Positions 1 through 64,000 of a DNA stretch of 64,000 bases are shown piece by piece. Each line of letters opens with the position of its first letter. Within the stretch, counting starts at the first letter, position 1. The position numbers were made by a program, and so were the translations under genes. Origin of the DNA: Callorhinchus milii (lineage: Eukaryota). The notes below the pieces were generated by a model. That model was not told the origin of the DNA, searched no databases, and saw only the letters and a program-made list of their open reading frames with translations. The stretch spans positions 1,118,001 to 1,182,000 of the forward strand of contig NW_024704742.1 of assembly GCF_018977255.1 (NCBI RefSeq). Reading direction: 5' to 3'.

Positions 1-368
1 CAATTTAGCTTTTATGATGAGTGGCTGCTTCCCATTTGCAGTGACTCCAATTATAACATGGCAGTTTGGTGTCTATAGAACCCCAACCAGGGTTATAACG
101 GATGCGAGTCAACATTTGTACGCAGAAAGACAGAATGTGAAAATGGTCAACTTCTGGTTCATCAGGTTGCCACTGTCATTGACGTAATGGTTCAGAAATT
201 AGCCACTTTGCTATCACCGCACCAACATATTATGGAAAGATTGCCAAGGTTGGTAAATCAGTGTCTCAGAAAACCCACTGCGTGCAATTACTGTGTATAC
301 AACAAAGCAATAGTCAAAAACATGAACACCAGTAATTATGGAGAACCACAAGAAACAGAGTGACTCAC

Positions 369-552
369 CTGTTCCAATAATTCCCACTCATATTTGGTGT
401 TTCCATGGACAACGGCCATGAGTTCTTCAGGTAGGAATACGTCTAAAATGGGTTTTGGAAAACTACTCCGAAATCCTTCTGCGAAAGCTTTGAAATGTTT
501 CTCGACAGACGTGTTAAAGATATAATCCACATAGGCATCGACAAACTGTTTT
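369..552 (-). CDS. Gene A exon 21
   Basis: [16 protein letters not shown]...[23 protein letters not shown]. Confidence 0.93.
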
Positions 553-3500
553 CTGAAACAGACATCAACCAAACTGGATATTCTCATGACCGTTCTGCAA
601 ATGCCTGAGCTTCCAAAATGTCAAGCCTCAAGATCATGTCCGATAGAGTTCAACGTGGAGATTGTGGGATCACCTGGGGCCAGGTGTATTTAAAATGATA
701 AATTGGAATGGATTATTATGCTTAGCTTTCCATTTCCTAACACAGCAAGTGGCTAAAATATTGCCATGACTTAATCAGGTGACGTACCATAATTTGTGAG
801 AGTGGGAATTAGTATTAGCACTAGAGAAATGGCTGTGGAAGATGGAAATGTGACGTTGGTGCAGTAAAGTGTGTTACATCCAGCTAAATTGTACAATAGC
901 ACGAAGTAAGAAAAGAAAACTCATCTAGATCAATTGCGCATTTTGCATTTGGAATCAGTTCAAGAAATCCTGGAATTGATTCCTCTGCTTGCATTTTGTA
1001 CATCAAGCGTGCCTTGCTTTGATGTTCCCTTCACCGCATGAGTTAGATTTTGAGGAGGATAGATTCACGTGCTGGAGATCACAGCGAGCACCATGAGTGG
1101 ACACTGTTTGTGCTTGTACAGCATTGTACTTGCCTGTTGTGTCCAGCATTTTTAGAAAAGGAGAGAAATAGTGAGAATTTGGGGGGAAGAAGACGGTATG
1201 TAAACCTAAACAGACCCGACACCTTCTCAAGGAGTTTTATCCCGAGGTCATTTTCAGACTAAAAGCTCCACTTCTCTCACAATCACACAACTTAAGGTGG
1301 AGTGCAATGCAAGACAAATGACCAGTCTGGGGATATTATTTTTTTTTACATAAAATAACCTTGAAATTACCTGTTGTGCTTTTCCACTGGGATATTTTGA
1401 CCATTTGGAATAAGTTCATGCTGAATTTTGAAATGATCATCTGTTTCTTTGCATATCTTGAATAAGGTAAAGAATGGCAATAAAGCAATAGTCAGTATAC
1501 CTCTGATTAAAACAACGAGTACGCTATATTACAAAGGTGCTTGGGTGGCAATATTGTGGAAGAATTTGACAGTAAATAGCGATGACCCAAACTGTATTGG
1601 TTTCCGAATTTATTATTTGCATTTCCCAATGCCCTTCTCTTTTCAAACAACACCATGGGGATTTTTAACATCCACCTGAACAAGCAGGTGATGGGCTCTC
1701 GGTTTAATTTCTCATCTGAAGGACGGCACCTCCAACAATGCACCACACTCCTCGCACTGCATTGGAGCTTCAGCCTAGAGCCCGAGACTCATATGAGTTT
1801 CAAGTCCAGGTATGATGAGACTTGAACCCACAACCTTCTGACTCAGAAGTGAGAGGGCTATTAGTTGGGTGTCATCTTTACACGTTGGAAATGTGCCTGA
1901 GGACGATATATCACCAAGTTGGAGCGTGTAGATGGTGGAAAGGAGAGGGCAAAGGATGGAGCAGGAGAAACATTGCATGTGATTGTGTGGGTATGGAACG
2001 AGAAGCCATTACAGATTTTCTCTCTTCTGTTAGGCAGAAAATGTGGTAATCGGTGAAATGAATTGCAGCGAGGAGAAAATATTACAGTAGATATGAGGAA
2101 AGGAAGCAAGTGGCAATGCGATTTTGAAAACAAGTGAATAATAGGATCGTTACATAGGTAAACATACTACGAAATATTGACCGTAGACTTCTTCGACATT
2201 ACTGGACTCATCATGTAAAAGGTCATCGAGATTCCTGGAACAAAATGAGAAGATTATGAAATTATGAAAATGTGTCCAGAATATTTTTGTTTAAAAAGTT
2301 GCATTTAACTGCATGCTTTTGAAAGCGCAAACAATGCAAATACCAGTGATTTATTATTATTTGTTGATTAGAATAAGAATAAAATGGTAATGGCTTGACA
2401 AAATACCTGATGAACAAAATAAAAACCTCCTGCAAAATGTAGCTATTTTAGGAAGCTCAAACATACTAAATAACATCCATTCATTCATATGTAACTTGGC
2501 AGTGTTATTGGTCTGACTGACCCATCACTGAAAGCCACTTAGAAATTACCTTTACAGAGTGATTTAAACTGTAATAACCTAATAATAATCATAATAATAA
2601 TAATCCTTGCCTTTCAAATTGAGAGCATGTCTCAAAGTGCTTCACAGGGTTTTATTGTAAAGTGTATTTTATGGCAATTGTAAATACTGGGGTCAAATGT
2701 GTGGTGCGTGTGTTGTTTAGTGAACAGAAAACTCAAAAAGAGAGTATTCCATTATTTAGTTATAATAATCCTTGCATTTGATATAACGCCTTATTTCGTC
2801 TTCGAGACGTCTCAAAGCGCTTCACAGAATATACTGTAAAGCGAATTGACTGTATATTTTGTGGGCAAAATGAAGCAGCCAATTACGCACAGCAGCGTCC
2901 CACAAACAGTCACGGATTGAGCGACAAAATTATTATCGCTATTACATTTTAAAGGGTTTGTTAGCCCCCAGAAAAGCGATCCGTCAATCGGCTTACAGCC
3001 TGGTTTCTAGTTACTGTTGGGTAAACACAGGAGTGTGGTGTAAGGAAACATTCTGCCCTGCCGGTAATCAAACCCAGGTCCTCTCACTTGCGAGGCGAGT
3101 GCTCTAACCACTGAGCTACAGGACTCCAGTATTGACATCGGATGAGGACCGATTGGATTTTTCAAAGAGCTTGGCAGCATTCAGTTTCACACGTGGATAA
3201 TGACTTTGCGATATACTGAAAGGGACTCAGCACCTGCGGAACTATACCCTAACAGAGGGAAAATTGAGAGGGGGAATTTATGTGAAAGACTAGTTCTGTT
3301 TTGTTCTTTCTTTTGTTTTTATTTCCACTCACCTCCCTTCTGTTTTGGACAATTCCTTCAGGTCTTTTATTGTTGGTTGCACATTGAGTAGTTTTTTGTA
3401 CAGGGCCAATGGGAAGTGAAAGTTTGCCACAAAACCGTGGTGCAGAGCGATTCCGCAGAGAATTCCCACCAGGCGAAACACTCCTGGTAACTTGGGCTCC

Positions 3501-6500
3501 TGTTTTAAAACAGAGAGTGTAAATCCTCCTCCACAAAATCTCAGCAGAAATTTGTACAGCGCTTTCCTTTCATTATATCTTGATGATGAGGTTTCCCAGT
3601 GTTAGCGACTGGCACACACCTCCTCGACATCCCCCCTCTCCCTTGCTTGGCAAACAACCGCATCCCTGTAAAGCGATGCGAGTTATCCTCTGTGAAGTGC
3701 ACTATATAAGTACAAGTACAATGTGACACATTGCAATGGCCTCGTTCACATGAATCTATGACGTGTGGTGGTTTATATGTGCTGGCACACGGTGTTTATG
3801 TTTTTCTCCAATCAAATGGCAACAAGTCATTCATGAATAAGTGAGAAACAAGGGCAGAAACACTACGAGGGTTGAGCCAAATACAAGAGGACTCTTGCAA
3901 TTAGCAACTTGGGCAATACTGTAGGAGCTACATAGAATGTATACAGCGCAGGAGGAATGCCATTCAGCCCGTCGTGTCTGTGCTGAGGCTAGCTCCTGCA
4001 CCAGAACACTTGTCTCTAAGTTAGAAAGCTTTGGTTATGAGTGAAGCCCAATTTCAAGACTTGATCTTATTGCCTCGGCTGGCTTTGGGTCACAGGTGGA
4101 TTGTTGGAGGTTCTATTGTGCGGATGAGACATTAAAATCAAAGTCTGCATATTCAGATGGACAGTGAGAATAAATACCGTGACACTGTAGAAAGAGACAT
4201 AAATTGTTCATAATGTGCCGGTAACAATCCTCCAGATTAATTGTTCATTCGCTCTTCATTGTTTGTGTCTACTCCAACAACAGCTTATATTTATGAAGCA
4301 ACCTTCACACAGGCTCACATCTCGGAGCGCTTAACAACGGTGTACTTTGATTTTGAGCTGGGGAGAAACAAGAGGTGACCCTAGGCAAGGTTGAAGAGGA
4401 AAATCTTCATATTAAATCTGAAGATAGGCTTCCAAGGCAGAAGGACAGAGATTCGGTGCATAGTGGCTGAAAGCACAGCAGCTGATGGTGGAGCAGATGG
4501 GATCAAGGAATAATAATAATCCTTGCATTTGATATAGCGCCTCATCACATCATTGAGACGTCACACAGGTGAGAGACAATGTTGTGCTCCTCTCATCTTC
4601 ACCTACCCACTCAGGGAACCAAATTAGCCTGGAGTCTTCATAGTGCTTGAATATGTTCTGATGGACACAAAGTTCCTTGGTAATGACAGAGAAAAATTCC
4701 TGGGAAACCCCACCATAATCCTCGGCAAATTCACCTTCAAATATGACCTGAAACAACAGCAATGAATAGATCAGGATCAGAAGTCCAATCTTTTATATGT
4801 GCTTATTTATTTCCTGTTAAACCCTTCGATCACTCATTGAAAGTGAAGAAGTCAGATTGAAGTGTATGTTGCTGATTTTATATATGAGATGATTGTGTGT
4901 GTTTGTTGGGGGGATGGGGAGAGCTGAGTGAATTGGGACCTTACTACTGATGAGTATTCCTCTCTTTAATAATAATGATAATAATCCTTGCACTTGATAT
5001 AGCACCTTATCAAGTTGTTCAAACGTCTCAAAGCGCTTCACAGTAAAGTGGATTAGACTGTGTGTTTTGTGGGCCAAACGTGGCAGCCAATTGCACACAG
5101 CAGTGCCCCAAAACAGTTGTGGATTGAGTAACCAAAATGTTTGTGAGGGGAGGGATTATTACCCCCAGAAAGCCAATCTGCCAATCTAACAACTGGGTTC
5201 TTACTTACTGCTAAGTAATCAAAGGCATAAGAAAACTTGCCTAGGTTTTACCCAGCCGGGAATTAAAAGCACATCTTCTCACTTGCAAGGCTTGTATATA
5301 TATATAAAAAAAATATACTAGCTGTACCCATTGCAGCTTTGCTTCAACCAAAGGATTCAATATGGAATGGAGATTGACAAGCAGACACACATTTTATCCT
5401 TATCTATATTCATCTGGGGGGACTCCTGTGGGAGGACTCCTTTTGCGAGGATTCATTGGGAGGACTCGGCACTTTAAAAATGTAATTTTGATACTGTTGC
5501 CGTGGTTTAACTTCGTCTGTGTTCTTTAGTTTGTTCCCGCCGCCGCTTGGCTGCGTGCGTGCTCTGTGACACAAGATGCCACAGCGCCACAGTTATCACT
5601 TTCTGATGTTCTTGTGGGTCCACGTCTCAAACTTACAAATCTGTGCACAACCTTGGGGTCCATTTTGATTCACTGGTCTCCTTCCTACCACACATTCGGT
5701 CCCTGACCAGGACCGCTTTCCTCCACCTCTGCCACATTGCCCACCTCTGATCCTACCTCACCCCAAATATGTTTTCCCACAAAAACACAGTTCCTGCACT
5801 TTACAATATGTTCTGTGAAGTGTTTTTGAGACATCCTCCTGACATGAAAGGTGTTTGATCAAATGCAAGAATCATTATTATGTAAATGAATCATCTTTTT
5901 GAAGGTTTAAGACAACTATCTTCTCAATCTTCAAAGTTGCAACAAATGGAAAAACCAACAAACACACTAACTATCAATCTAAGTCCATCAGTTAATATGG
6001 AAATCAATACAGATTCAGTGCAACTCAAAATAATTGTAAATTCAAACAATTATTTTGAGCGTTCAAGTAATGCAGCATTCTTATTTTTATGAACCGACTG
6101 CAAATCTGCATACACAGGCAAAGGAATAGCTTTCTACCTGAAGTTGCTGTTGAAGTGTTGTTTTATCAAACATCATTAATTGTTTCAAAGTGTCTTGAAT
6201 AATCATCGACCTTCTAACCACCAACAAGCATTGATTAGGCTCGTTCTCAGGCAAATTCCTTATGAACTGGAATAAATATTGCAATAGTGTTAGACAATAA
6301 GATCATATAATAATAACAATAATGATGATAACAATGATACTACATATTACTAATAATAATAATATGTGGGAAGAGAGTAGTTCTTCCAACTATCATCATG
6401 CGGCAAATCAGTGCTGATCAAATTCATTTATTGAGCGATACTTACCGCGCAGAGATTGTTGAAAGTTTCAACTTTCGTTTCCATGTTAATGATGCAAGGA

Positions 6501-9500
6501 TACTTAATTAAATCCAGAACTGAGTCCTGAGGACACAAAAGATATTTTAAAATTCTAATGGGCAGTCGTTGATTGGCATCTTTGATTTTCAGTCTCACTA
6601 AAATGATCACATGAAAAACTCCCATGAAAATAGTCCAATCCATATTAATACAGTAGAGCAAATCTGCTGTACATCAGGACACCAGATTGCCACATGCGTT
6701 TCTTCCACAAAATATGCAGTCAATTCACTTTATAGTATATTCCGTGAAGCGCTTTGAGAAATCTCGAAGACGTGATAAGCCGCTATATCAAATGGTAGGA
6801 TTATTATTTATACATTACTATATGCAAGTTTACCTGCACCTGAGCTGAAATCACAGAATAAAAACAGTGCTGAAATGTCAGAGAAAATCTTTAATTGTGG
6901 TTGTATCTTAACCCTTGGCATGATTTTCCCCGAGTGCGCTTTTAGACCAGCAGCCCAAGGTAGAGAGATCTGATGAAAGTACAGGGTAGAGGGAAAGAAA
7001 GGTGGAGAGACACCATCTGAGAAAGAGAGGCACAGAAAGAGAGAAAAAATTTCAGCGAGAGAGAGAGAGAGAGAGAGACCCAAGGCTTCTGCTCTGAAAT
7101 ATTGTAAATCAAGACTGGGAAAAGTGGGAATTTCACATTTCTTTGCTGAATAAGCTGCCATAAGGTAATTATAAAACTGAAACTTTGAAGATTTAAAGCA
7201 GATCTAATGGCTGCAATTCAAACAACTAAATCTATTGCCTCGATCAAACGTAAAGAAAGAGGCTGATCGGAAAAGCAAAGAGGCGTGAGAAAACAGTTCT
7301 GGAGGTGGGACGGTTGTTCGGCCTCACAGACGCACGTACAATTGCAAACTTTGCCCTTGTTCTCGGTGTCACCAGCGATGTGCTTAACCAGAGATAGTTA
7401 TCACTGTCGCAAGTTGCCCACTCTTAGTACAAAATGAGTACATTACAATTTTAAGCGCAGAAAATGCACTTGGATGTGCGTGCTGCCAAACACCCACTCT
7501 CTCTGTCACCATCCTCACTGTCAACGTTCATGAACTCAGGCCCTTAGAGTGGGACTGCTGCATGTCAGATCATCAACCTTCCTCTGTTGGATGGAAAAGA
7601 TGGCACCTCTGACAACGCAGCACTCTCGGAGTCCTGCCCTCGAGTGTCAACCCAGTCGAGCAGCTGAATTCCTGATGTGGGGCTTGAACCCACAACCTGC
7701 CAGAGGCCAGAGCCCTACCAACTGAGCTAAACTGACACCTTAATAAGCGTATAGATACGTTAATTTTTTTCCCAGTTTTAATTGACACGAATTTAGGCGC
7801 GACATCAAATGCAAGGATCGTTATTATTGTTATTAAAATCAACTCTCGCCTCAGTCTAGCTCCAGTTATGGGATGACACAGTAATGAATTTCAAAGGAAA
7901 TAGTATAACCCTAAAACTAAGAATCGTATCAGAATTTTCTTACAATGTGAAGAGTTGAGATTCCGAAGACTTCTGCGAGAGCAATGTAGAAATTGCTCTC
8001 TGCAACTTTAAGATCAGCAAAACAATTCACCTGTGGACAGAATTTATAAATGTTTCACCATGCTGTTTGTTAAATCAATGTCTAAAAATAAAGTAGGTTA
8101 ATGTTTCAGGGTTAGCTATTTATCAAAGGATTCGACATGTGCCTTTTGCCTTTTTGTATAGGGATGAGCCTATGTATAACATTGGCCACTCGCAACAGGG
8201 CTGTTTGTGGAACATTACTGTGTGTAAATTGGCTGCTGCGTTCGCCTACAAATGAGCCTCAGTGAAATCTGTAGTACGCAGTAAGAATGAGCAGATTGGT
8301 CCAGTACAGGTGCCAGTCACTTTGTGAACTGCAAAGATGCTGTTTAAAGGGACGTTGCATTCCCCTGAAAACTGAGGAGGGAAAGTTTGTGAACACTACT
8401 TTGACAATACTTTGCATTGCCAAAGAATCTTCAGTCACATGAATGAATCATTTCATTCTTAAAGAATACAAACGCTGGTGTCTTCCCATTGCAACGTTAA
8501 GCTATTTTTTTTTAAAACAACCCTTAAAGCATCCTGACTTCAACTTCCCATTAATGTATTCTAGCTCTGTCTGCTTTGGCCCACAAAATACGCAGTCTAT
8601 TCACTTTACAATATATTCTGTAAAGCGCTTTGAGACACTTCAACGACTTGATAAGGCGCTATATTAAATGCAAGGATTATTTTTATTATTATTGTTTTCC
8701 TTCAACATAAATACATTTCTGGTGTATGTCCTATAATTGCTCTTCGCAAAACGTTTCGGCTTTCTGTCCTCAAGAGGTGTTTATTCCGAACCTACCTCAT
8801 AGAGTTTCTGCAGAATCCTTAAACAATTGTGCAGATCTTCAGAAAATTTTGTTTGCTTCTGAAATGTCTTTTGGAGCAAGTGTTGACACACAGTTTTGAA
8901 CAACATCACGAGTTTCTTGAAGAAATAATTATTGAGGTTATTCCACAGAGATTCTGAAGAACAGATAGTGAAGGAGAGATTGGAATAGGTGAATAGACGT
9001 GTTTAGATCCACCTGGCTAACACAAAATATTTTCCAAACTTCTGAGGGTTTCATTTATCATTTGGTTGAAGTTTTTCGTGAACGCTGAGGTGAATGAAGT
9101 AGATATGGCAGCCAATAACCTACAGTAAGACTCACATAAGTCATATCAGTTCGGACCAGAAGATTTAATATGACTTACGCAAAGTATACGTTAAGGCAAA
9201 CTTGCATAAATCGTATCATATTAAAAGTCAGATTTTAGTTTGTATTCAGTACTGTATACTGGTTGGTGATATCAAGGCAAGGTTTCTGTGCCATGTTTAA
9301 CCCATGCATATTAAAGTAACGGTAACTCATTCTTTTTTCCATATACCAGTACCTCACAATCAAATTCAGAGGCAATAACCCTTCTTTTCCATTTCAGGAT
9401 ATGCCTTGCAAAATTGGAGGATCTGGTGATAGGCCCTTGTCACTAATTTGTGTTTATTTGGGGTGATCTGCATTGCCTGATGGCATGATGGCTGCTCAAA

Positions 9501-12500
9501 ACCTCATCTTCCCCAGCTGTTTAGTGTTCTGTCCTGCACGTGTGGTCCTTCAGCATCGCAACAGTAATCGGGTACCGCCGTGATGGGTCAGGACTTAGGT
9601 TCCCGTGATTATCTCACATGCAAGTGCAAGTACTGCAAGTGCTACTTCAAGGCCAGTAAGTGCGCGTGCAGTGATGGGTCCCCTTAACTTCTCCTTGAGA
9701 TCAGGCATCCCCGACCCCTCGCTCACCACATGATCAAGTCACGCTCTTTTCTCTCTCTATGCCCCCCCCCACCACCCCACATCCCCCTCTCCACTACCAC
9801 CCACGGTCGGTGATGTTGATGTCACATTCCCAGGAGGGAGGACGCAGAAAGCATTGGGGGTGCAGATGTCCTGTGATCCGTTTGAAGCTGGGGTGGGAAT
9901 CAAAGTTTTGACCCAGCAGCCGTTAGGAAGCGTGAAAGCTATATACGCGTTTTTGCCTCAGTCATACACGAGGTAAACAAAGATCACAAGTGACATTAGG
10001 TTCCTCTGTTCTCAGGTTCCCGACTTTACATTTTGGCATTTAACTTTGGTAAAGGCAAAGTTGCAGAAATCCAAACTAACACGAGTTCTGACCCCTGCTC
10101 AGAGTAGAATGATCAGGACTATGGATGGAGTTAGCGTCTTGAAATATCTACAAATCTTACCAAGGATTTTCAGTTTGCTTTTCTCGAGTGACAGAATAGT
10201 TCTGCTCAGAAGGCTTGTCAGTTTCACAACATCCTTCTGCTCTTTCACCACCTCTATGAGCTCTGGCAGAATAAGGTAGACTCGGAGAGTTTCCACACAA
10301 ACATGGGACTCAAGTAATGAAGGCATCAGGTTTTTCTTTACTGTATCAGTGACCTGAAAAGTAAAATTACAAACAAAAAAGCGGAATTAAGTGTAGATCC
10401 GATTTATAACGCAAATAACCATCAGAACAAAATCAACGAGCAATCTGGAAATACATGTAATCTCAGAATCTAATGGCAGAAAGTGAAGCTCCCAAGCATT
10501 TACTATAGTTTGAGTTCCCAATCTCAAGCAGGCTGACTGGTGAGTTACACAGCAGAGGGGAAACACTTGCGCAGAGAGAAGAGCAAATCAAGATCAGTGG
10601 CCAGAGTCAACATCATGTTGTGAACCTATTATTGCCTGTTGCAAAACACAGAGGCTCATTCACCTTCTTGATCAAACAGGGCAGAGTAGATTGGATGGGG
10701 GGGTGATGGGGACGGGCGGGGGGATGACTAAAAAAGAGGAAGTGACTTACACAATGGTGTGTGTTTGGGTGGGTGGGAATCTAATACAATTATAAGATGG
10801 TGTATAAAGCAGGTCTATCAAATGCCAACCAATATTACAACAGGGTATGATCATTCCTCAACACTTACACATTCACTCTCATGCGCACAGAAAGCCAAAA
10901 CATCAGTTCGTGCAGGAAGCCAAAATGTCTGACTTCCAGGGCGTTAAATTCATGCCCAGCCTGCGGGAAGTGATGTCAGCAGCAACAACCAAATCACTGG
11001 CAAACATGGCCCATCAATGTCCCACAAACAGCTATCAAATAAATGAGCGATTTTATGAGGTGGTATTTGGCCAGGACACCGGGAGAAACTCCGTGCACCT
11101 TTCAAACCGTGCCTTGGGATCTCAGTTTAATATCTCATCCGAAGGACAACAACTCCAGAGATACAGCGTTCCCCAGAACCGCACTGGAGTTGTGGGGCTT
11201 ACCAGCTGGCCGGTGAGGGTCCATGGGTCGATGTGTCAGGGCGTCATTTCCCGTGCTTCGGTGTGGTAAGTGTGGGAGGCTAGTCGAGTGGCGTTAAGAG
11301 TTAGGAGGTGATTAATATGTACAAAGAAATCCTAAGTTTGATTGGAAAGTGATTGAGACTCGGGTGAATGTATGACTTAAGTAATTATATGATCTATAAA
11401 GATAAGAGTTATGCCAGATTCACTGTATGGTCACCTCTTGTAACACCGTGACGTTTCTCTGCAACTTCTCAAACCACAGATGCATGGCAGACATATCCAC
11501 TCCTGACACTTCATTGCTCGTTTTGAAATGGTTGTCTTTTCTGTTTTAAAAGTGAAACATTTTCAAAAAAAAAAAAGTTAGCGTCCACAATAAACCTTCC
11601 TGGCTCCAGTTTATGTTTGTCAAGCACCTGGTACTAACACTGCTCTCACCGTAGGTAAACAGCAGGGTCAACACCATAGGTAAACAGCGTCAATCGCTAA
11701 ACTTCTAGTGTAATGCAAATAACAACACCATTCAGGCAATCTAAGACTGTTAGGTTAGTGCTGAGTTGTTGGGATTTTTTGTGCTGTGTACTTGTGATCA
11801 TGAGGAACTGGGTTGAGATTGCTTCATATCCTTATAGCCAGCAGACAGGTCATTTACATTTCATCATCCCAGATTTGGACCCAAACCCAAGAGGCAAAAG
11901 GATGCTATTTCAACCAAAGTCACCACACACTCTCCTCCACCATTCCCAATGCAACATCATCAGTATTGGGCTTGGGCTTACGTGGTTTCCAAGAAGCTTC
12001 CATTGAGAGATGCAGCAGAAGAGAAAACGTGATTGATTTCCCTGTAAATAATACAAGTGCAAGCCGTTAAACATCATCGTTGTTATTCTTCCGAAATAAT
12101 TATGGATTTTGATTCACTTTGTTGCTTTAATTAAACGCAATAGTATTTCAAAATGCAAAACGCAAATTAAAAATCGGATTCAAATTTCTTCCTCAGGAAT
12201 GGAATTCTTTATTCTCCAATGACAAAACCATGAGAAAAACTTCATCCAAATCAGTAATATACCTTCTGTGGTTTAAGGATCAATTTGGGGCAGTATTGGT
12301 TTGGGCTATTAAAAGCCAGAAGGAATTATTATTTCTGAGAGTGATGCTGATTCTAATCAAATAGAACAAAATAAATCCTCCATCATCTTCAGAGAACATG
12401 TTCTCTCCGCAAGATGTTAATAATCCTTAATAATCCTAGCATTTGATAAAGCGCCATATCACTTCTACGAGACGTCTCAAAGTGCTTCACAGGATATACT

Positions 12501-15500
12501 GTAAAGTGTAGTGACTATATTTTGTGGGCGAAATGCGGCAGCCAATTGCACACAGCAGTGTCCCACAAATAGTCGTAGATTGGGTGACCAAATTTTTTTT
12601 AATATATATATAGATACATATATATATATATATATACACAGGGAATACCAATACAGAAGACAACCATGTGTGCTTTTGGTCATCTAGGATTTCCCTTTTA
12701 GTTGGTTCACCTTAAACCACAGAAGGTTGATTTCTGATTTGGATGGTGTTTGGGGATTTTTTAATGTTTAGGTCAGGGGAGCCCCTGAAAGCCAATCGGA
12801 AACTGGAACATTGGCAGAAGCAGAAGCAGAATGTCCCGTGACGTGACCATTATTTCCAGTGATAAATATCACATCACACGCTCCATGTGTACCCCTATTG
12901 TTAATAGGCACACTTACGTTTTTATGCTTTTACACAGTTTCCCATCATCTATTCCACTCCATTTTTCCAAAAGCAAATCGTCAACTGTGGCAATTCCTTT
13001 CATGGATATAAATGAAGAGTGGTGTTTTAGAGCAATATCATCCTACAGTAAAAAAAGAGGTGTGAGAATACGACATACTACAAGATGACACCTGCTATAT
13101 TTGGAATTATATTTAATAATCATATTAATCATTATTCTTGCAAATATACCACAAGCTATAGCCTTTGCTTTTCCGTGATTGTTACAAAAAGTACGATCAA
13201 AACAAGTGATATAAAGAAAATAATTGCTTTTCTCCATTTATATAAACGATCTAGACCAGTATAACGGGCCCAATTTCTAAGTTTGCAGACAACACATTAA
13301 TTGTGTAGGCAGTTAGTACTTCCTATTATTCCACTTCCTCCAATTGTGAAGAAGACTGTAAGCAACTTTAGGGGACGTGAACAGACGAGAAGACATAAGA
13401 CTCCACAGGGACATTGACCTTAGGTTGACGTTGGAACGGTAAGATGATAAGGTTGGCTAACTGGGTCAAAGTTTGTCTTTCATCCAAACCTCTTGTGATC
13501 TTGTGCGTTCTGTTTGTCAGTCAGTTACAGAAGGATACTGACTGAGTCCTGTGCAGAGGTACCTCCCTGTACCTCTACACTGGGCATTGGCTCATGGCAT
13601 CCTGCACACTAAATGCATTCCTCAGTCTATAAACTAAAACCTTACCCTTTCCGCAAAGCATTCCGCAAAGCTTTGGTTCACTCCTGCAAATATTTTGCTA
13701 ACGACCGGCTGGATTGTACAGCCTGTGAAAACAAATGACATTAATACACAATCAGGGATCAATGGCACAGAGCATCAGGAATATAGGTGTTCTGTAGTTC
13801 GTATGAGCAATAGTGGAAAGCTCCATAGTGCTTCAAAAACACAGAGTAATACTTTGCATTTTTCCCCAGTGAATTTCTTTGTGTATACCAAAGCAAGTTT
13901 CCTTTGCTGGGGGAAGGAATCCTTTTTCTGTTAAACAGCACCCAGAGTCAGCAATAAACACTCTTAGGAGCTTCATGCCTCAAACTGGAGAGCTTTCCTA
14001 CGTCATCTCAGACAAACGTGATTTGGGGCGCAGAGAAAAAATAAAGAAAACATACTGATCAGTCAGTAAAATCTTATTTAAGCAGTTTTTAGGTGTATAG
14101 GAACAGTTTCTACCCAACGCACATCTATAGCAGATAATCTTGCGCTGCTTACCATTAGCAGGTCCTGTGTCAGACGTGTGTGATGCTAATTTAACAGGAA
14201 GAGGCACGAGCTGGTCACTGGTCTGTCCACTTCCCAGCTGCCCTTTCTCTCCTTGACCAAACGCATAGACCTTGCCAGATGATGGAACGAACACAAGCGT
14301 GTGATAACTGTGAAAAACACAATTTCACTTAAAGTTAACGATTACAATTCTGCAAGATGAAACTTTCTGTTTGCCGATTATGACTCCACATCTCGGCCCA
14401 CCCCACCACACACACACACACATACACAACACACACCAACACACGCACACACACTGAATCTCATTTTAAAAATCAAGTGTTTTTCGGCTGGGTTTCTAGC
14501 ACAGGGTGGGAATAGCTCTGGGCCCCCAGGGTTGGCTTCACTTCTGCAATGAACCAAAAGACGTCTGAACCAACAGATTCTGAGCTTGCGTGTCTGTTGT
14601 ATTCAGTCAGCTCCTAATTGAAATGAGAAGGGCCGCAAACCAGGTTTGGCAGTTACAGCAATGAGGATTAGGGCAATCGTACTGCAATAGAAACAGAAAT
14701 TTACAGCACAGGAAAAGATTGTTCGGTTAAGTCTGTCTCAATCAAACATAGTCATGGCTATTGACCCTCACTCAGACTAATCCCTGGCACTGGTCATCAC
14801 TTAAGTTCACACCTGATCCTCAGCTCTACATTGTTTGCAAGGTGAGGGATAGGGCACACTGGTTTTGGCATCGATCATATTTATCAAAGATGGTTAATTA
14901 GTTCCAGTGACAATTAACATATCACACCACTCAATTTTCATTCCATGGTTTTGAACTCATTTCACCCAGGCCCTAGAACAACAACAACAAAATGACATTC
15001 ACAGAACGCCTTTCATGTCAGGAGGACGTCCCAAAGCGCTGAGCAGTCAGGTGTCGGGGCCCGAGCCTGGGGGAGGGGTGTGTAGAGGTAAGGGAAGGCA
15101 GAGAAGTGGGAGGAAGACCAAAGCCATGGTCGAAGAGAAGGGTCTTGAGACCGGCCTTGAAGGAGGCGAGGGAGTAAGCGAGGCGAAGGGACCATGAGAT
15201 GGAGTTCCAGAGTGTGGGGGCAGAGAGGTTGAAAGCCCGACCACTGATGGTAGGGTGGGTCGGTCGGGAGACATGGAGCAGCCCGGAGCCCGCTGAATGG
15301 AGGGAGCGGGCAGGTTGGTAGGGAGTCAGCAGGTCAGAGTGGTAGGAGGGGGCAAGGCCATGGATGGCTTTAAAGAGCCACACAACCATGGAAATTTATG
15401 GCACAGAACAAGGCTATTTGGCCCATTATGGGTGTGCAGGCTTCCTCAAGAGCCATCCTTCCAGTTCCATTTTCCTGCCCTTTCCCCATATCCTATTTGC

Positions 15501-18500
15501 TCTTCAAAAAAAAAACTTTCATTCAGCGACATTAGTTTGGCTCTGTGCCACCTCACCTCCCGCAAGCTATCTGAGAAACTTTGGCACCAAACAACTCAGC
15601 GACCAGGCGAGGTTTGATCTCATCCCTTGTCGTGTTGTGTCCAAGTTGCCCTAAACTCCCGGCTCCAAAGGTAAAAACTGATCCATCCTGGAATATAGTG
15701 AGAAACACAACAAAGTCACATATCCAATGGGAATTTACTGTGCCAAATTGTCTTCAACATTTAATAATAATAGTAATAATCCTTGCATTTGATACAGCGC
15801 CTTATCACGTCTTTGAGATATCGCAAAGCGCTTCACAGAATATACTGTAACGTGCAGTGACTGTATATTTTGTGGGCAAAACGCGACAGCCAATTGCGCA
15901 CAACAGTGTCCCACAAACAGTCGTGGATTGAGTGATAAGATTATATTTGCCCACAAAATACATAAGCCAGAATTAGATTTAAAATATCCTGAGGACAGAC
16001 CTTTGTCAGAGTAGCAGTGTGCTCCTCTCCACAAGAGATGTAGACAATCTTCTTGTGTTCTAATTGTTTTACATAGGTAGGAGAGTGTCGATCTTGAGGA
16101 GAGAGAGAGAGAGAGTGTGAGAATTATCCCATTACCAATGTGCTTTGCATAGGAATGTCTGTATATCAAGAGTCTGTTTGGGGAACCCTCCTGGTGCAAA
16201 CTGGTGCTACATTTACGTACAAAAACAATCACTGCTCTTGGCAGAAATTGCTTGTGATCCATTTCAATGTGATAATATGCTATAGAAATACAAGCTCTTT
16301 TTCAATGGAACAAGTGTGAGTTGGGTGACAATGTTTCCTGAGCTGCTGAGTGAGACATGTGGAGTTGGACCTTGTACTGGAAGCAGAGTCAGCATGAAGC
16401 AAATGGAAAGAAGAGGATAAATAAAACAAAACACATTTATGTTCTTACCCTCTGTGTCACCGAGCCCCAGCTGTCCACGGTCATTCCTTCCCCAGCCAAA
16501 CACAGCCCCCGAGACAGAGAGCGCAAAGCTGTGTGCTCCTCTTGCCGTGATTTGAGCTATTGGGATCCCAGCCATAGACTTCAAACACTGGGAGCTGGTG
16601 TGAGAGGCATCTTTTGTACCAAGACCCAACTGGCCATGAGCGTTCTGCCCCCAAGCGATAAGTCGACCATCTTGTAATCATCAAAGGAAATCAGTCCATC
16701 AAATAGAAAACTGAAGATACGTTAAACATTCATTCCGATTATTGAAGTCAATTGTAATGGGCTCTGTCACTAAGATCAAAGTAGCTCGGCACAGAGCAGC
16801 AAGCAAAGCTGCGTTCCTTTTGGCTCCGAACCACACATCTAAACCAGGCAAACAGGAAGCTGGGCTATATTGCTAAATCAGTTGAGTTTAGATCCCCAGA
16901 TGATATAATCAGGCTGCGCTGTGTCCTCATAATAATAATAATAATAATAATAATCCTTGCATTTGATATAGCGCTTTTCACGTCGGGAGGACGTCCCAAA
17001 GCGCTTCACAGAACACACTGTAAAGTGAATTGACTGTATATTTGTGGGCGAACGCGGCAGCCAATTGCGCACAGCAATGTCCCACAAACAGTCGTGGATT
17101 GAAAATGACCAATTTATTATTGTTTTTTGGTTTTGGAGGGATTATTATTAGGCTCTGTGTGGAGTAAGGAAACTTGCCCAAGGTTTCGCCCTGCCTGGAA
17201 TTGAACTCAGGTCTCTCGCTTGCAAAGCGAGTGCTCAACCACTGAGCTACAGGACTCCATCTGACCACACCGTCAATATCGCATACAATTGGTTCACTGC
17301 GACATAAGGGGACTGTCCAGGCCTAAGAGGTAGTGGAGAGGAGAGCAATGAGGATGATCCCCAGTGTTGGAAGAATGAGGTATGAGCATTGACTTGACAA
17401 ACAAGGACTCATCAGTCTTGAGAGAAAATGACTTAGATGTATCCTAGACAGTAGAAGAGGAGGACATAGGTTTAGCGTCATAAAAGGCATTCAAGGCATT
17501 GTAAAAGGCAGATACCAGAATGCTTTTCTTTATACAGAGGGTAATCAACTACTGGAAAGCTGTTTAAAAAGCAGCTTGATACAGTGCTTGTGGGGAATGA
17601 TAAGGGTGGGTTTTCTGGAGGGATGAGGTTGAATAGGTTGAAAGGCGGTCTTCATCCAAACTAATCTTGCGACCTTGTGAACCAGTGAATTTATCTCTCA
17701 AGCCATATATTAGATATTTTGTTTTACCTTTGAATAGAGCCATGGAATGATTCCTTCCACAGGCAACTTGAACTACGCACTTCCCACTCAGGTGCTTTAA
17801 CAATCTGTAGTTGCACAAATACCAATAATTAACACAAAGTCTTTATAGTAATAAAAACTTTTGATATATTATGCATTTCATCACATCAATATCACGTCGT
17901 AACACTTGCATTTTGACATAGCATCTCATTACATCATCGAGACAAGACACACTGTAAAGTGGTGTGACTGTATTTTGCAGGTAAAGCAGCAACCAATTTG
18001 CACACAGCAGGGTCCCACAAACAACCACAAAGTGAATGGTAAATGCTATTGTTAGACAGGACACAAGGATAGACGTTCTTCTCTTCTCGAATAGTGCCAT
18101 GAGATCTTTAACGTCCACTTGGAAAAGCAGACGGGACCTCCAGTGTTGCATTGGAGTGTCAGCTTAGACTGCATGAGTCCCAAGTCCTGATGTGGAGCTT
18201 TATTCTTTTGCATAGGTGGCACACAGATAGAACTCCCAATGCGGTTAGGATGCTCTTAACTATTGCGATGGGTATTATTCCACTGAACCCTGCACCCCAG
18301 ATTTCAGAACTATACAAACATGACTGATCATCACCTGTAAAATAGTATAACTCTTACCGTGGCAAGCTTCTGACTCAGAGGCAAGAGTAGCTTCCAGCTG
18401 AGCAGGCTGACACACATATTTGAAAAGCATAATAATATATCCATCGCAAATAGTGCAGTGAACAGAACAAATTCTCGACAACCATCAAAATACACCTTTA

Positions 18501-21500
18501 TCTCAATGTAAAGACCTTTAACATGTAAAGTCATAGTCCTCTAATTACAAGTACACAATCATTATATTTTGCGCTCCTGTGAAGCACTTTGAGACGTCTA
18601 GAAGACGTGAAAAGCGCTATACCAAATGCAGGGATTGTTATTATTATTATTTTATCAAATGCAAGGATGGTTATTTACATGTAGAGGAAGCTGTGGTGTT
18701 TTTGGTGGTACCCAACCCAAAGAGGCACGAAATCAGGAAGAAGAAAGATCCGATTTTCTACGAGAATGGGATCTTGTACCAAAATTATTTTAGACAATTT
18801 AGATGATTGAGAAATTCATCAATTGTATGACGGTGAGACATGCAATGTATGAGGATCCCAGGTCCGTGCTGTTAGTCGGTGACAGCTGCCCTGCCTGAGA
18901 TCAGCTAACTCCACTCAAACCAGAGATGTGCACCCCATTCCTGATACCGGAAAATGTCTATGCATAGGTTGCCTGCAGAGATGGCCAGAACTCTGAATGT
19001 GGTTAAGATGCGCTTAAGAGTGGCGATGGGTTTCCGCGTGTGTTGGAAACCCGAGTGACCAAGTGTATGGTCGTTACTCAACCCTGCACCCCGGATTTCA
19101 GAACTATGCAAACATGACTAACCATCACCTGTAAAATAATATAATTCTTACTGTGGCTTAATTTCGGAGTACGTCTTCGAAGTCAGCCCAGGTTGCGTGC
19201 TTTGCAATTTGAAGGAGAACACACTTCCTTCTTCCAAAACAAACAAGATGTGCGAGGCTCCACTGTCCACAAAGCAAACCCTTTCTGCACTGAATTCATC
19301 AAGCCGTGCTATACGGTGGCAAAAACACAACATTATCAGAATCAAATTCATGTCATTGGAAATATCATGATAAACTACCTGCTGTTTGCAAACAACCTTT
19401 TGTGTTAGACCAACATGGTACATGGATAACAAATTGGATTCATTTAAAATAATAATAACCTTTGCATTTGGTATACTATCATTTCCTATTATATCCAAAC
19501 GAGTTTTATTTAAAGTGTAGTAAATGTTTATTTGTAGGCGAATGCAACAGTTAAAGTCACACCCAACTTTTCGAAAATTGAGTACCATGGAATCCTTAAT
19601 GTCCACTTGACCAGGGAGACAGGACCTCACTTCAACATCTCACCCAAAGGACGGCAGCTTTGACAATGCAGTACACTCCCAGCACCAGTTAAGAAAGCCT
19701 TTTCTTGAGTTCCCCGCATTTCAGTCTAAGACTAGAATGATTTTATAAAAAGTTCCATAAAAATTGAGAGCCTTGGTTCGATTCCTGGCAGGGCGAAATG
19801 TTGGACAAGTTTCCTTACTCCACACGCCTCTGTTTACCTAACAGTAAGTAGGAACCCGGTTGTTAGTCAATTGGCGGATCGCTTTACTGGAGGTAATATT
19901 TCCTTAAAAAAAAAAAAAAATTGGTCACTCAATCCACGGCTGTTTGTGGGGACGCTGCTGTGCGCAATCGGCTGCCGCGTTTCGCCCACAAATATACAGT
20001 CAATTCACTTTACGGTATATTCTGTGAAACGGTTGAGACGTCTCGAAGACGTGATGAGGCGCTATATCAAATGCAGGGATTATTATTTTTATATTCTTAT
20101 GATTCACAGGAGAAACATGGTGAAATAATTATGCAAGATCAGTGTTTTTTTTGATGACTCCATCTGATGATGGTTCCATTTCTCTCTCACATGTATGACC
20201 GGGCTGAGCGATAGACTTAACGTCAACCTCAGGTCAATGGGCAGATAGAGACTAGACCAGAGGGTAAATAATAACAATAAATAGATATTCGCTACTAACG
20301 TCATAATATCTAGGCTCAGAATAATTTTGAACTTTCGATATTTCATTTGAAAAATAGAAGACCAAGCGGTTACAAAATAATTCTGGACTCACAAACTGCC
20401 TATTGAGTACAATACAAAACAAAGAGATCTCAGTCTCTCAACTGTGCGATGATTCTCCTCTCCCAGAACAGAACTTCCAGAACTTCCACATTGCTAAACT
20501 ACACATTGATGACTCAATGCAAATGCATAGCAGTCAAATTAGGAGAATCCAAAACTGAATTGAATACTGCCTTCCAACACTGTGTTTAATTTACACATAA
20601 AACAAAACTGAGCGCTGTGGCTCTCGAGATAGTGCTTCAGGTAATCACTGAACTTGTAAAGGATTTACGTGGAGACCTGAAGTTTGATCAGGAAGGTATA
20701 GGCTACATTCTGTTTTTTGTGCTGAATGTGTGGGGTGGGTTTATGAGACTGTGGAAGTCCATAAGGCTCAGGGAACGCTCACCTTCATTTTGCGTTCATC
20801 AATATCTGCCAAAAGTACTTCTGTTTGCAGAAGATCATATGCTGTTGGCGAACGTAACTGGTGATTTCATACGCTGCATTCACCATCTTGAACACTGGGT
20901 CATTGATGGTGGAATTATGAGGGACCTCAAAGGTATTGATTGGAAGATACTAGGGGCATCAGTCCCACTTGTTGATTCTTATTGGTACCTGACACCAACT
21001 TCAGCCTGGACTCAGTCCTGCCAACCCGTGCTCAGAAGGGAGAAGGGAACTCTGGCTGTTCAGGTTCTAGGACGGCAAGCTTGCCTGACAGAGCCTTCAA
21101 TGGCAGTTTATGTGGTTTTAGCTGGTTAATCTCCAGCAGTATCCTTACGCATACTCTGGGATGCCTGAGCTTTGGCTAACTCTAATTATTGAGCAGTGAG
21201 AGTACTTTCTTATCAAAAATCTTTGTTTTGAATGAATCTAAATGTTATTCTCAACGGCCGAGCATTGTTTTGACTCCCATTATTCATTTGCCGGGCTCTC
21301 TATAACATATTTCACTCTTGTAATCCTTGATGCCAATTAATACTTTATTCAATCTCCCCAGACAGACGAAATATTAAATTCTCTCAAGGAATTACAAGAA
21401 AAAATAAGCAAAAAATACAGTTATAAAAAACGTCTAGGTTCTGACAGGATTTCTATCTTCAATTCACTAATCACACTAAATGTAAATAAAGCCTATTGTT

Positions 21501-21953
21501 AAATGCAGTTTGTGTGTTTGCTTCAGTCAGGAAGCCAGACATTTTATACAAATTCACGCTTTCTTGCCGTATCTGACTTGCAGGTTTTTTTTTGGTCAGC
21601 CGGGTGTCTGAAACCCATCACCGTGCCTCAGGGTATCCCAAACAAGCTGAGAATTTCATGCTTCCCACCTCCACACGGAAATTGCAGAGAGAGATTGTAG
21701 AAATAGAACAGTTCCAACAATTGGAGGCGCGAAGTGTCATTTACTTACCAGGTTTCCTCTGCTTCTGGCCGTTCATTGTATAGAGAACCTTCCCATCCTC
21801 AAGCACGAACACAGTGAATCCGTCTCCGCAGCAAATGTGCCGAACCCTCCCGTGTTTGAGAAGCCTGTCGCTGTGAGTGGCTTCTGAACTCACCCCGTCC
21901 TGCCCAGGGGTTAGACCCAGCTGTTTGCAGCCCACCTGCCCCCAGCACAACAT
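369..21953 (-). CDS. Gene A: small HERC-family E3 ubiquitin/ISG15 ligase (RCC1-like domain + HECT), HERC3/4-related, possibly HERC7-type; 3' end outside window
   Basis: 21 GT-AG exons read by hand join in frame (2700 nt, 900 codons, no stops). RCC1 repeats ([31 protein letters not shown]) and HECT N-lobe ([40 protein letters not shown]). Confidence 0.93.
1371..1456 (-). CDS. Gene A exon 20
   Basis: [17 protein letters not shown]. Confidence 0.88.
1620..1865 (-). mobile_element. Deu-domain SINE
   Basis: Reverse complement of the Deu core (GGTGCCGTCCTTCAGATGAGA..TTAAACCGAG..GATGTTAAAAATCCCCATGG). Confidence 0.75.
2168..2234 (-). CDS. Gene A exon 19
   Basis: [22 protein letters not shown]. 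Confidence 0.85.
2760..3129 (-). mobile_element. tRNA(Ala)-derived SINE with L2-type tail
   Basis: Head with A box TAGCTCAGTGG and a B-box-like motif; tail ...aagcgctttgagacgtc...aaatgcaaggattatt; many copies in the window. Confidence 0.85.
3333..3499 (-). CDS. Gene A exon 18
   Basis: [31 protein letters not shown]. Confidence 0.93.
4607..4747 (-). CDS. Gene A exon 17
   Basis: [19 protein letters not shown]...LIWFPEW. Confidence 0.93.
4970..5295 (-). mobile_element. SINE, same family
   Basis: Same body and tail. Confidence 0.75.
6138..6266 (-). CDS. Gene A exon 16
   Basis: [18 protein letters not shown] (HECT start). Confidence 0.88.
6446..6526 (-). CDS. Gene A exon 15
   Basis: [22 protein letters not shown]. 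Confidence 0.85.
7944..8030 (-). CDS. Gene A exon 14
   Basis: [18 protein letters not shown]...; cag/gtaaga. Confidence 0.82.
8796..8953 (-). CDS. Gene A exon 13
   Basis: [19 protein letters not shown]...LRILQKLYE. Confidence 0.88.
10161..10353 (-). CDS. Gene A exon 12
   Basis: [25 protein letters not shown]. Confidence 0.9.
11435..11540 (-). CDS. Gene A exon 11
   Basis: [26 protein letters not shown]. Confidence 0.9.
11982..12041 (-). CDS. Gene A exon 10
   Basis: [19 protein letters not shown]. Confidence 0.9.
12918..13042 (-). CDS. Gene A exon 9
   Basis: [30 protein letters not shown]... Confidence 0.85.
13646..13722 (-). CDS. Gene A exon 8
   Basis: [25 protein letters not shown]. Confidence 0.88.
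14153..14307 (-). CDS. Gene A exon 7
   Basis: [25 protein letters not shown]... Confidence 0.92.
14980..15385 (-). mobile_element. L2-type LINE 3' fragment
   Basis: [33 protein letters not shown] plus tail. Confidence 0.85.
15557..15687 (-). CDS. Gene A exon 6
   Basis: [18 protein letters not shown]...VSQIACG, 131 nt. Confidence 0.92.
16001..16092 (-). CDS. Gene A exon 5
   Basis: [31 protein letters not shown], 92 nt. Confidence 0.92.
16449..16670 (-). CDS. Gene A exon 4
   Basis: [16 protein letters not shown]...[16 protein letters not shown], 222 nt; aag acceptor. Confidence 0.92.
16930..17260 (-). mobile_element. SINE, near full length
   Basis: tRNA head to (TTA)n tail. Confidence 0.85.
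17728..17804 (-). CDS. Gene A exon 3
   Basis: [28 protein letters not shown]1 motif, 77 nt. Confidence 0.9.
19152..19308 (-). CDS. Gene A exon 2
   Basis: [24 protein letters not shown]...; tag/gtaaga, phases fit. Confidence 0.85.
19770..20090 (+). mobile_element. SINE, 5'-truncated
   Basis: B box GGTTCGATTCC through tail. Confidence 0.8.
21749..21953 (-). CDS. Gene A exon 1
   Basis: [13 protein letters not shown]...QKQRKP; donor gtaagt. Confidence 0.9.
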
Positions 21954-22192
21954 GCTGCCCTCTCCCTCTGTCTGCCTGGGTCCCTCTCCCTCCCTCTCTC
22001 TGTGTCTCTCCCTGTGTCTCTGTCCCTTTCTCTGTGTGTATCTCTGTCTCTCTCCCTTTCTCTGTGTCTGTGTCTCAGCTGATCTCTGTCTCCTGCTCTG
22101 TGCTGCTCCACTACTGAAGACTCTGATTGAAGCAGCCCAGACACATCAGTGCTCTGCTGAGCTGCCAACTCTCCTCCTCCTTCAAAACCAAG

Positions 22193-22333
22193 TGACGTGT
22201 AAGCTTGTGACTCATGCCTCCCCTCTATCTGGCCATCGTGTCAACACCGGCTCGCGTGGAGGAGGAAACAGAAACTGAAACTGTGGTAACCAGTTTCAAA
22301 GCTACTGCAGTATGTGATCAGGAAACAGAAACC
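22193..22333 (-). promoter_or_regulatory. Gene A promoter: ISRE/IRF sites, AP-1 site, CRE-like site
   Basis: GGAAACAGAAACTGAAACT 22264-22282; GGAAACAGAAACC 22321-22333; TGACTCA 22208-22214; TGACGTG 22193-22199. Confidence 0.75.
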
Positions 22334-22559
22334 ACAACATGAATGAGACTGTCATTAACTCCACCTGCAGCTGATCCCTGAAACTAAAGAGCTGGGCCTG
22401 ACTGTTACCTATGCACTTTCGGTACATAGAGCAAAGTGATAAAAGGGTGTCATGTACCTGACGGAATGTAAAATCGGGTTTATGAATCATTCAGACTTGT
22501 CATCCTTCCTAACAGTTCACTTTGTGACGGTTTTATTATGAAACACTATTAACCCTTGT

Positions 22560-23175
22560 GCTTGAAGCATCTCCTATCACGTCTCAAAGCGCTTCACAGG
22601 ATTTATTGCGGAATGCTGTGACTGTATTTGTAGATGGATGCGGCGGCCAATCTGGGCACAGAAGTGTCCCACAAACAGCCACAAACAAATGGAGCGATTC
22701 ACTAATTTTTTTCTGGAGGACTGTTGGCCAGGACATCGCGAGGAACTCCCTTCTCTTTCTAAATAGTGCCATGGGATCTTTAACGGCCACTTGAACCAGC
22801 ACAGACGAGACCTCGGTTTAACATCTCTTCTGAAGGGCAGTACCTCTGACAATGCAACATACTCCCAGCGTTGGAGTGTCAGCCTTGACTGCAAGATTAA
22901 AGTCCAGGCTTGAGCCTACACCTTAAACAAAAACCGAGAGAGCTGGGAAAACTCAGGCAGCATCTATGGACGGTTGCCCCAGGTCTGACGAAGGGTCGTG
23001 GACCCGAAATGTTGACTCACTTTTCTTTCTCCGTAGATGCTGCCTGACCTGCTGAGGGTTCCCAGCTCTCTCTGTTTTTGTTTCAGATTTCCAGCATCTG
23101 CAGTATTTTGTGCTTTGAGTCTACACCTCTTTTGAATCAAGAGACAAATGCTGCCGAATGAGCCAGACCGACATT
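22560..23175 (-). mobile_element. Deu-domain SINE interrupted by a hairpin element
   Basis: Deu core about 22725-22860; the head resumes after 23115. Confidence 0.75.
22924..23114. mobile_element. Penelope-type non-autonomous hairpin element
   Basis: Inverted repeat gagagctggg..gcagcatcta / tagatgctgc..cccagctctc; flanked by a 14-bp near-duplication TTGAG(C/T)CTACACCT. Confidence 0.7.
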
Positions 23176-24134
23176 AAAGTGCAAATTTTATATCTGATTT
23201 ACACGTTCATTAATTTGCATGATTACATAATTAGAAACAGTTTCATGCTGCAAGGGAGGGGGGTTAATTAACTCATCGTGTCAAAATCGTGTGAGATAGT
23301 TCAACAATAACAAATTGCATTTACACAGTAAACCTCACATAAGTGGTATCAGTTGGGACAATAAATTTAATACGACTTATGCAAAGTATGAGTTATGTGA
23401 AACTCTCATAAGTGGTATCATTTAAATAATAATCCTTGCGTTTGATATAGTGCCTTATTATGTCTTCGAGACATCTCACAGAATATATTGTAAAGTGGAT
23501 TAACTCTGTATGATTTATGAAAAGTTATGTATAAGTCAGATTTTATATATACTGTACTGGCTGGTGATATTAAGGTAAGGTTTCTGTACCATGTTTAACC
23601 CATGCACAATAAAACTGTGGTCGCTCATTATTTCCGTATACAGTGCTGAACAATGCTATACCTCATGTGCAAAAAACATGTCCTGTACAATGAATGACAC
23701 AACCAAATAGATTTCAAAACAGAACTGTTTTAATAGAATATAAACTGTTCGACGTCTCAAAGCGCTTCACAGAACATATTGTACAGTGAGTTGACTGTAT
23801 ACTTGTGGGCGAAACGCGCATTTTTTGGGGCGATCTGCATCGCCTGATGCCATGATGGCTGGTCAAAACCTCATCTTCCGTAGCTGTTGTGTGTTCTTAC
23901 TGCGCGTATGGTCTTTCGGCATTGCAGGCAGTAAGTGGGCACGATGGGTCTGGACTTGGGTTCCCGGGAGTGTCTCACATAGAGCACTGCCTGTGCGGCT
24001 TCAAGGCTGACAACTGTGAAGGGTCCGTTCCACACTCCACAGGATCAGGTAACCTCTCGAAAAACACCATATCAAATCCAAGGATTTTAAATTTTTTTGC
24101 TGTAAACATTACCGCAATTTTTTTTTTTTTTACT

Positions 24135-24140
24135 TTTATT
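24135..24140 (-). terminator. Candidate polyadenylation signal of gene B
   Basis: AATAAA on minus strand about 480 nt after the stop. Confidence 0.45.
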
Positions 24141-24620
24141 TTTATACAAAGAGGCAGGTGGCCATTATTTTTAATTTAATACATAATTATTACTTCATTG
24201 CAGGCATTCTTCATGTCTTTTTTTTAAGCAAACAAAGAAAATCAATATAAATCAGGTAAATATAAAGTTCAATTCTCCACCATCTCCCAGGATGCCAAAT
24301 CAGCTTGAAATCACCAAGTGAAATGTTTGTCCCTCAATACGCCTCTTCATTGTCACTGCTAAATGGACAAATTTGGCATGAGCTCTGAAGCCCGACCTAC
24401 TTGAGAAGAAATCACGGGAGCAGACCAGGCACGAATGCTTGTACTAAAACTCCACGAAAATTGGTATGTATTTTTTAAAAAATTATCTCAATCATTAATG
24501 CTTTCCCCAAATTCCATTATTTTCATATTATTTTGTCAATAAGGAATTGAATGGCAAATCAAGTTCAAGTCTTGGGCATTTCTCTGGTGAGTAGAGGAAG
24601 TGGTTTTGTGACTGCAGACA

Positions 24621-24841
24621 TTAAGGTGGTATTGCATTGAACTCTTTGCCGAATTTGATTGCATGGAGAACCTTCTGTTTTAAAATTGACAGGCTGCTGT
24701 AGTTGGGAAGATCAAGAGTGTTGGTGCACGTGTAAGCACGGGGATAATGCAAATCCGGTTCATTACAAGTGGCACGAAGTATCCTAATCCTGAGAGCTCC
24801 AATTCCTTCCACTGGAATTCTGTCACTTCCCGTCAGAAAGG
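24621..24841 (-). CDS. Gene B exon 23 (HECT C-lobe, stop)
   Basis: FLTGSDRIP...[18 protein letters not shown]...EFNAIPP*. Confidence 0.94.
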
Positions 24842-27800
24842 CTAAAGTTGGGAAAAGAGGAAACAGTAAAAGAAACATTAGCAATGAAGCCTTTTTTTAA
24901 AGATTATTTTCCACAATACCTAAATTGTTCCTGATTATTTTACGTGATACATTGTCAAATCAAACCCCAGGGGGTCTTACTCAAGCCACACTGGGATATT
25001 GGGTACAGTGTTGGTTGCTGTGGAAGAACAAGGACATGTAAGAAATAGCCTGATGCCATAATGGGGCTATACGGTTTCTATTCTGGAAGCAAGAAATAAA
25101 TGGGCCTAGGGACCTTCTTTACCTGAACCTCTGTATCTGGGTATTTCTGTTACCATTCAACGTGGAGGAGATCAACAACGGAATTGTAAACCACGTCAAC
25201 TTGCATTTGTATTGCATTTTTCATGCAGAAATTTGTCTCAAAGAGCTTCATAGAGAGTAGTGGGAGCCTTTGCAGGGTAGGCTCTCGTGGGTAAGATGAG
25301 AAGTGGAGACAAATCTCGCTGAAGAAAGTTTTCCTGGTGTTTTATTGTCAGTTTTGCTGACAGTAGCTTAGGCTGAGCTTCATTATTTGTACCTATGTAT
25401 TCAGTGCATGCCACAGAATAAGCTTGGGAGGAGCGAAGCCAGGTACAGCTGAAAGTTGTCGCAACTGAGAATGGGCTCCTGAGAAGTCATTGGATAAACA
25501 TAGGCTAAACAATTGTGAATTCCTGACAAACTTATACCAAACCATCCATTTATAATGCAGAAGGAATATTTACCAAGAAAGTTCTTCTTCTCCTCCTCTG
25601 GTAGCTGGTTAAAGACTGTCCAGAAATTTTTGATGGTCTGGTCATTGGGTTTATATTTGTTGTAGGTTGCTTTCTGTAAGCAAGTGCGGATGTAAAACAT
25701 ACATTGAAGGTGTCAAGACAACAGAACAAAAGCCAAAGTAACAATGCATTAAAGATTACTCATAGGTTACTCAGCCAGTGACAAATGTCGAGAGATCTTG
25801 GTGGCAAAATTGTCAGGACACATTGTCAGCAAAACTTATCGGCACTCCTCTAACGTAAAGGTATTCAGAACCACAAATCCAGACAAGAAATAACTGCGGT
25901 GGAGTGGAGGAAGGTTTGGAAATGGAAAGAAACGTAGAGTACCAAAAGCACATTTACGTTTATAGGTAAAGGAAACAAAGGAGGTGTGTGAGGCAATAAG
26001 CAAATAGCACAGGTTAATTTAGAACAGACATCAATCAATATTCCTTTACACATACATTTATTAACAGTTGGAATAATAGGTGATCAGAAATGGTGATAGA
26101 GGGCGGGATATTGAGACTCATTTAAGAAACCGCTTGATGCTGTCGTGACAGATGGATGAAAGGGTAAAATCAAATGGGTCAAAAGGTCACCTTCATCCGA
26201 TTTACGGAAAGAAGTTCCACTGGAGTCTAGAGATTTACTCAATGCTGAATTTTTACAGAGTTTGGCAAAGTCTTAGACACAACTTTAATTCTGAAGCCCG
26301 TTTCCAGTAAGTTTATTTCAAGAACTACAGAAAACTTACTCCGAATTTACGTCAGAATTTAACAATTTGTCAATTTTTGGTTATTCTAAAATGCTACACA
26401 AATAAATGTGTTAATATAAGGAACAAAATTAATATTTTAAAAGCTGGACTTTCTCCCAAATACCACCTTATATATCACTGTACATTTCTCCTATGAGATG
26501 TCTCTTTCAAAGCCCCGTTTCTCTACTCGTTCTCATAACTCATGCCTCTAATACTGAACTAATAGTAAATGTGGAAGTCAACAGAACCAGTGTGACTTAC
26601 CTCCTCCAGCATTTTCCACTCATACTCAGTGTTTCCATGGACAATGGCTCTAAGTTCAACCGGTTGGAATACATTTACAACATTCAGTGGAAAGCTGCTC
26701 CGAAATCCTGTTGCAAAAGCTGTGAAATGTTTCTGGACAGATGTGTTAAACACATAATCCACATAGGCATCGACAAACTGTTTTCTGTCCAAAACAAGAC
26801 AAAAAGCAGATTTAGAAACTGCATAAATGACAACTGAAAACATCTGGGCGGGAGTGGATGGGGGTGGGAAGAATTTGCGGCATTGTATACGATAATTATC
26901 TCTGTACTTTATCATCGGGAAAATGGTTTCTCACAACAGCTCGTTCAAAGCAGTGACTTCCTTCTTGAAATTTACAGGGTTTTTGCATTATAATCATAAT
27001 CCTTACATTTGGTCAGGAGTATGCTCGAAAGCACTTCACAGGATTTGCTGTAAAGTGCAGTGACTGTTTGTGTTAAAGGTCATTCTCTGGTCATTCTATC
27101 AGTGGAGTGAAGTCAGGCAAAATAAAATGAATGTTTTATTCAATATAAAAATATTACCTGTTATGCTTTTGAACAGGTGTCTCTTTGCCCTTAGGGATAA
27201 GTTCATGCAAAACTGGGGTTCCATCATTCATTTCCATCATTACCTGTAAAAACAAAACATAGGTGCTTTAGTTTTCAGGTTAGATTTCTACATATAGTAA
27301 CTCCTTCCACATTCCTTGACTGCAGCTCCCTTTTCATATACAAATCAAAGATTTTCAGCCAAACAAGCCTTGGGACCTTGGGATGGAGTTCCAGAGGGTG
27401 GGGGCAGAGGGGCTGAAGCCCACCTGCCAATGGTGGGGCAGACGAGGTGGGGGACGTGAAGCAGGCCGGAGCTTACTGAGGTTGGTAGGGGGATAGGAGG
27501 TCGCAGAGATAGGGGGGGAGCAAGGCTTTGGGGAGTTTTAAAGGTGAGGACCAGGGTCTTGAACTGTATCCTCTGAGTGATGGGGAGCCAGTGGAGTCGG
27601 TTGTGGATGGGGGTCATAGGGTTGTGGATTGAATTAGGTCAAATATCAGGTCAAAGTCCCAAAATGGGGCTGGAACCAGCAATTGTCTGACACAGAGGCA
27701 AGAGAACTATCAATCCAGGTTGGTTTGGAGCTATTTTAGTATTATAAAAAAAAGTAATTTTTAATTTTTCCCCTTGTGACTATCCGCAATTATTAGCATA

Positions 27801-30800
27801 TTCAGTTGATAATAATCTGAGGTAACAACAGGTGGTCAGTGATATGATACAAAATTGAACTTACCGTGAAATCCAGACAAAATACATCTTCTACATCATC
27901 ATACTTATAGTCCAGGAGTTTCTGAAGAGAACTATAACGTTAAGAAAGAAAACAAAGTGAATACTTGTTAATAAAATTAGCAATATCTCAGAGATGTAAA
28001 AGCCATCAGTTTTGAATTTTTTTTTAAGTTGGTTTTCAAGATAAGCCGATACATTTCTGCTGTCAGAAATGTTAATTGAAACCATGTTAACTTAAATCAA
28101 GTTATTTTTGAAACTATATATTTCTGCTGAATTTTGTTTATGTTCTCAACCAACATTGTGTAGAACACACTTTTATTTCAGCTCACCAGTTACAAAATCA
28201 AACAGTCCAACTAAAAAATAACACCCTGTACTCAGTTCGTCCTGCTTGCTGCTTTTCTACCTCCTAATGCCCTTCCATTGGTCCTACTCAATTGGTCCTT
28301 ATTTGCTTAATGAGTATCCAACATATTCGGTTGCAACCTTTAACACTGTGTTTAAAAGAGGAAACAATTTTCTTATTCTAATTTTTCAAAAGTGTTTTCA
28401 AAATGGAGTTACTTGCCCCAAAAAAGCGGGGATTAATGAATAATAATCCTAATATTTGGAATAACGCCCTTCACTTTGGCAGGACATCTCAAAGTGGTTC
28501 ACAGGACGTACCATAAAATGGCAGGACTGTTTGCTTCTTGGACAAAGGCAGCAGCCAATTTGTGCCCAGTAGTGTCCCATAAACAGCCATGAAGTGAATG
28601 ACCGATTTTATTAGGATTATTGTGAGGACACTGAGAGAAACTCCCTTCTTGTTTCGTACAGTGCCACGGGATCTTTAACATCCACCTGAACCGGCAGATG
28701 GAGCCTCGGTTTAATGTCTTCATCCAAAGTAAGGCAGCTCCAACTCTGCGGCACTCCCCCAGCACTGCATTGGAGCATCAATTTAGAATGATTCGATTGA
28801 TGATCGCAATCATTTATCAGATAAAAGGAAACAACAGGGCTATTACACTGCTGGAAAGGAGTACAGTTGTAACGGGTCGTTAATTATACTTAATTACTCT
28901 TATGCATTTGACCATAGCTAATCCACGTGCCATGAGTCCAACCAAGGTTTACAGACCCCTAGAAGTCTTCCACTCACCTCCCTACAACTGGGAATAACTC
29001 CTTCAGATCGTCCAGTGTTGGCTGCACTTGGAGCAGCTTCTTATACAGGGCCAACGGGAAGCGAAAATTTGCTAGGAAATGTTTCTGTAGAGCGAGTCCG
29101 ACGAGAATTCCCACGAGGCGAAACACGTCATCAAATTCCGGCTCCTGTTTAAAAACCGAGCGCGGTAAATTTGCTTGCATTTGATATAGCTCGCTATCAT
29201 TGTTGAGACGTCTCAAAGCGCTTTGCAGAATATACTGTAAAGTGAGGCGACCATGTGCATTTGGTGGGCAAACAGCCCTGAGTGAGTAGTATTTGAGAAA
29301 TCGTTGGCCAGCAATATTCAGATAGTTTTGTGAGATCTTCCTCTATGAGGTGCATTTTGAAGAGTATTTGGGTTCATGTTATATTTGCACAGCGGTATAA
29401 TAATAATAATAATAATAATAATCCTTGCATTCGATATCTACATTACTTGAATATCTAAAAGGTTTGAAACCACCTTATAATTCAGCCGTACCTGATTAGG
29501 GAACCAAAGCAGCCCAGAATTAGGATTCCGCGTAAATATCCCTTTGCTCTCATAGAGCGCTCGTGTGAAGAGAGAGAAGAATTCTTGTGACACCCCATGC
29601 CCATAACAACTTTCATCTGTAAATTGCACCTGAAATTATAATATAGGAAACAATGAAAAGGAATACAAGGATCAAAACCCATCTTCTTCAATGCATCTTT
29701 CCTGAAAGCTGACACTCTCATTCCCAAGGGAGAAAATGTTCCACTTCTACAGGCACAAGTGGAGTGAATGTGTATTTTGTAGACGGACAATGACTTCTAA
29801 TTTGCACACCATACTGTCCCATTGAGAGCCAATTTTATCTCAGGAATTGTTAGCTAGAATATCTGGAGAAAATCTCTTCTCTTTCAAATAGTGTCGTGTT
29901 AACTTTCACCTGAACAGGCAGATGGGATCTCACTTCATGTCTCATACAAAGCATTGCACCTCTAACAACGGAGTGTTCCTGCAGCACAGTACTAGAACGT
30001 CAGCCTACGCTGTGAGCTCAAAGTCCCAACATGGTGCTTGAAGCCATAACCTTCTGGCGTCGGGGAGGGCGCATTCAGGTTTCTCGCTGTATCCGTTCCG
30101 GCTATTTCTTACGGAATTATGGCGTTTGTATTTGCAGACAATGTTGTGCTGCTCGCAGACTTTTGGGGGGATCTTACGCACTGCATGTGAACACCGGGAC
30201 ATTTAAAGGGACATCAAGTCGGGGGCCAAGTGTGGATTCGAGGCTCTGCGCGGTATAAGAGAGGACATCAGCTGTACTGATTAAAGATACCAGGGGCATC
30301 ATTCCTAATTTTTGATTCTTAAACAGTATTCTGGGGTTGTGGTGGATACCACGTTTTGCTTGGACACTGGTCCTACAGGACTGCGCTGAGAAGAGGGGAA
30401 GGGAACACTGGTCAAGCTCATCTCTCTTCAAGGACAGCAAGATCCCAACACAGGTTAAGGTTTGCGGCATATCATACTTGTGTGTAAACAATTCTCCTCT
30501 ATGGTTCTGAGCTCTGGGACTTGCAGTGAAGAGGCTGGGACCCCCTAAGCGGAGGGAGCGGAAAGATCAATGCGGGGTTAACAGCTCACGGAGGTCGGGA
30601 AGCACAGGCTGACAGAGCTAAGGCTTGAGGACACCAGAGTGTGCGTTGGGGGTACCGCTGGAGTCTAACCAACTATAACCACATATCTTGCCTTTAAATG
30701 CACCGGTTGGCCTGCTTTCCTGCTGCTTGTTGACCATCCTACCCATTAAAGCTTTGGCTTGTAGGGTTAACGGAAGCTGAGTGGGAAAAATACCTGCCCC

Positions 30801-33800
30801 CAGTGACCATATCAGAATAAATGACACCTGAAAATCATTCATGCGCTGATTGATGCTATTTGACGATCAGGACTGAAAACTAATTTAGTCTACTTTTCAT
30901 CTGCACGAGTAGAGAAGAGTTTTGTACCCAGAATCCAGACCGAAAATGAGACACATTGGAGAATCTTAGACATTCCAGAGTGCTCTGAAGAACCCGATTC
31001 CTTGCAACCTGTAATACTGGTATCATGTTCTGATGCTGCAAAGCTTCCTGAAATGAATCAGAATGATTTTTTTTTACACACATGGAAACTATATTTTTTT
31101 TTGGGGGGGGGGGTCGGGCGGGTGTCCGACACGTGCGGAATCCCACCTCACCCACGCTTAAGAGTATCCAAACCAAACTGAGATTTCCATGCATCGCACC
31201 CACACATGGAAACACCAGGGATAGATGGTTGGAACCGAGTGCGCACTCTCTCCCTGGAGGGGACGCCTTCTGCTTAACCTAATCCTTCAGTGGCTTAGTG
31301 CAGCAATCTGAAAATGTACACAACCATCTCGCCAGCAGCGTTCATACAGATTATCAGGCAGTCCAATGGCATGATCAAAACCCCTATATGTACTGCACAC
31401 TGATGCATTGTATGGCAATTATTATATAAGCGCTATTATGATTTAAGCTCTCTGGGACACTAGTCTGCGTGAGAAGCGCTATATAAATGCAAGTTGTTGC
31501 TATATACTGTTTGAAGTTGAGACGCTGAACTACATACCGCTTGGAATACTGCGTTTTCCGTTTGCAACAGAAAAACCTTTGCGTCCAAATCAAAGATGCA
31601 AGGATAACGCATTAATGCAGTTGCCATCTGTGAAGGAAGAAATTGCATAAATGCATATCGTTTTCATTACACGTGAGGTACACTTCTCTTTCAAATGTGA
31701 TTCCCATTTTCTTCATGTGCCAATCTGTCCAGAATTTTATGTTTCTAGCACGCTCATTCCCATACGATTCAGCTACCGAGATAAAATAAACCGAGCCACC
31801 TGCAGGAGAACATTACCTGATATAATTGAGTGTTGTATTGACAATATTGTAATATTCTTTCGAGAACATTCATCTGTGGCTGTGAAGAAAATGATACCGC
31901 GTTAGTAAACGCCGAGTTTAAAGCTGCCTATTTTGTCCCCTACATGGGTACAAATTGAACCCCTTCTCCGGCAGGAGTCTCACAGTCGGCTCCTGTGAAG
32001 GATTCCATCCGGATTCCCAATCAAGAACCGAGCAAGCTTAGACACACAGAGCAAACAGGAGCTCAGAAATCAGTCACGGCACGATCTGAACTCATGAGCT
32101 GCTAGTCACCATGTTAATCATTGAGCAGACACGAGCTCAGGGTTTAAACCTTTGACACAAATGATTTATTTATTTATTTATTTATTTGCTTATTTGCTTG
32201 ATTGTTTGTTTGTTTGTTTATGTGTTGAGTTTAGTTATTTATCTATAGATTCTTTGAATAAACACTAGGGGGTGTGAGGTCTCATGTTGTCAGCCTTATC
32301 GCTTGCCTTAAAACGTAATTTCGGACGGTGCAAAATTTAAAACAAATTCTTCGATTGAATCTAGCTTTCACACCAGTTTTTAGCAGGGTTTGAAAAGAGC
32401 TGGCTTCAAAATTAGACCTGACAATTTTCCAAACGTTTACATAATTTTAGGTTTTAAGGCAATGGTCCAAAGAGTAATTATCAGAAATGCTGGGTCTCAA
32501 ATCATACTTTATTTTCTGCACTATATATATATATATGATTAGGTGTATATACTCAAAGTGCCAGAGCTGAAATTACATTCATTGGTGCTAGCAATGTATA
32601 TTTAAATGCTAACATTGTTTTATATGAATATCGTAAGTAGAGTTCATCATTAAGCTCTTACCATTACATTCTGTTTAATGATTTGCACTAGAGGAATGTG
32701 AAAATCATTCTCGGGAATCATGTGATCGCGACTGCCATTTACCTGCAGGTAAATTATTTAATAAATGTTAATATAATAATCATTGCATTTCATATAGCAC
32801 TTATACCGTTGAAACGTCTCAAAAAGTGCTTCGCAGATATTCCTGTCAAGTGTAGCGACTGTGCGTTTGTGGGCAGACGTGGCAGCCAGTTCGCACACAG
32901 CAATATCTGTATCAATGTACAAGCGCCTCGTCTTGTGATCATACGTCTGCCCCTCACACCGTCCACTTAATTGATCCAGATCCCTCTGAATCACCTCAGT
33001 CTTTGCTACCTCCGTCACCTCATCAACATAGGGTGGTGTCATCAACAGGTGGGCGTTATCAATGATGGTCTCCTTCAAATTGTTTGTGAGCACTGCTGAC
33101 CCCTGGTCTCCAAACAGAACGTGTGTCATTTACGGAAGAAGGTGCTTGAGGGAGGTCAGATGAGATCAGGCAGAATTTACAGCGGTTTTGTTTTTGTCTT
33201 GTACTCAGTGAGCAATCTGGGGGTTGAGCACCCCTTCAACTTCTGGAGTAACGGTTTCATCCTCAGCCTGATTCACAAGCCCACAGAGTCAGCTCGGAGG
33301 AAGAAGGCCCTTCAGCGCATGTGATCTCGTCTGTCCACAACACCTACCCTTCCAGCCCCCGCATCTAGCTGTCAGGTTAGCCACCCTAATGGTCTGGCGA
33401 GCCAGAATTTTCGACCCAAGTGTAATTTCGAAAACGCTGCTAAATATCGTCACCAGGGGTGTAATTGCTTGAATCCCGTGTGTGGAAGGTCGTGACTAAG
33501 CTATTTTCCGCGGCAAGTTTCAAACAATCTGAGTCAAAGTCAATTTCCCTGACCTCTGTGAAGGCCGGCAAGGATGGTAAGGTTGTTAGGAGAGTTGGGC
33601 TGGCGGCGTCTACATGTGGTCCATGGAAATACTTGATCCGCGGAATATATTTCATTTTTTTTTGTTTTTTTTCTGGCCCAGGTTCAGAGTCCAGTAAGCA
33701 GGGTGGGGGGTTACTGTACTTAAATTTTCACTTACCTTGTAAAGTGCTTGTAAAATGGTTAAGCAATCGAACAGATCAGCATTCCCCACTGGAAGGTTCA

Positions 33801-36800
33801 CCTCAACCAAGTGTTTTGATGAGCTCCTATATAGCTCCACGAGCTTTCTGAAGTAATGCACAGACAGTGTGCGCCACAAGGATTCTAGTAAAGAGATTAC
33901 ACGGAACGTTTGATGGAAAATAAAACATAACCAATCCCTACTGGTTACCACAATGACCCGAACTCCACCGACCCAAATGGTAAGGAGCAAAGTTTACATA
34001 CAAACGTAGAAATCTACAGCACAGAGTCCCTACCTGCTCAGAGATCAATTGAATCCCACCACCCCGCCTTATCCCCATACTCCTTCAAGCCCCCCTCTTT
34101 CATATGTCTGTCTACTTCCCTCTCAAAAGCAACAATGGCCACCACCCTACACGGTATTGACTATTCTGCTTTTTAGTTCAGGCTTTTTTCTCTCCCACAC
34201 ATTGACTTTTGGTGATGAACAAACGTCAGAAGAACTCATCCTAGAAAAGAAGCTAAAGTCGAACTTTAACTCAGCTTTCGGAAATATGGCAACTATCTTG
34301 AATTAAAATATATACAATCTGTATATATAATCCTTAATTGCACCTTGTCACTTTGCCTGGACGTTTCAAAGTGCTTCGCAAGATTTAAGGTAAAGTGCAG
34401 AGACTGTAAGGAACATAACACAATATACAGTCGATTCACTTTACACTATATTCCATAAACCTGAAGAAAACATACCAAGTATTTCAAATGAGTCTTTCTT
34501 AAGCAGCAGTATTGATCGGCTCAGAAGTCCCAGGAGTTTCGCGATTTTGTATGGGCTCTCTTCCAATACACTCACGAGTTCTGGCAGAATAAGGTACACT
34601 CGGAGAGCTTCCACTCCAGCAAGAGAGTCGGGTAGAGAAGGGATCAAGCAATTCTCTACTGTATTAATTGCCTGAAAAATAGAGAAAGTCATTCCCGTGA
34701 GAGCCCATCCCTTAAATAGTATTAGCCTGGCTCAGTTGATGGCACCCCCGCTCTGAGTAAGAAAATTGTGGGTTCAAATCTCACACTGGTACTTGGAACT
34801 CATACAGTCTAAACTGACACTCCAGTGCAGTGCTGTCCTTCAGATGAGACGTTAAACCAAGGCTCCATCTATCTGTTGGACATTTCTGTGCGCAAATTGG
34901 CTGTTGTGTTTGCCCACAAAGCATACACAGTGACGGTACTTTACAGTATCTGCTATGAAGTGCTTTGCAATGACCTTCTGACATGAAAGACTCTATATCA
35001 AAGGGTTATTAGTCTTAGGACCCCAGAGTGTGCACTGGGGTACTGCTAAAGCCGAATAGTTTGCCATTGAGTGCACTGCCTTGCAAGCCTCCTTCTGCTT
35101 GTCCAGATAAGAACACGCGGTTCATTCGGGCTTGGGCTAGCAGGGTTCACAGGAGCTGAGTAGGTCAAATCCCTGCCCCAAGTGACTGGTCTGCCCTGCC
35201 ACGTCCCACTGATGAGCCAGTCATCAGCAGTGCCCTGGAATATTGCAGACCTGCCTGGCTTCAGGGACCGGATTACTGTATAAATGTATAAAGGCCAATT
35301 AATCAACACAGACGTGATAATGACTGGCCCAGTCATGTAAACAGCAGAATCTAAAAATAAATGCATTCAGTGCTTATAAAGGTGTGAATTATAATAGCCT
35401 TTGAGACGTGAGAGGTAAAGAGTACAACTGGACTAACTTTACCTGCTTCAAGATTGCAGGGTTTTCTGCCAGTTTCTTGAAATTCGAACGTACAGCGGAC
35501 ATGTCCAGTCCTGACTCCTCTCTCCCGGTTTTGAAGTGTTTATCTTTGCTGTTCCCCCCAAAAAATTGGTTAGTTAGTGTACTGAGTAGGCAATATTAAC
35601 AAATAAAAACAATCCTTACTTTGGTATAATAATAATTATAACAATAATCCTTAAATTTGATATAGCGACTTATCACGTCATTGAGACGTCTCAAAGCGGT
35701 TCACAGGATGTACTTTAAAGTGGATTCACGGTGTATTTTACGGGTGAAACGCCGGCCAGTTGGCGCACAGCAATGTCCCACAAACAGCCAATGGAGTGAA
35801 TGTGACCAATCTTATTTGGGGGATTTGTTGGTCAGGACGCTGGCAGAAAGCCCCGTCTTTCAAATAGTGCCATGGAATCTTTACGACCACCTGAACAGGC
35901 AGACGGGACCTCGGGTTTGAACATTGCGTATCAAGGACAGCACCTCTGACAATACAAGAAATTCCCAGCCCTGAATTGGCGTGTCAGCTGAGACTATGTG
36001 ATTCCAAGTCCCGACGTGGGACTTGAACCCACAACCTTCTGACTTGGAGGCAAGAATGCTACCACTGCGCCCTGAGGACGTATAGCCACCCCTCGTGTCA
36101 GAACGATATCTCAAAACCCTTCGCAGGATTTACCGTGTAGTGACTGTGCATTCTGTAGGTGAGCAATGTGATCACGTACTGAACCATTATTGAACCTACT
36201 TCAAGGGCTGACTATGGGTCAGTACGGAAAAGTGCCAATGTTGCTTTGAAATCGGAAACTCTGGGTTTCCACTGCGTTACGTCTCTCAGTTATGTGTCTA
36301 TGAGAAGGGCAGAACATCTCCCTCGATGGGGCCTGAAGAAAGGAGGGGAAGTGGCAGGAGGGGACTGAATACTAATTTATCACATGGGGAGCTGCTTGTG
36401 GTCACTCTAGCAGCAGGACTGGAGGAATCCTGCCCAGTAATTTAGTCACATGAAAAAGCAAGCTTGGAATTGGATGGCGGAAGTGTTGGCCCCAATTCCA
36501 CATTAAATCAGGCAACCTTGCTTATCACAACAGCGCGCAGATTACAGCCACCGCCTTCTGCTTGAACACAGACTTGGGAGAATTTTGTCATGCTCGCATG
36601 GTATTCAACCTACCTCGAATCCAAAAAGCTTCCGTTCAGAGATTGAGCAGATGAAAACAAGTGTTGAATTACCCTGTGAATGTAACGCGGAGAGACACAA
36701 AATTCAAAATGCTGTAAATGGAATGCAATTCAATGTTTTTTAAGGCTCCTTCAACAAAACAAAACCTTTTGTGTAAAAAAATAAACACCCTGATTTTGTT

Positions 36801-39800
36801 CACAGACGTCGTGCAAATTTTTAGTCGCTGTTCAAATTTTTCTCCACAAAAGCCACCTAATTAACACTCCTACTCTCCACCTCGCTCCCCATAGCCTTTA
36901 ACATTCCTCTTCTTCAAGAGGTTAAATAAAATGTTAGAACTGCCTGATGGTTCAGTTTCTAAACGCACTGCTTACTGTTAAAGCCACTACTTTACTTACG
37001 TAAAACTACACCATACAGACAGACCCAGAAGGTCTTGAGTTCAATCCCGGGTCTGTGCTGATCTCAGTTGGAGAGCAGCTGCAGAAAGCTGCATTGGAAC
37101 AAAGTATTCCTGGTCTGGAAGGCGAAATCAGTCAGCGACCCACTTTTGATCATTATTTATTATCCCATTGCTGGAAAGTCCACTGGTGTGGATATTGGGT
37201 GAGTAATAGTTGTGTTGCTCTCGCCAGCCACCAAGCATCTCTGACACTCACTGTCTAGACTCACACATGAAGAACGACTGCTTTGGATGAGGTACTTGAG
37301 GGTTACCAGAGTCAATTCCTTCAGCACAGATGGCGTGCGTGAGGGAAATTGGAGTGTGTATTTCAAACAAAAGCATCCTCAAATAAAAGTTAACGGTAAC
37401 CTGACGCTGTTAGGTGAGACACTTACTTATTTTTCTTCAGTCTCTTATAATCCGTTTGCAATTGTTCTGAAAGGAAATGATCTACTGTTGCAATTTTCTT
37501 CAAATTAGTAACTGAGGCTTCAGTTGCAAGGTTGACTGGTTTCTGAACAAATAATACAAACAATAAGACGGCACATAAACGGACACTGATAGAAGATACA
37601 TTGCAACCCATTATCATAATAATAATCCTTGCGTTTGATACAGCTCCTTATCATGTCTTCGAGACATCTCAAAGCGATTCACAGAATACACTGCAAAGTG
37701 AACTGACTGTACATGTTGTGGGCGAAACGTGGCAGCCAATTGCGCACAGCAGCGTCCCACAAACCGAAGGACACAGCTAGATGATGAAGGGCAGAGCTAG
37801 AGGATGAACAACATTCATTCTTAAGATGCCAATGGGTTGAGCAAAACACCAAAACACGATGGTTGCTGTTGCACTTCAACGCAGTTACGTCTTTCAGAAT
37901 ACGTGTGAATGGTACAAGGCCCAGACAGTACGGAAAGGAAGCATTTGGCAAACAAAAACTAAAACCAAAGCTACAACGTGCCTGGTTATGAATGCAACAC
38001 GTGAGCGATTTGTTCTCTTGAGTATCGTGTACGTATTCTGTTATGCTTTGCAAAACATGCTAACGTAATATAAAAATGCTGGCTGTCCATAGGGGTGGAG
38101 CAAATGACTCCCCCGTGCCATTACTCCTGATTGAAGCAGGCCACAACAATCTAGACATCTTCAGTACAGATAATATCACCTATTTAAATACGTACTGATT
38201 TCTGTACCTCTTTCTCAAAGCAATCCACAAAGGATTGGTTCTCTCCTGCAAATATTCTTCTGATGGTTGGCTGAATTTCACAGTCTGTGAAAGCAAATTC
38301 CCACGAATAGGTTACATGAGTAATATGGAGAAAAATTCTCAATGTCTCTTTTTTTTAAAAAAAAGCCATTGTTTTTATTTCAATTTTAACCCGTTTTAAA
38401 AAAAAAAGTTTAACTTGGAGCAAAATTACGTTTCCTTACAGTAGCCAACGATTAGTTTTACCACAAGGATAACAGCTGAAGAAACGATGAATTCAGGTGA
38501 ACACTAAGCATCACTCTTTTTTGTAATATTTCCCGTAAATCACAACTGCATCAAATAACTGCTTACCGCTTGCAGGTCCTGTGTCAGACGTGTGTGATGC
38601 TAACTTAACAGGAAGAGGCACGAGCTGGTCACCGGTGTGTCCACTTCCCAGCTGCCCTTTCTTTCCTTGACCAAAAGCATAGACCTTGTCAGATGATGGA
38701 ACGAGCACAAGCGTGTGATAACTGTGAAAAACACATCCACATTTAGATTAAACGTAGAAAAATTATAATCTGTGCATTTGGTGTAGCGTCTTTCACGTCA
38801 GGAGGAGTTACCAAAGTGCTTGATAGGTTATTACTGTACAATGGAGTGACTGTGTTCTGCGGGCGAACGTAAAGATTAGCCCAGGTTTGTGCTGTTGCTT
38901 TGCCCCAACGAACAGCTTTTAGCACTGCACTAATCAATTTATCAGCTGTTATTGTCTCAGAGGGGTTAAAATTAGATACTGCATATGTAAACTGGAGATC
39001 ACTGCTCTAACAGCAGCTATTTGCTTTCGAGATGTTTCTCAGTCGAGTAAAAAAACAAAGCAATTAGCAGATTAAAAATAAAATCACTCAACTGAAAATA
39101 ACCTAAACTGCTGTAGAGAATATATTTTATTCTTGCAAATTTCTCCCTGTCCTGAAGGTGTGTTGCTGTGTGTAAAAAAAAATAATTCCAGCCCAAACAA
39201 GCAGGGAATATGAATTATTAGAAGATTTACTCAAGTGGCACTGGAGTTAATATGCAACGCAATTCTAAATCATGAGGGATGTTGGACAATGGAAAAGGCC
39301 ATGTGTAAAATATTATTCTCTGAAGAGTTACAAGAAATGAGACATGGTTCTGATTTAATCTGCAGTGAACAACACATACTCTTCTGGTACATTGATTGCC
39401 TATGTTGCTACCTTACCTCCCGCAAGCTATCTGAGAGACTTTGGCTGCAAATAACTCAGCGACCAGGCGAGGTTTGATCTCATCCCTTCTCTTGTTGTGT
39501 CCAAGTTGCCCAAAGCTCCCGGCTCCAAAGGTAAAAACCGATCCATCCTGGAAGAGTGACATATGTGTCTTATTTCTTATCAATGCCAAACTGTAATACA
39601 AGATGGCTAAGAGAACTGAGCCGTTCTTTCCCTCACATCTGAATAATTGTTGACTATCCTTTTCGCTACCATTAAATGTATACATTCCCAAACATAACAG
39701 TCTAATCCACAAGAAACATCAGTGTAAATCATCAACATCAAATAAATCGAATTTCTAGAACAATAATAGCAATCCTTGCATTTGATATAGCGCCTACAAT

Positions 39801-42800
39801 GTCTCAATATGTTTGACAATAATGACTCTTAAGTGTAGTGACTAATTATAGGCAATCACGGCAGCCGGTTTGCATTAAGCAATGTCCTGCAAGCAGCAAT
39901 GAAGTGAATGATCCATTTATCTGGAGAATTCTCAGGGAAACACCTTGAGAAATTTGCTGAGTGTCCTGTTCAACAATCCCCCGGTAAAATTGATCCTTCA
40001 CTTCATGGTAGCTTGTGGGATTTTGCCATGCACAAGTTGACCGCTGCTTTCTCCAACTGAGCCAGACTGACAGCTAAGATGTACCAATAAGATAAAGATC
40101 TAAACAAATGAATGTCTTAAAAACTAAATTCAGTACAAACCTTTGTCAGAACGGCAGTGTGCTCCTCTCCACAGGAGATGTGGATTGTCTTTTTACCTTC
40201 TAATGGCTTTACGTATGTAGGCTTGTGTCTGTCTGTGAGAAGAAACAATTAACAGGTTAATTCAGTATTCCATCATTTCCAATAGCAAGACTGCTTTCAA
40301 AATTCAATACAGAGAATATAGCTTAAAGAAGGTATCCAGTCAGTTCATGTACAAAGATGCCAGGGCAAAGCTTTTAGAATATTTCAGATAATGAGACGAA
40401 CGGCCCTCATATACTGTATAACGTCAATAATCTTAATAATGATCCTTGCATTTGATACAGCGCCTTATCACATCATTGAGACGTCTCAAAGCGCTTCACA
40501 GAATATACCGTGAAGTGGTTTGACTGTGTGTATTGATGACACCTGGATGCATGAAACCGACTTTCAAAAAAGACCACTTAAGATTTGGGGACTGAGTGGG
40601 TTCAGGACGCTGACCTTTGTCAACCTGAGGTTTTGAAGCTCAAAAACATCAGCAACGAGCGATCGCCCCACTTCCTGGATTGTGTTTGAAAAAATGGCAA
40701 TAGAAAGAAAAAGTCACAATTATTTTTGGGATGTTCTTACCCTCTGTGTCACCGAGCCCCAGCTGTCCACGGTCATTCCTTCCCCAGCCAAACACAGCCC
40801 CCGAGACAGAGAGCGCAAAGCTGTGTGCTCCTCCTGCCGCGATTTGAGCTATTGGGATCCCAGCCATAGACTTCAAACACTGGGGGCTGGTGTGAGAGGC
40901 ATCTTTTGTACCAAGACCCAACTGGCCATGAGCGTTCTGCCCCCAAGCGATAAGTTGACCGTCTGGTAACAGATAAAAACGAGACACGTTTCTCTTTTCT
41001 AAGCAGTGCGCGTTCTACATTTCACATCATTTCCTCTAATTCTTTGGAAACAACAAAACAAAGTTTCTGTAACTTTTCCAAATAATTCTAGAACTGCGGC
41101 AATCTTGTTTTTTACACACACCCTCTTGTCCAGAGTGGAATGTCTAGGCCGCAAGTGTAATAATAATAATCCTTGCGTTTGATATAATAATAATAATAAT
41201 CCTTGCATTTGATACAGCGCCTTATCTCATCTTCGAGACGTCTCAAAGCGCATCACAGAATATACCGTAAAGTGAATTGATTGTATATTTTGTGGGCGAA
41301 TCAGTGACTGTACGTGGTTTGTGGGTGAAAAGCGGGAGTCAATTTGCGCACGGCAATGACCCACAAACAGCCATGAAGTGAATGACCAATTTTGTTTGGG
41401 GGTTTCTTGGTCAGGACACCGGGAGAAACTTCCTAACTTGGCTTCTTTTATACCTAATTAATTGCAGCTGCTATGAACTTACATCATTTAATATGACATG
41501 ACAATAATAATCATCAATTAGCATGTGGAGAGGTCCACTCCCGGACTGGTTTGTATTTAATTCTTCATTTTAATTTAACATCTAATTAAGTTTCTGAAAG
41601 CAGATTTTAGATTTGCTTGTTTACCTTTGCACAAAGCCAGTGAATGATCCTTTCCGCAGGCCACTTGAATAACACGTGTTTGACACAAAGTCTTCAGTAA
41701 CCTACACATGAATAAAAAAAAGTAAGGTTTTTAAGCATAAAATCTGAAGAAGTTTGGAATAAAAAAATCCAGAGCTGTCCTGAACTCATAGAATGGTGTG
41801 AATCTCTCTCTACCCTCTTTCAAGTCCCGCCTGAAAACTTTCCTGTTCGACCGTGCTCACGGCCACCTCCCCAATCCCCACCGGCTCTGAGTGCTCTGAG
41901 ACGCTGCCCTGCATGGAGGGCGCTATATAACTGCAAGTTGTTGTTGTTGTTGTTGAATCAGACTTGATGGACTGAATGGCCTCTCCTGTGTTCTTAGAAA
42001 TTCTCATGTATTGATATCTGTTTATTGTACTCTTTCAGTTCCAATTCATGATCTGCGGCGATGCGCAAACCCCCAGAGACTCCTTTCCTTTCTGCCAATA
42101 TTATGGAGTAGAAGATTGGGGGTTCAAGCCTCATTTTAGGATGAGATTGACACTCCATTGCAGTGCTGGGCGTAGCTGTATTGTCGGGAGAAGTGACCTC
42201 CTAATGAAATGTTAACCAAGGTCCAGTCTTCCTGTTCTGGTAGACACTAAACATCAAGTGGTACTTTTCAAAAGGACAAGTTTTTTTCCCGATCTCCTGG
42301 CCAACGAACCTCCAGATAAATTGATGGTGGCTGTTTGTGGGGATATTGCATGTATGCAAATTGGCTGCTGCATTTGTCTACAATTAGTGACTACACTTTC
42401 CAGTAAATCCTGCAAAGCAGTTTGAGATGTTTTAATATCATAATAATAATAATAATAACAATAATGCATTAATATAGTACCTTAGCACGTCGTCGAGACA
42501 TCTTGAAGTGCATATACTGCAAAATCGTGTGACTGGGTATATTTTATCCTAGAACACAGCAGCCAATTTGCACACAGCAAGTCATTTTATCATGTAATAT
42601 TCCAAGGGATTATTAAAACTCTTACTCTGGCTTTGTCAGGCGCAATTCTTTTGAAGTCACTCCTCGATTCTCTTTAAGTGTCCAAGAAAAGATATTTCCT
42701 CCTTCAGTGATAAACACGACACGGGATGCTTCGCTGTCCACAAAGTGAATCCTCTCCTTCTTGAATTCATTAATGTACCCTACACGTAAAGAAAATAATT

Positions 42801-44767
42801 AAAGCATTGGTATACAAGAATGAATAGAGTCTAAGCAACCTACATCCGCAGAGATAACGCGCTCTTACTAAGGTTAATGTACTTGGCATTGTTTTATAGA
42901 ATGCTGTTACCAAGTTGGGAAAGGTAAACAAGTAGACTCGATTTCTGGAATAATTACAGGGATCAATTCACTCTCAGCTGAATTTTTCATTCTCCTTCCC
43001 CTCTCTCCAACCCTCCCTGATACAGTAAATCTGGCCAGACCTGACTTCAGCAGATTTTAATATCAGAATTCACAAATGGCCTAGTGGGCAAAGGAACCAT
43101 TCAATCCAGCAGTGGACTGGGAAGGCACAGAACCAGAGTCTGTGCTGAGTTGGCTGATCTCCGGTGAGACAGACTTTGAGGAGCTGCAATTGCCCTCAAC
43201 AGCCAAAGGGTTACGCAGGAGCCACTAACGCACACTATCGGTTACACATGAGTTAACAATATACGGTAACACAGAAATTCACAATGTACACTAACAGTAA
43301 CACAGGAGTTAACAATACACTAACAGTAACACAGCGGTTAACAATACACTAACAGCAACACTGGCGTTAACAATGTACACTAACATCGGGGCTAACCATG
43401 CAAATTTGTTTTTGAACCAAGCCTTGATCATTCTGCTTGCTATCTGCTATTTTGTATGTATTGAGGGCTGGACTCAGTAATTGAGCGAGCTGTGCTGTTC
43501 AGTATCTATCGCTGTGAAACCAAACAACAGTTGTAAGAGCGCCTTTCATGTCGAGAGGACGTCCCAAGGTGCTGGGCAATCAATGTTTTGGACCCGAGCT
43601 AGGGGTCGGGATCGGGGAGGGTGGAGGGCAGGGGGGGAAGGAGGGTGACCGAAGCGGGTCTTGAAGGAGGCTAGGGAGGGAGCGAGGCAGAGGGACTGCG
43701 GGATGGAGTTCCAGAGGATGGGGGCAGAGTGGCTGAAGGCCTGCCCGTCAGTGGTGGGACGGGCGAGGCGGGGGATGTGAAGCAGACCGGAGCCGGCTGA
43801 GCGGAGGAGCGGGCGGGTTGGTAAGGGATTAGGAGGTCAGAGAGGTAGGGGGGAGCAAGGCCATGGACGGCTTTGAAGGTGAGGACCAGGATCTTGAACT
43901 GTATCCTCTGTGTGATGGGAAGCCGGTGGAGTCGGGCGAGGGTGGGGGTGATAGGGTCGCGGGGTCTGGTGCGGGAGAAAGCAATGTAAAAAAAAGAGAG
44001 GAAGTAGTGAAATCAAAGTGAACTTTATCCCTATTTAAACGGGTAGTACAGTATTGTCGGAGCAAGAGCCCAATGTCAAGTACAGGATTAGTCAAATTAA
44101 AAATATCCAGAGTTCAAATCCATGTAATATGTTTCTTTTAATTCACTTTTCTGTCTACACAATGTAGCGGGAAATATCAAGAGATTTCCCAGACAACTAT
44201 AATTTAGACATTTAACTTATTGACTGTCCAGAAATAAGTTATTAAACATACCTGTACGATTTGGTTATTTTTTTATTCATATACTATTGATAAATATACT
44301 AAGAGAAAGCTACCAACAAATTCCTGAGGGAAATCAGCCTTTTCTATTCACGTCCCAAAACTATTCGTAATAAATATTTGTAAAAGAGATGTGCAGATGC
44401 CTCTGCAAGACTTAGATATTTTATTCACTGTCTGTAGATCAATAAATCAATCAATCAATAAATCAATAAATAAATCAAAGAACAAAATGTTTGACCACCA
44501 AGACATGAAGTCGAAGTTTCTTACCGTCCCCTGACTTGCAGGTCTGGATGTCATTTACTTACCAAGTTTCCTCTGCTTCTGGCCGCTCATTGTATAGAGA
44601 ACCTTCCTATCCACGAACACGAACACAGTGATTCCGTCTCCGCAGCAAATGTGCCGAACCCTCCCGTGTTTGAGAAGCCTATCGCTGTGAGTGGCTTCTG
44701 AACTCACCCCGTACTGCCCAGGGGTTAGACCCAGCTGTTTGCAGCCCACCTGCCCCCAGCACAACAT
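24621..44767 (-). CDS. Gene B: complete small HERC-family E3 ligase (RLD + HECT), paralog of gene A, about 997 aa
   Basis: 23 GT-AG exons join in frame (2994 nt including TAA). Catalytic Cys in YPRAYTC (codon 24726-24728). Same exon phases as gene A. Confidence 0.94.
25574..25673 (-). CDS. Gene B exon 22
   Basis: [27 protein letters not shown]. Confidence 0.93.
26601..26784 (-). CDS. Gene B exon 21
   Basis: [16 protein letters not shown]. Confidence 0.93.
27158..27243 (-). CDS. Gene B exon 20
   Basis: [17 protein letters not shown]. Confidence 0.9.
27370..27625 (-). mobile_element. L2-type LINE fragment
   Basis: [20 protein letters not shown]. Confidence 0.85.
27865..27931 (-). CDS. Gene B exon 19
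   Basis: [22 protein letters not shown]. Confidence 0.92.
28978..29144 (-). CDS. Gene B exon 18
   Basis: [12 protein letters not shown]...[10 protein letters not shown]. Confidence 0.93.
29492..29629 (-). CDS. Gene B exon 17
   Basis: [18 protein letters not shown]...LLWFPNQ. Confidence 0.92.
30928..31047 (-). CDS. Gene B exon 16
   Basis: [19 protein letters not shown]. Confidence 0.86.
31538..31627 (-). CDS. Gene B exon 15
   Basis: [22 protein letters not shown]. Confidence 0.88.
31817..31879 (-). CDS. Gene B candidate extra in-frame exon (14b)
   Basis: ttttcttcacag / [21 protein letters not shown] / gtaatg; 63 nt, phase 0-0; no homology support. Confidence 0.45.
32662..32742 (-). CDS. 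Gene B exon 14
   Basis: [27 protein letters not shown]. Confidence 0.82.
33736..33884 (-). CDS. Gene B exon 13
   Basis: [19 protein letters not shown]...LTILQALYK. Confidence 0.88.
34476..34671 (-). CDS. Gene B exon 12
   Basis: [24 protein letters not shown]. Confidence 0.92.
35443..35548 (-). CDS. Gene B exon 11
   Basis: [26 protein letters not shown]. Confidence 0.9.
35640..36070 (-). mobile_element. Deu-domain SINE
   Basis: Head, Deu core and tail all present. Confidence 0.75.
36614..36673 (-). CDS. Gene B exon 10
   Basis: [19 protein letters not shown]. Confidence 0.9.
37427..37542 (-). CDS. Gene B exon 9
   Basis: [24 protein letters not shown]. Confidence 0.85.
38208..38284 (-). 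CDS. Gene B exon 8
   Basis: [25 protein letters not shown]. Confidence 0.88.
38567..38721 (-). CDS. Gene B exon 7
   Basis: [19 protein letters not shown]. Confidence 0.92.
39417..39547 (-). CDS. Gene B exon 6
   Basis: [18 protein letters not shown]. Confidence 0.92.
40141..40232 (-). CDS. Gene B exon 5
   Basis: [31 protein letters not shown]. Confidence 0.92.
40741..40962 (-). CDS. Gene B exon 4
   Basis: [16 protein letters not shown]...[11 protein letters not shown]. Confidence 0.93.
41625..41701 (-). CDS. Gene B exon 3
   Basis: [25 protein letters not shown]. Confidence 0.9.
42626..42779 (-). CDS. Gene B exon 2
   Basis: [32 protein letters not shown]. Confidence 0.85.
43230..43400. 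repeat. About 30-bp minisatellite
   Basis: 4-5 imperfect units of tacactaacagtaacacaggagttaacaa. Confidence 0.7.
43525..43980 (-). mobile_element. L2-type LINE 3' fragment
   Basis: Same ORF2 end and tail. Confidence 0.85.
44563..44767 (-). CDS. Gene B exon 1
   Basis: [13 protein letters not shown]... Confidence 0.9.
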
Positions 44768-45005
44768 GCTGCCCTCTCCCTCTGTCTGCCTGGGTCCCTC
44801 TCCCTCCCTCTCTCTGTGTCTCTCCCTGTGTCTCTGTCCCTTTCTCTGTGTGTATCTCTGTGTCTCTCACTTTCTCTGTGTCTGTGTCTCAGCTGATCTC
44901 TGTCTCCTGCTCTGTGCTGCTCCACTACTGAAGACTCTGATTGAAGCAGCCCAGACACATCAGTGCTCTGCTGAGCTGCCAACTCTCCTCCTCCTTCAAA
45001 ACCAA

Positions 45006-45210
45006 GTGACGTGTAGACCAGGGACTCCTCCCAACCTGTCCCCTTTTTACCAGGTTCTGTGTGCGCGTGCGAGCGGTAGGATTGGCTGAAGTACAGGAGG
45101 ACAAAACAGAAACTCAGGCAGATATCAAAATAAAAAAAAAACAGATTCAAAGCTACTGCAGTATGAGATCAGGAAACTGAAACCACAACCTCAGTCATTC
45201 GCATGAGTCA
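45006..45210 (-). promoter_or_regulatory. Gene B promoter: ISRE, AP-1, CCAAT
   Basis: AGGAAACTGAAACC 45171-45184 in a block homologous to gene A 22296-22338; TGAGTCA 45204-45210; ATTGG near 45081. Confidence 0.72.
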
Positions 45211-45576
45211 GACTTGTCAGCAAGCCAGCTGACCACGCTCCTGCTCTGCTCCAGCCTTACTTCACCTCCCACTCAGCTCCTGTTAACCCTGGAAGCCAAA
45301 GCCCTAACTGGGGAGGGTGGTCCTGACTGGACAAGCAGCGGGAAAGCTTGGCCAGACAGCGATACCAATGGCCAAGCTATGTGTGGTTTTAACTGGTCAG
45401 ACTCCAGCAGTTACCCCCAACGCACACTCCGGGCTTCCCCCCCACTCCCCCAAGCCTTGGCTCCCGTCCAAAGCTGCGCCTAATACTTTCCGAGATTAGG
45501 TGAGCCGGATGCAACCCATACCATTCCAACGATCTATCTCTGGGATTTCCACGTGTCGGAGGGAGGCATGGAATTC

Positions 45577-45806
45577 CCAAATAAAAGCAGGAGTCGCTGG
45601 GGACACGCAGCAGGTCAAGTGGCAGGTATGGAAAGAGGAAAATGAGTTGACGTTTCAGGTCGATCACCTTTCGTCAGGTTACCGACCTGAGACGTGAACT
45701 CATTTTCCTCTCTCCATAGACCCCGCTTGACCTGCTGCGTGTTCCCAGCGGCTGCTGATCTTTATTTCGGATTGGCAGCCGTCTGCAGTGCTTTGCCTTT
45801 TGTTTA
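45577..45806. mobile_element. Penelope-type non-autonomous hairpin element
   Basis: Long inverted repeat; 9-bp TSD ATGGAATTC at 45568-45576 and 45807-45815. Confidence 0.7.
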
Positions 45807-45976
45807 ATGGAATTCTCAGCTTGGTTTGGAGACTCTTAAGCGCGGTGATGGGTTTTACTGCACGTGACCCCCAAAAATCTGGGGTCAAGTGTTGACAAGC
45901 AACTGCGCTCAAGCAACTGCTTTGACAATGAGACAGAGATTTTGCAGAGCTTGCTGCAGAGTTTCCATGTTAAACA

Positions 45977-46229
45977 GGAATTTCCCTAACTCTGACCCCG
46001 CCTTGGGGTTTGCTGATATTGAAGCCCAAGCAAGCAATAAAACACGAACGGCTAGAACGGGAGGAATATTCCCTGAAGATGTCACCCCACTGATTCGCCA
46101 CCAGGATTTAAGTAGTTTTAGATAACAGCTGAAGGTGTGTTTTTCACGGGAAACGATTCCGATTGAAAGGCTCGAAGAGAGTTTCATTTTCTCAGTTATT
46201 GATCAGGAATTACAGCAGTTTCAATTTCC
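45977..46229. promoter_or_regulatory. Candidate NF-kB/ISRE/STAT enhancer
   Basis: GGAATTTCCC 45977-45986; GGAATATTCCC 46063-46073; TTCACGGGAA 46143-46152; AGTTTCATTTTCT 46180-46192; AGTTTCAATTTCC 46217-46229. Confidence 0.6.
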
Positions 46230-46949
46230 AGTGCAGTGTAGCCAGCTGGCCAGCCTTGTTTCAATGATAATAATAATTTTTACAACTCATGTAGCTTCAA
46301 GTCAGGAGGATGCCTCAAAGCACTTTACAGCATATACCGTTAAGTGCAGCAATTTTTTTTCTGTGGTGGGTGGTGGGGTGGTGGGGGTGGGTGGGGGGTT
46401 GGGGGGGTTGCAAACGTCAATTTATGCAAAGCAATATCCCACAACCGCGGAGTGAGTGACCAATTTTATTTTATTTAACCAATTTTATTTGGCCAGGACA
46501 CAAAGAGAAACTCTCTTCTCTTTTTGAGCGGTGCCATGGGATCTTTAACATCCATCTGAAGGGGCAGACGGAATGTGGGTTTAGAGTCTCATCCGAAGTC
46601 TACCACCTCCAACACCGCATTGGAGAGTCAGCTTTACACCAGTGGTGGTTGACCTTCTTTGGTCAGCCCGCCAAATCCATTTTCCTTTGGGATTTTTTTC
46701 TTCGTTGATGGCCATTGGTATCGCGGTATTGATTGGCCTGGACTAATGCGAGTGTTCGACCGGCCAGTTCTTTGATGCCCCTGAATTAGAGTTTAGCTGG
46801 CAGGGCTGGTTGGACACTTTATTCCAATATATTATTGGGAGTTTATTATTATTAATGGGCAGCGATATGTGGTTTAAGTTCAGAAATTCCTTACACGTGG
46901 ATCAGGACTGACCCGAGATGTCAGAGGGAGGAGGGTTGCTGTTTCCGCC

Positions 46950-47240
46950 ACGATGCTGCATTGTCAGAGGTGCCATGAGTCGGATGAGACGTTAAACCAT
47001 GGTCCTGTCTACCTGTTCGTGCGCATGTTAGAGATCCCAAGGCACTATTGGAAAAGAGAAGGGAGTTTCTCTCTCCCACTGTCCTGGCCAACAATCCCTC
47101 AAATAAAATTGGTCATTCACTTCATAACCATTTGTGGGATATTGCTGTGTGCAGATTGGGTACCGTATTCACCCACAAAGCACTTTGAGACGTTCACTCA
47201 ATGTGAAAGGCGCTATACCAAATGTAAGGATTATTATTAT
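46950..47240 (+). mobile_element. Deu-domain SINE
   Basis: GGATGAGACGTTAAACC...GATCCCAAGGCACTA...GTCCTGGCCAAC. Confidence 0.75.
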
Positions 47241-47551
47241 ACGGCAAGTTCCTTTTTAATACTTGAAACCACTCCTTAGACCCTAATGTGGTTTCTTTTT
47301 ATCTATAGGACACTTTTGGAAAAATCAACTTCACTGTTTGGTAAAGGGGGAAGTTCTGACTAATACAAAACAATACCATGTGTAAGAAAAGCTGCAATGT
47401 TACACGGTTCATACTTTTCATTTATAAACACTGCAGGGCCTGTATTGTGTTTACTCTGCTCATGTCTGACGCAATCAACTACTGCAGCAAAGTACTGTAC
47501 GTTTGAAATGTTATATCAAGTAAGTCAGTTTGAAATTCAGTTCTTTGTTTT

Positions 47552-47564
47552 AGTTTCGGTTTCC
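47552..47564. promoter_or_regulatory. Distal ISRE
   Basis: AGTTTCGGTTTCC, full match to the ISRE consensus. Confidence 0.55.
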
Positions 47565-48154
47565 TTTCCTCACTCTGACAGCTCTCTGGCAGCAGTGCAC
47601 TTGGCAGTATCAATATAAACAGGAAGGACTAGACCACAGCCCTTCCTTATCAGCTTTCATGCAGGATTGCTATAGAGAGAGGAAATGATGAATTTGAGGC
47701 TGTTGACAAAGGGTTGATCAAATAGATGAGCTTTTAAGTGGGACAGATAAACAAGACCTTTGGATTAAACAAGAAATCCTTCACAATCAGGGTGTCGCTG
47801 CTTTCTGACCCAAGTGTACAGTGCCTCGGGACGTCCTCCCGACGTGAAAGGCGCTCTATAAATGGAATCTTGTTGTTGTTGTTGTTTCTGGCTATCAGGA
47901 TGACTTGAGAATACAAACAGTGACAACAGCAAATAAGACATGTATTCATTTACATTTACAAAATTTACGCCTTTCACATTAGGAGAAAATCCCAAGGAGC
48001 ACATGAGTCAGCTCCCGAGCTGTGTATGGGGGTCTGTGGGTGGGGGGGGGGGGGGGGTGGAAGATGACAAGAAGGCGAAATCGAAGAGGAAGGTTTTGAG
48101 GCGGGTGATGGAAGAGGTGAATCATAGGGACTGCAGGATGGAGTTCCAGAGAGC

Positions 48155-48710
48155 AACAACAAATTACATTTATGGAGCACCTTTCATATCGGGTGGACAT
48201 CCCAAAGCGCTGGACAGTCGGGTGTTGGGGCCCGAGCATGGGGGAGGGGTGGGGTAGGGGTGAGGGAAGGCAGAGAGGTGGGAGGGTGACCGAAGGCACG
48301 ATCAAAGAGAAGTAGGTCTTGAGACCGGCCTTGAAGGAGGCGAGGGGGGAAGCGAGGCAGGGGCAGATAGGTTGATGCCGCTGATGTTGGGGCGCGGTGT
48401 GTGAAGCAGACCAGTGCCTACTGAACAGAGAGAGAGAGAGAAGCTGGGTTTGATGGTATGAGAAGGTCACTGAGCTACAGTAGACCAGGTGTCTAACACA
48501 TGCGGAAACCCAGCCTGAAGGGATTTAAAGGTAAGGACAAGGATCTTGAACTTGATCTGCTGGGGATAGGGAAACAGTGGAACCGACTGAGGGCAGGATT
48601 GATACAAAGCTTAGTGCAGGAAAGGAAAAAAACAAGCTGTATAGTTCTAGATAGTCTGCAGCTTGTGAAGGGAAGACTTGGGTGGTCTGGCGAGCAGAGA
48701 GTGGGCATAG
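48155..48710 (-). mobile_element. L2-type LINE fragments
   Basis: FKAGLKTYF and tail; a further decayed piece. Confidence 0.7.
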
Positions 48711-48939
48711 TAAAGCCAACTGTCTTGTTGTCCCTCCACACCTTCAAACCTGTCTCTCAATCCTCTATCGCCCCCACTATAACCTGCACGAAACCGACCA
48801 CCTGCTCCCTCAACCCATCCCTGCCCCTCTCCTCACCTCCCAGCTGCACCTCCTTGCCCGTCTACTCACAGCATCATAAACCTCTCCCTATCGACTGGCA
48901 CCATTCCCACCCCATTAAAAATGGCTCCTTTAAATATTC

Positions 48940-49255
48940 TTAAAAAAAAACCCTGGACCCATTCCTGATCTCAAACTACCGCCCCATCTCCAAACTCCCT
49001 TTCCTCTCCAAGGTCCTGGAACGAGTTGTTGCTTCCCATCTACCTCTCACACCGTCTCCACTTCATCTCCACAAACGGTTTCTCCTCTAGCCCCCGCACC
49101 GTCTCATGCAGTGTTCCTCAGGGGTCTGTCCTTGGTCCCCTCCTCTTCAATACCTATATGCTCCGTCTTGGTGACATCATCCGCAGACACAGGGTCAACT
49201 TCCACATGTATGCGGATGACACCCAACTCTATCTCTCTGCCTCCACCCTTGACGT
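48940..49255 (+). mobile_element. L2-type reverse transcriptase fragment (internally deleted)
   Basis: [36 protein letters not shown]. Confidence 0.88.
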
Positions 49256-50714
49256 CATGTGGAAACTCATCACCACGATTAAGAATTTCCAAATCGGAGA
49301 ATTCCATGCAATCTCACTCACCTACACATGGAAATTCCCATGGATTGAAACCACAGATATCGACAGCACAAAAGAAACCCACTGTGTCTATGCTGGCTCT
49401 TTTTTAAAGAGCAATCCTTTATCTAGTTCCCTTTTGAAAGCTAATAGGGATTCTGGCTCAACCATCGCTTCCTGCAGGGCATGCCACGCTGTGCACGAAA
49501 ACCAATTTCCTCGGCTCCCATTTTCTTGATCGCTTGAATCCCTACCACGACTTGCCTTTACAGAGCACCTTCCATCACGGATCGCGGAGCAGTGAGGTGT
49601 GAGGGCGTTGACCAAAGGCAACGTTCAAAGCAAAGTTTTTAAGTGGGAAGAGCAAGCAAGGCTTTTGGAATTAACAAGATGCTTCATATAAAGGGTGTTG
49701 CTGGTTAATCGCTGCTTTCTGTACATGAGGAAACTCGTCTTTCTTAATAATTTCCCGGAATAGCTCTTGTTTTCCTGGGAGCACTCTCGCTTCTGAATCA
49801 GAGGATTGTAGGTTCAAGCCCCATGTTGAACTCATATAGGCTGACACTCCATTGCAGTACCGGGGGTGGGGGGGGGGGGTAGTGCTGTATTGGGGGAGCT
49901 GTCATCCTTCAGATGAGACAAACCAAGGGCCCGTTTGCCTGTTCAGGTAGAAGATAAAAATTCAACGGCACTATTTGAAAAGAGAAGGGAAGTTCTACTG
50001 GTATCCTGGTGCACACACCCACCCCCCTCAAAAACTAAATTGGGTGTCATTGCTGTGCACAAATTGCTGTGCTGCCTTCTGTATTCGCTGACAAAATACA
50101 GTCATTACACCTTAAAGTATACTCTTGTGAAGTGCTTGGCGACATCCTCCCGTTGTGATATGCAAAATGGAGGGACTGTTAAGCATTGCTATCGTCTTTC
50201 CCTGGTTCAGTGTTGAGTACATATACCTTGCTCTTCCCTCCCCTTGTCTACCACTTGCGTTTCACTGATGATAATAAGGATATTGTCTCATTTTTCACCC
50301 TATTATCACTCAAAGGTCAAATTTTCAACATTTCATCTCGAATTCAATACGGCACATAAAATCCGTAATCAAACGGTGAAATTTCAGTCGATAACTTCCA
50401 ACCGGCTTTGGGACAACCATTTGCTCTTTATTGAAAAAAAAGCTTTTCGGAGGCTTTGATCAGCTCTTTGGGACGCTTTTCTAAACTGTTATCAACTTTG
50501 AAGCTGCTCTTTGAAGAATACTTTATTTTTAGATCATTAAAATCCACAGATAGTTGGACCTGAAGTTTACAGCGCCTTGGGACGTCCTCCCGACGTGAAA
50601 GACTCTATACAAATGTAATTTTGTTGCTGTAGAATTTACAACTCAACGGTCATGGGTGTGTGTTTGTGTGTTTGCACTACAGTACATTTCAAACACTCAC
50701 ACTGCAAGAATTGT

Positions 50715-50720
50715 TTTATT
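50715..50720 (-). terminator. Candidate polyadenylation signal of gene C
   Basis: AATAAA about 200 nt after the stop, followed by a GT-rich stretch on the minus strand. Confidence 0.55.
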
Positions 50721-50917
50721 TTTCTTCAAGGAAATTTGCCAAAATTCTTAACAAAACCGAACAGATCGAACAAAAGTAGTCATTCATTACGAATATATTT
50801 CATTAAAAACCTCTCCCGTGATATTAAGTAACTCATAATTGGTTTCAGCCAAGTTGAAGTTCAGTCAAATACGTTTAGCCACAAGAAAATGCGATTCCAA
50901 TTTAATTGTTTTCTTTA

Positions 50918-51129
50918 TCATGTTAAGCCAAAACCACGGGTACATTTAATAGCTATCACCAGTTTCTCTCTGAGAGATTTGACACTGGTGTACGCGGGAA
51001 GGAAGAGGGTAAGAAAGCACGTGTTTGCCACTGGAAAGTGATTTTCAGTCATTGACCACAACGAGCTGATGGATATTTTCAAGCTGCTCATCCCGGACAC
51101 AGGAATGCGATCGGTTCCGACGAGAAACC
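50918..51129 (-). CDS. Gene C last exon (23)
   Basis: FLVGTDRIP...[16 protein letters not shown]...GFGLT*. Confidence 0.94.
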
Positions 51130-54100
51130 CTGGAAAGCACAATGCGTTACACTGCGCGGGATTGTAGTTGAAATCACACCTAAAGATGTTACATACAGTA
51201 TTGAGAAGAGGGGAGGAAACACAACTGGTCCAGTAAGCTACCGTGCAAAGTGATGCTTCCTTGGCAGCCGGTAGCCCGCTGCTTGAGTTTCTATTTGACA
51301 TTTGCCCTTGCTGGTGGCTTTGGTCGGCTCAGTCAACGGGGAAGAGAAGTGGAAGAAAACGGGGAAATGTCCTTTAATATATGGCAGAGTGAAACGTTTG
51401 GCAAGTCTCCTTACTCCACGCGCCACTGTTTACCTGGCGGTAAGCAGGAACCCGGGGGTCAGTCGATTGACGGACGCTTTTCCAGGGGTAATAATCTCGT
51501 GTAAAAAAAAATACTAATGCGGTCACTCAATCCACAGCTGTTTGTGGGACGCTGCTGTGCGCAATTGGCTGCCGCATTTCGCTCACACAATGCACAGTCA
51601 TTTCAGTTTACAGTATATTCTGTGGAGCCCTTTGAGATGTCTCAAAGACGTGATAGGGCGCTATATCAAGTGCAAGGATTATTAATAGTATTTTTTTGTG
51701 GGGAGAGGGTGGGCCGGGTGTCTGATATATGCGTAAACCCATCACCATGCTTAAGAAGATAAGACAGTTGACCAACAAAGTGGGAGAAATAAAAGCAAAA
51801 AAAGCAAACAATATAAATAGATGAAATTAACTGCTTATCTAGTGCGACCACCTTGCTCGCTCTCGCCTGAGTCAGAAGATTGTGGGTTCCGAGTTGGGAC
51901 AGTAAGAGGGAAAATTCACTAAACATTTGCTCTAGGATTTTGTAATGGAATTATCTTTTTATGCCTTAATCTTCCAATAATAATAATAATCCTCGCATTT
52001 GATATAGTGCTTTATCACATCGTTGAGACGTCTTAACGTGCTTCCCAGAATAGGTTGCGAAGTGGATTGACTGTATTTTGTGGACGAAACGCAGCAACTA
52101 ATTGTGCACAGCAGTGTCCCACAAACAGTCGTGGATTGAGTGACAATTTTTTTGGGATGGGTTATTACCCTTGAAAAGCAACCTGCCAATTGACTGACAA
52201 CTGGGATCCTACTTACTGCTTGGTAAACAGAGGGGTGTAGTAAGGAAACTTTAATAATAATAATAATCCTTGCATTTGTTATAGCACTTTTCAAGTCTTC
52301 GAGCCGTCTCAAAGCGCTTCACAGAATATGCTGTAAAGTGAATTGACTGTCTATTTGTTAGTGAAACACAGCAGCCAATTGCGCACAGCAGTGTCCCACA
52401 AACAGTCACAGATTGAAGCGACCAATTTCTTATGTTTTTTATTCTTGAGATATAATTATCAGACGTGTGGAGTAAGGAAACTTGCCCAAGGTTTTGCTTC
52501 ACCGGGGAATCGAACCCAGGTCTTCTCGCTTGCGAGACAAGACTGCTAACCACTGAGCTATGGGACTCCACAAATAATTCTGGACTAGTGAAATACTTAC
52601 GGAGAAATAATTTCTTTTCCTCCAAAGGCAGCTTGTGGAACACCTCCCAGAACATTTCAATGGTTGGGTGTGATCTGTTGTAGATACCTTTATACGTTGT
52701 GACCTATTGCATAAAATGCAAATTCGCTTATTATAAAGACACAGAATAGAGTCAAAGAGGAAGTTATCAGAGATGGGCTTACATTTAAAACAATTGTGCA
52801 AATTATTTTTATACCTGCGCCAACTCTAATAAAATCATCTCTCGCTTTTTGAATTTGATTTTTTATTACCAATATTTATCCTTGTGTTCTCACCGAAGAG
52901 CAACCGAGGAATGTCTATACAGAGGAAATCCCAATGATAACTCTAGATCAGGTGAAAAGCCACATTGAAAGACTATGTGACAAGGTAACATGATTGACCG
53001 CTGATAAAATAAAATCGAATTTTTGACCCCTTTCTGCAGCTGCAGAGAGCCACAAAGAATACCTGGTAAACAAATATTGAAACCACACCAACTAGAATCA
53101 TGACAAAACACTAGTTATCGTACATTTTCCAGGGTTTTCCAGTCGTAGTCATCAGTCCCAATCAGCAAATCCATCAACTCCTGGGGCTGGAAGAAGCGTA
53201 CTATCTCCTCGGCACAAACCTTGTAGAACCCTCTTTTGAAGTTACCAAAGGGGCCTTCCACTGATTTCTTGAATATGTAATCCACGTAGGCTGCAACAAA
53301 TCTCTCCCTGAGATACAATAAAACTCGCATCAAAACATTTAACATGACTTACGCAAAGTCCGAGTCGCAGGCAAACTTGTATGAATTGTAAAGAAAAACA
53401 AAAAAATCTGATGTAATCACTAATCTACAATTTAGCTGGGGGTCTGTTGGCCAGAACACCGGAAAAAACACATCTATTCGGACACAAGCAGGTAAGTCAA
53501 TGTTGACCTGCTTGCTCATCAGAAGATGCAGCATATAGCATAACAATAAAAATAATAATCCTTGTGTTTGATATAACACCGTATCACATCATGAACATGT
53601 CTCAAAGCACTCCACAGAATATACTACAAAGCGTATCGACTGTGTATTTTGTGGGCGAAACACAGCAGCCAGTTTGCCCACAGCAATGTCCCACAAACAG
53701 CCATGGAGTGAGTGAACAATTCACCCGTACTTTCAGGCTCGAGGTTGCAGATAACTGAGGGGGGCAGTGGGAGAAGAAGGAAGCTGTGAATAGCAACTTT
53801 TTAAACTCCTCTTGTACATTAGAAACCTCACCTGTTTCCAACATTCACACGGGTTTCTTTACCATTTGGAATCAGTTCCACTTGCTGGTTGTCCCAATGA
53901 ATCTGCATTGAAGGCAGTCGGTTACTGAATCAGATGTATACAGGATATACACCACATTGTATAAATCCAACATTGTACGAACAAATCATATTTAAAAGAC
54001 CTGCATAAAACCTTATGCAAAGGGTTAAGTTTAGTTAAGGTTTGTACGGAAGATGGCTTGGGGATCACCAGTAATTCTTTAATTAGTTGGCTTGTTGAAC

Positions 54101-57100
54101 TTGAGGCCTGCGATTGAAGGGGGGCAATCCCAAAATGTGGGTCCCCTATAATGTTTTTGTTGAAGATCTGCCTCAATAATGGTGGATCAGTGGGAGCTGT
54201 GAGAGTGAGTGCTCATAATGACAGCTCAGTGAAAGCAGAAGCTCAGAGGGAAAAAAAAACAGGGGCGAAGCTTGTTTCTGAGGCTTTAAAGACCTCGATA
54301 CCCCTGCCCTCAGGTCATATAGCTTTCTGAAACAAAACCTGTATCATGTCGTTCAGACGTCCCAAAGCGCTTCACGGATTATATTGTGAAGTGGATTAAC
54401 TGTATTTTGTGGCAAAATGCAGCAGTCAATTGAGCGACCAAATTATTTTTTGAGCCCCGGAAAGCGATCCGCCAATCGATTAGCATCCCGGTTGCTACTT
54501 ACTGCTAAGGTAAATAGAGGCGTGTGGAGTAAACAAACTTGACTAAACTTTCACCCTGACCATTTGCCCACTGCACCTGTGTGGTTCTTTGAAAGAGCCA
54601 TCCATTTGATCCCATTCTCGTGCCTTTACCACAGACCTTTTTATAGTTTGCACAGAATGTAGTTAAAATTAAAATGAATCTTTGGGATTAATTATTATAT
54701 TGTACCCTTTACTCAGCAAAGTTTGCCCTAAAAGAAATTAAGTTGTACTTACAGAAAAATCAAGAAGAAGATTTTCCTCCAGGTTATATTTGTAGTCCAA
54801 AATGTATTGCAGAGACCTAGTAGCAAACGATAATGCAAATAAGATCTTGCGATGCATAATTCAGCAAAATAGGAGTGGGAAGAAGGAGGAAAGGTGAGGA
54901 GAAGAGGAAAGACGGGTTGGGAGGTGGATTTGATCATTTTTGAATGTACGCTAAACTTGCTGATGGTTAAATACAACCAACAGGTTGACTTGTGGATAAG
55001 CACACTGTATTTCCTGCTTTCCACTGACACACAGGACCTCTGCTGAACGAGCAGTGATAACCGCAACACAGAGCAAGGGAGAACCGCGATTATGAAACTT
55101 CGGAGATACCAGTGCGTCGCGGCCGATAGATTTCGGGTACGAAAATTTGAAGGACATGTTTAGTTTTCTTGTGCTTCGTTTGCCCGATTGGGTGCTAAAT
55201 TTCAATAGAAATCATTGTGACTGTTATAGGAAAAGGCTCATCGCAACTGTACCAGTTCATCCGGTAATTGCTATCTGTTCAGTCTCATTTTCTTGCCTTT
55301 TCCCCCCGCGCTCGCTTTTCAAAAGTGACTGCGGATTCTGGTTCAACATTGTTTTTTTTAGTAGAGCTCCATATCCTAATAATCCTTGTACAAAACAAAT
55401 TATCCACATCTCTTCCTTTGTTTCTTTGGGAATCTTAAATGTGTGTCCTCTGGTTACCGACTCACTGAACAGTGGAAAATGTCTCCCTATTCGTTTCGTC
55501 AAAAATGTTCAAAATTTGGATTAAGTCTAAATCGGGTCTCCTGTCAACCTTCTCCGATCACGTGAAAATACCTATACCCTCTGTATGACATTGGTGTCCT
55601 TCCTAAAGTAGTGAGCTCAGGACTGGAAAGTATAGGCATACCGTGGCCTAACCCGTGATTTACGCAGCTTTAGCATTATTTCTTTGCTTTGGTATTTTAG
55701 CCCCTATATATAAAACCTAGGACCCTATTAGCTTTACTTACAGCTTTGTGGCCTTGTCCTCTGCCTTTGATAAATCTCCATATATATCTAGTGCTGGGTT
55801 TCAAGTGGCTATGATCCAATGATTACCTATTGGCGTACGGTCCCTTTCATCCAACCAGGGACATGAGCTGATGGTTCGGCCCAGAATCAACCTGTCACAT
55901 AAACTTACTTGTGCAAGACACGATCCACCTCAAGCAGATCCTCCAAAATGGGCTTCACGTTCAGCAACTTCTTGAACAATGCAAGTGGGAACGGGATGTA
56001 GACCACACCGAAATTATACAAAACAAGGCCGCAGACTACTCCCAGCAGGAAGTAGTTCTCCATGGGCCCTGTCACCTGCAGATGGGTAGAAATTAACAGT
56101 GAAATGGGTCACCAATTTGCAAAAGTGAGCTACAGAAACAACTTGCATTTATATAGGGCTCTTCACGTGAGTAGCGTCTCAGAGCACTTAACAGCGGTGT
56201 GGTTTGACGCTGAGCTGAAAAGGGAGGGGAGGTGACTGAAGGCATGGATTGAAGACGAAAGTCTTCAGGTGTAATTCGAAGATGGGCAAAGAGGGGCAAG
56301 ATGAAGGGAGTGAGGCAAGGAATTCAAATTACTCAGTACCACACAACTGTAATCACAACTGTGAATGGTGAGCAATAACTAGTCAAGTTGTGTTACAACA
56401 ATAACAACAAATTACATGTGTGTAGCGCCTTTAATTGGAAGCACAACCCAAGACACTGGACAATCAGTGTTTCGGACCCGAGCTCGGGGTCGGGGAGGGT
56501 GGAGGGCAATGGGGGAAGGAGGGTGACCGAAGGCACAGTCGAAGAGGAGGGTCTTGAGACGGGTCCTGAAGGAGGCCAGGGAGGGGACGAGGCAGAGGGA
56601 CTGTGGGATGGAGTTCCAGAGAGGCAGAAGGCCCGCTCGCCAATGGTGGGGGACATTAAGCAGGCTGGAGCCCGCTGAGTGGAGGGAACGATCAGGATGA
56701 TAGGGGGTTAGGAGGTCGCAGAGGTAGGGGGGAGCAAGGCCATGGAGGGCTTTGAAGGTGAGGACCAGGATCTTGAACTGTATCCTCTGCGTGATGGGAA
56801 GCCGGTGGAGTCGGGCGAGGATGGGGGTGATAGGGTTGTGGAGCCTGGCGCGGGAGAGGACACGGGCTGCAGAGTTCTGGATGATCTGCAGCCTATGGAA
56901 GGAGGAGTTGCAACAACAATGCAGTGTGGTGAATGGCTTTATACAGCAAACAGTGAAGCTGATAACATTTTCATGACCATTAAAAATCTCTCACCTGTGA
57001 AGGAAACCAGATTCCGGTAGACTGTTCGGTAGAAATAAACATTCCTGAATCTGGATGAATCAACTCTTCAAAAAGTAGAAGGAAGAATTCCCTGCTTATA

Positions 57101-60100
57101 GCTCCATAATCCACACCTGCTTCTCCTTTAAATTCCACCTAAGTAATTTTTTAAAAAATGTAAAAGATATGTCTGGAAAATCACTTACGCAAACGGGGGG
57201 ATCAAAATACCGGTACCTTGGCACTATTGGCGCTTCCGAGGAATATTTCTGGTCAAATTCCATGAGTGTTCAGTTTCTGTGGAAATGTCTGTTTGGAGAG
57301 GCGAATAAGGGAAACCAACCAAACACTGCATTTACCAAATTCCAAGGTTACAGTTGGTTTCCAAGAGCCACAACCTGTTTGTGCCGAGCAATGGGCAAAC
57401 TGTAAGTGGCTCCAAGTGGTGAACAGTTGTGAAAATGTGCAATAATGAAGCTATGCCCTATAGCTGAGGGAGAGCGTAGATGTATTAGTTCAGGAAGCAA
57501 TACAAGATATGTAAATTTGTTTACACCAAACCCATGCAGTATTTATTTAGCTCCGCTACAACTCTCACAATGATGTCCCTCACTTCACGTTACTTGTCAG
57601 TGAAGTAGAAAATTTGGACAATGACGTATGTTAGTGTAGTATAAAATCAAGACTGTGCTTGGGGTAAAATGTCTAGCAAACGTGGAACTGTATCCAGGAG
57701 AGACGAAAATGAATGATAAGTGGCCAAAGAAGTTTTTCGATATTTTCAGATCTGTTGAAAGTGTTTACTGCGATTGTTTGCGGAGCTCAATAAAGATTTG
57801 AGAAAACAATGTTGCAGCTATGTCCATTGGTAATAATTTTACGAAAGGGATTTGTTCACCATTAATTTCTTCCGGAGGTCACGGTCATCCACATTTTTCA
57901 ACCATTGAAATGTGTCAGCAACCAGGGTTTTGCGATCAACCTTCAGCTTCAATTCGTGGGATGTGGGTAATGTGGGAAACGAAGGATTGCCCTCTGAAAA
58001 GACAGCTTGAAAATGTGCCTCCTAAACAAAAGACATTAAAATATTAGATTACAGCAAGACATTTAATACATCAGGGTCAAAGATGCAACGTGATTAACAC
58101 GGCTATCACCGTCAACAATTGCCATTTTACCAAAATGTGTGACCTTTAACTGTCGACATGTTTAATCATCACTGATGCTAACACGGGATAAAAAAGTAAA
58201 CTTTTTAACCACGTGATATGTGAACATAGTGAAAATGTTCAAGCATTAGTTTGAGATATACCAGTGAAAGTAATTTGTGCCAGAAGAACAAATTGTCACA
58301 TTGCTAGTTCTGTTCAGGCCCTGCTCTGCTCTAAGCCAAGGGGGAGGAAGACAACGAAACAGATTCACTGCCAAGCAGTTCCATGTTAACCTGTGTTATT
58401 TTAGCAAATCAGCCAGGTGTGTGACACATGCGGAAACCCAGGACAATTCTTCAAGAGCATCCAAACCCAACTGAGAGTTTTGCAGATGTATGCCACCTAC
58501 GCATGAAAGTTCCCTGTGTCTGAAACGGAAACCACATACTCTCCCTGGAGGGATGGTCTCCGCTTACCTAAGCATCGGGTAACCATCTACCAAAGCAGTA
58601 CGTTATCCTCCTTGGCAGAGGAGGTAAGCAGTGTCTCCTTGGGCTGAACCAACTCAAAGGTGACATGTTTGGCAACAGAATGCCAGAATCCACCCAGCCC
58701 TCCATGCGATATCAATAGTTCAGTTCTTTAGCCACGCAGGTCCGCAGTATTCCGGGGCATTGCTGATGACAGCACAGCCCAGCCTGGCCGATCGGCAGGA
58801 CTTGGAAGGGCAGACCAGTCAATTGGGGTCCGAGAATCACCACACTCATGCTCGGGTTCACTGGGCAAGCCAAAGCCCTAACAGGTAGGGTGGTTCTAGC
58901 TGGACATGCAGTGGGAAGGCTTGCCAGACAGTGATATCAATGGCAAGCCTCGGCTTGGCTCGTTGGATTCCAGCAGCTACCCAGGAGTATTGGGATTATC
59001 TGACATCGTGTAATTCTCATTTAGTGGCGTTCCCTCAGAGAGGGAACTTGCACGACACAGAGAAGGATCTACACAGAAGCCACTTAGTACACCGTGCGCT
59101 TTGTCATAACCCGGGTATACATTTAGGGGTGAGGAGCGTTGCAATATCAACAATATATCTCTGGAATTTCCATGTGTAGTTGGGATGCATGGAATTCTCA
59201 GCGTGGCTTGGATAATCTTATAATAATAATAATCCTTGCATTTGATATAGCGCTTTTCACATCTTCTCGACGTCTCAAAGCGCTTCACAGATTAGACTGC
59301 AAAGTGAATTGACCGTATATTTGTGAGCGAAACGCGGCAGCCAATTGCGCACAGCAATGTCCCACAAACAGTCGTGGATTAAAAATGACCAATTTATTAT
59401 TGTTTTGTGTTTTTTCGAGGGATTATTATTAGGCTCTGTGTGGAGTAAGGAAACTTGCCCAAGGTTTCGCCCGTGGAACTGCCTGGAATTGAACTCGGCG
59501 GAGGGATCGAGGGACAGAGTTCCAGAGTTTCGGAGAGTAATGGCTGAAGGCACGGCCACCGATGGTAGAGCGGACAGGTTGAGGGACGAACGGGGCCGGA
59601 GCCAACCGAGCGGAGGCAGCGGGTTGGGGAGTGGGGTTGGGGGGGGTAAGCAAATCGGATATGTAGGGAGGTGCGAGAACATGAAGGGATTTGAAAACGA
59701 ATGAGGGGATCTTGAAATCGATCCATTCGGGAATCGGGCGCCTGGAAAGGACCGGTCGGATGGGGTTACGGAGTTTTGTGCGGGTGAGCTGAAATCACGT
59801 TGAAATATCTCAAAGCGCTTCACAACAATTACTGGTGAGTGTAGTGACTGTCTTTTTTTTTGAAGGCCTATCTTCATCCCTCCCTTTCTTGCGATGTTAT
59901 GAAATGACAGGTTTTACGTAACACAAAGCGACCTCCTCAGGTGTTACCTTAATAACACTTTAAATTTGTCCTCTGTCCAAAGCAAAAGCATTACCTGTTG
60001 ATTCAAAGCTGCAAAGGTGTGAAGTGCTTGAATCTTGGCTGACAAATTCAGAATAAATGGATAGTGGCAAAAGATAACCAGAAATTCCTCCTTGTTCACT

Positions 60101-63100
60101 TCATCGGGCTGTAATTTAAGAATACGATTGGAATCCATTTGATTTCTTCTTTGAAGAGGTTAAATCAGCTGAACTGTACAGACAAGTGTATCACGTTCCA
60201 GAAATATGTCCTATATTTCAATAGTCGTGCTTCACATTAACTCATCACAAGGCTCGAAGACACAGCCATTGGCAGAAGTTGTAAAATGCCACGTTTGTCC
60301 GCCAAACAAATAAAATCTGTTGTCGAATTTACTGACCAGTTTCCACAATATGTGTTCACATTGTGAGAAGCAGCTAATTTACCATCTGTTACAAATACAG
60401 TAGTTCTCGAATCTCACTGATTAAACTCCAGTTGAATCACTTGGTATTACAGGGGAGAAATCACACCCGGGTCTAGATTCACTCTCGTCATGTAGCATCC
60501 ACAATTGCTCAAAGCATCAGCAAATTGCTTTAACTTTGAAGTGGTGTTTTTTCTGTAGTTCTTAAAGGAAACTTATAAAAACCCAACTTCAAAATGATGG
60601 CTGTATTTAAGGCTTTGCCATGTCTGGATGATCCAAATTGCAGTATAAGGAATGTACAACAACTGGACTGTAAAGGTTTTTCAGCATCAGAAAGTTTGCC
60701 AGGAATCTTACCGAGCGATTGCAGAATTTCATATTTAAAACATCCTGATGCAGGTTGACCCAACAACACAGGTTATCGATGTAGAACTTGTTCAGCGGAA
60801 TAGTCTCCTGGGCCTTGACATTTGCCTAAAATGAATTTTACCATCATATACAAAAAACATATGATACATTCCAGAATTTCATAGAAAACGTGTACAAATG
60901 ACATAATTATACTTAGCTCCTCTGATATTTACCTTGTATAATAGTTTCAGAACGTTCAGGACATTTTGTAAATCCTGCTGGGACTCCTTAAACTGGGCAT
61001 AGTAATATAATACAAACACCACCATGCCCTTAAACTTCTGGACCAGATTGTTCAAGAATGATGCTTTCAATAAGGACCACCACTTTCCTATTAAGCAAAG
61101 AAAAATCCTTGTTACTTGCTCCGGTATACATGGGCAGCTGTGGTTTGCTCAGGGTAATGTCAATAAGGGAATCTCTCCCGGTGTCCTGGCCACATATCCT
61201 CCGATTAAATTGGTCATTCCCCACTTGGCTGTTTGTTGGAACTTGTTGTGTGCAATTGGCAGCTGCGTTCACCCACGACATACACAGTCACTATATTTTA
61301 CAGAAAAATCCGTGAAGTGCTTTGAGACGCTTAGACTTGAGAGTTTCAAATGCAAGATTGGTTTATTGTTAACATGAACAGTTACATGCTATGTTTGTAT
61401 TCATGATCAGCAAGGAAAATGTTTTCGCATCGAAAGCAAACCTGCTTGTGGGGACGCTGCAGTGCGCTGCTGTGCTGCCGCATTTCACCCACAAAAATCG
61501 AAGATGTGATATGGCGCTATATCAAATGCGAGGATTGCTATCATTATAACATTTGTCCTGAGTTTCCATCCCTACATCGGCCGCAATTATTGCTGCTCTT
61601 ACCCAGAATTGTGGATGAAGACTGATTCAGTTTTGTTATAGCCGCTGCAAAAGGTAGAACCAGATTCCGCACGTTTCTCTCTCGCCACATTACTGGGCAC
61701 TCTGACAGAATCAGGTAGACCAGCAATACTTCTTTGTTGGTACTAAGCGTCTTGAGGCTTGGAATCAGCTTTGATTGTAAGCTCAACGTTATCTGAAAAA
61801 GAGAAAAAAATAAATGAATGAGGCTGATAAGATACTCGCGACTGTAAAGGACTGCACCAAATATACTCTCTCTATCCCACGAAGCACCTTATATACACCT
61901 CAACAAGACCCTTCGAAAGGATCTCCTTAATAAGGCTGAAGGACCCTAGTTTGACGAAGGTATTCACTTTACACACTGTGATAGGTGTTCAAGCTAAACG
62001 CAGTAATCGGATGTTTTGTCAAGGATGTTTTGGCCACTCAACAGATAACTGACTGTGAATATTTACCCTTTCGGAAATCCAGGTCTTTGTGGTAAGTTTC
62101 TCAAATACGTTCCTGGCTGTTTCAACATCAACACTCAGACAGTCACTTCCAATTCTGCTATGATCGCCATTACTAAAAAGTAACAAAGGAACACATCAAT
62201 ATTTTCGAATTCAGCGTTAACAGAGGACAATGCGATTCCAGAAAAAAAATCACCCGCTCAATGACCTCATCCCCTTCATTTCAGTGCCCATCACATTCAT
62301 CGCTGACCTGTGTTTTCTCAAACAATTCAATAATAGGGAACCTCTCATTTCCCACATCTCCAAAAATTATGATATTTGCAATGAGCTGCATTTTTCGGTA
62401 ATATTATCCGGCTAAAGTGATGGCTTCCAAACCGCATTGATACAAACCTAATAGCTGCTTCCCCGATGACACGGGGTGGTGGGGGTGGGGGGGGTGGGGG
62501 GGAAGGGTGTGAAAGCACCACTTGACGTGGTATGTTTTGGGTTAGGTCACTTGGTCTGTGACGAGTTACACAGAGAAAAATGTGTCATTCGGGATTTGGG
62601 GATGGGAGAAGAAAGGAAGTAAATGATCCAAGGTTCCTGTTCCCGACCAATGTTCAGCAGTGTGCTTTGTCTTCCGCAATCGATTGCCTTCCAGCACTGA
62701 CTTCCCGGGCTCACAAATGCACAAGGGTTATTTGGGTCAGAGAACTGCCAGAGCCGACGGAACTGTACCACAGCGTACGTCACTTGCTTCACGAGGGGGA
62801 GGAAATGAGACAGCAAAACGTTTACAGTGAATCAGCTTAGTATGACCGACATGCTAATCTATCAACTGATCTTTAAAGCAGGGCTCCTGGTCTTTACTGC
62901 TGGCAGAAGAGAGACAACGATGGGAAACCATTGCCGCTGGCTCGAAAATGCGGCTTCCAAACAGGTAGGGACCTGGGAAAACTCTCGGCCTGGATTGAAG
63001 TTTACGGGTTGGTTCCTGAAGCTGTTCTGGGAAGAGCAGGGGACACCCACAGTCAGTGACATTGCTGGAGCAGCCTTTAGCAGGCAGGCGGGGCGGGCGG

Positions 63101-63488
63101 GAGCCTTCTGTCGAAAAAATCACTTCCTTTTATTGAAAAATACACAGTATTTTCCCATGGCTGCCTTGTCTGAAATCTGCTTAACAGCCTCCTTTAATCC
63201 GCAACGAGCAGCTTCCAGGAAACTAAAGTTCAAAAACCCAAATTCTGCATGATCTCAAATTTTAAGTCGCGAGGGCCACGAGAAATTCCAGGCCCTGGTG
63301 GTTGTCTAAGCACGGGTGGAAGAGATAGCAATGCATATCGGACCAGAATATCATACGGTCTGCTGCTGTATTTTACAGTTGATTACAATTGATTTAGTAT
63401 CTCAGTTTACGGTTCCACTCACCTTTGCTTCAGAAAACTTGCAATGAGACACGAGCAGGACGAAAATATTAAATCAATCTCACTCTCG
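50918..63488 (-). CDS. Gene C: HERC5/HERC6-like E3 ligase, 3' part (5' RCC1 exons outside window)
   Basis: 14 GT-AG exons in frame. Motifs recalled from HERC5/6: [50 protein letters not shown]. Catalytic Cys in FPVANTC (51017-51019), C-terminus GFGLT*. Confidence 0.9.
51380..51685 (+). mobile_element. SINE
   Basis: Same family body and tail. Confidence 0.75.
51975..52570 (-). mobile_element. Two tandem SINE copies
   Basis: Two tails (about 51980 and 52252), tRNA head near 52510-52570. Confidence 0.8.
52601..52703 (-). CDS. Gene C exon (22)
   Basis: [31 protein letters not shown]. Confidence 0.93.
53124..53307 (-). CDS. Gene C exon (21)
   Basis: [16 protein letters not shown]...FKRGFYKVC. 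Confidence 0.93.
53832..53902 (-). CDS. Gene C exon (20)
   Basis: [23 protein letters not shown]. Confidence 0.92.
54753..54816 (-). CDS. Gene C exon (19)
   Basis: [21 protein letters not shown]. Confidence 0.9.
55400..55760 (-). mobile_element. CR1-type LINE fragment
   Basis: [16 protein letters not shown], typical CR1 ORF2 C-terminal region. Confidence 0.6.
55909..56075 (-). CDS. Gene C exon (18)
   Basis: [14 protein letters not shown]...[11 protein letters not shown]. Confidence 0.93.
56400..56900 (-). mobile_element. L2-type LINE 3' fragment
   Basis: Same family as 43525-43980. Confidence 0.85.
56995..57138 (-). CDS. Gene C exon (17)
   Basis: [19 protein letters not shown]. Confidence 0.93.
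57860..58021 (-). CDS. Gene C exon (16)
   Basis: [18 protein letters not shown]...DLRKKLM. Confidence 0.88.
58410..59220. mobile_element. Non-autonomous element with long terminal inverted repeats (MITE-like)
   Basis: Left end ...atccaaacccaactgagag... mirrored by ...ggaattctcagcgtggcttggat at the right; related pieces at about 18930-19050, 20990-21170, 21595-21700, 30620-30800, 31120-31290, 35020-35270, 45215-45890. Confidence 0.6.
59220..59500 (-). mobile_element. SINE
   Basis: Very similar to the copy at 16930-17215. Confidence 0.8.
59995..60108 (-). CDS. Gene C exon (15)
   Basis: [18 protein letters not shown]. Confidence 0.9.
60712..60825 (-). CDS. Gene C exon (14)
   Basis: [19 protein letters not shown]. 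Confidence 0.88.
60933..61087 (-). CDS. Gene C exon (13)
   Basis: [19 protein letters not shown]. Confidence 0.9.
61603..61792 (-). CDS. Gene C exon (12)
   Basis: [16 protein letters not shown]. Confidence 0.92.
62067..62172 (-). CDS. Gene C exon (11)
   Basis: [23 protein letters not shown]. Confidence 0.88.
63423..63488 (-). CDS. Gene C exon (equivalent to exon 10)
   Basis: [19 protein letters not shown]; acceptor could alternatively be at 63482. Confidence 0.85.
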
Positions 63489-63619
63489 CTGGAAAAACAA
63501 AAGAATATTAACCGTAAGTAAAAAATATTCCTCTTTTAAGAATGCGATATTCTGTGATACATTTTGACGATCAGTTATGATGAGAATTAAGACTCCAACA
63601 TACTAAGCAATGACTGAGT

Positions 63620-64000
63620 GAGTGCCACTGGCTCCCCATCACCGAATGGATTGACTTCAAGATCCTCACACTCGTGTTCAAATCCCTTCACTCCCTGGCA
63701 CCTCCCTCCCTCCCTCTCCGACCTCCTCACTCCCCAATTCACCACCCAGCACCTCCGCTCGACTGGCACCGGCTCCTCCTCATCCCTCACACCCTCCGCC
63801 CCACCATCGGAGGTCGCGCTTTCAGCCGCTACGCCTCAAAACTCTGGAACACTCTCCCTCAATCCCTTCGCCTTGCCCCATCTCTCTCCCCTCTTTCAAG
63901 TCCCGCCTGAAAACCTTCCTATTCGACCGAGCTTATGGTCACCATCCCCACCCCCACCCCCAGCTCAGAATCAGGCTCCTCCACTGTTAAGCGCTCTGAG
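63620..64000 (+). mobile_element. L2-type LINE 3' fragment
   Basis: HWLP...GGRAFSRYASKLWNTLP...[10 protein letters not shown]. Confidence 0.85.

What the first reader, a model, noticed from the sequence alone, without database searches (positions are those of the whole stretch)
369..63488. Tandem cluster of three small HERC ligases: one HERC5/6-like gene and two divergent paralogs
Seen: three intact RLD-HECT genes head-to-tail on the minus strand with matching exon phases. Known: HERC3/5/6 are clustered in mammals, HERC5/6 are interferon-induced ISG15 ligases, and non-mammalian vertebrates have an additional HERC7 group. Inference: gene C is a HERC5/6 orthologue in a probable chondrichthyan, which would bear on when the antiviral HERC lineage arose. 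A and B appear to be a lineage-specific expansion (HERC7-like or a new subfamily) that automated annotation would probably label just HERC3/4-like.
Basis: partly seen in the sequence, partly recalled or inferred. Interest (0 to 1): 0.75.

Follow-up and report, generated by a model that had tools for sequence, protein, structure and literature searches.

The report
Elephant shark antiviral HERC ligase cluster
This is the elephant shark's cluster of interferon-type ubiquitin ligase genes, whose families are already known, but two of its very old duplicates have recently copied parts of their target-binding front end and untranslated leader from each other while keeping different catalytic back ends.

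Summary
The window is the small-HERC locus of Callorhinchus milii. Three head-to-tail RLD-HECT genes are real, with open frames and matching exon phases, but only B is whole here. A lacks its last 104 residues and C its first 415. Trees place C with HERC5/6 and A and B with HERC7 (100/100); AU tests reject HERC3 or HERC4. That part is published: Li 2023 lists elephant shark HERC3, HERC5/6 and HERC7. Not found in my searches: A and B are not a chimaera-specific pair. They head two subfamilies present across sharks and rays, so they split before chimaeras and elasmobranchs did. Yet their exons 1 (with 5' UTR), 4, 6 and 7 are 93-98% identical, while the other exons are 44-80% identical and introns unrelated. 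This is recent exon-limited gene conversion, not seen in 12 elasmobranch pairs. Both promoters carry ISRE-like motifs. Likely function: interferon-induced ubiquitin/ISG15 ligases sharing much of their RCC1 propeller with different HECT outputs. C lacks the residues that make human HERC5 ISG15-exclusive. Function is inferred, not tested.

The parts
50918..63488 (-). Gene C, HERC5/6 orthologue: last 14 coding exons (spacer + HECT, aa 416-1031 of XP_042192337.1); RLD exons and promoter lie outside the window
   Evidence: trees
24621..44767 (-). Gene B, HERC7 (B-type): complete, 24 coding exons, 1018 aa (XP_007900726.2); catalytic Cys in the last exon
   Evidence: spliced contig
23882..24620 (-). 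3' UTR of B, at least this far
   Evidence: X1 record 1
369..21953 (-). Gene A, HERC7 (A-type): first 21 coding exons, 900 of 1004 aa (XP_007900727.1); last 104 residues with the catalytic Cys outside the window
21735..22201 (-). Converted block in A: 5' UTR + coding exon 1 + 14 intron bases, near-identical to 44549-45015
44549..45015 (-). Converted block in B: 5' UTR + coding exon 1
16449..16670 (-). A exon 4, 98% identical to B exon 4; 0 synonymous, 4 non-synonymous differences
   Evidence: DNA-like contig
40741..40962 (-). B exon 4 (converted)
15557..15687 (-). A exon 6, 93% identical to B exon 6 (39417-39547)
14153..14307 (-). A exon 7, 94% identical to B exon 7 (38567-38721)
22265..22333 (.). 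Three ISRE-like motifs 312-380 bases upstream of A's ATG
45173..45184 (.). ISRE-like motif about 410 bases upstream of B's ATG, inside a ~48-base block shared with A's promoter
46180..47563 (.). Three further ISRE-like motifs 1.4-2.8 kb upstream of B (46180, 46217, 47552)
31817..31879 (-). B exon 15, 63 bases, with no counterpart in A or C

Best explanation
SHOWN: this is the C. milii small-HERC cluster in the order HERC5/6 (C), HERC7 B-type (B), HERC7 A-type (A). A and B duplicated in the ancestor of cartilaginous fishes; in the chimaera lineage, gene conversion has recently homogenised their 5' UTR and RLD exons 1, 4, 6 and 7, leaving exons 2-3, the spacer and most of the HECT divergent. INFERRED from known families: interferon signalling acts on the ISRE-like motifs and induces A and B (about 0.7). 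The RCC1 propeller binds targets, and the HECT cysteine takes ubiquitin or ISG15 from an E2 and passes it on (about 0.9 for ligase activity). By analogy with carp and zebrafish HERC7, A and B ubiquitinate interferon-pathway or viral proteins, probably damping the response (about 0.5). C is an antiviral ligase that is probably not ISG15-exclusive (about 0.55). Conversion gives A and B a largely shared front end, including the blade-1 region that sets antiviral activity in human HERC5/6, on two different catalytic back ends. Whether selection keeps this is open (about 0.35).
For: Whole-protein trees: C with shark, coelacanth, lungfish and tetrapod HERC6-type rows 100/100; A and B with gar herc56.4, catfish, char, lungfish, turtle and caecilian rows 100/100 (46 rows, mixture model, 19 rows). 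AU rejects C or A/B with HERC3 or HERC4 (p 3e-9 to 1e-5). On 558 non-converted columns, A groups with 12 A-type and B with 12 B-type elasmobranch proteins (both 100/99); A+B rejected, p 1.5e-37. On 236 columns of exons 1, 4, 6 and 7, A+B are sisters 100/100; A with A-type rejected (p 6e-6), B with B-type rejected (p 2.5e-9). Those four exons: 11 synonymous differences in 168 sites (0.065), against 0.40-0.84 in 8 of the 9 other equal-length exons; flanking intron identity about 0.5. ISRE pattern: 8 hits against 0.56 expected, 0 of 100 shuffles; 7 of 8 lie within 2.8 kb upstream of A or B. Catalytic Cys present in all three full proteins. Fish HERC7 is an ISG that degrades STING, MAVS and IRF7 (PMC10003058).
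Against: No functional or induction data for any shark gene. The trees hold no mammalian HERC5, no zebrafish or carp HERC7 named in the papers, no chondrichthyan HERC3/HERC4 and no invertebrate root, so 'HERC7' rests on clade make-up and the gar herc56.4 label. The ISRE pattern is recalled and was fixed after I saw a looser list. AU hypotheses were named after seeing the trees. Exon 8 (pS 0.21) and exon 22 (80% identical, first 31 bases identical) are intermediate, so the converted/unconverted split is partly my choice. pN/pS in the four exons is about 0.6 (0.039/0.065), which does not show positive selection. C lacks HERC5's P988/E1015 equivalents.
Confidence: 0.8

Rival explanations
1. A and B are a recent chimaera-specific tandem duplication whose spacer and HECT diverged fast.
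For: A and B are adjacent, near-identical in four exons, and sisters (SH-aLRT 86) in the first quick tree, which used the 900-aa A.
Against: Introns unalignable and synonymous sites near saturation outside the tracts; each gene has its own elasmobranch clade; A+B rejected on unconverted columns, p 1.5e-37.
Confidence: 0.03
2. The near-identical exons are an assembly or polishing artefact.
For: Two UniProt models splice B's first 4 or 6 exons onto A, showing that software confuses these tracts.
Against: The tracts differ at 2-7% of sites and sit in unrelated introns. An older annotation holds both genes with the same exons (A same accession; B differs by R38Q and a 20-residue N-terminal extension). 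A DNA-like contig of run X9 runs from A exon 5 through intron 4 into A exon 4 with A's letters.
Confidence: 0.03
3. The conversion is real but neutral: neighbours that kept long homologous exons keep converting, with no functional meaning.
For: Exons 4, 6 and 7 are among the best-conserved RLD exons across species; pN/pS about 0.6; the elasmobranch pairs do without it.
Against: Exon 1 is poorly conserved across species (0.28-0.38) yet is converted with its non-coding leader. Shared RLDs on different HECTs recur in bat and rodent HERC5/6 (PMC7775381) and, in my data, between gar paralogues (89% over residues 200-300).
Confidence: 0.5
4. The cluster is HERC4 plus two HERC3 copies, as RefSeq names it and as Paparisto 2018 appears to describe.
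For: RefSeq names; PMC6002735 reports two HERC3 copies next to HERC4 in elephant shark. That this is the same locus is my inference.
Against: A and B are only about 40% identical to HERC4 proteins, and B 38-39% to true HERC3.
Confidence: 0.02
5. C is a dedicated ISG15 ligase like human HERC5.
For: HERC5/6 clade; Phe at Cys+1 and Cys+5, as in HERC5 F995/F999 that contact UbcH8; ISG15 is stated to have arisen in gnathostomes (PMC5381560).
Against: His/Phe/Ile at Cys-7/-6/+21 where HERC5 has Asp/Pro/Glu; replacing Pro/Glu with hydrophobic residues turns HERC5 into a ubiquitin ligase. None of the 10 other HERC5/6-clade rows has both P-6 and E+21, so the test is strict. C's promoter and the ISG15, UBA7 and UBE2L6 genes could not be examined.
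Confidence: 0.2

Closest known systems
Non-mammalian HERC5/6 (co-orthologue of mammalian HERC5 and HERC6)
   Same: C: RLD-spacer-HECT, same clade, elephant shark member already listed (PMC10003058).
   Different: Lacks HERC5's P988/E1015 ISG15-donor pocket; activity and induction untested.
HERC7 subfamily (crucian carp HERC7, zebrafish HERC7a-d, sea bass and salmon HERC7)
   Same: A and B: same architecture, clade with ray-finned, lungfish and turtle members, clustered with HERC5/6, ISRE-like promoters; elephant shark member already listed.
   Different: Two ancient chondrichthyan subfamilies rather than species-level copies; recent exon-limited conversion between them in the chimaera.
Chimeric HERC5/6 of Myotis bats and hystricognath rodents (PMC7775381)
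   Same: Paralogues share a near-identical RLD and differ in spacer and HECT; the authors suggest ongoing gene conversion.
   Different: There a young chimera made by unequal crossing-over; here paralogues older than the chimaera-shark split, with a patchwork (exons 1, 4, 6, 7 shared; 2, 3, 5 less so) that includes the 5' UTR.
HERC3 and HERC4
   Same: Domain order; the source of the RefSeq names.
   Different: Rejected as the clade of A, B or C.

Membership tests
small HERC | One N-terminal RCC1-like domain, spacer, one C-terminal HECT | tested here: met
   Pfam WD40_RLD and HECT above cut-off in the full proteins of A, B and C; only B complete in the window
small HERC | HECT catalytic cysteine near the C-terminus | tested here: met
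   for A from the RefSeq protein, outside the window
HERC5/6 (gene C) | Groups with tetrapod and mammalian HERC6/HERC5, not HERC3/4/7 | tested here: met
   (RLD and spacer+HECT separately); no mammalian HERC5 row in the set
HERC5/6 (gene C) | Synteny with HERC3 between FAM13A and PPM1K/PYURF | tested here: inconclusive
   No genome held. A fused whale shark model has a HERC3 piece before the C orthologue, and a fused sawfish model has C-type then B-type: indirect only
HERC5-type ISG15 ligase (gene C) | C-lobe D987/P988/E1015 donor-ISG15 pocket | tested here: not met
   His/Phe/Ile at the equivalent offsets from the cysteine
HERC5-type ISG15 ligase (gene C) | Interferon induction and ISGylation activity | not testable with these tools
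   promoter outside the window; no assay
HERC7 (genes A, B) | Clade of non-mammalian small HERCs distinct from HERC3, 4 and 5/6 | tested here: met
   anchored on gar herc56.4 and clade make-up, not on the zebrafish or carp accessions
HERC7 (genes A, B) | ISRE-bearing, interferon-induced promoter | tested here: inconclusive
   motifs present and enriched; induction not tested
HERC7 (genes A, B) | Degrades RLR/STING-pathway factors | not testable with these tools
   known for carp and zebrafish only (PMC10003058)
HERC3 / HERC4 | One-to-one orthology | tested here: not met
   AU p 3e-9 to 1e-5

The most novel reading that the evidence does not exclude
Small antiviral HERCs evolve as modules. Cartilaginous fishes have kept two HERC7 subfamilies since before the chimaera-shark split, and in the chimaera selection maintains gene conversion that spreads the virus-facing blade 1, other propeller blades and the interferon-driven leader across both ligases, so that one recognition surface feeds two different catalytic outputs. 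The same RLD/HECT shuffling made the bowfin/gar/anchovy and coelacanth genes that carry a HERC7 RLD on a HERC5/6-type back end, which could explain the conflicting published HERC5/6/7/9 classifications.
Probability: 0.3. Interest if true: 0.6.

Novelty: new variant of a known kind. Interest (0 to 1): 0.35.

Why it matters
The headline (HERC5/6 and HERC7 in a cartilaginous fish) is already published, so it does not move the date of the antiviral HERC lineage. It does correct the HERC4/HERC3 labels in RefSeq and the view that HERC6 arose after cartilaginous fish. The addition is evolutionary: paralogues older than the chimaera-shark split (about 400+ million years, recalled) still exchange propeller exons and their leader. 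Whole-protein trees of this family can therefore mislead, and A versus B is a natural domain-swap pair for testing whether the RLD or the spacer/HECT sets target and modifier choice.

Tried and rejected
No whole genome is held, so flanking synteny and the ISG15, UBA7 and UBE2L6 genes were not checked. An alignment of exon fragments to a full protein was garbled and not used. The 46-row mixture-model tree did not finish; it was replaced by LG+G4 on 46 rows and the mixture model on 19 rows. No RNA holder is on record as RNA; the contigs are guesses and say nothing on level or induction. Contig X5 record 4 carries one listed B letter in exon 1 and then A's letters, a 157-base gap equal to A exon 2, and A exon 3. 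The switch falls in a 31-base identical stretch, so a graph artefact and a real mosaic allele cannot be told apart; not used as evidence of ongoing conversion. B-to-A read-through splicing, implied by two UniProt models, was not seen among the 15 joints shown of 3620, and the laid stretch did not hold B's exons 1-13; inconclusive. An open frame at 45868-46452 gave no Pfam hit (0 of its frames) and no Atlas hit at 0.9 or more; 1 of 15 non-HERC frames scanned hit Pfam (reverse transcriptase). The inserts of 3 long elasmobranch A-type proteins had no match in the window. The PDB search gave only generic HECT and RCC1 relatives among the 60 of 91 shown. Four look-ups of earlier findings returned nothing. 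Positive selection in the tracts was considered and not supported.
Full report
Source and layout. An exon of the rightmost gene matched a protein at 100% whose cluster is Callorhinchus milii XP_042192337.1, 'probable HERC4'. No genome is held for the window. tblastn and manual splicing gave three minus-strand genes with GT-AG introns, open frames and matching phases. C has 14 exons (63488-50918), B 24 (44767-24621) and A 21 (21953-369). The models equal RefSeq proteins letter for letter: B 1018/1018 with XP_007900726.2, A 900/900 with XP_007900727.1 (1004 aa), C 616/616 with aa 416-1031. Only B is whole in the window. One contig of run X1 and one of X6 follow B's 3' exons at the modelled boundaries, so B is transcribed and spliced; the runs are only guessed to be RNA.

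Identity. I chose 46 rows from the 327 proteins fetched, dropping isoforms, fragments, long-insert forms, redundant HERC3/HERC4 rows and fused models except the two halves of one. With LG+G4 on 1005 columns, C lies in a clade of shark, ray, coelacanth, lungfish, amphibian, reptile and mammal HERC6-type proteins (100/100). A and B lie in a separate clade with shark and ray proteins, gar herc56.4, sturgeon, eel, catfish, char, lungfish, turtle and caecilian proteins (100/100). A site-mixture model on 19 rows agrees. AU tests on 19 rows reject C with HERC3 or HERC4 (p 2.8e-9), A/B with either (p about 1.4e-5) and one chondrichthyan clade of A, B and C (p 1.6e-58). The set has no mammalian HERC5, none of the zebrafish or carp HERC7 accessions, no shark HERC3/HERC4 and no invertebrate root.

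What is in print. PMC10003058 (passages and section 16; figures not seen) lists elephant shark under HERC3, HERC5/6 and HERC7, from Li 2022 J Immunol, which I saw only as a reference and which may say more on this locus. PMC11277259 (passages) states that HERC7 and HERC5/6 appeared in cartilaginous fish. PMC6002735 (passages) describes two HERC3 copies beside HERC4 in elephant shark and dates HERC6 after cartilaginous fish; this looks like the present cluster under RefSeq names (my inference). PMC12234341 (passages; one supplement search, gene ids only) adds HERC8 and HERC9 and places salmon HERC3/7/9 between FAM13A and PPM1K.

A and B are old. Among 49 chondrichthyan relatives, 15 score better against A and share its C-terminal pattern, and most of the rest score better against B. 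I picked one A-type and one B-type protein in each of 12 species. On 558 columns from exons 9-14, 16-21, 23 and 24 (40 rows; Heptranchias P0215 dropped), A is sister to all 12 A-type and B to all 12 B-type proteins, each 100/99; A+B is rejected at p 1.5e-37 (22 rows). The duplication thus predates the split of chimaeras from sharks and rays. The bony-vertebrate HERC7 rows fall outside both types, so the pair is co-orthologous to them. Of the 15 A-type proteins, 12 are 1355-1745 aa; the two inserts I read are low-complexity repeats before the HECT, absent from A.

Yet they share recent sequence. Exons 1, 4, 6 and 7 are 96, 98, 93 and 94% identical in DNA, the other 17 exon pairs 44-80%, and 60-base intron flanks about 0.4-0.6, except the 5' UTR at 1.00. 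The shared 5' block runs 21735-22201 in A and 44549-45015 in B. Synonymous divergence in the four exons is 11 of 168 sites; it is 0.40-0.84 in 8 of 9 other equal-length exons and 0.21 in exon 8. On these 236 columns (38 rows; three rows dropped, two of them gappy) A and B are sisters 100/100, and their own types are rejected (p 6e-6, 2.5e-9). A-type/B-type pairs within elasmobranch species show no such identity: exon 1 0.19-0.42 (10 of 12 scored), exon 4 0.53-0.73 (11 of 12), against 0.90 and 0.95 here. An older annotation with the same exons and a DNA-like contig running from A exon 5 through intron 4 into A exon 4 with A's letters argue against an assembly artefact. The reading is exon-limited gene conversion in the chimaera lineage. 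Searches for it in print (listings) found only the mammalian parallel, PMC7775381 (passages), where bat and rodent HERC5 and chimeric HERC5/6 share over 95% of the RLD. The library lacks most subscription papers.

Promoters. A recalled ISRE pattern has 8 matches against 0.56 expected (0 of 100 shuffles). Three lie 312-380 bases upstream of A's ATG, one about 410 upstream of B's, three 1.4-2.8 kb upstream of B and one in an intron of C. The pattern was fixed after a looser scan, and a motif is not proof of induction. C's promoter is outside the window.

Mechanism. All three keep the HECT cysteine. From the family, they are interferon-induced E3s that bind targets through the RCC1 propeller and spacer and transfer ubiquitin or ISG15. 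Carp HERC7 conjugates both; zebrafish HERC7c only ubiquitin, degrading STING, MAVS and IRF7 (PMC10003058). That is the best guess for A and B. For C, a preprint (10.1101/2025.09.26.678755; passages and section 10) ties HERC5's ISG15 exclusivity to D987/P988/E1015 around C994. C has His/Phe/Ile there but shares Phe at +1 and +5, so a mixed or ubiquitin-leaning ligase is more likely than a HERC5 equivalent. Blade 1 of the propeller sets antiviral activity in human HERC5/6 (PMC6002735); exon 1 (aa 1-68) covers roughly that region, is poorly conserved across species (0.28-0.38) and is converted between A and B. This suggests, but does not show, a shared recognition surface on two catalytic back ends. 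Neutral conversion is as likely: pN/pS in the tracts is about 0.6. PMC5381560 (passages) states that ISG15 emerged in gnathostomes. 10.1101/693333 and PMC13030082 (passages) added nothing on shark HERCs, and a search for shark ISG15 (listing) gave nothing usable.

Wider pattern. In 26-row partition trees, bowfin, gar and anchovy proteins and one coelacanth protein carry a HERC7-type RLD but group with HERC5/6 in spacer+HECT (98/99). One gar paralogue pair is 89% identical over residues 200-300 and 20-57% elsewhere. These are predicted proteins and could include fused models, but three ray-finned species agree.

Verdict. The ancient A/B split, the exon-limited conversion and the promoter motifs are the additions. 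Novelty: new variant of a known kind. Interest 0.35.

Noticed in passing
UniProt A0A4W3IY26 (P0223) and A0A4W3IY16 (P0309); window 44767-39417 joined to 16092-369: Two database models join B exons 1-4 or 1-6 to the rest of A, switching at converted exons; probably annotation artefacts, possibly read-through transcripts.
   Followed up: partly
Elasmobranch A-type proteins, e.g. P0128 aa ~650-1040, P0126 aa ~760-1110: Long low-complexity Thr/Gly/Asn/Asp/Ser repeat inserts before the HECT; 12 of 15 A-type proteins are 1355-1745 aa; absent from elephant shark A.
   Followed up: partly
P0003 (bowfin), P0310 (gar), P0151 (Coilia), P0139 (coelacanth): HERC7-type RLD on a HERC5/6-type spacer+HECT; may be what salmon work calls HERC9, which I could not check.
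   Followed up: partly
Heptranchias P0215 vs P0195: B-type paralogues 0.92-1.00 identical over exons 1-9 but 0.64-0.93 over exons 14-22: RLD homogenisation or a recent chimera in a shark too.
   Followed up: no
P0129 (sawfish), P0008 (whale shark), P0244 (carp), P0220 (bird): Fused gene models hint at neighbour order: HERC3 piece then HERC5/6 in whale shark, HERC5/6 then HERC7 in sawfish, HERC3 then HERC7-like in carp.
   Followed up: partly
window 38208 (B exon 8 donor): RefSeq isoform X1 adds four residues through a downstream donor.
   Followed up: no
window 522-552 and 26754-26784: First 31 bases of A exon 21 and B exon 22 identical, exon 80% overall: possibly an older conversion tract in the HECT.
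   Followed up: partly
window 17186-17256 and 3053-3125, minus strand: Rfam tRNA matches in introns of A, likely heads of tRNA-derived SINEs.
   Followed up: no
window 48969-49526: Reverse-transcriptase fragment of a LINE between C and B; about 24% of the window repeats within the window.
   Followed up: no
window 45575-45771: A 197-base imperfect palindrome (82%) upstream of B, MITE-like.
   Followed up: no
window 45868-46452, plus strand: Protein-like reading frame broken by one stop, overlapping two ISRE-like motifs; no Pfam or Atlas lead.
   Followed up: partly
window 58522-58533: ISRE-like motif in an intron of C.
   Followed up: no

Follow-up and report, generated by a model that had tools for sequence, protein, structure and literature searches.

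The 64,000 nucleotides of Callorhinchus milii DNA analysed here (the window) contain three small HERC genes in tandem, encoding an RCC1-like domain and a HECT domain: (i) gene A, with a coding span at 369..21953 (-), of which 21 exons (900 aa) lie in the window and the last three beyond its left end, and which corresponds to XP_007900727.1; (ii) gene B, at 24621..44767 (-), with 24 exons for 1023 aa plus the stop, identical to XP_042192342.1 except for two short alternative-acceptor insertions; and (iii) gene C, at 50918..63488 (-), represented by its last 14 exons, with its 5' part beyond the right end, and corresponding to the XP_042192337.1 cluster. The exon models of genes A and B are based on splice sites and keep the reading frame open throughout. 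Two UniRef models of the A/B locus are B/A fusions, and gene models at this locus can be false fusions.

Genes A and B have the small HERC architecture, with Pfam PF25390 at 2-338/339 and PF00632, in both cases above the cut-offs. The HECT motif with the catalytic cysteine lines up, in A, B and C, with HTC in rabbit HERC3. The database name HERC3 was discarded for A and B: they form part of a clade (100/100) separate from rabbit HERC3 and tegu HERC4, and cluster with sturgeon, gar, lungfish and turtle proteins. They are at most candidate members of the HERC7 subfamily: the sole carp match, XP_042617089.1, is absent from the accession list of PMC10003058 in the available part of that source. 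No small HERC appeared among the best 60 PDB matches; of 5 candidates in the search for exon-1 homologues, only the two C. milii clusters proved to be hits; and the search for gene C exons found 1 of 46. Gene C shows no sequence exchange with A or B.

Exon-Limited Similarity Between Genes A and B

The original prediction, made from the sequence alone, described an exon-by-exon mosaic of identity between A and B, and per-exon silent sites confirm it: exons 1, 4, 6 and 7 have a synonymous divergence of 0.02-0.18, the rest one of about 1-1.7. Values of pS are 0.044 (exon 1), 0.019 (exon 4), 0.16 (exon 6) and 0.10 (exon 7) versus 0.20-0.84 in the other 17 exons, while pooled dS reaches 1.66 in exons 2-3, 0.85 in exon 5, 1.49 in exons 8-16 and 0.98 in exons 17-21. 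Far from uniform, silent divergence is heterogeneous over all 21 exons (chi2 190, df 20, p 9e-30), and the longest run of identical synonymous codons is 66, the maximum in 20,000 permutations being 57. At four-fold sites, 4/116 positions differ in exons 1, 4, 6 and 7 versus 57/136 in the rest, a post hoc grouping, since this set was picked from the A/B data and the A/B Fisher tests are hence post hoc as well. pS falls as exon length rises (Spearman -0.53, p 0.013) and as length x conservation rises (-0.58, p 0.006), a length correlation that is lost when the four exons are removed (p 0.23); exon 2 (157 nt), like several long 3' exons, shows no homogenisation.

The block of gene A interpreted here as converted occupies 467 nt at 21735..22201 (-), comprising 5' UTR, with a GA-rich tract at 21971-22076 (-), the exon 1 CDS (21953-21749) and 14 nt of intron 1; its gene B partner, also of 467 nt, lies at 44549..45015 (-), with the exon 1 CDS at 44767-44563. 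The near-identity announced for some 465 bp was recovered as 11 differences in 465 nt, with no gaps (22200-21736 vs 45014-44550); 9 of the 205 CDS positions and 2 of the 248 nt of 5' UTR differ. That the block includes the start of the promoter was not borne out: because a spliced contig covers it up to 22201, its upstream part may be all 5' UTR. The replacement excess in this block is borderline (7/159 vs 2/248 in the UTR, p 0.03; vs 4/307 at all neutral sites, p 0.05).

Exon 4 of gene A (16439..16670 (-); exon 16670-16449 plus 10 nt of intron 4), likewise interpreted as converted, differs from that of gene B (40731..40962 (-); exon 40962-40741 plus 10 nt of intron 4) at 5/222 nt, the same count as predicted. 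Exons 6 and 7, also foreseen as very similar, differ at 9/131 and 10/155 nt, respectively, and would reflect older conversion: exon 6 lies at 15557..15687 (-) in A and 39417..39547 (-) in B, and exon 7 at 14145..14321 (-) in A (exon 14307-14153, with flanks of 14 and 8 nt) and 38559..38735 (-) in B (exon 38721-38567 plus flanks). As for the exons described as strongly diverged (2, 3 and 8-17), the claim holds for exons 2 and 3, located at 17728..19308 (-) in A (exon 2, 19308-19152; exon 3, 17804-17728) and at 42779-42626 and 41701-41625 (-) in B, but not for exon 8 (13646..13722 (-); B 38284-38208), where pS is 0.20 on 15 sites (3/15.3 silent) and an old conversion is probable. Exon 5 (16001..16092 (-); B 40232-40141), which the prediction left unmentioned, is intermediate, with 21/92 differences (77% nucleotide identity), and is not converted in the C. 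milii genome. Finally, a candidate micro-tract where a HECT exon begins (522..555 (-)) is a 34-nt exact match to B 26754-26787.

Introns and Upstream Segments

Scores of 18 of the 19 matched A/B intron pairs fall inside the range of 30 shuffles, intron 1 being marginal (30 vs a shuffle maximum of 28). The predicted lack of intron similarity therefore stands as far as alignability is concerned, but identity is not limited to a few splice-site bases: it extends over 14 nt of intron 1 (9 of them past GTAAG), 10 nt of intron 4, and 14 nt before and 8 nt after exon 7. Identity past the splice consensus is as DNA-level exchange predicts.

Upstream, gene A carries three ISRE-like GTTTCnGTTTC motifs at 22265..22338 (-), and gene B one full and one degenerate motif at 45103..45189 (-); 47 of 51 nt are identical between 22338-22288 and 45189-45139. 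The window holds 12 matches to GAAANNGAAA versus 5.3 expected, a number reached in 1 of 100 shuffles, and four of the 12 lie directly upstream of the two blocks. An ISRE near the gene start, a feature of interferon-stimulated genes, is thus present in A and B by consensus match, and these motifs suggest that both genes may be interferon-induced.

Trees and Age of the Duplication

Trees were inferred at the protein level (LG+G4 without site mixture). The check proposed originally, trees with related species, revealed a clear conflict. On exons 1, 4, 6 and 7 (237 columns), A and B are sisters (100/99) and the placement of A with the elasmobranch "A-type" clade is rejected (p-AU 2.8e-4); on the remaining exons (774 columns, 20 of the 59 aligned rows), A belongs to the A-type clade (98/97) and B to the "B-type" clade (100/99), and the AU test rejects A+B as a clade (p-AU 5.5e-6). 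Quartet sites of C. milii and Heptranchias, given as species:orthologue, are 24:1 in the four exons and 11:38 elsewhere.

Individual exons, for which AU values rest on 2000 replicates and were flagged as too few, follow the same lines: the orthology tree is rejected for exon 4 and, at an approximate p of 0.005 on 26 columns, for exon 8, and is the best tree for exon 5; exon 2 leans to A+B weakly and without significance, and "swap" topologies are best, also without significance, for exons 12, 21 and 22. The trees of exons 1, 4, 6 and 7 do not separate A+B placed with A-type, with B-type or outside both.

Since A and B fall in two different elasmobranch lineages on the other exons, the A/B duplication is, per these protein trees, older than the split between holocephalans and elasmobranchs, dated at about 421 Ma (PMC3692497).

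Other Samples and the Assembly

Contigs, unphased, from two other runs (X1 and X2) and from a second organism (organism B, whose introns differ by 12-14% from those of gene A) bear on whether the identical blocks were created during assembly or polishing, with reads of one paralog overwriting similar exons of the other. The restriction of near-identity to exon-sized pieces would fit such an artefact, and contig depth figures are not equal to copy numbers. Nevertheless, the A and B copies have different flanking sequence and are still told apart by 5-11 scattered differences. Furthermore, in X1 and X2 a 450-nt contig at 21752-22201 ends at the block limits, between A-specific contigs (22172-22500 and 21593-21781) that overlap the exon-1 block directly; a spliced contig that carries A-type letters in exon 1 continues into exons 2 and 3 of A; and B-type letters occur beside A-type letters at exons 6 and 7 (among the listed 40/481 difference rows, 32 pieces). 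The X1/X2 exon-4 contig breaks at 16663 on its 5' side, yet continues into A intron 4, which is not what a simple two-copy node predicts. In the older annotation, which judging by accession versions would come from a different assembly than the current one, the A protein is unchanged and the B protein differs at one exon-1 residue. In consequence, an artefact, argued against at the level of contigs, is very improbable.

In organism B, a 207-nt contig restricted to exon 4 has 25 differences from A and a depth of 25 versus 14-19 on its neighbours. Exon 4 differs by 12% between gene A and organism B, and by 2.3% between genes A and B. Because of this exon-4-only contig, with its differences and raised depth, exon 4 was homogenised after the split from organism B, probably in both lineages. 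At 85% likeness, organism B gave no usable cover of exon 1, and its exon 6 piece is compatible with one copy or with two.

Recurrence in Some Shark Lineages

Shark evidence comes from proteins only, as predicted by automatic annotation, whose models may be chimeras. Mustelus and Scyliorhinus paralogs give species:orthologue sites of 21:0 in exons 1, 4, 6 and 7 versus 13:59 elsewhere (exons 2, 3 and 8, 0:11), and S. canicula and S. torazame 10:1 versus 5:95. AU tests reject orthologue pairs on the four exons and species clades on the remaining ones. No species grouping was found in the carpet sharks Rhincodon and Chiloscyllium (3:11) or in Carcharodon and Cetorhinus (3:9; exon 7, 0:9; exon 1 outside the test), nor any exchange between elasmobranch A-type and B-type genes (0:23, 3:30). 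Exon-limited exchange thus appears to recur in some shark lineages, not in general.

Interpretation

The reading that best accounts for these data, with a probability of roughly 0.9, is interlocus gene conversion between A and B that is confined to exons, has run for a long time and is of several ages, rather than one recent event. The original prediction proposed recent short conversion tracts in the RCC1-like domain: conversion is supported, but the tracts seem to be of several ages (young in exons 1 and 4, older in exons 6 and 7, and probably older still in exon 8), small candidate tracts also lie outside that domain, and the duplication is far more ancient than the sequence alone could tell. 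Conversion, invoked there because one duplication date cannot easily explain the mosaic, is supported by silent-site heterogeneity, AU tree conflict and independent samples.

Under this reading, a tandem duplication would have produced A and B before holocephalans and elasmobranchs parted, and in the chimaera lineage exchange would have continued by non-allelic (interlocus) DNA-to-DNA conversion wherever homology sufficed. Introns would have escaped early through indels and SINE insertions, turning every exon into a separate island. Conversion may be ongoing or late in exons 1 (plus UTR), 4, 6 and 7 (131-467 nt) and earlier in exon 8, whereas the short or fast-changing exons 2, 3 and 5 would have escaped it, as would the greater part of the spacer and HECT. 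The outcome would be two ligases with a partly common RCC1-like domain and leader, and a private spacer/HECT. With the duplication dating back at least 421 Ma, conversion would then have persisted for a long time after it, remaining only in exon-sized islands.

It is conceivable, if rather doubtful, that selection, beyond homology, sets which exons stay common. Exons 1, 4, 6 and 7, with the leader/ISRE, might be a common module that spreads adaptive changes (notably in the blade-1 region) between paralogs, while exons 2, 3 and 8 and the spacer might hold paralog-specific specificity; chimaeras and carcharhiniform sharks might each have evolved the same partition anew; and common exons may permit B-to-A read-through splicing (cf. 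the UniRef fusion models), yielding combinatorial substrate-binding domains.

Unequal crossing-over that made one gene a chimera, as in bat and rodent HERC5/6, has a precedent in the HERC family (PMC7775381), and the likeness is concentrated in the RCC1-like domain. It would, however, carry the introns and the exons in between, and introns 1-7 are unalignable, exons 2, 3 and 5 between the blocks are diverged, and exon 5 tracks orthology. Four separate tracts of unequal divergence would be required; a single breakpoint, with one parent as the source of the entire RCC1-like domain, introns included, is not found. Such an origin is therefore very unlikely, the lean of exon 2 to A+B pointing at most to an ancient crossover beneath later conversion.

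Purifying selection at the protein, codon or RNA level, keeping exons alike since a single old duplication, can appeal to exons 4 and 6, which are conserved more than any other RCC1 exons (66% and 75%) when unconverted elasmobranch lineages are compared, but is scarcely credible. Replacement sites are no more alike than silent and UTR sites (exon 1, pN 0.044, equal to pS; exon 4, 1 silent vs 4 replacement differences), codon bias is not extreme given a GC3 of 0.41-0.54 in exons 4, 6 and 7, and exon 4 is far closer between genes A and B than to organism B. Moreover, conservation of exon 1 reaches only 35% between elasmobranch lineages, and its protein, 90% identical between A and B, is 23-47% identical to any chondrichthyan row among the matches listed; since it evolves fast, constraint is not the explanation for its A/B likeness.

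RNA- or cDNA-templated conversion, which would account for tract ends 0-14 nt from splice sites and for an exon-1 block possibly transcribed throughout, is just as hard to credit, since intronic bases past the consensus are common to both genes, no intron was lost, neighbouring exons were not co-converted and homology stops at exon edges in any case; a pre-mRNA template cannot be told apart from DNA conversion on this evidence.

Comparison With Known Systems

Interlocus conversion itself is a well-known process; in the literature searched, no report was found of gene conversion among HERCs, sharks and HERC7 included, nor any paper on conversion restricted to exons of vertebrate paralogs. The HERC7 subfamily of non-mammalian vertebrates, reported in the elephant shark among others, resembles A and B in having 24 exons, ISRE motifs close to the gene start, a length of about 1000 aa and lineage-specific expansions (PMC10003058, PMC11277259, PMC13030082). 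The available text of PMC10003058 contains no occurrence of "conversion", and that of PMC11277259 none of "gene conversion". In cartilaginous fishes, small-HERC trees would misassign orthology whether they use the whole protein or the RCC1-like domain.

The chimeric HERC5/6 of bats and rodents shares with A and B a small HERC tandem locus and a common RCC1-like domain (96-99% aa identity in the chimera, with the spacer/HECT of another lineage; PMC7775381). That chimera is a new third gene formed by unequal crossover at one breakpoint, whereas A and B involve no new gene and have a patchwork RCC1-like domain, with exons 2, 3 and 5 private.

Blade 1 is reported as an antiviral determinant of HERC5/HERC6 (PMC6002735), a source in which elephant shark copies go under the name HERC3 and whose available text has no occurrence of "gene conversion". 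Exon 1 of A and B (residues 1-68) covers this blade, the exon-to-blade mapping being approximate, and evolution between species is fast in both systems; mammalian paralogs differ in blade 1, while A and B have it in common.

A close likeness is to mammalian IFIT1/IFIT1B, with recurrent gene conversion (PMC4887208; bioRxiv 2021.03.25.437018 offers a general parallel only). Like A and B, these are old tandem antiviral paralogs whose 5' part is repeatedly homogenised within species and whose 3' part retains true orthology, so that full-length trees are misleading. IFIT1, nevertheless, has a single contiguous tract with one recurrent breakpoint, while A and B have four exon islands separated by unalignable introns, a duplication at least 421 Ma old and the UTR included. 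Natural pairs with common and private propeller parts would allow a test of which parts determine substrate or virus specificity, comparable to the cat IFIT1/IFIT1B pair.

Gene organization

Self-comparison and exon building revealed three small HERC genes in tandem, all of them minus-strand and ordered C, B, A: (i) gene A, whose ATG lies at 21953 and whose 21 exons extend to 369; (ii) gene B (44767-24621, 24 exons); and (iii) gene C, a third small HERC (63488-50918), the last 14 exons of which lie in the window. XP_007900727.1 equals A across all 900 in-window residues, XP_042192342.1 equals B apart from two short insertions at alternative acceptors, and C belongs to the XP_042192337.1 cluster. 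Both A and B have an RCC1-like domain and a HECT domain over the Pfam cut-offs. In the tree, they cluster with proteins of sturgeon, gar, lungfish and turtle and not with HERC3/HERC4. This place and the ISRE-like motifs fit the HERC7 group, interferon-induced according to PMC10003058 and PMC11277259, and suggest a function of that kind. Gene C forms a long branch outside both the A/B clade and HERC3/4 (per-exon protein identity to A or B, 8-66%), and no exchange with A or B was seen in the per-exon comparison or the tree.

In intron 2 of A, the end of exon 2 and the start of the intron are locally duplicated (18282-18363 vs 19076-19157, 90%, and 18209-18273 vs 18961-19031, 75%). The segments 9222-9653 (A intron 12) and 23530-24007 (spacer from the end of B to the A promoter) are ~80% similar and probably represent a low-copy mobile element. 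A fragment at ~48950-49300 (+), between C and B, was read by eye and is presumably a decayed LINE reverse-transcriptase-like remnant.

Mosaic identity between A and B

The original prediction of near-identity over some 465 bp at exon 1 and the 5' UTR was borne out: the block (5' UTR, exon 1 coding sequence and intron 1 start; exact limits 22201-21735 in A and 45015-44549 in B) shows 11 differing sites in 465 nt and no gaps. The predicted 5/222 differences in exon 4, and the likeness of exons 6 (9/131 nt) and 7 (10/155), were likewise found. In these four exons, silent divergence amounts to 0.02-0.18, against ~1-1.7 when the others are pooled in groups, so that the predicted strong divergence of exons 2, 3 and 8-17 stands in the pooled groups but not in exon 8, where synonymous difference (pS) is only 0.20 over few sites. 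Across all 21 exons silent sites are heterogeneous (chi2 190, 20 df), and the longest observed run, 66, was never matched in 20,000 permutations of 529 same-residue degenerate codons.

As for the introns, said to lack similarity beyond the splice sites, 19 matched pairs were scored against 30 shuffles after masking repeats and trimming 15 nt: 18 were no better than the shuffles and intron 1 was just above, in agreement with that claim. Beyond the exons, identity continues for 14 nt in intron 1 and for 10 nt in intron 4; around exon 7, it covers 14 nt on the 5' side and 8 nt on the 3' side. Separate from the block, a 51-nt upstream segment carrying an ISRE-like motif is identical at 47/51 positions.

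The 17 remaining exons are also heterogeneous among themselves (p 3e-5). The exon 8 value, pS of 0.40-0.47 in the long exons 12, 18 and 21, and a 34-nt exact match at the start of a HECT exon indicate that older or smaller tracts probably exist beyond the four clear exons.

Age of the duplication and recurrence in sharks

With B as the query, a homologue search gave many proteins of sharks and rays (best 120 of 1664 listed). The alignment comprised 56 database proteins and the three gene models; 10 duplicate, isoform or fusion rows were left out of the overview tree, and IQ-TREE was run on subsets of 20 and 22 rows. On all exons but 1, 4, 6 and 7, A is sister to one elasmobranch clade (A-type) and B to another (B-type), each including sharks and batoids, and a forced A+B grouping is rejected (p-AU 5.5e-6). 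The A/B duplication therefore predates the Holocephali-Elasmobranchii split, dated to 421 Ma in PMC3692497. Exons 1, 4, 6 and 7 instead give A and B as sisters, and the AU test rejects a grouping of A with its orthologues (p-AU 2.8e-4). Per-exon trees, a check named beforehand, agree, with approximate p-values: orthology is rejected for exons 1, 4, 6, 7 and 8, and is the best tree for 5, 10, 11, 13, 14-17, 18, 19, 20 and 24 (B numbering). Seven A-type orthologues (P0025, P0041, P0024, P0040, P0045, P0036, P0055) carry large insertions absent from C. milii A: ~350-570 aa located at exon 16/17 in 7/7 and 83-120 aa after exon 7 in the five sharks, with low-complexity repeats in the single protein inspected.

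In trees of exons 1, 4, 6 and 7, B-type paralogs cluster by species (Mustelus x3, Cetorhinus x3, S. canicula x2), and in trees of the rest by orthologue, the alternatives being rejected in four AU tests (p 1e-4 to 1e-43). Quartet sites by species : by orthologue, in the four exons vs the rest, are 21:0 vs 13:59 for Mustelus/S. torazame (exons 2, 3 and 8, 0:11), 10:1 vs 5:95 for S. canicula/S. torazame, 3:9 vs 4:116 for Carcharodon/Cetorhinus, and 3:11 vs 0:104 for Rhincodon/Chiloscyllium. The four exons had been chosen on C. milii, which makes these counts out-of-sample, but they are based on automatic protein models. Between A-type and B-type genes within elasmobranchs, quartets gave no exchange (0:23 and 3:30).

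Automatic models can fuse paralogs: two UniRef proteins join a B 5' part to an A 3' part at converted exons, P0001 having B exons 1-4 and then A, and P0004 switching within residues 285-299. Such fusions may stem from misannotation, from read-through splicing or from a deletion allele.

Alternative explanations

An assembly artefact is a very unlikely source of the near-identical blocks. Contigs of 4 among 24 listed runs from other samples were compared with 14000-22500; contigs of this kind tell nothing of phase, start positions or copy number. Runs X1 and X2 have a contig of 450 nt that coincides exactly with 21752-22201 and mixes A and B letters, overlapped on either side by A-specific contigs, which is the look of a two-copy stretch in such assemblies and counters an artefact. 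In exons 6 and 7, B-type letters occur next to A-type ones. The exon 4 contig is only half of the expected signature: it stops at 16663, adjoining the last A/B difference, but runs on into A intron 4. Run X5 has a spliced contig of exon 1 and A exons 2 and 3, with 7 extra 5' letters not fitting A.

At 16542 (A exon 4), A has Arg190, where B and 47/47 elasmobranch rows have Gly, as do contigs of two other samples. X1 shows a 16548/16542 combination absent from both window copies, so Arg190 is probably a polymorphism and may be a rare allele. At 21841, Arg38Gln, found in an older B model and run X2 (Arg in both window copies), is a candidate shared polymorphism.

Constraint is contradicted by the fast evolution of exon 1 (one of the fastest exons, at 35% from one elasmobranch lineage to another, yet 90% identical between A and B in protein), by UTR near-identity (2/248 differences), and by silent differences no commoner than replacements in exons 1 and 4. 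Third-position GC is unremarkable in exons 4, 6 and 7 and higher in exon 1 (0.68).

Mechanism and relative ages

The mosaic most likely (probability about 0.9) arose by homology-limited non-allelic gene conversion, the two tandem paralogs lying 23 kb from each other. As introns diverge, only long and similar enough exons would go on exchanging, and each exchange would reset their similarity. Silent divergence is lower in longer exons (rho -0.53), a relation lost without the four exons. In mammals, near-identity over roughly 130-230 bp is required for recombination, a length with which the 131-467 nt tracts would agree. The sole hint of selection is the diverged exon 2 (157 nt) beside the shared, fast-evolving exon 1, an arrangement repeated in Mustelus.

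Elasmobranch rows, which are not independent, favour A's residue at 7/7 differing sites of exon 1, 6/6 of exon 7 and 3/4 of exon 6, and B's at 3/4 of exon 4; so the leader end of B has been diverging anew since homogenisation.

Organism B, the source of run X17, has introns alignable to those of A (12-14% difference); hence, orthologous introns of A can still be aligned, whereas A/B intron pairs cannot. Its single 207-nt exon 4 contig, confined to that exon, lies 12% from A vs 2.3% between A and B, and C. milii homogenisation there is thus younger than that split. With a depth of 25 vs 14-19 nearby, exon 4 looks collapsed in organism B too; extra recent duplicates would look identical. In exon 7, its contig differs from A by 8%, similar to the A/B difference (6.5%), which makes that event roughly contemporary with the split. 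One piece whose intron 5 is A-like has B-type letters at 3/6 exon-5 sites shown, hinting at a lineage-specific tract.

Comparison with known systems

Literature searches, covering the main texts of open-access papers, found no report of HERC gene conversion in cartilaginous fish. The A/B case is real and well supported, a new example of a process already known, and stands out by its age, exon-island form and partial recurrence. It works like IFIT1/IFIT1B, as described in PMC4887208, and differs from the HERC5/6 chimera, a single-breakpoint case in PMC7775381.
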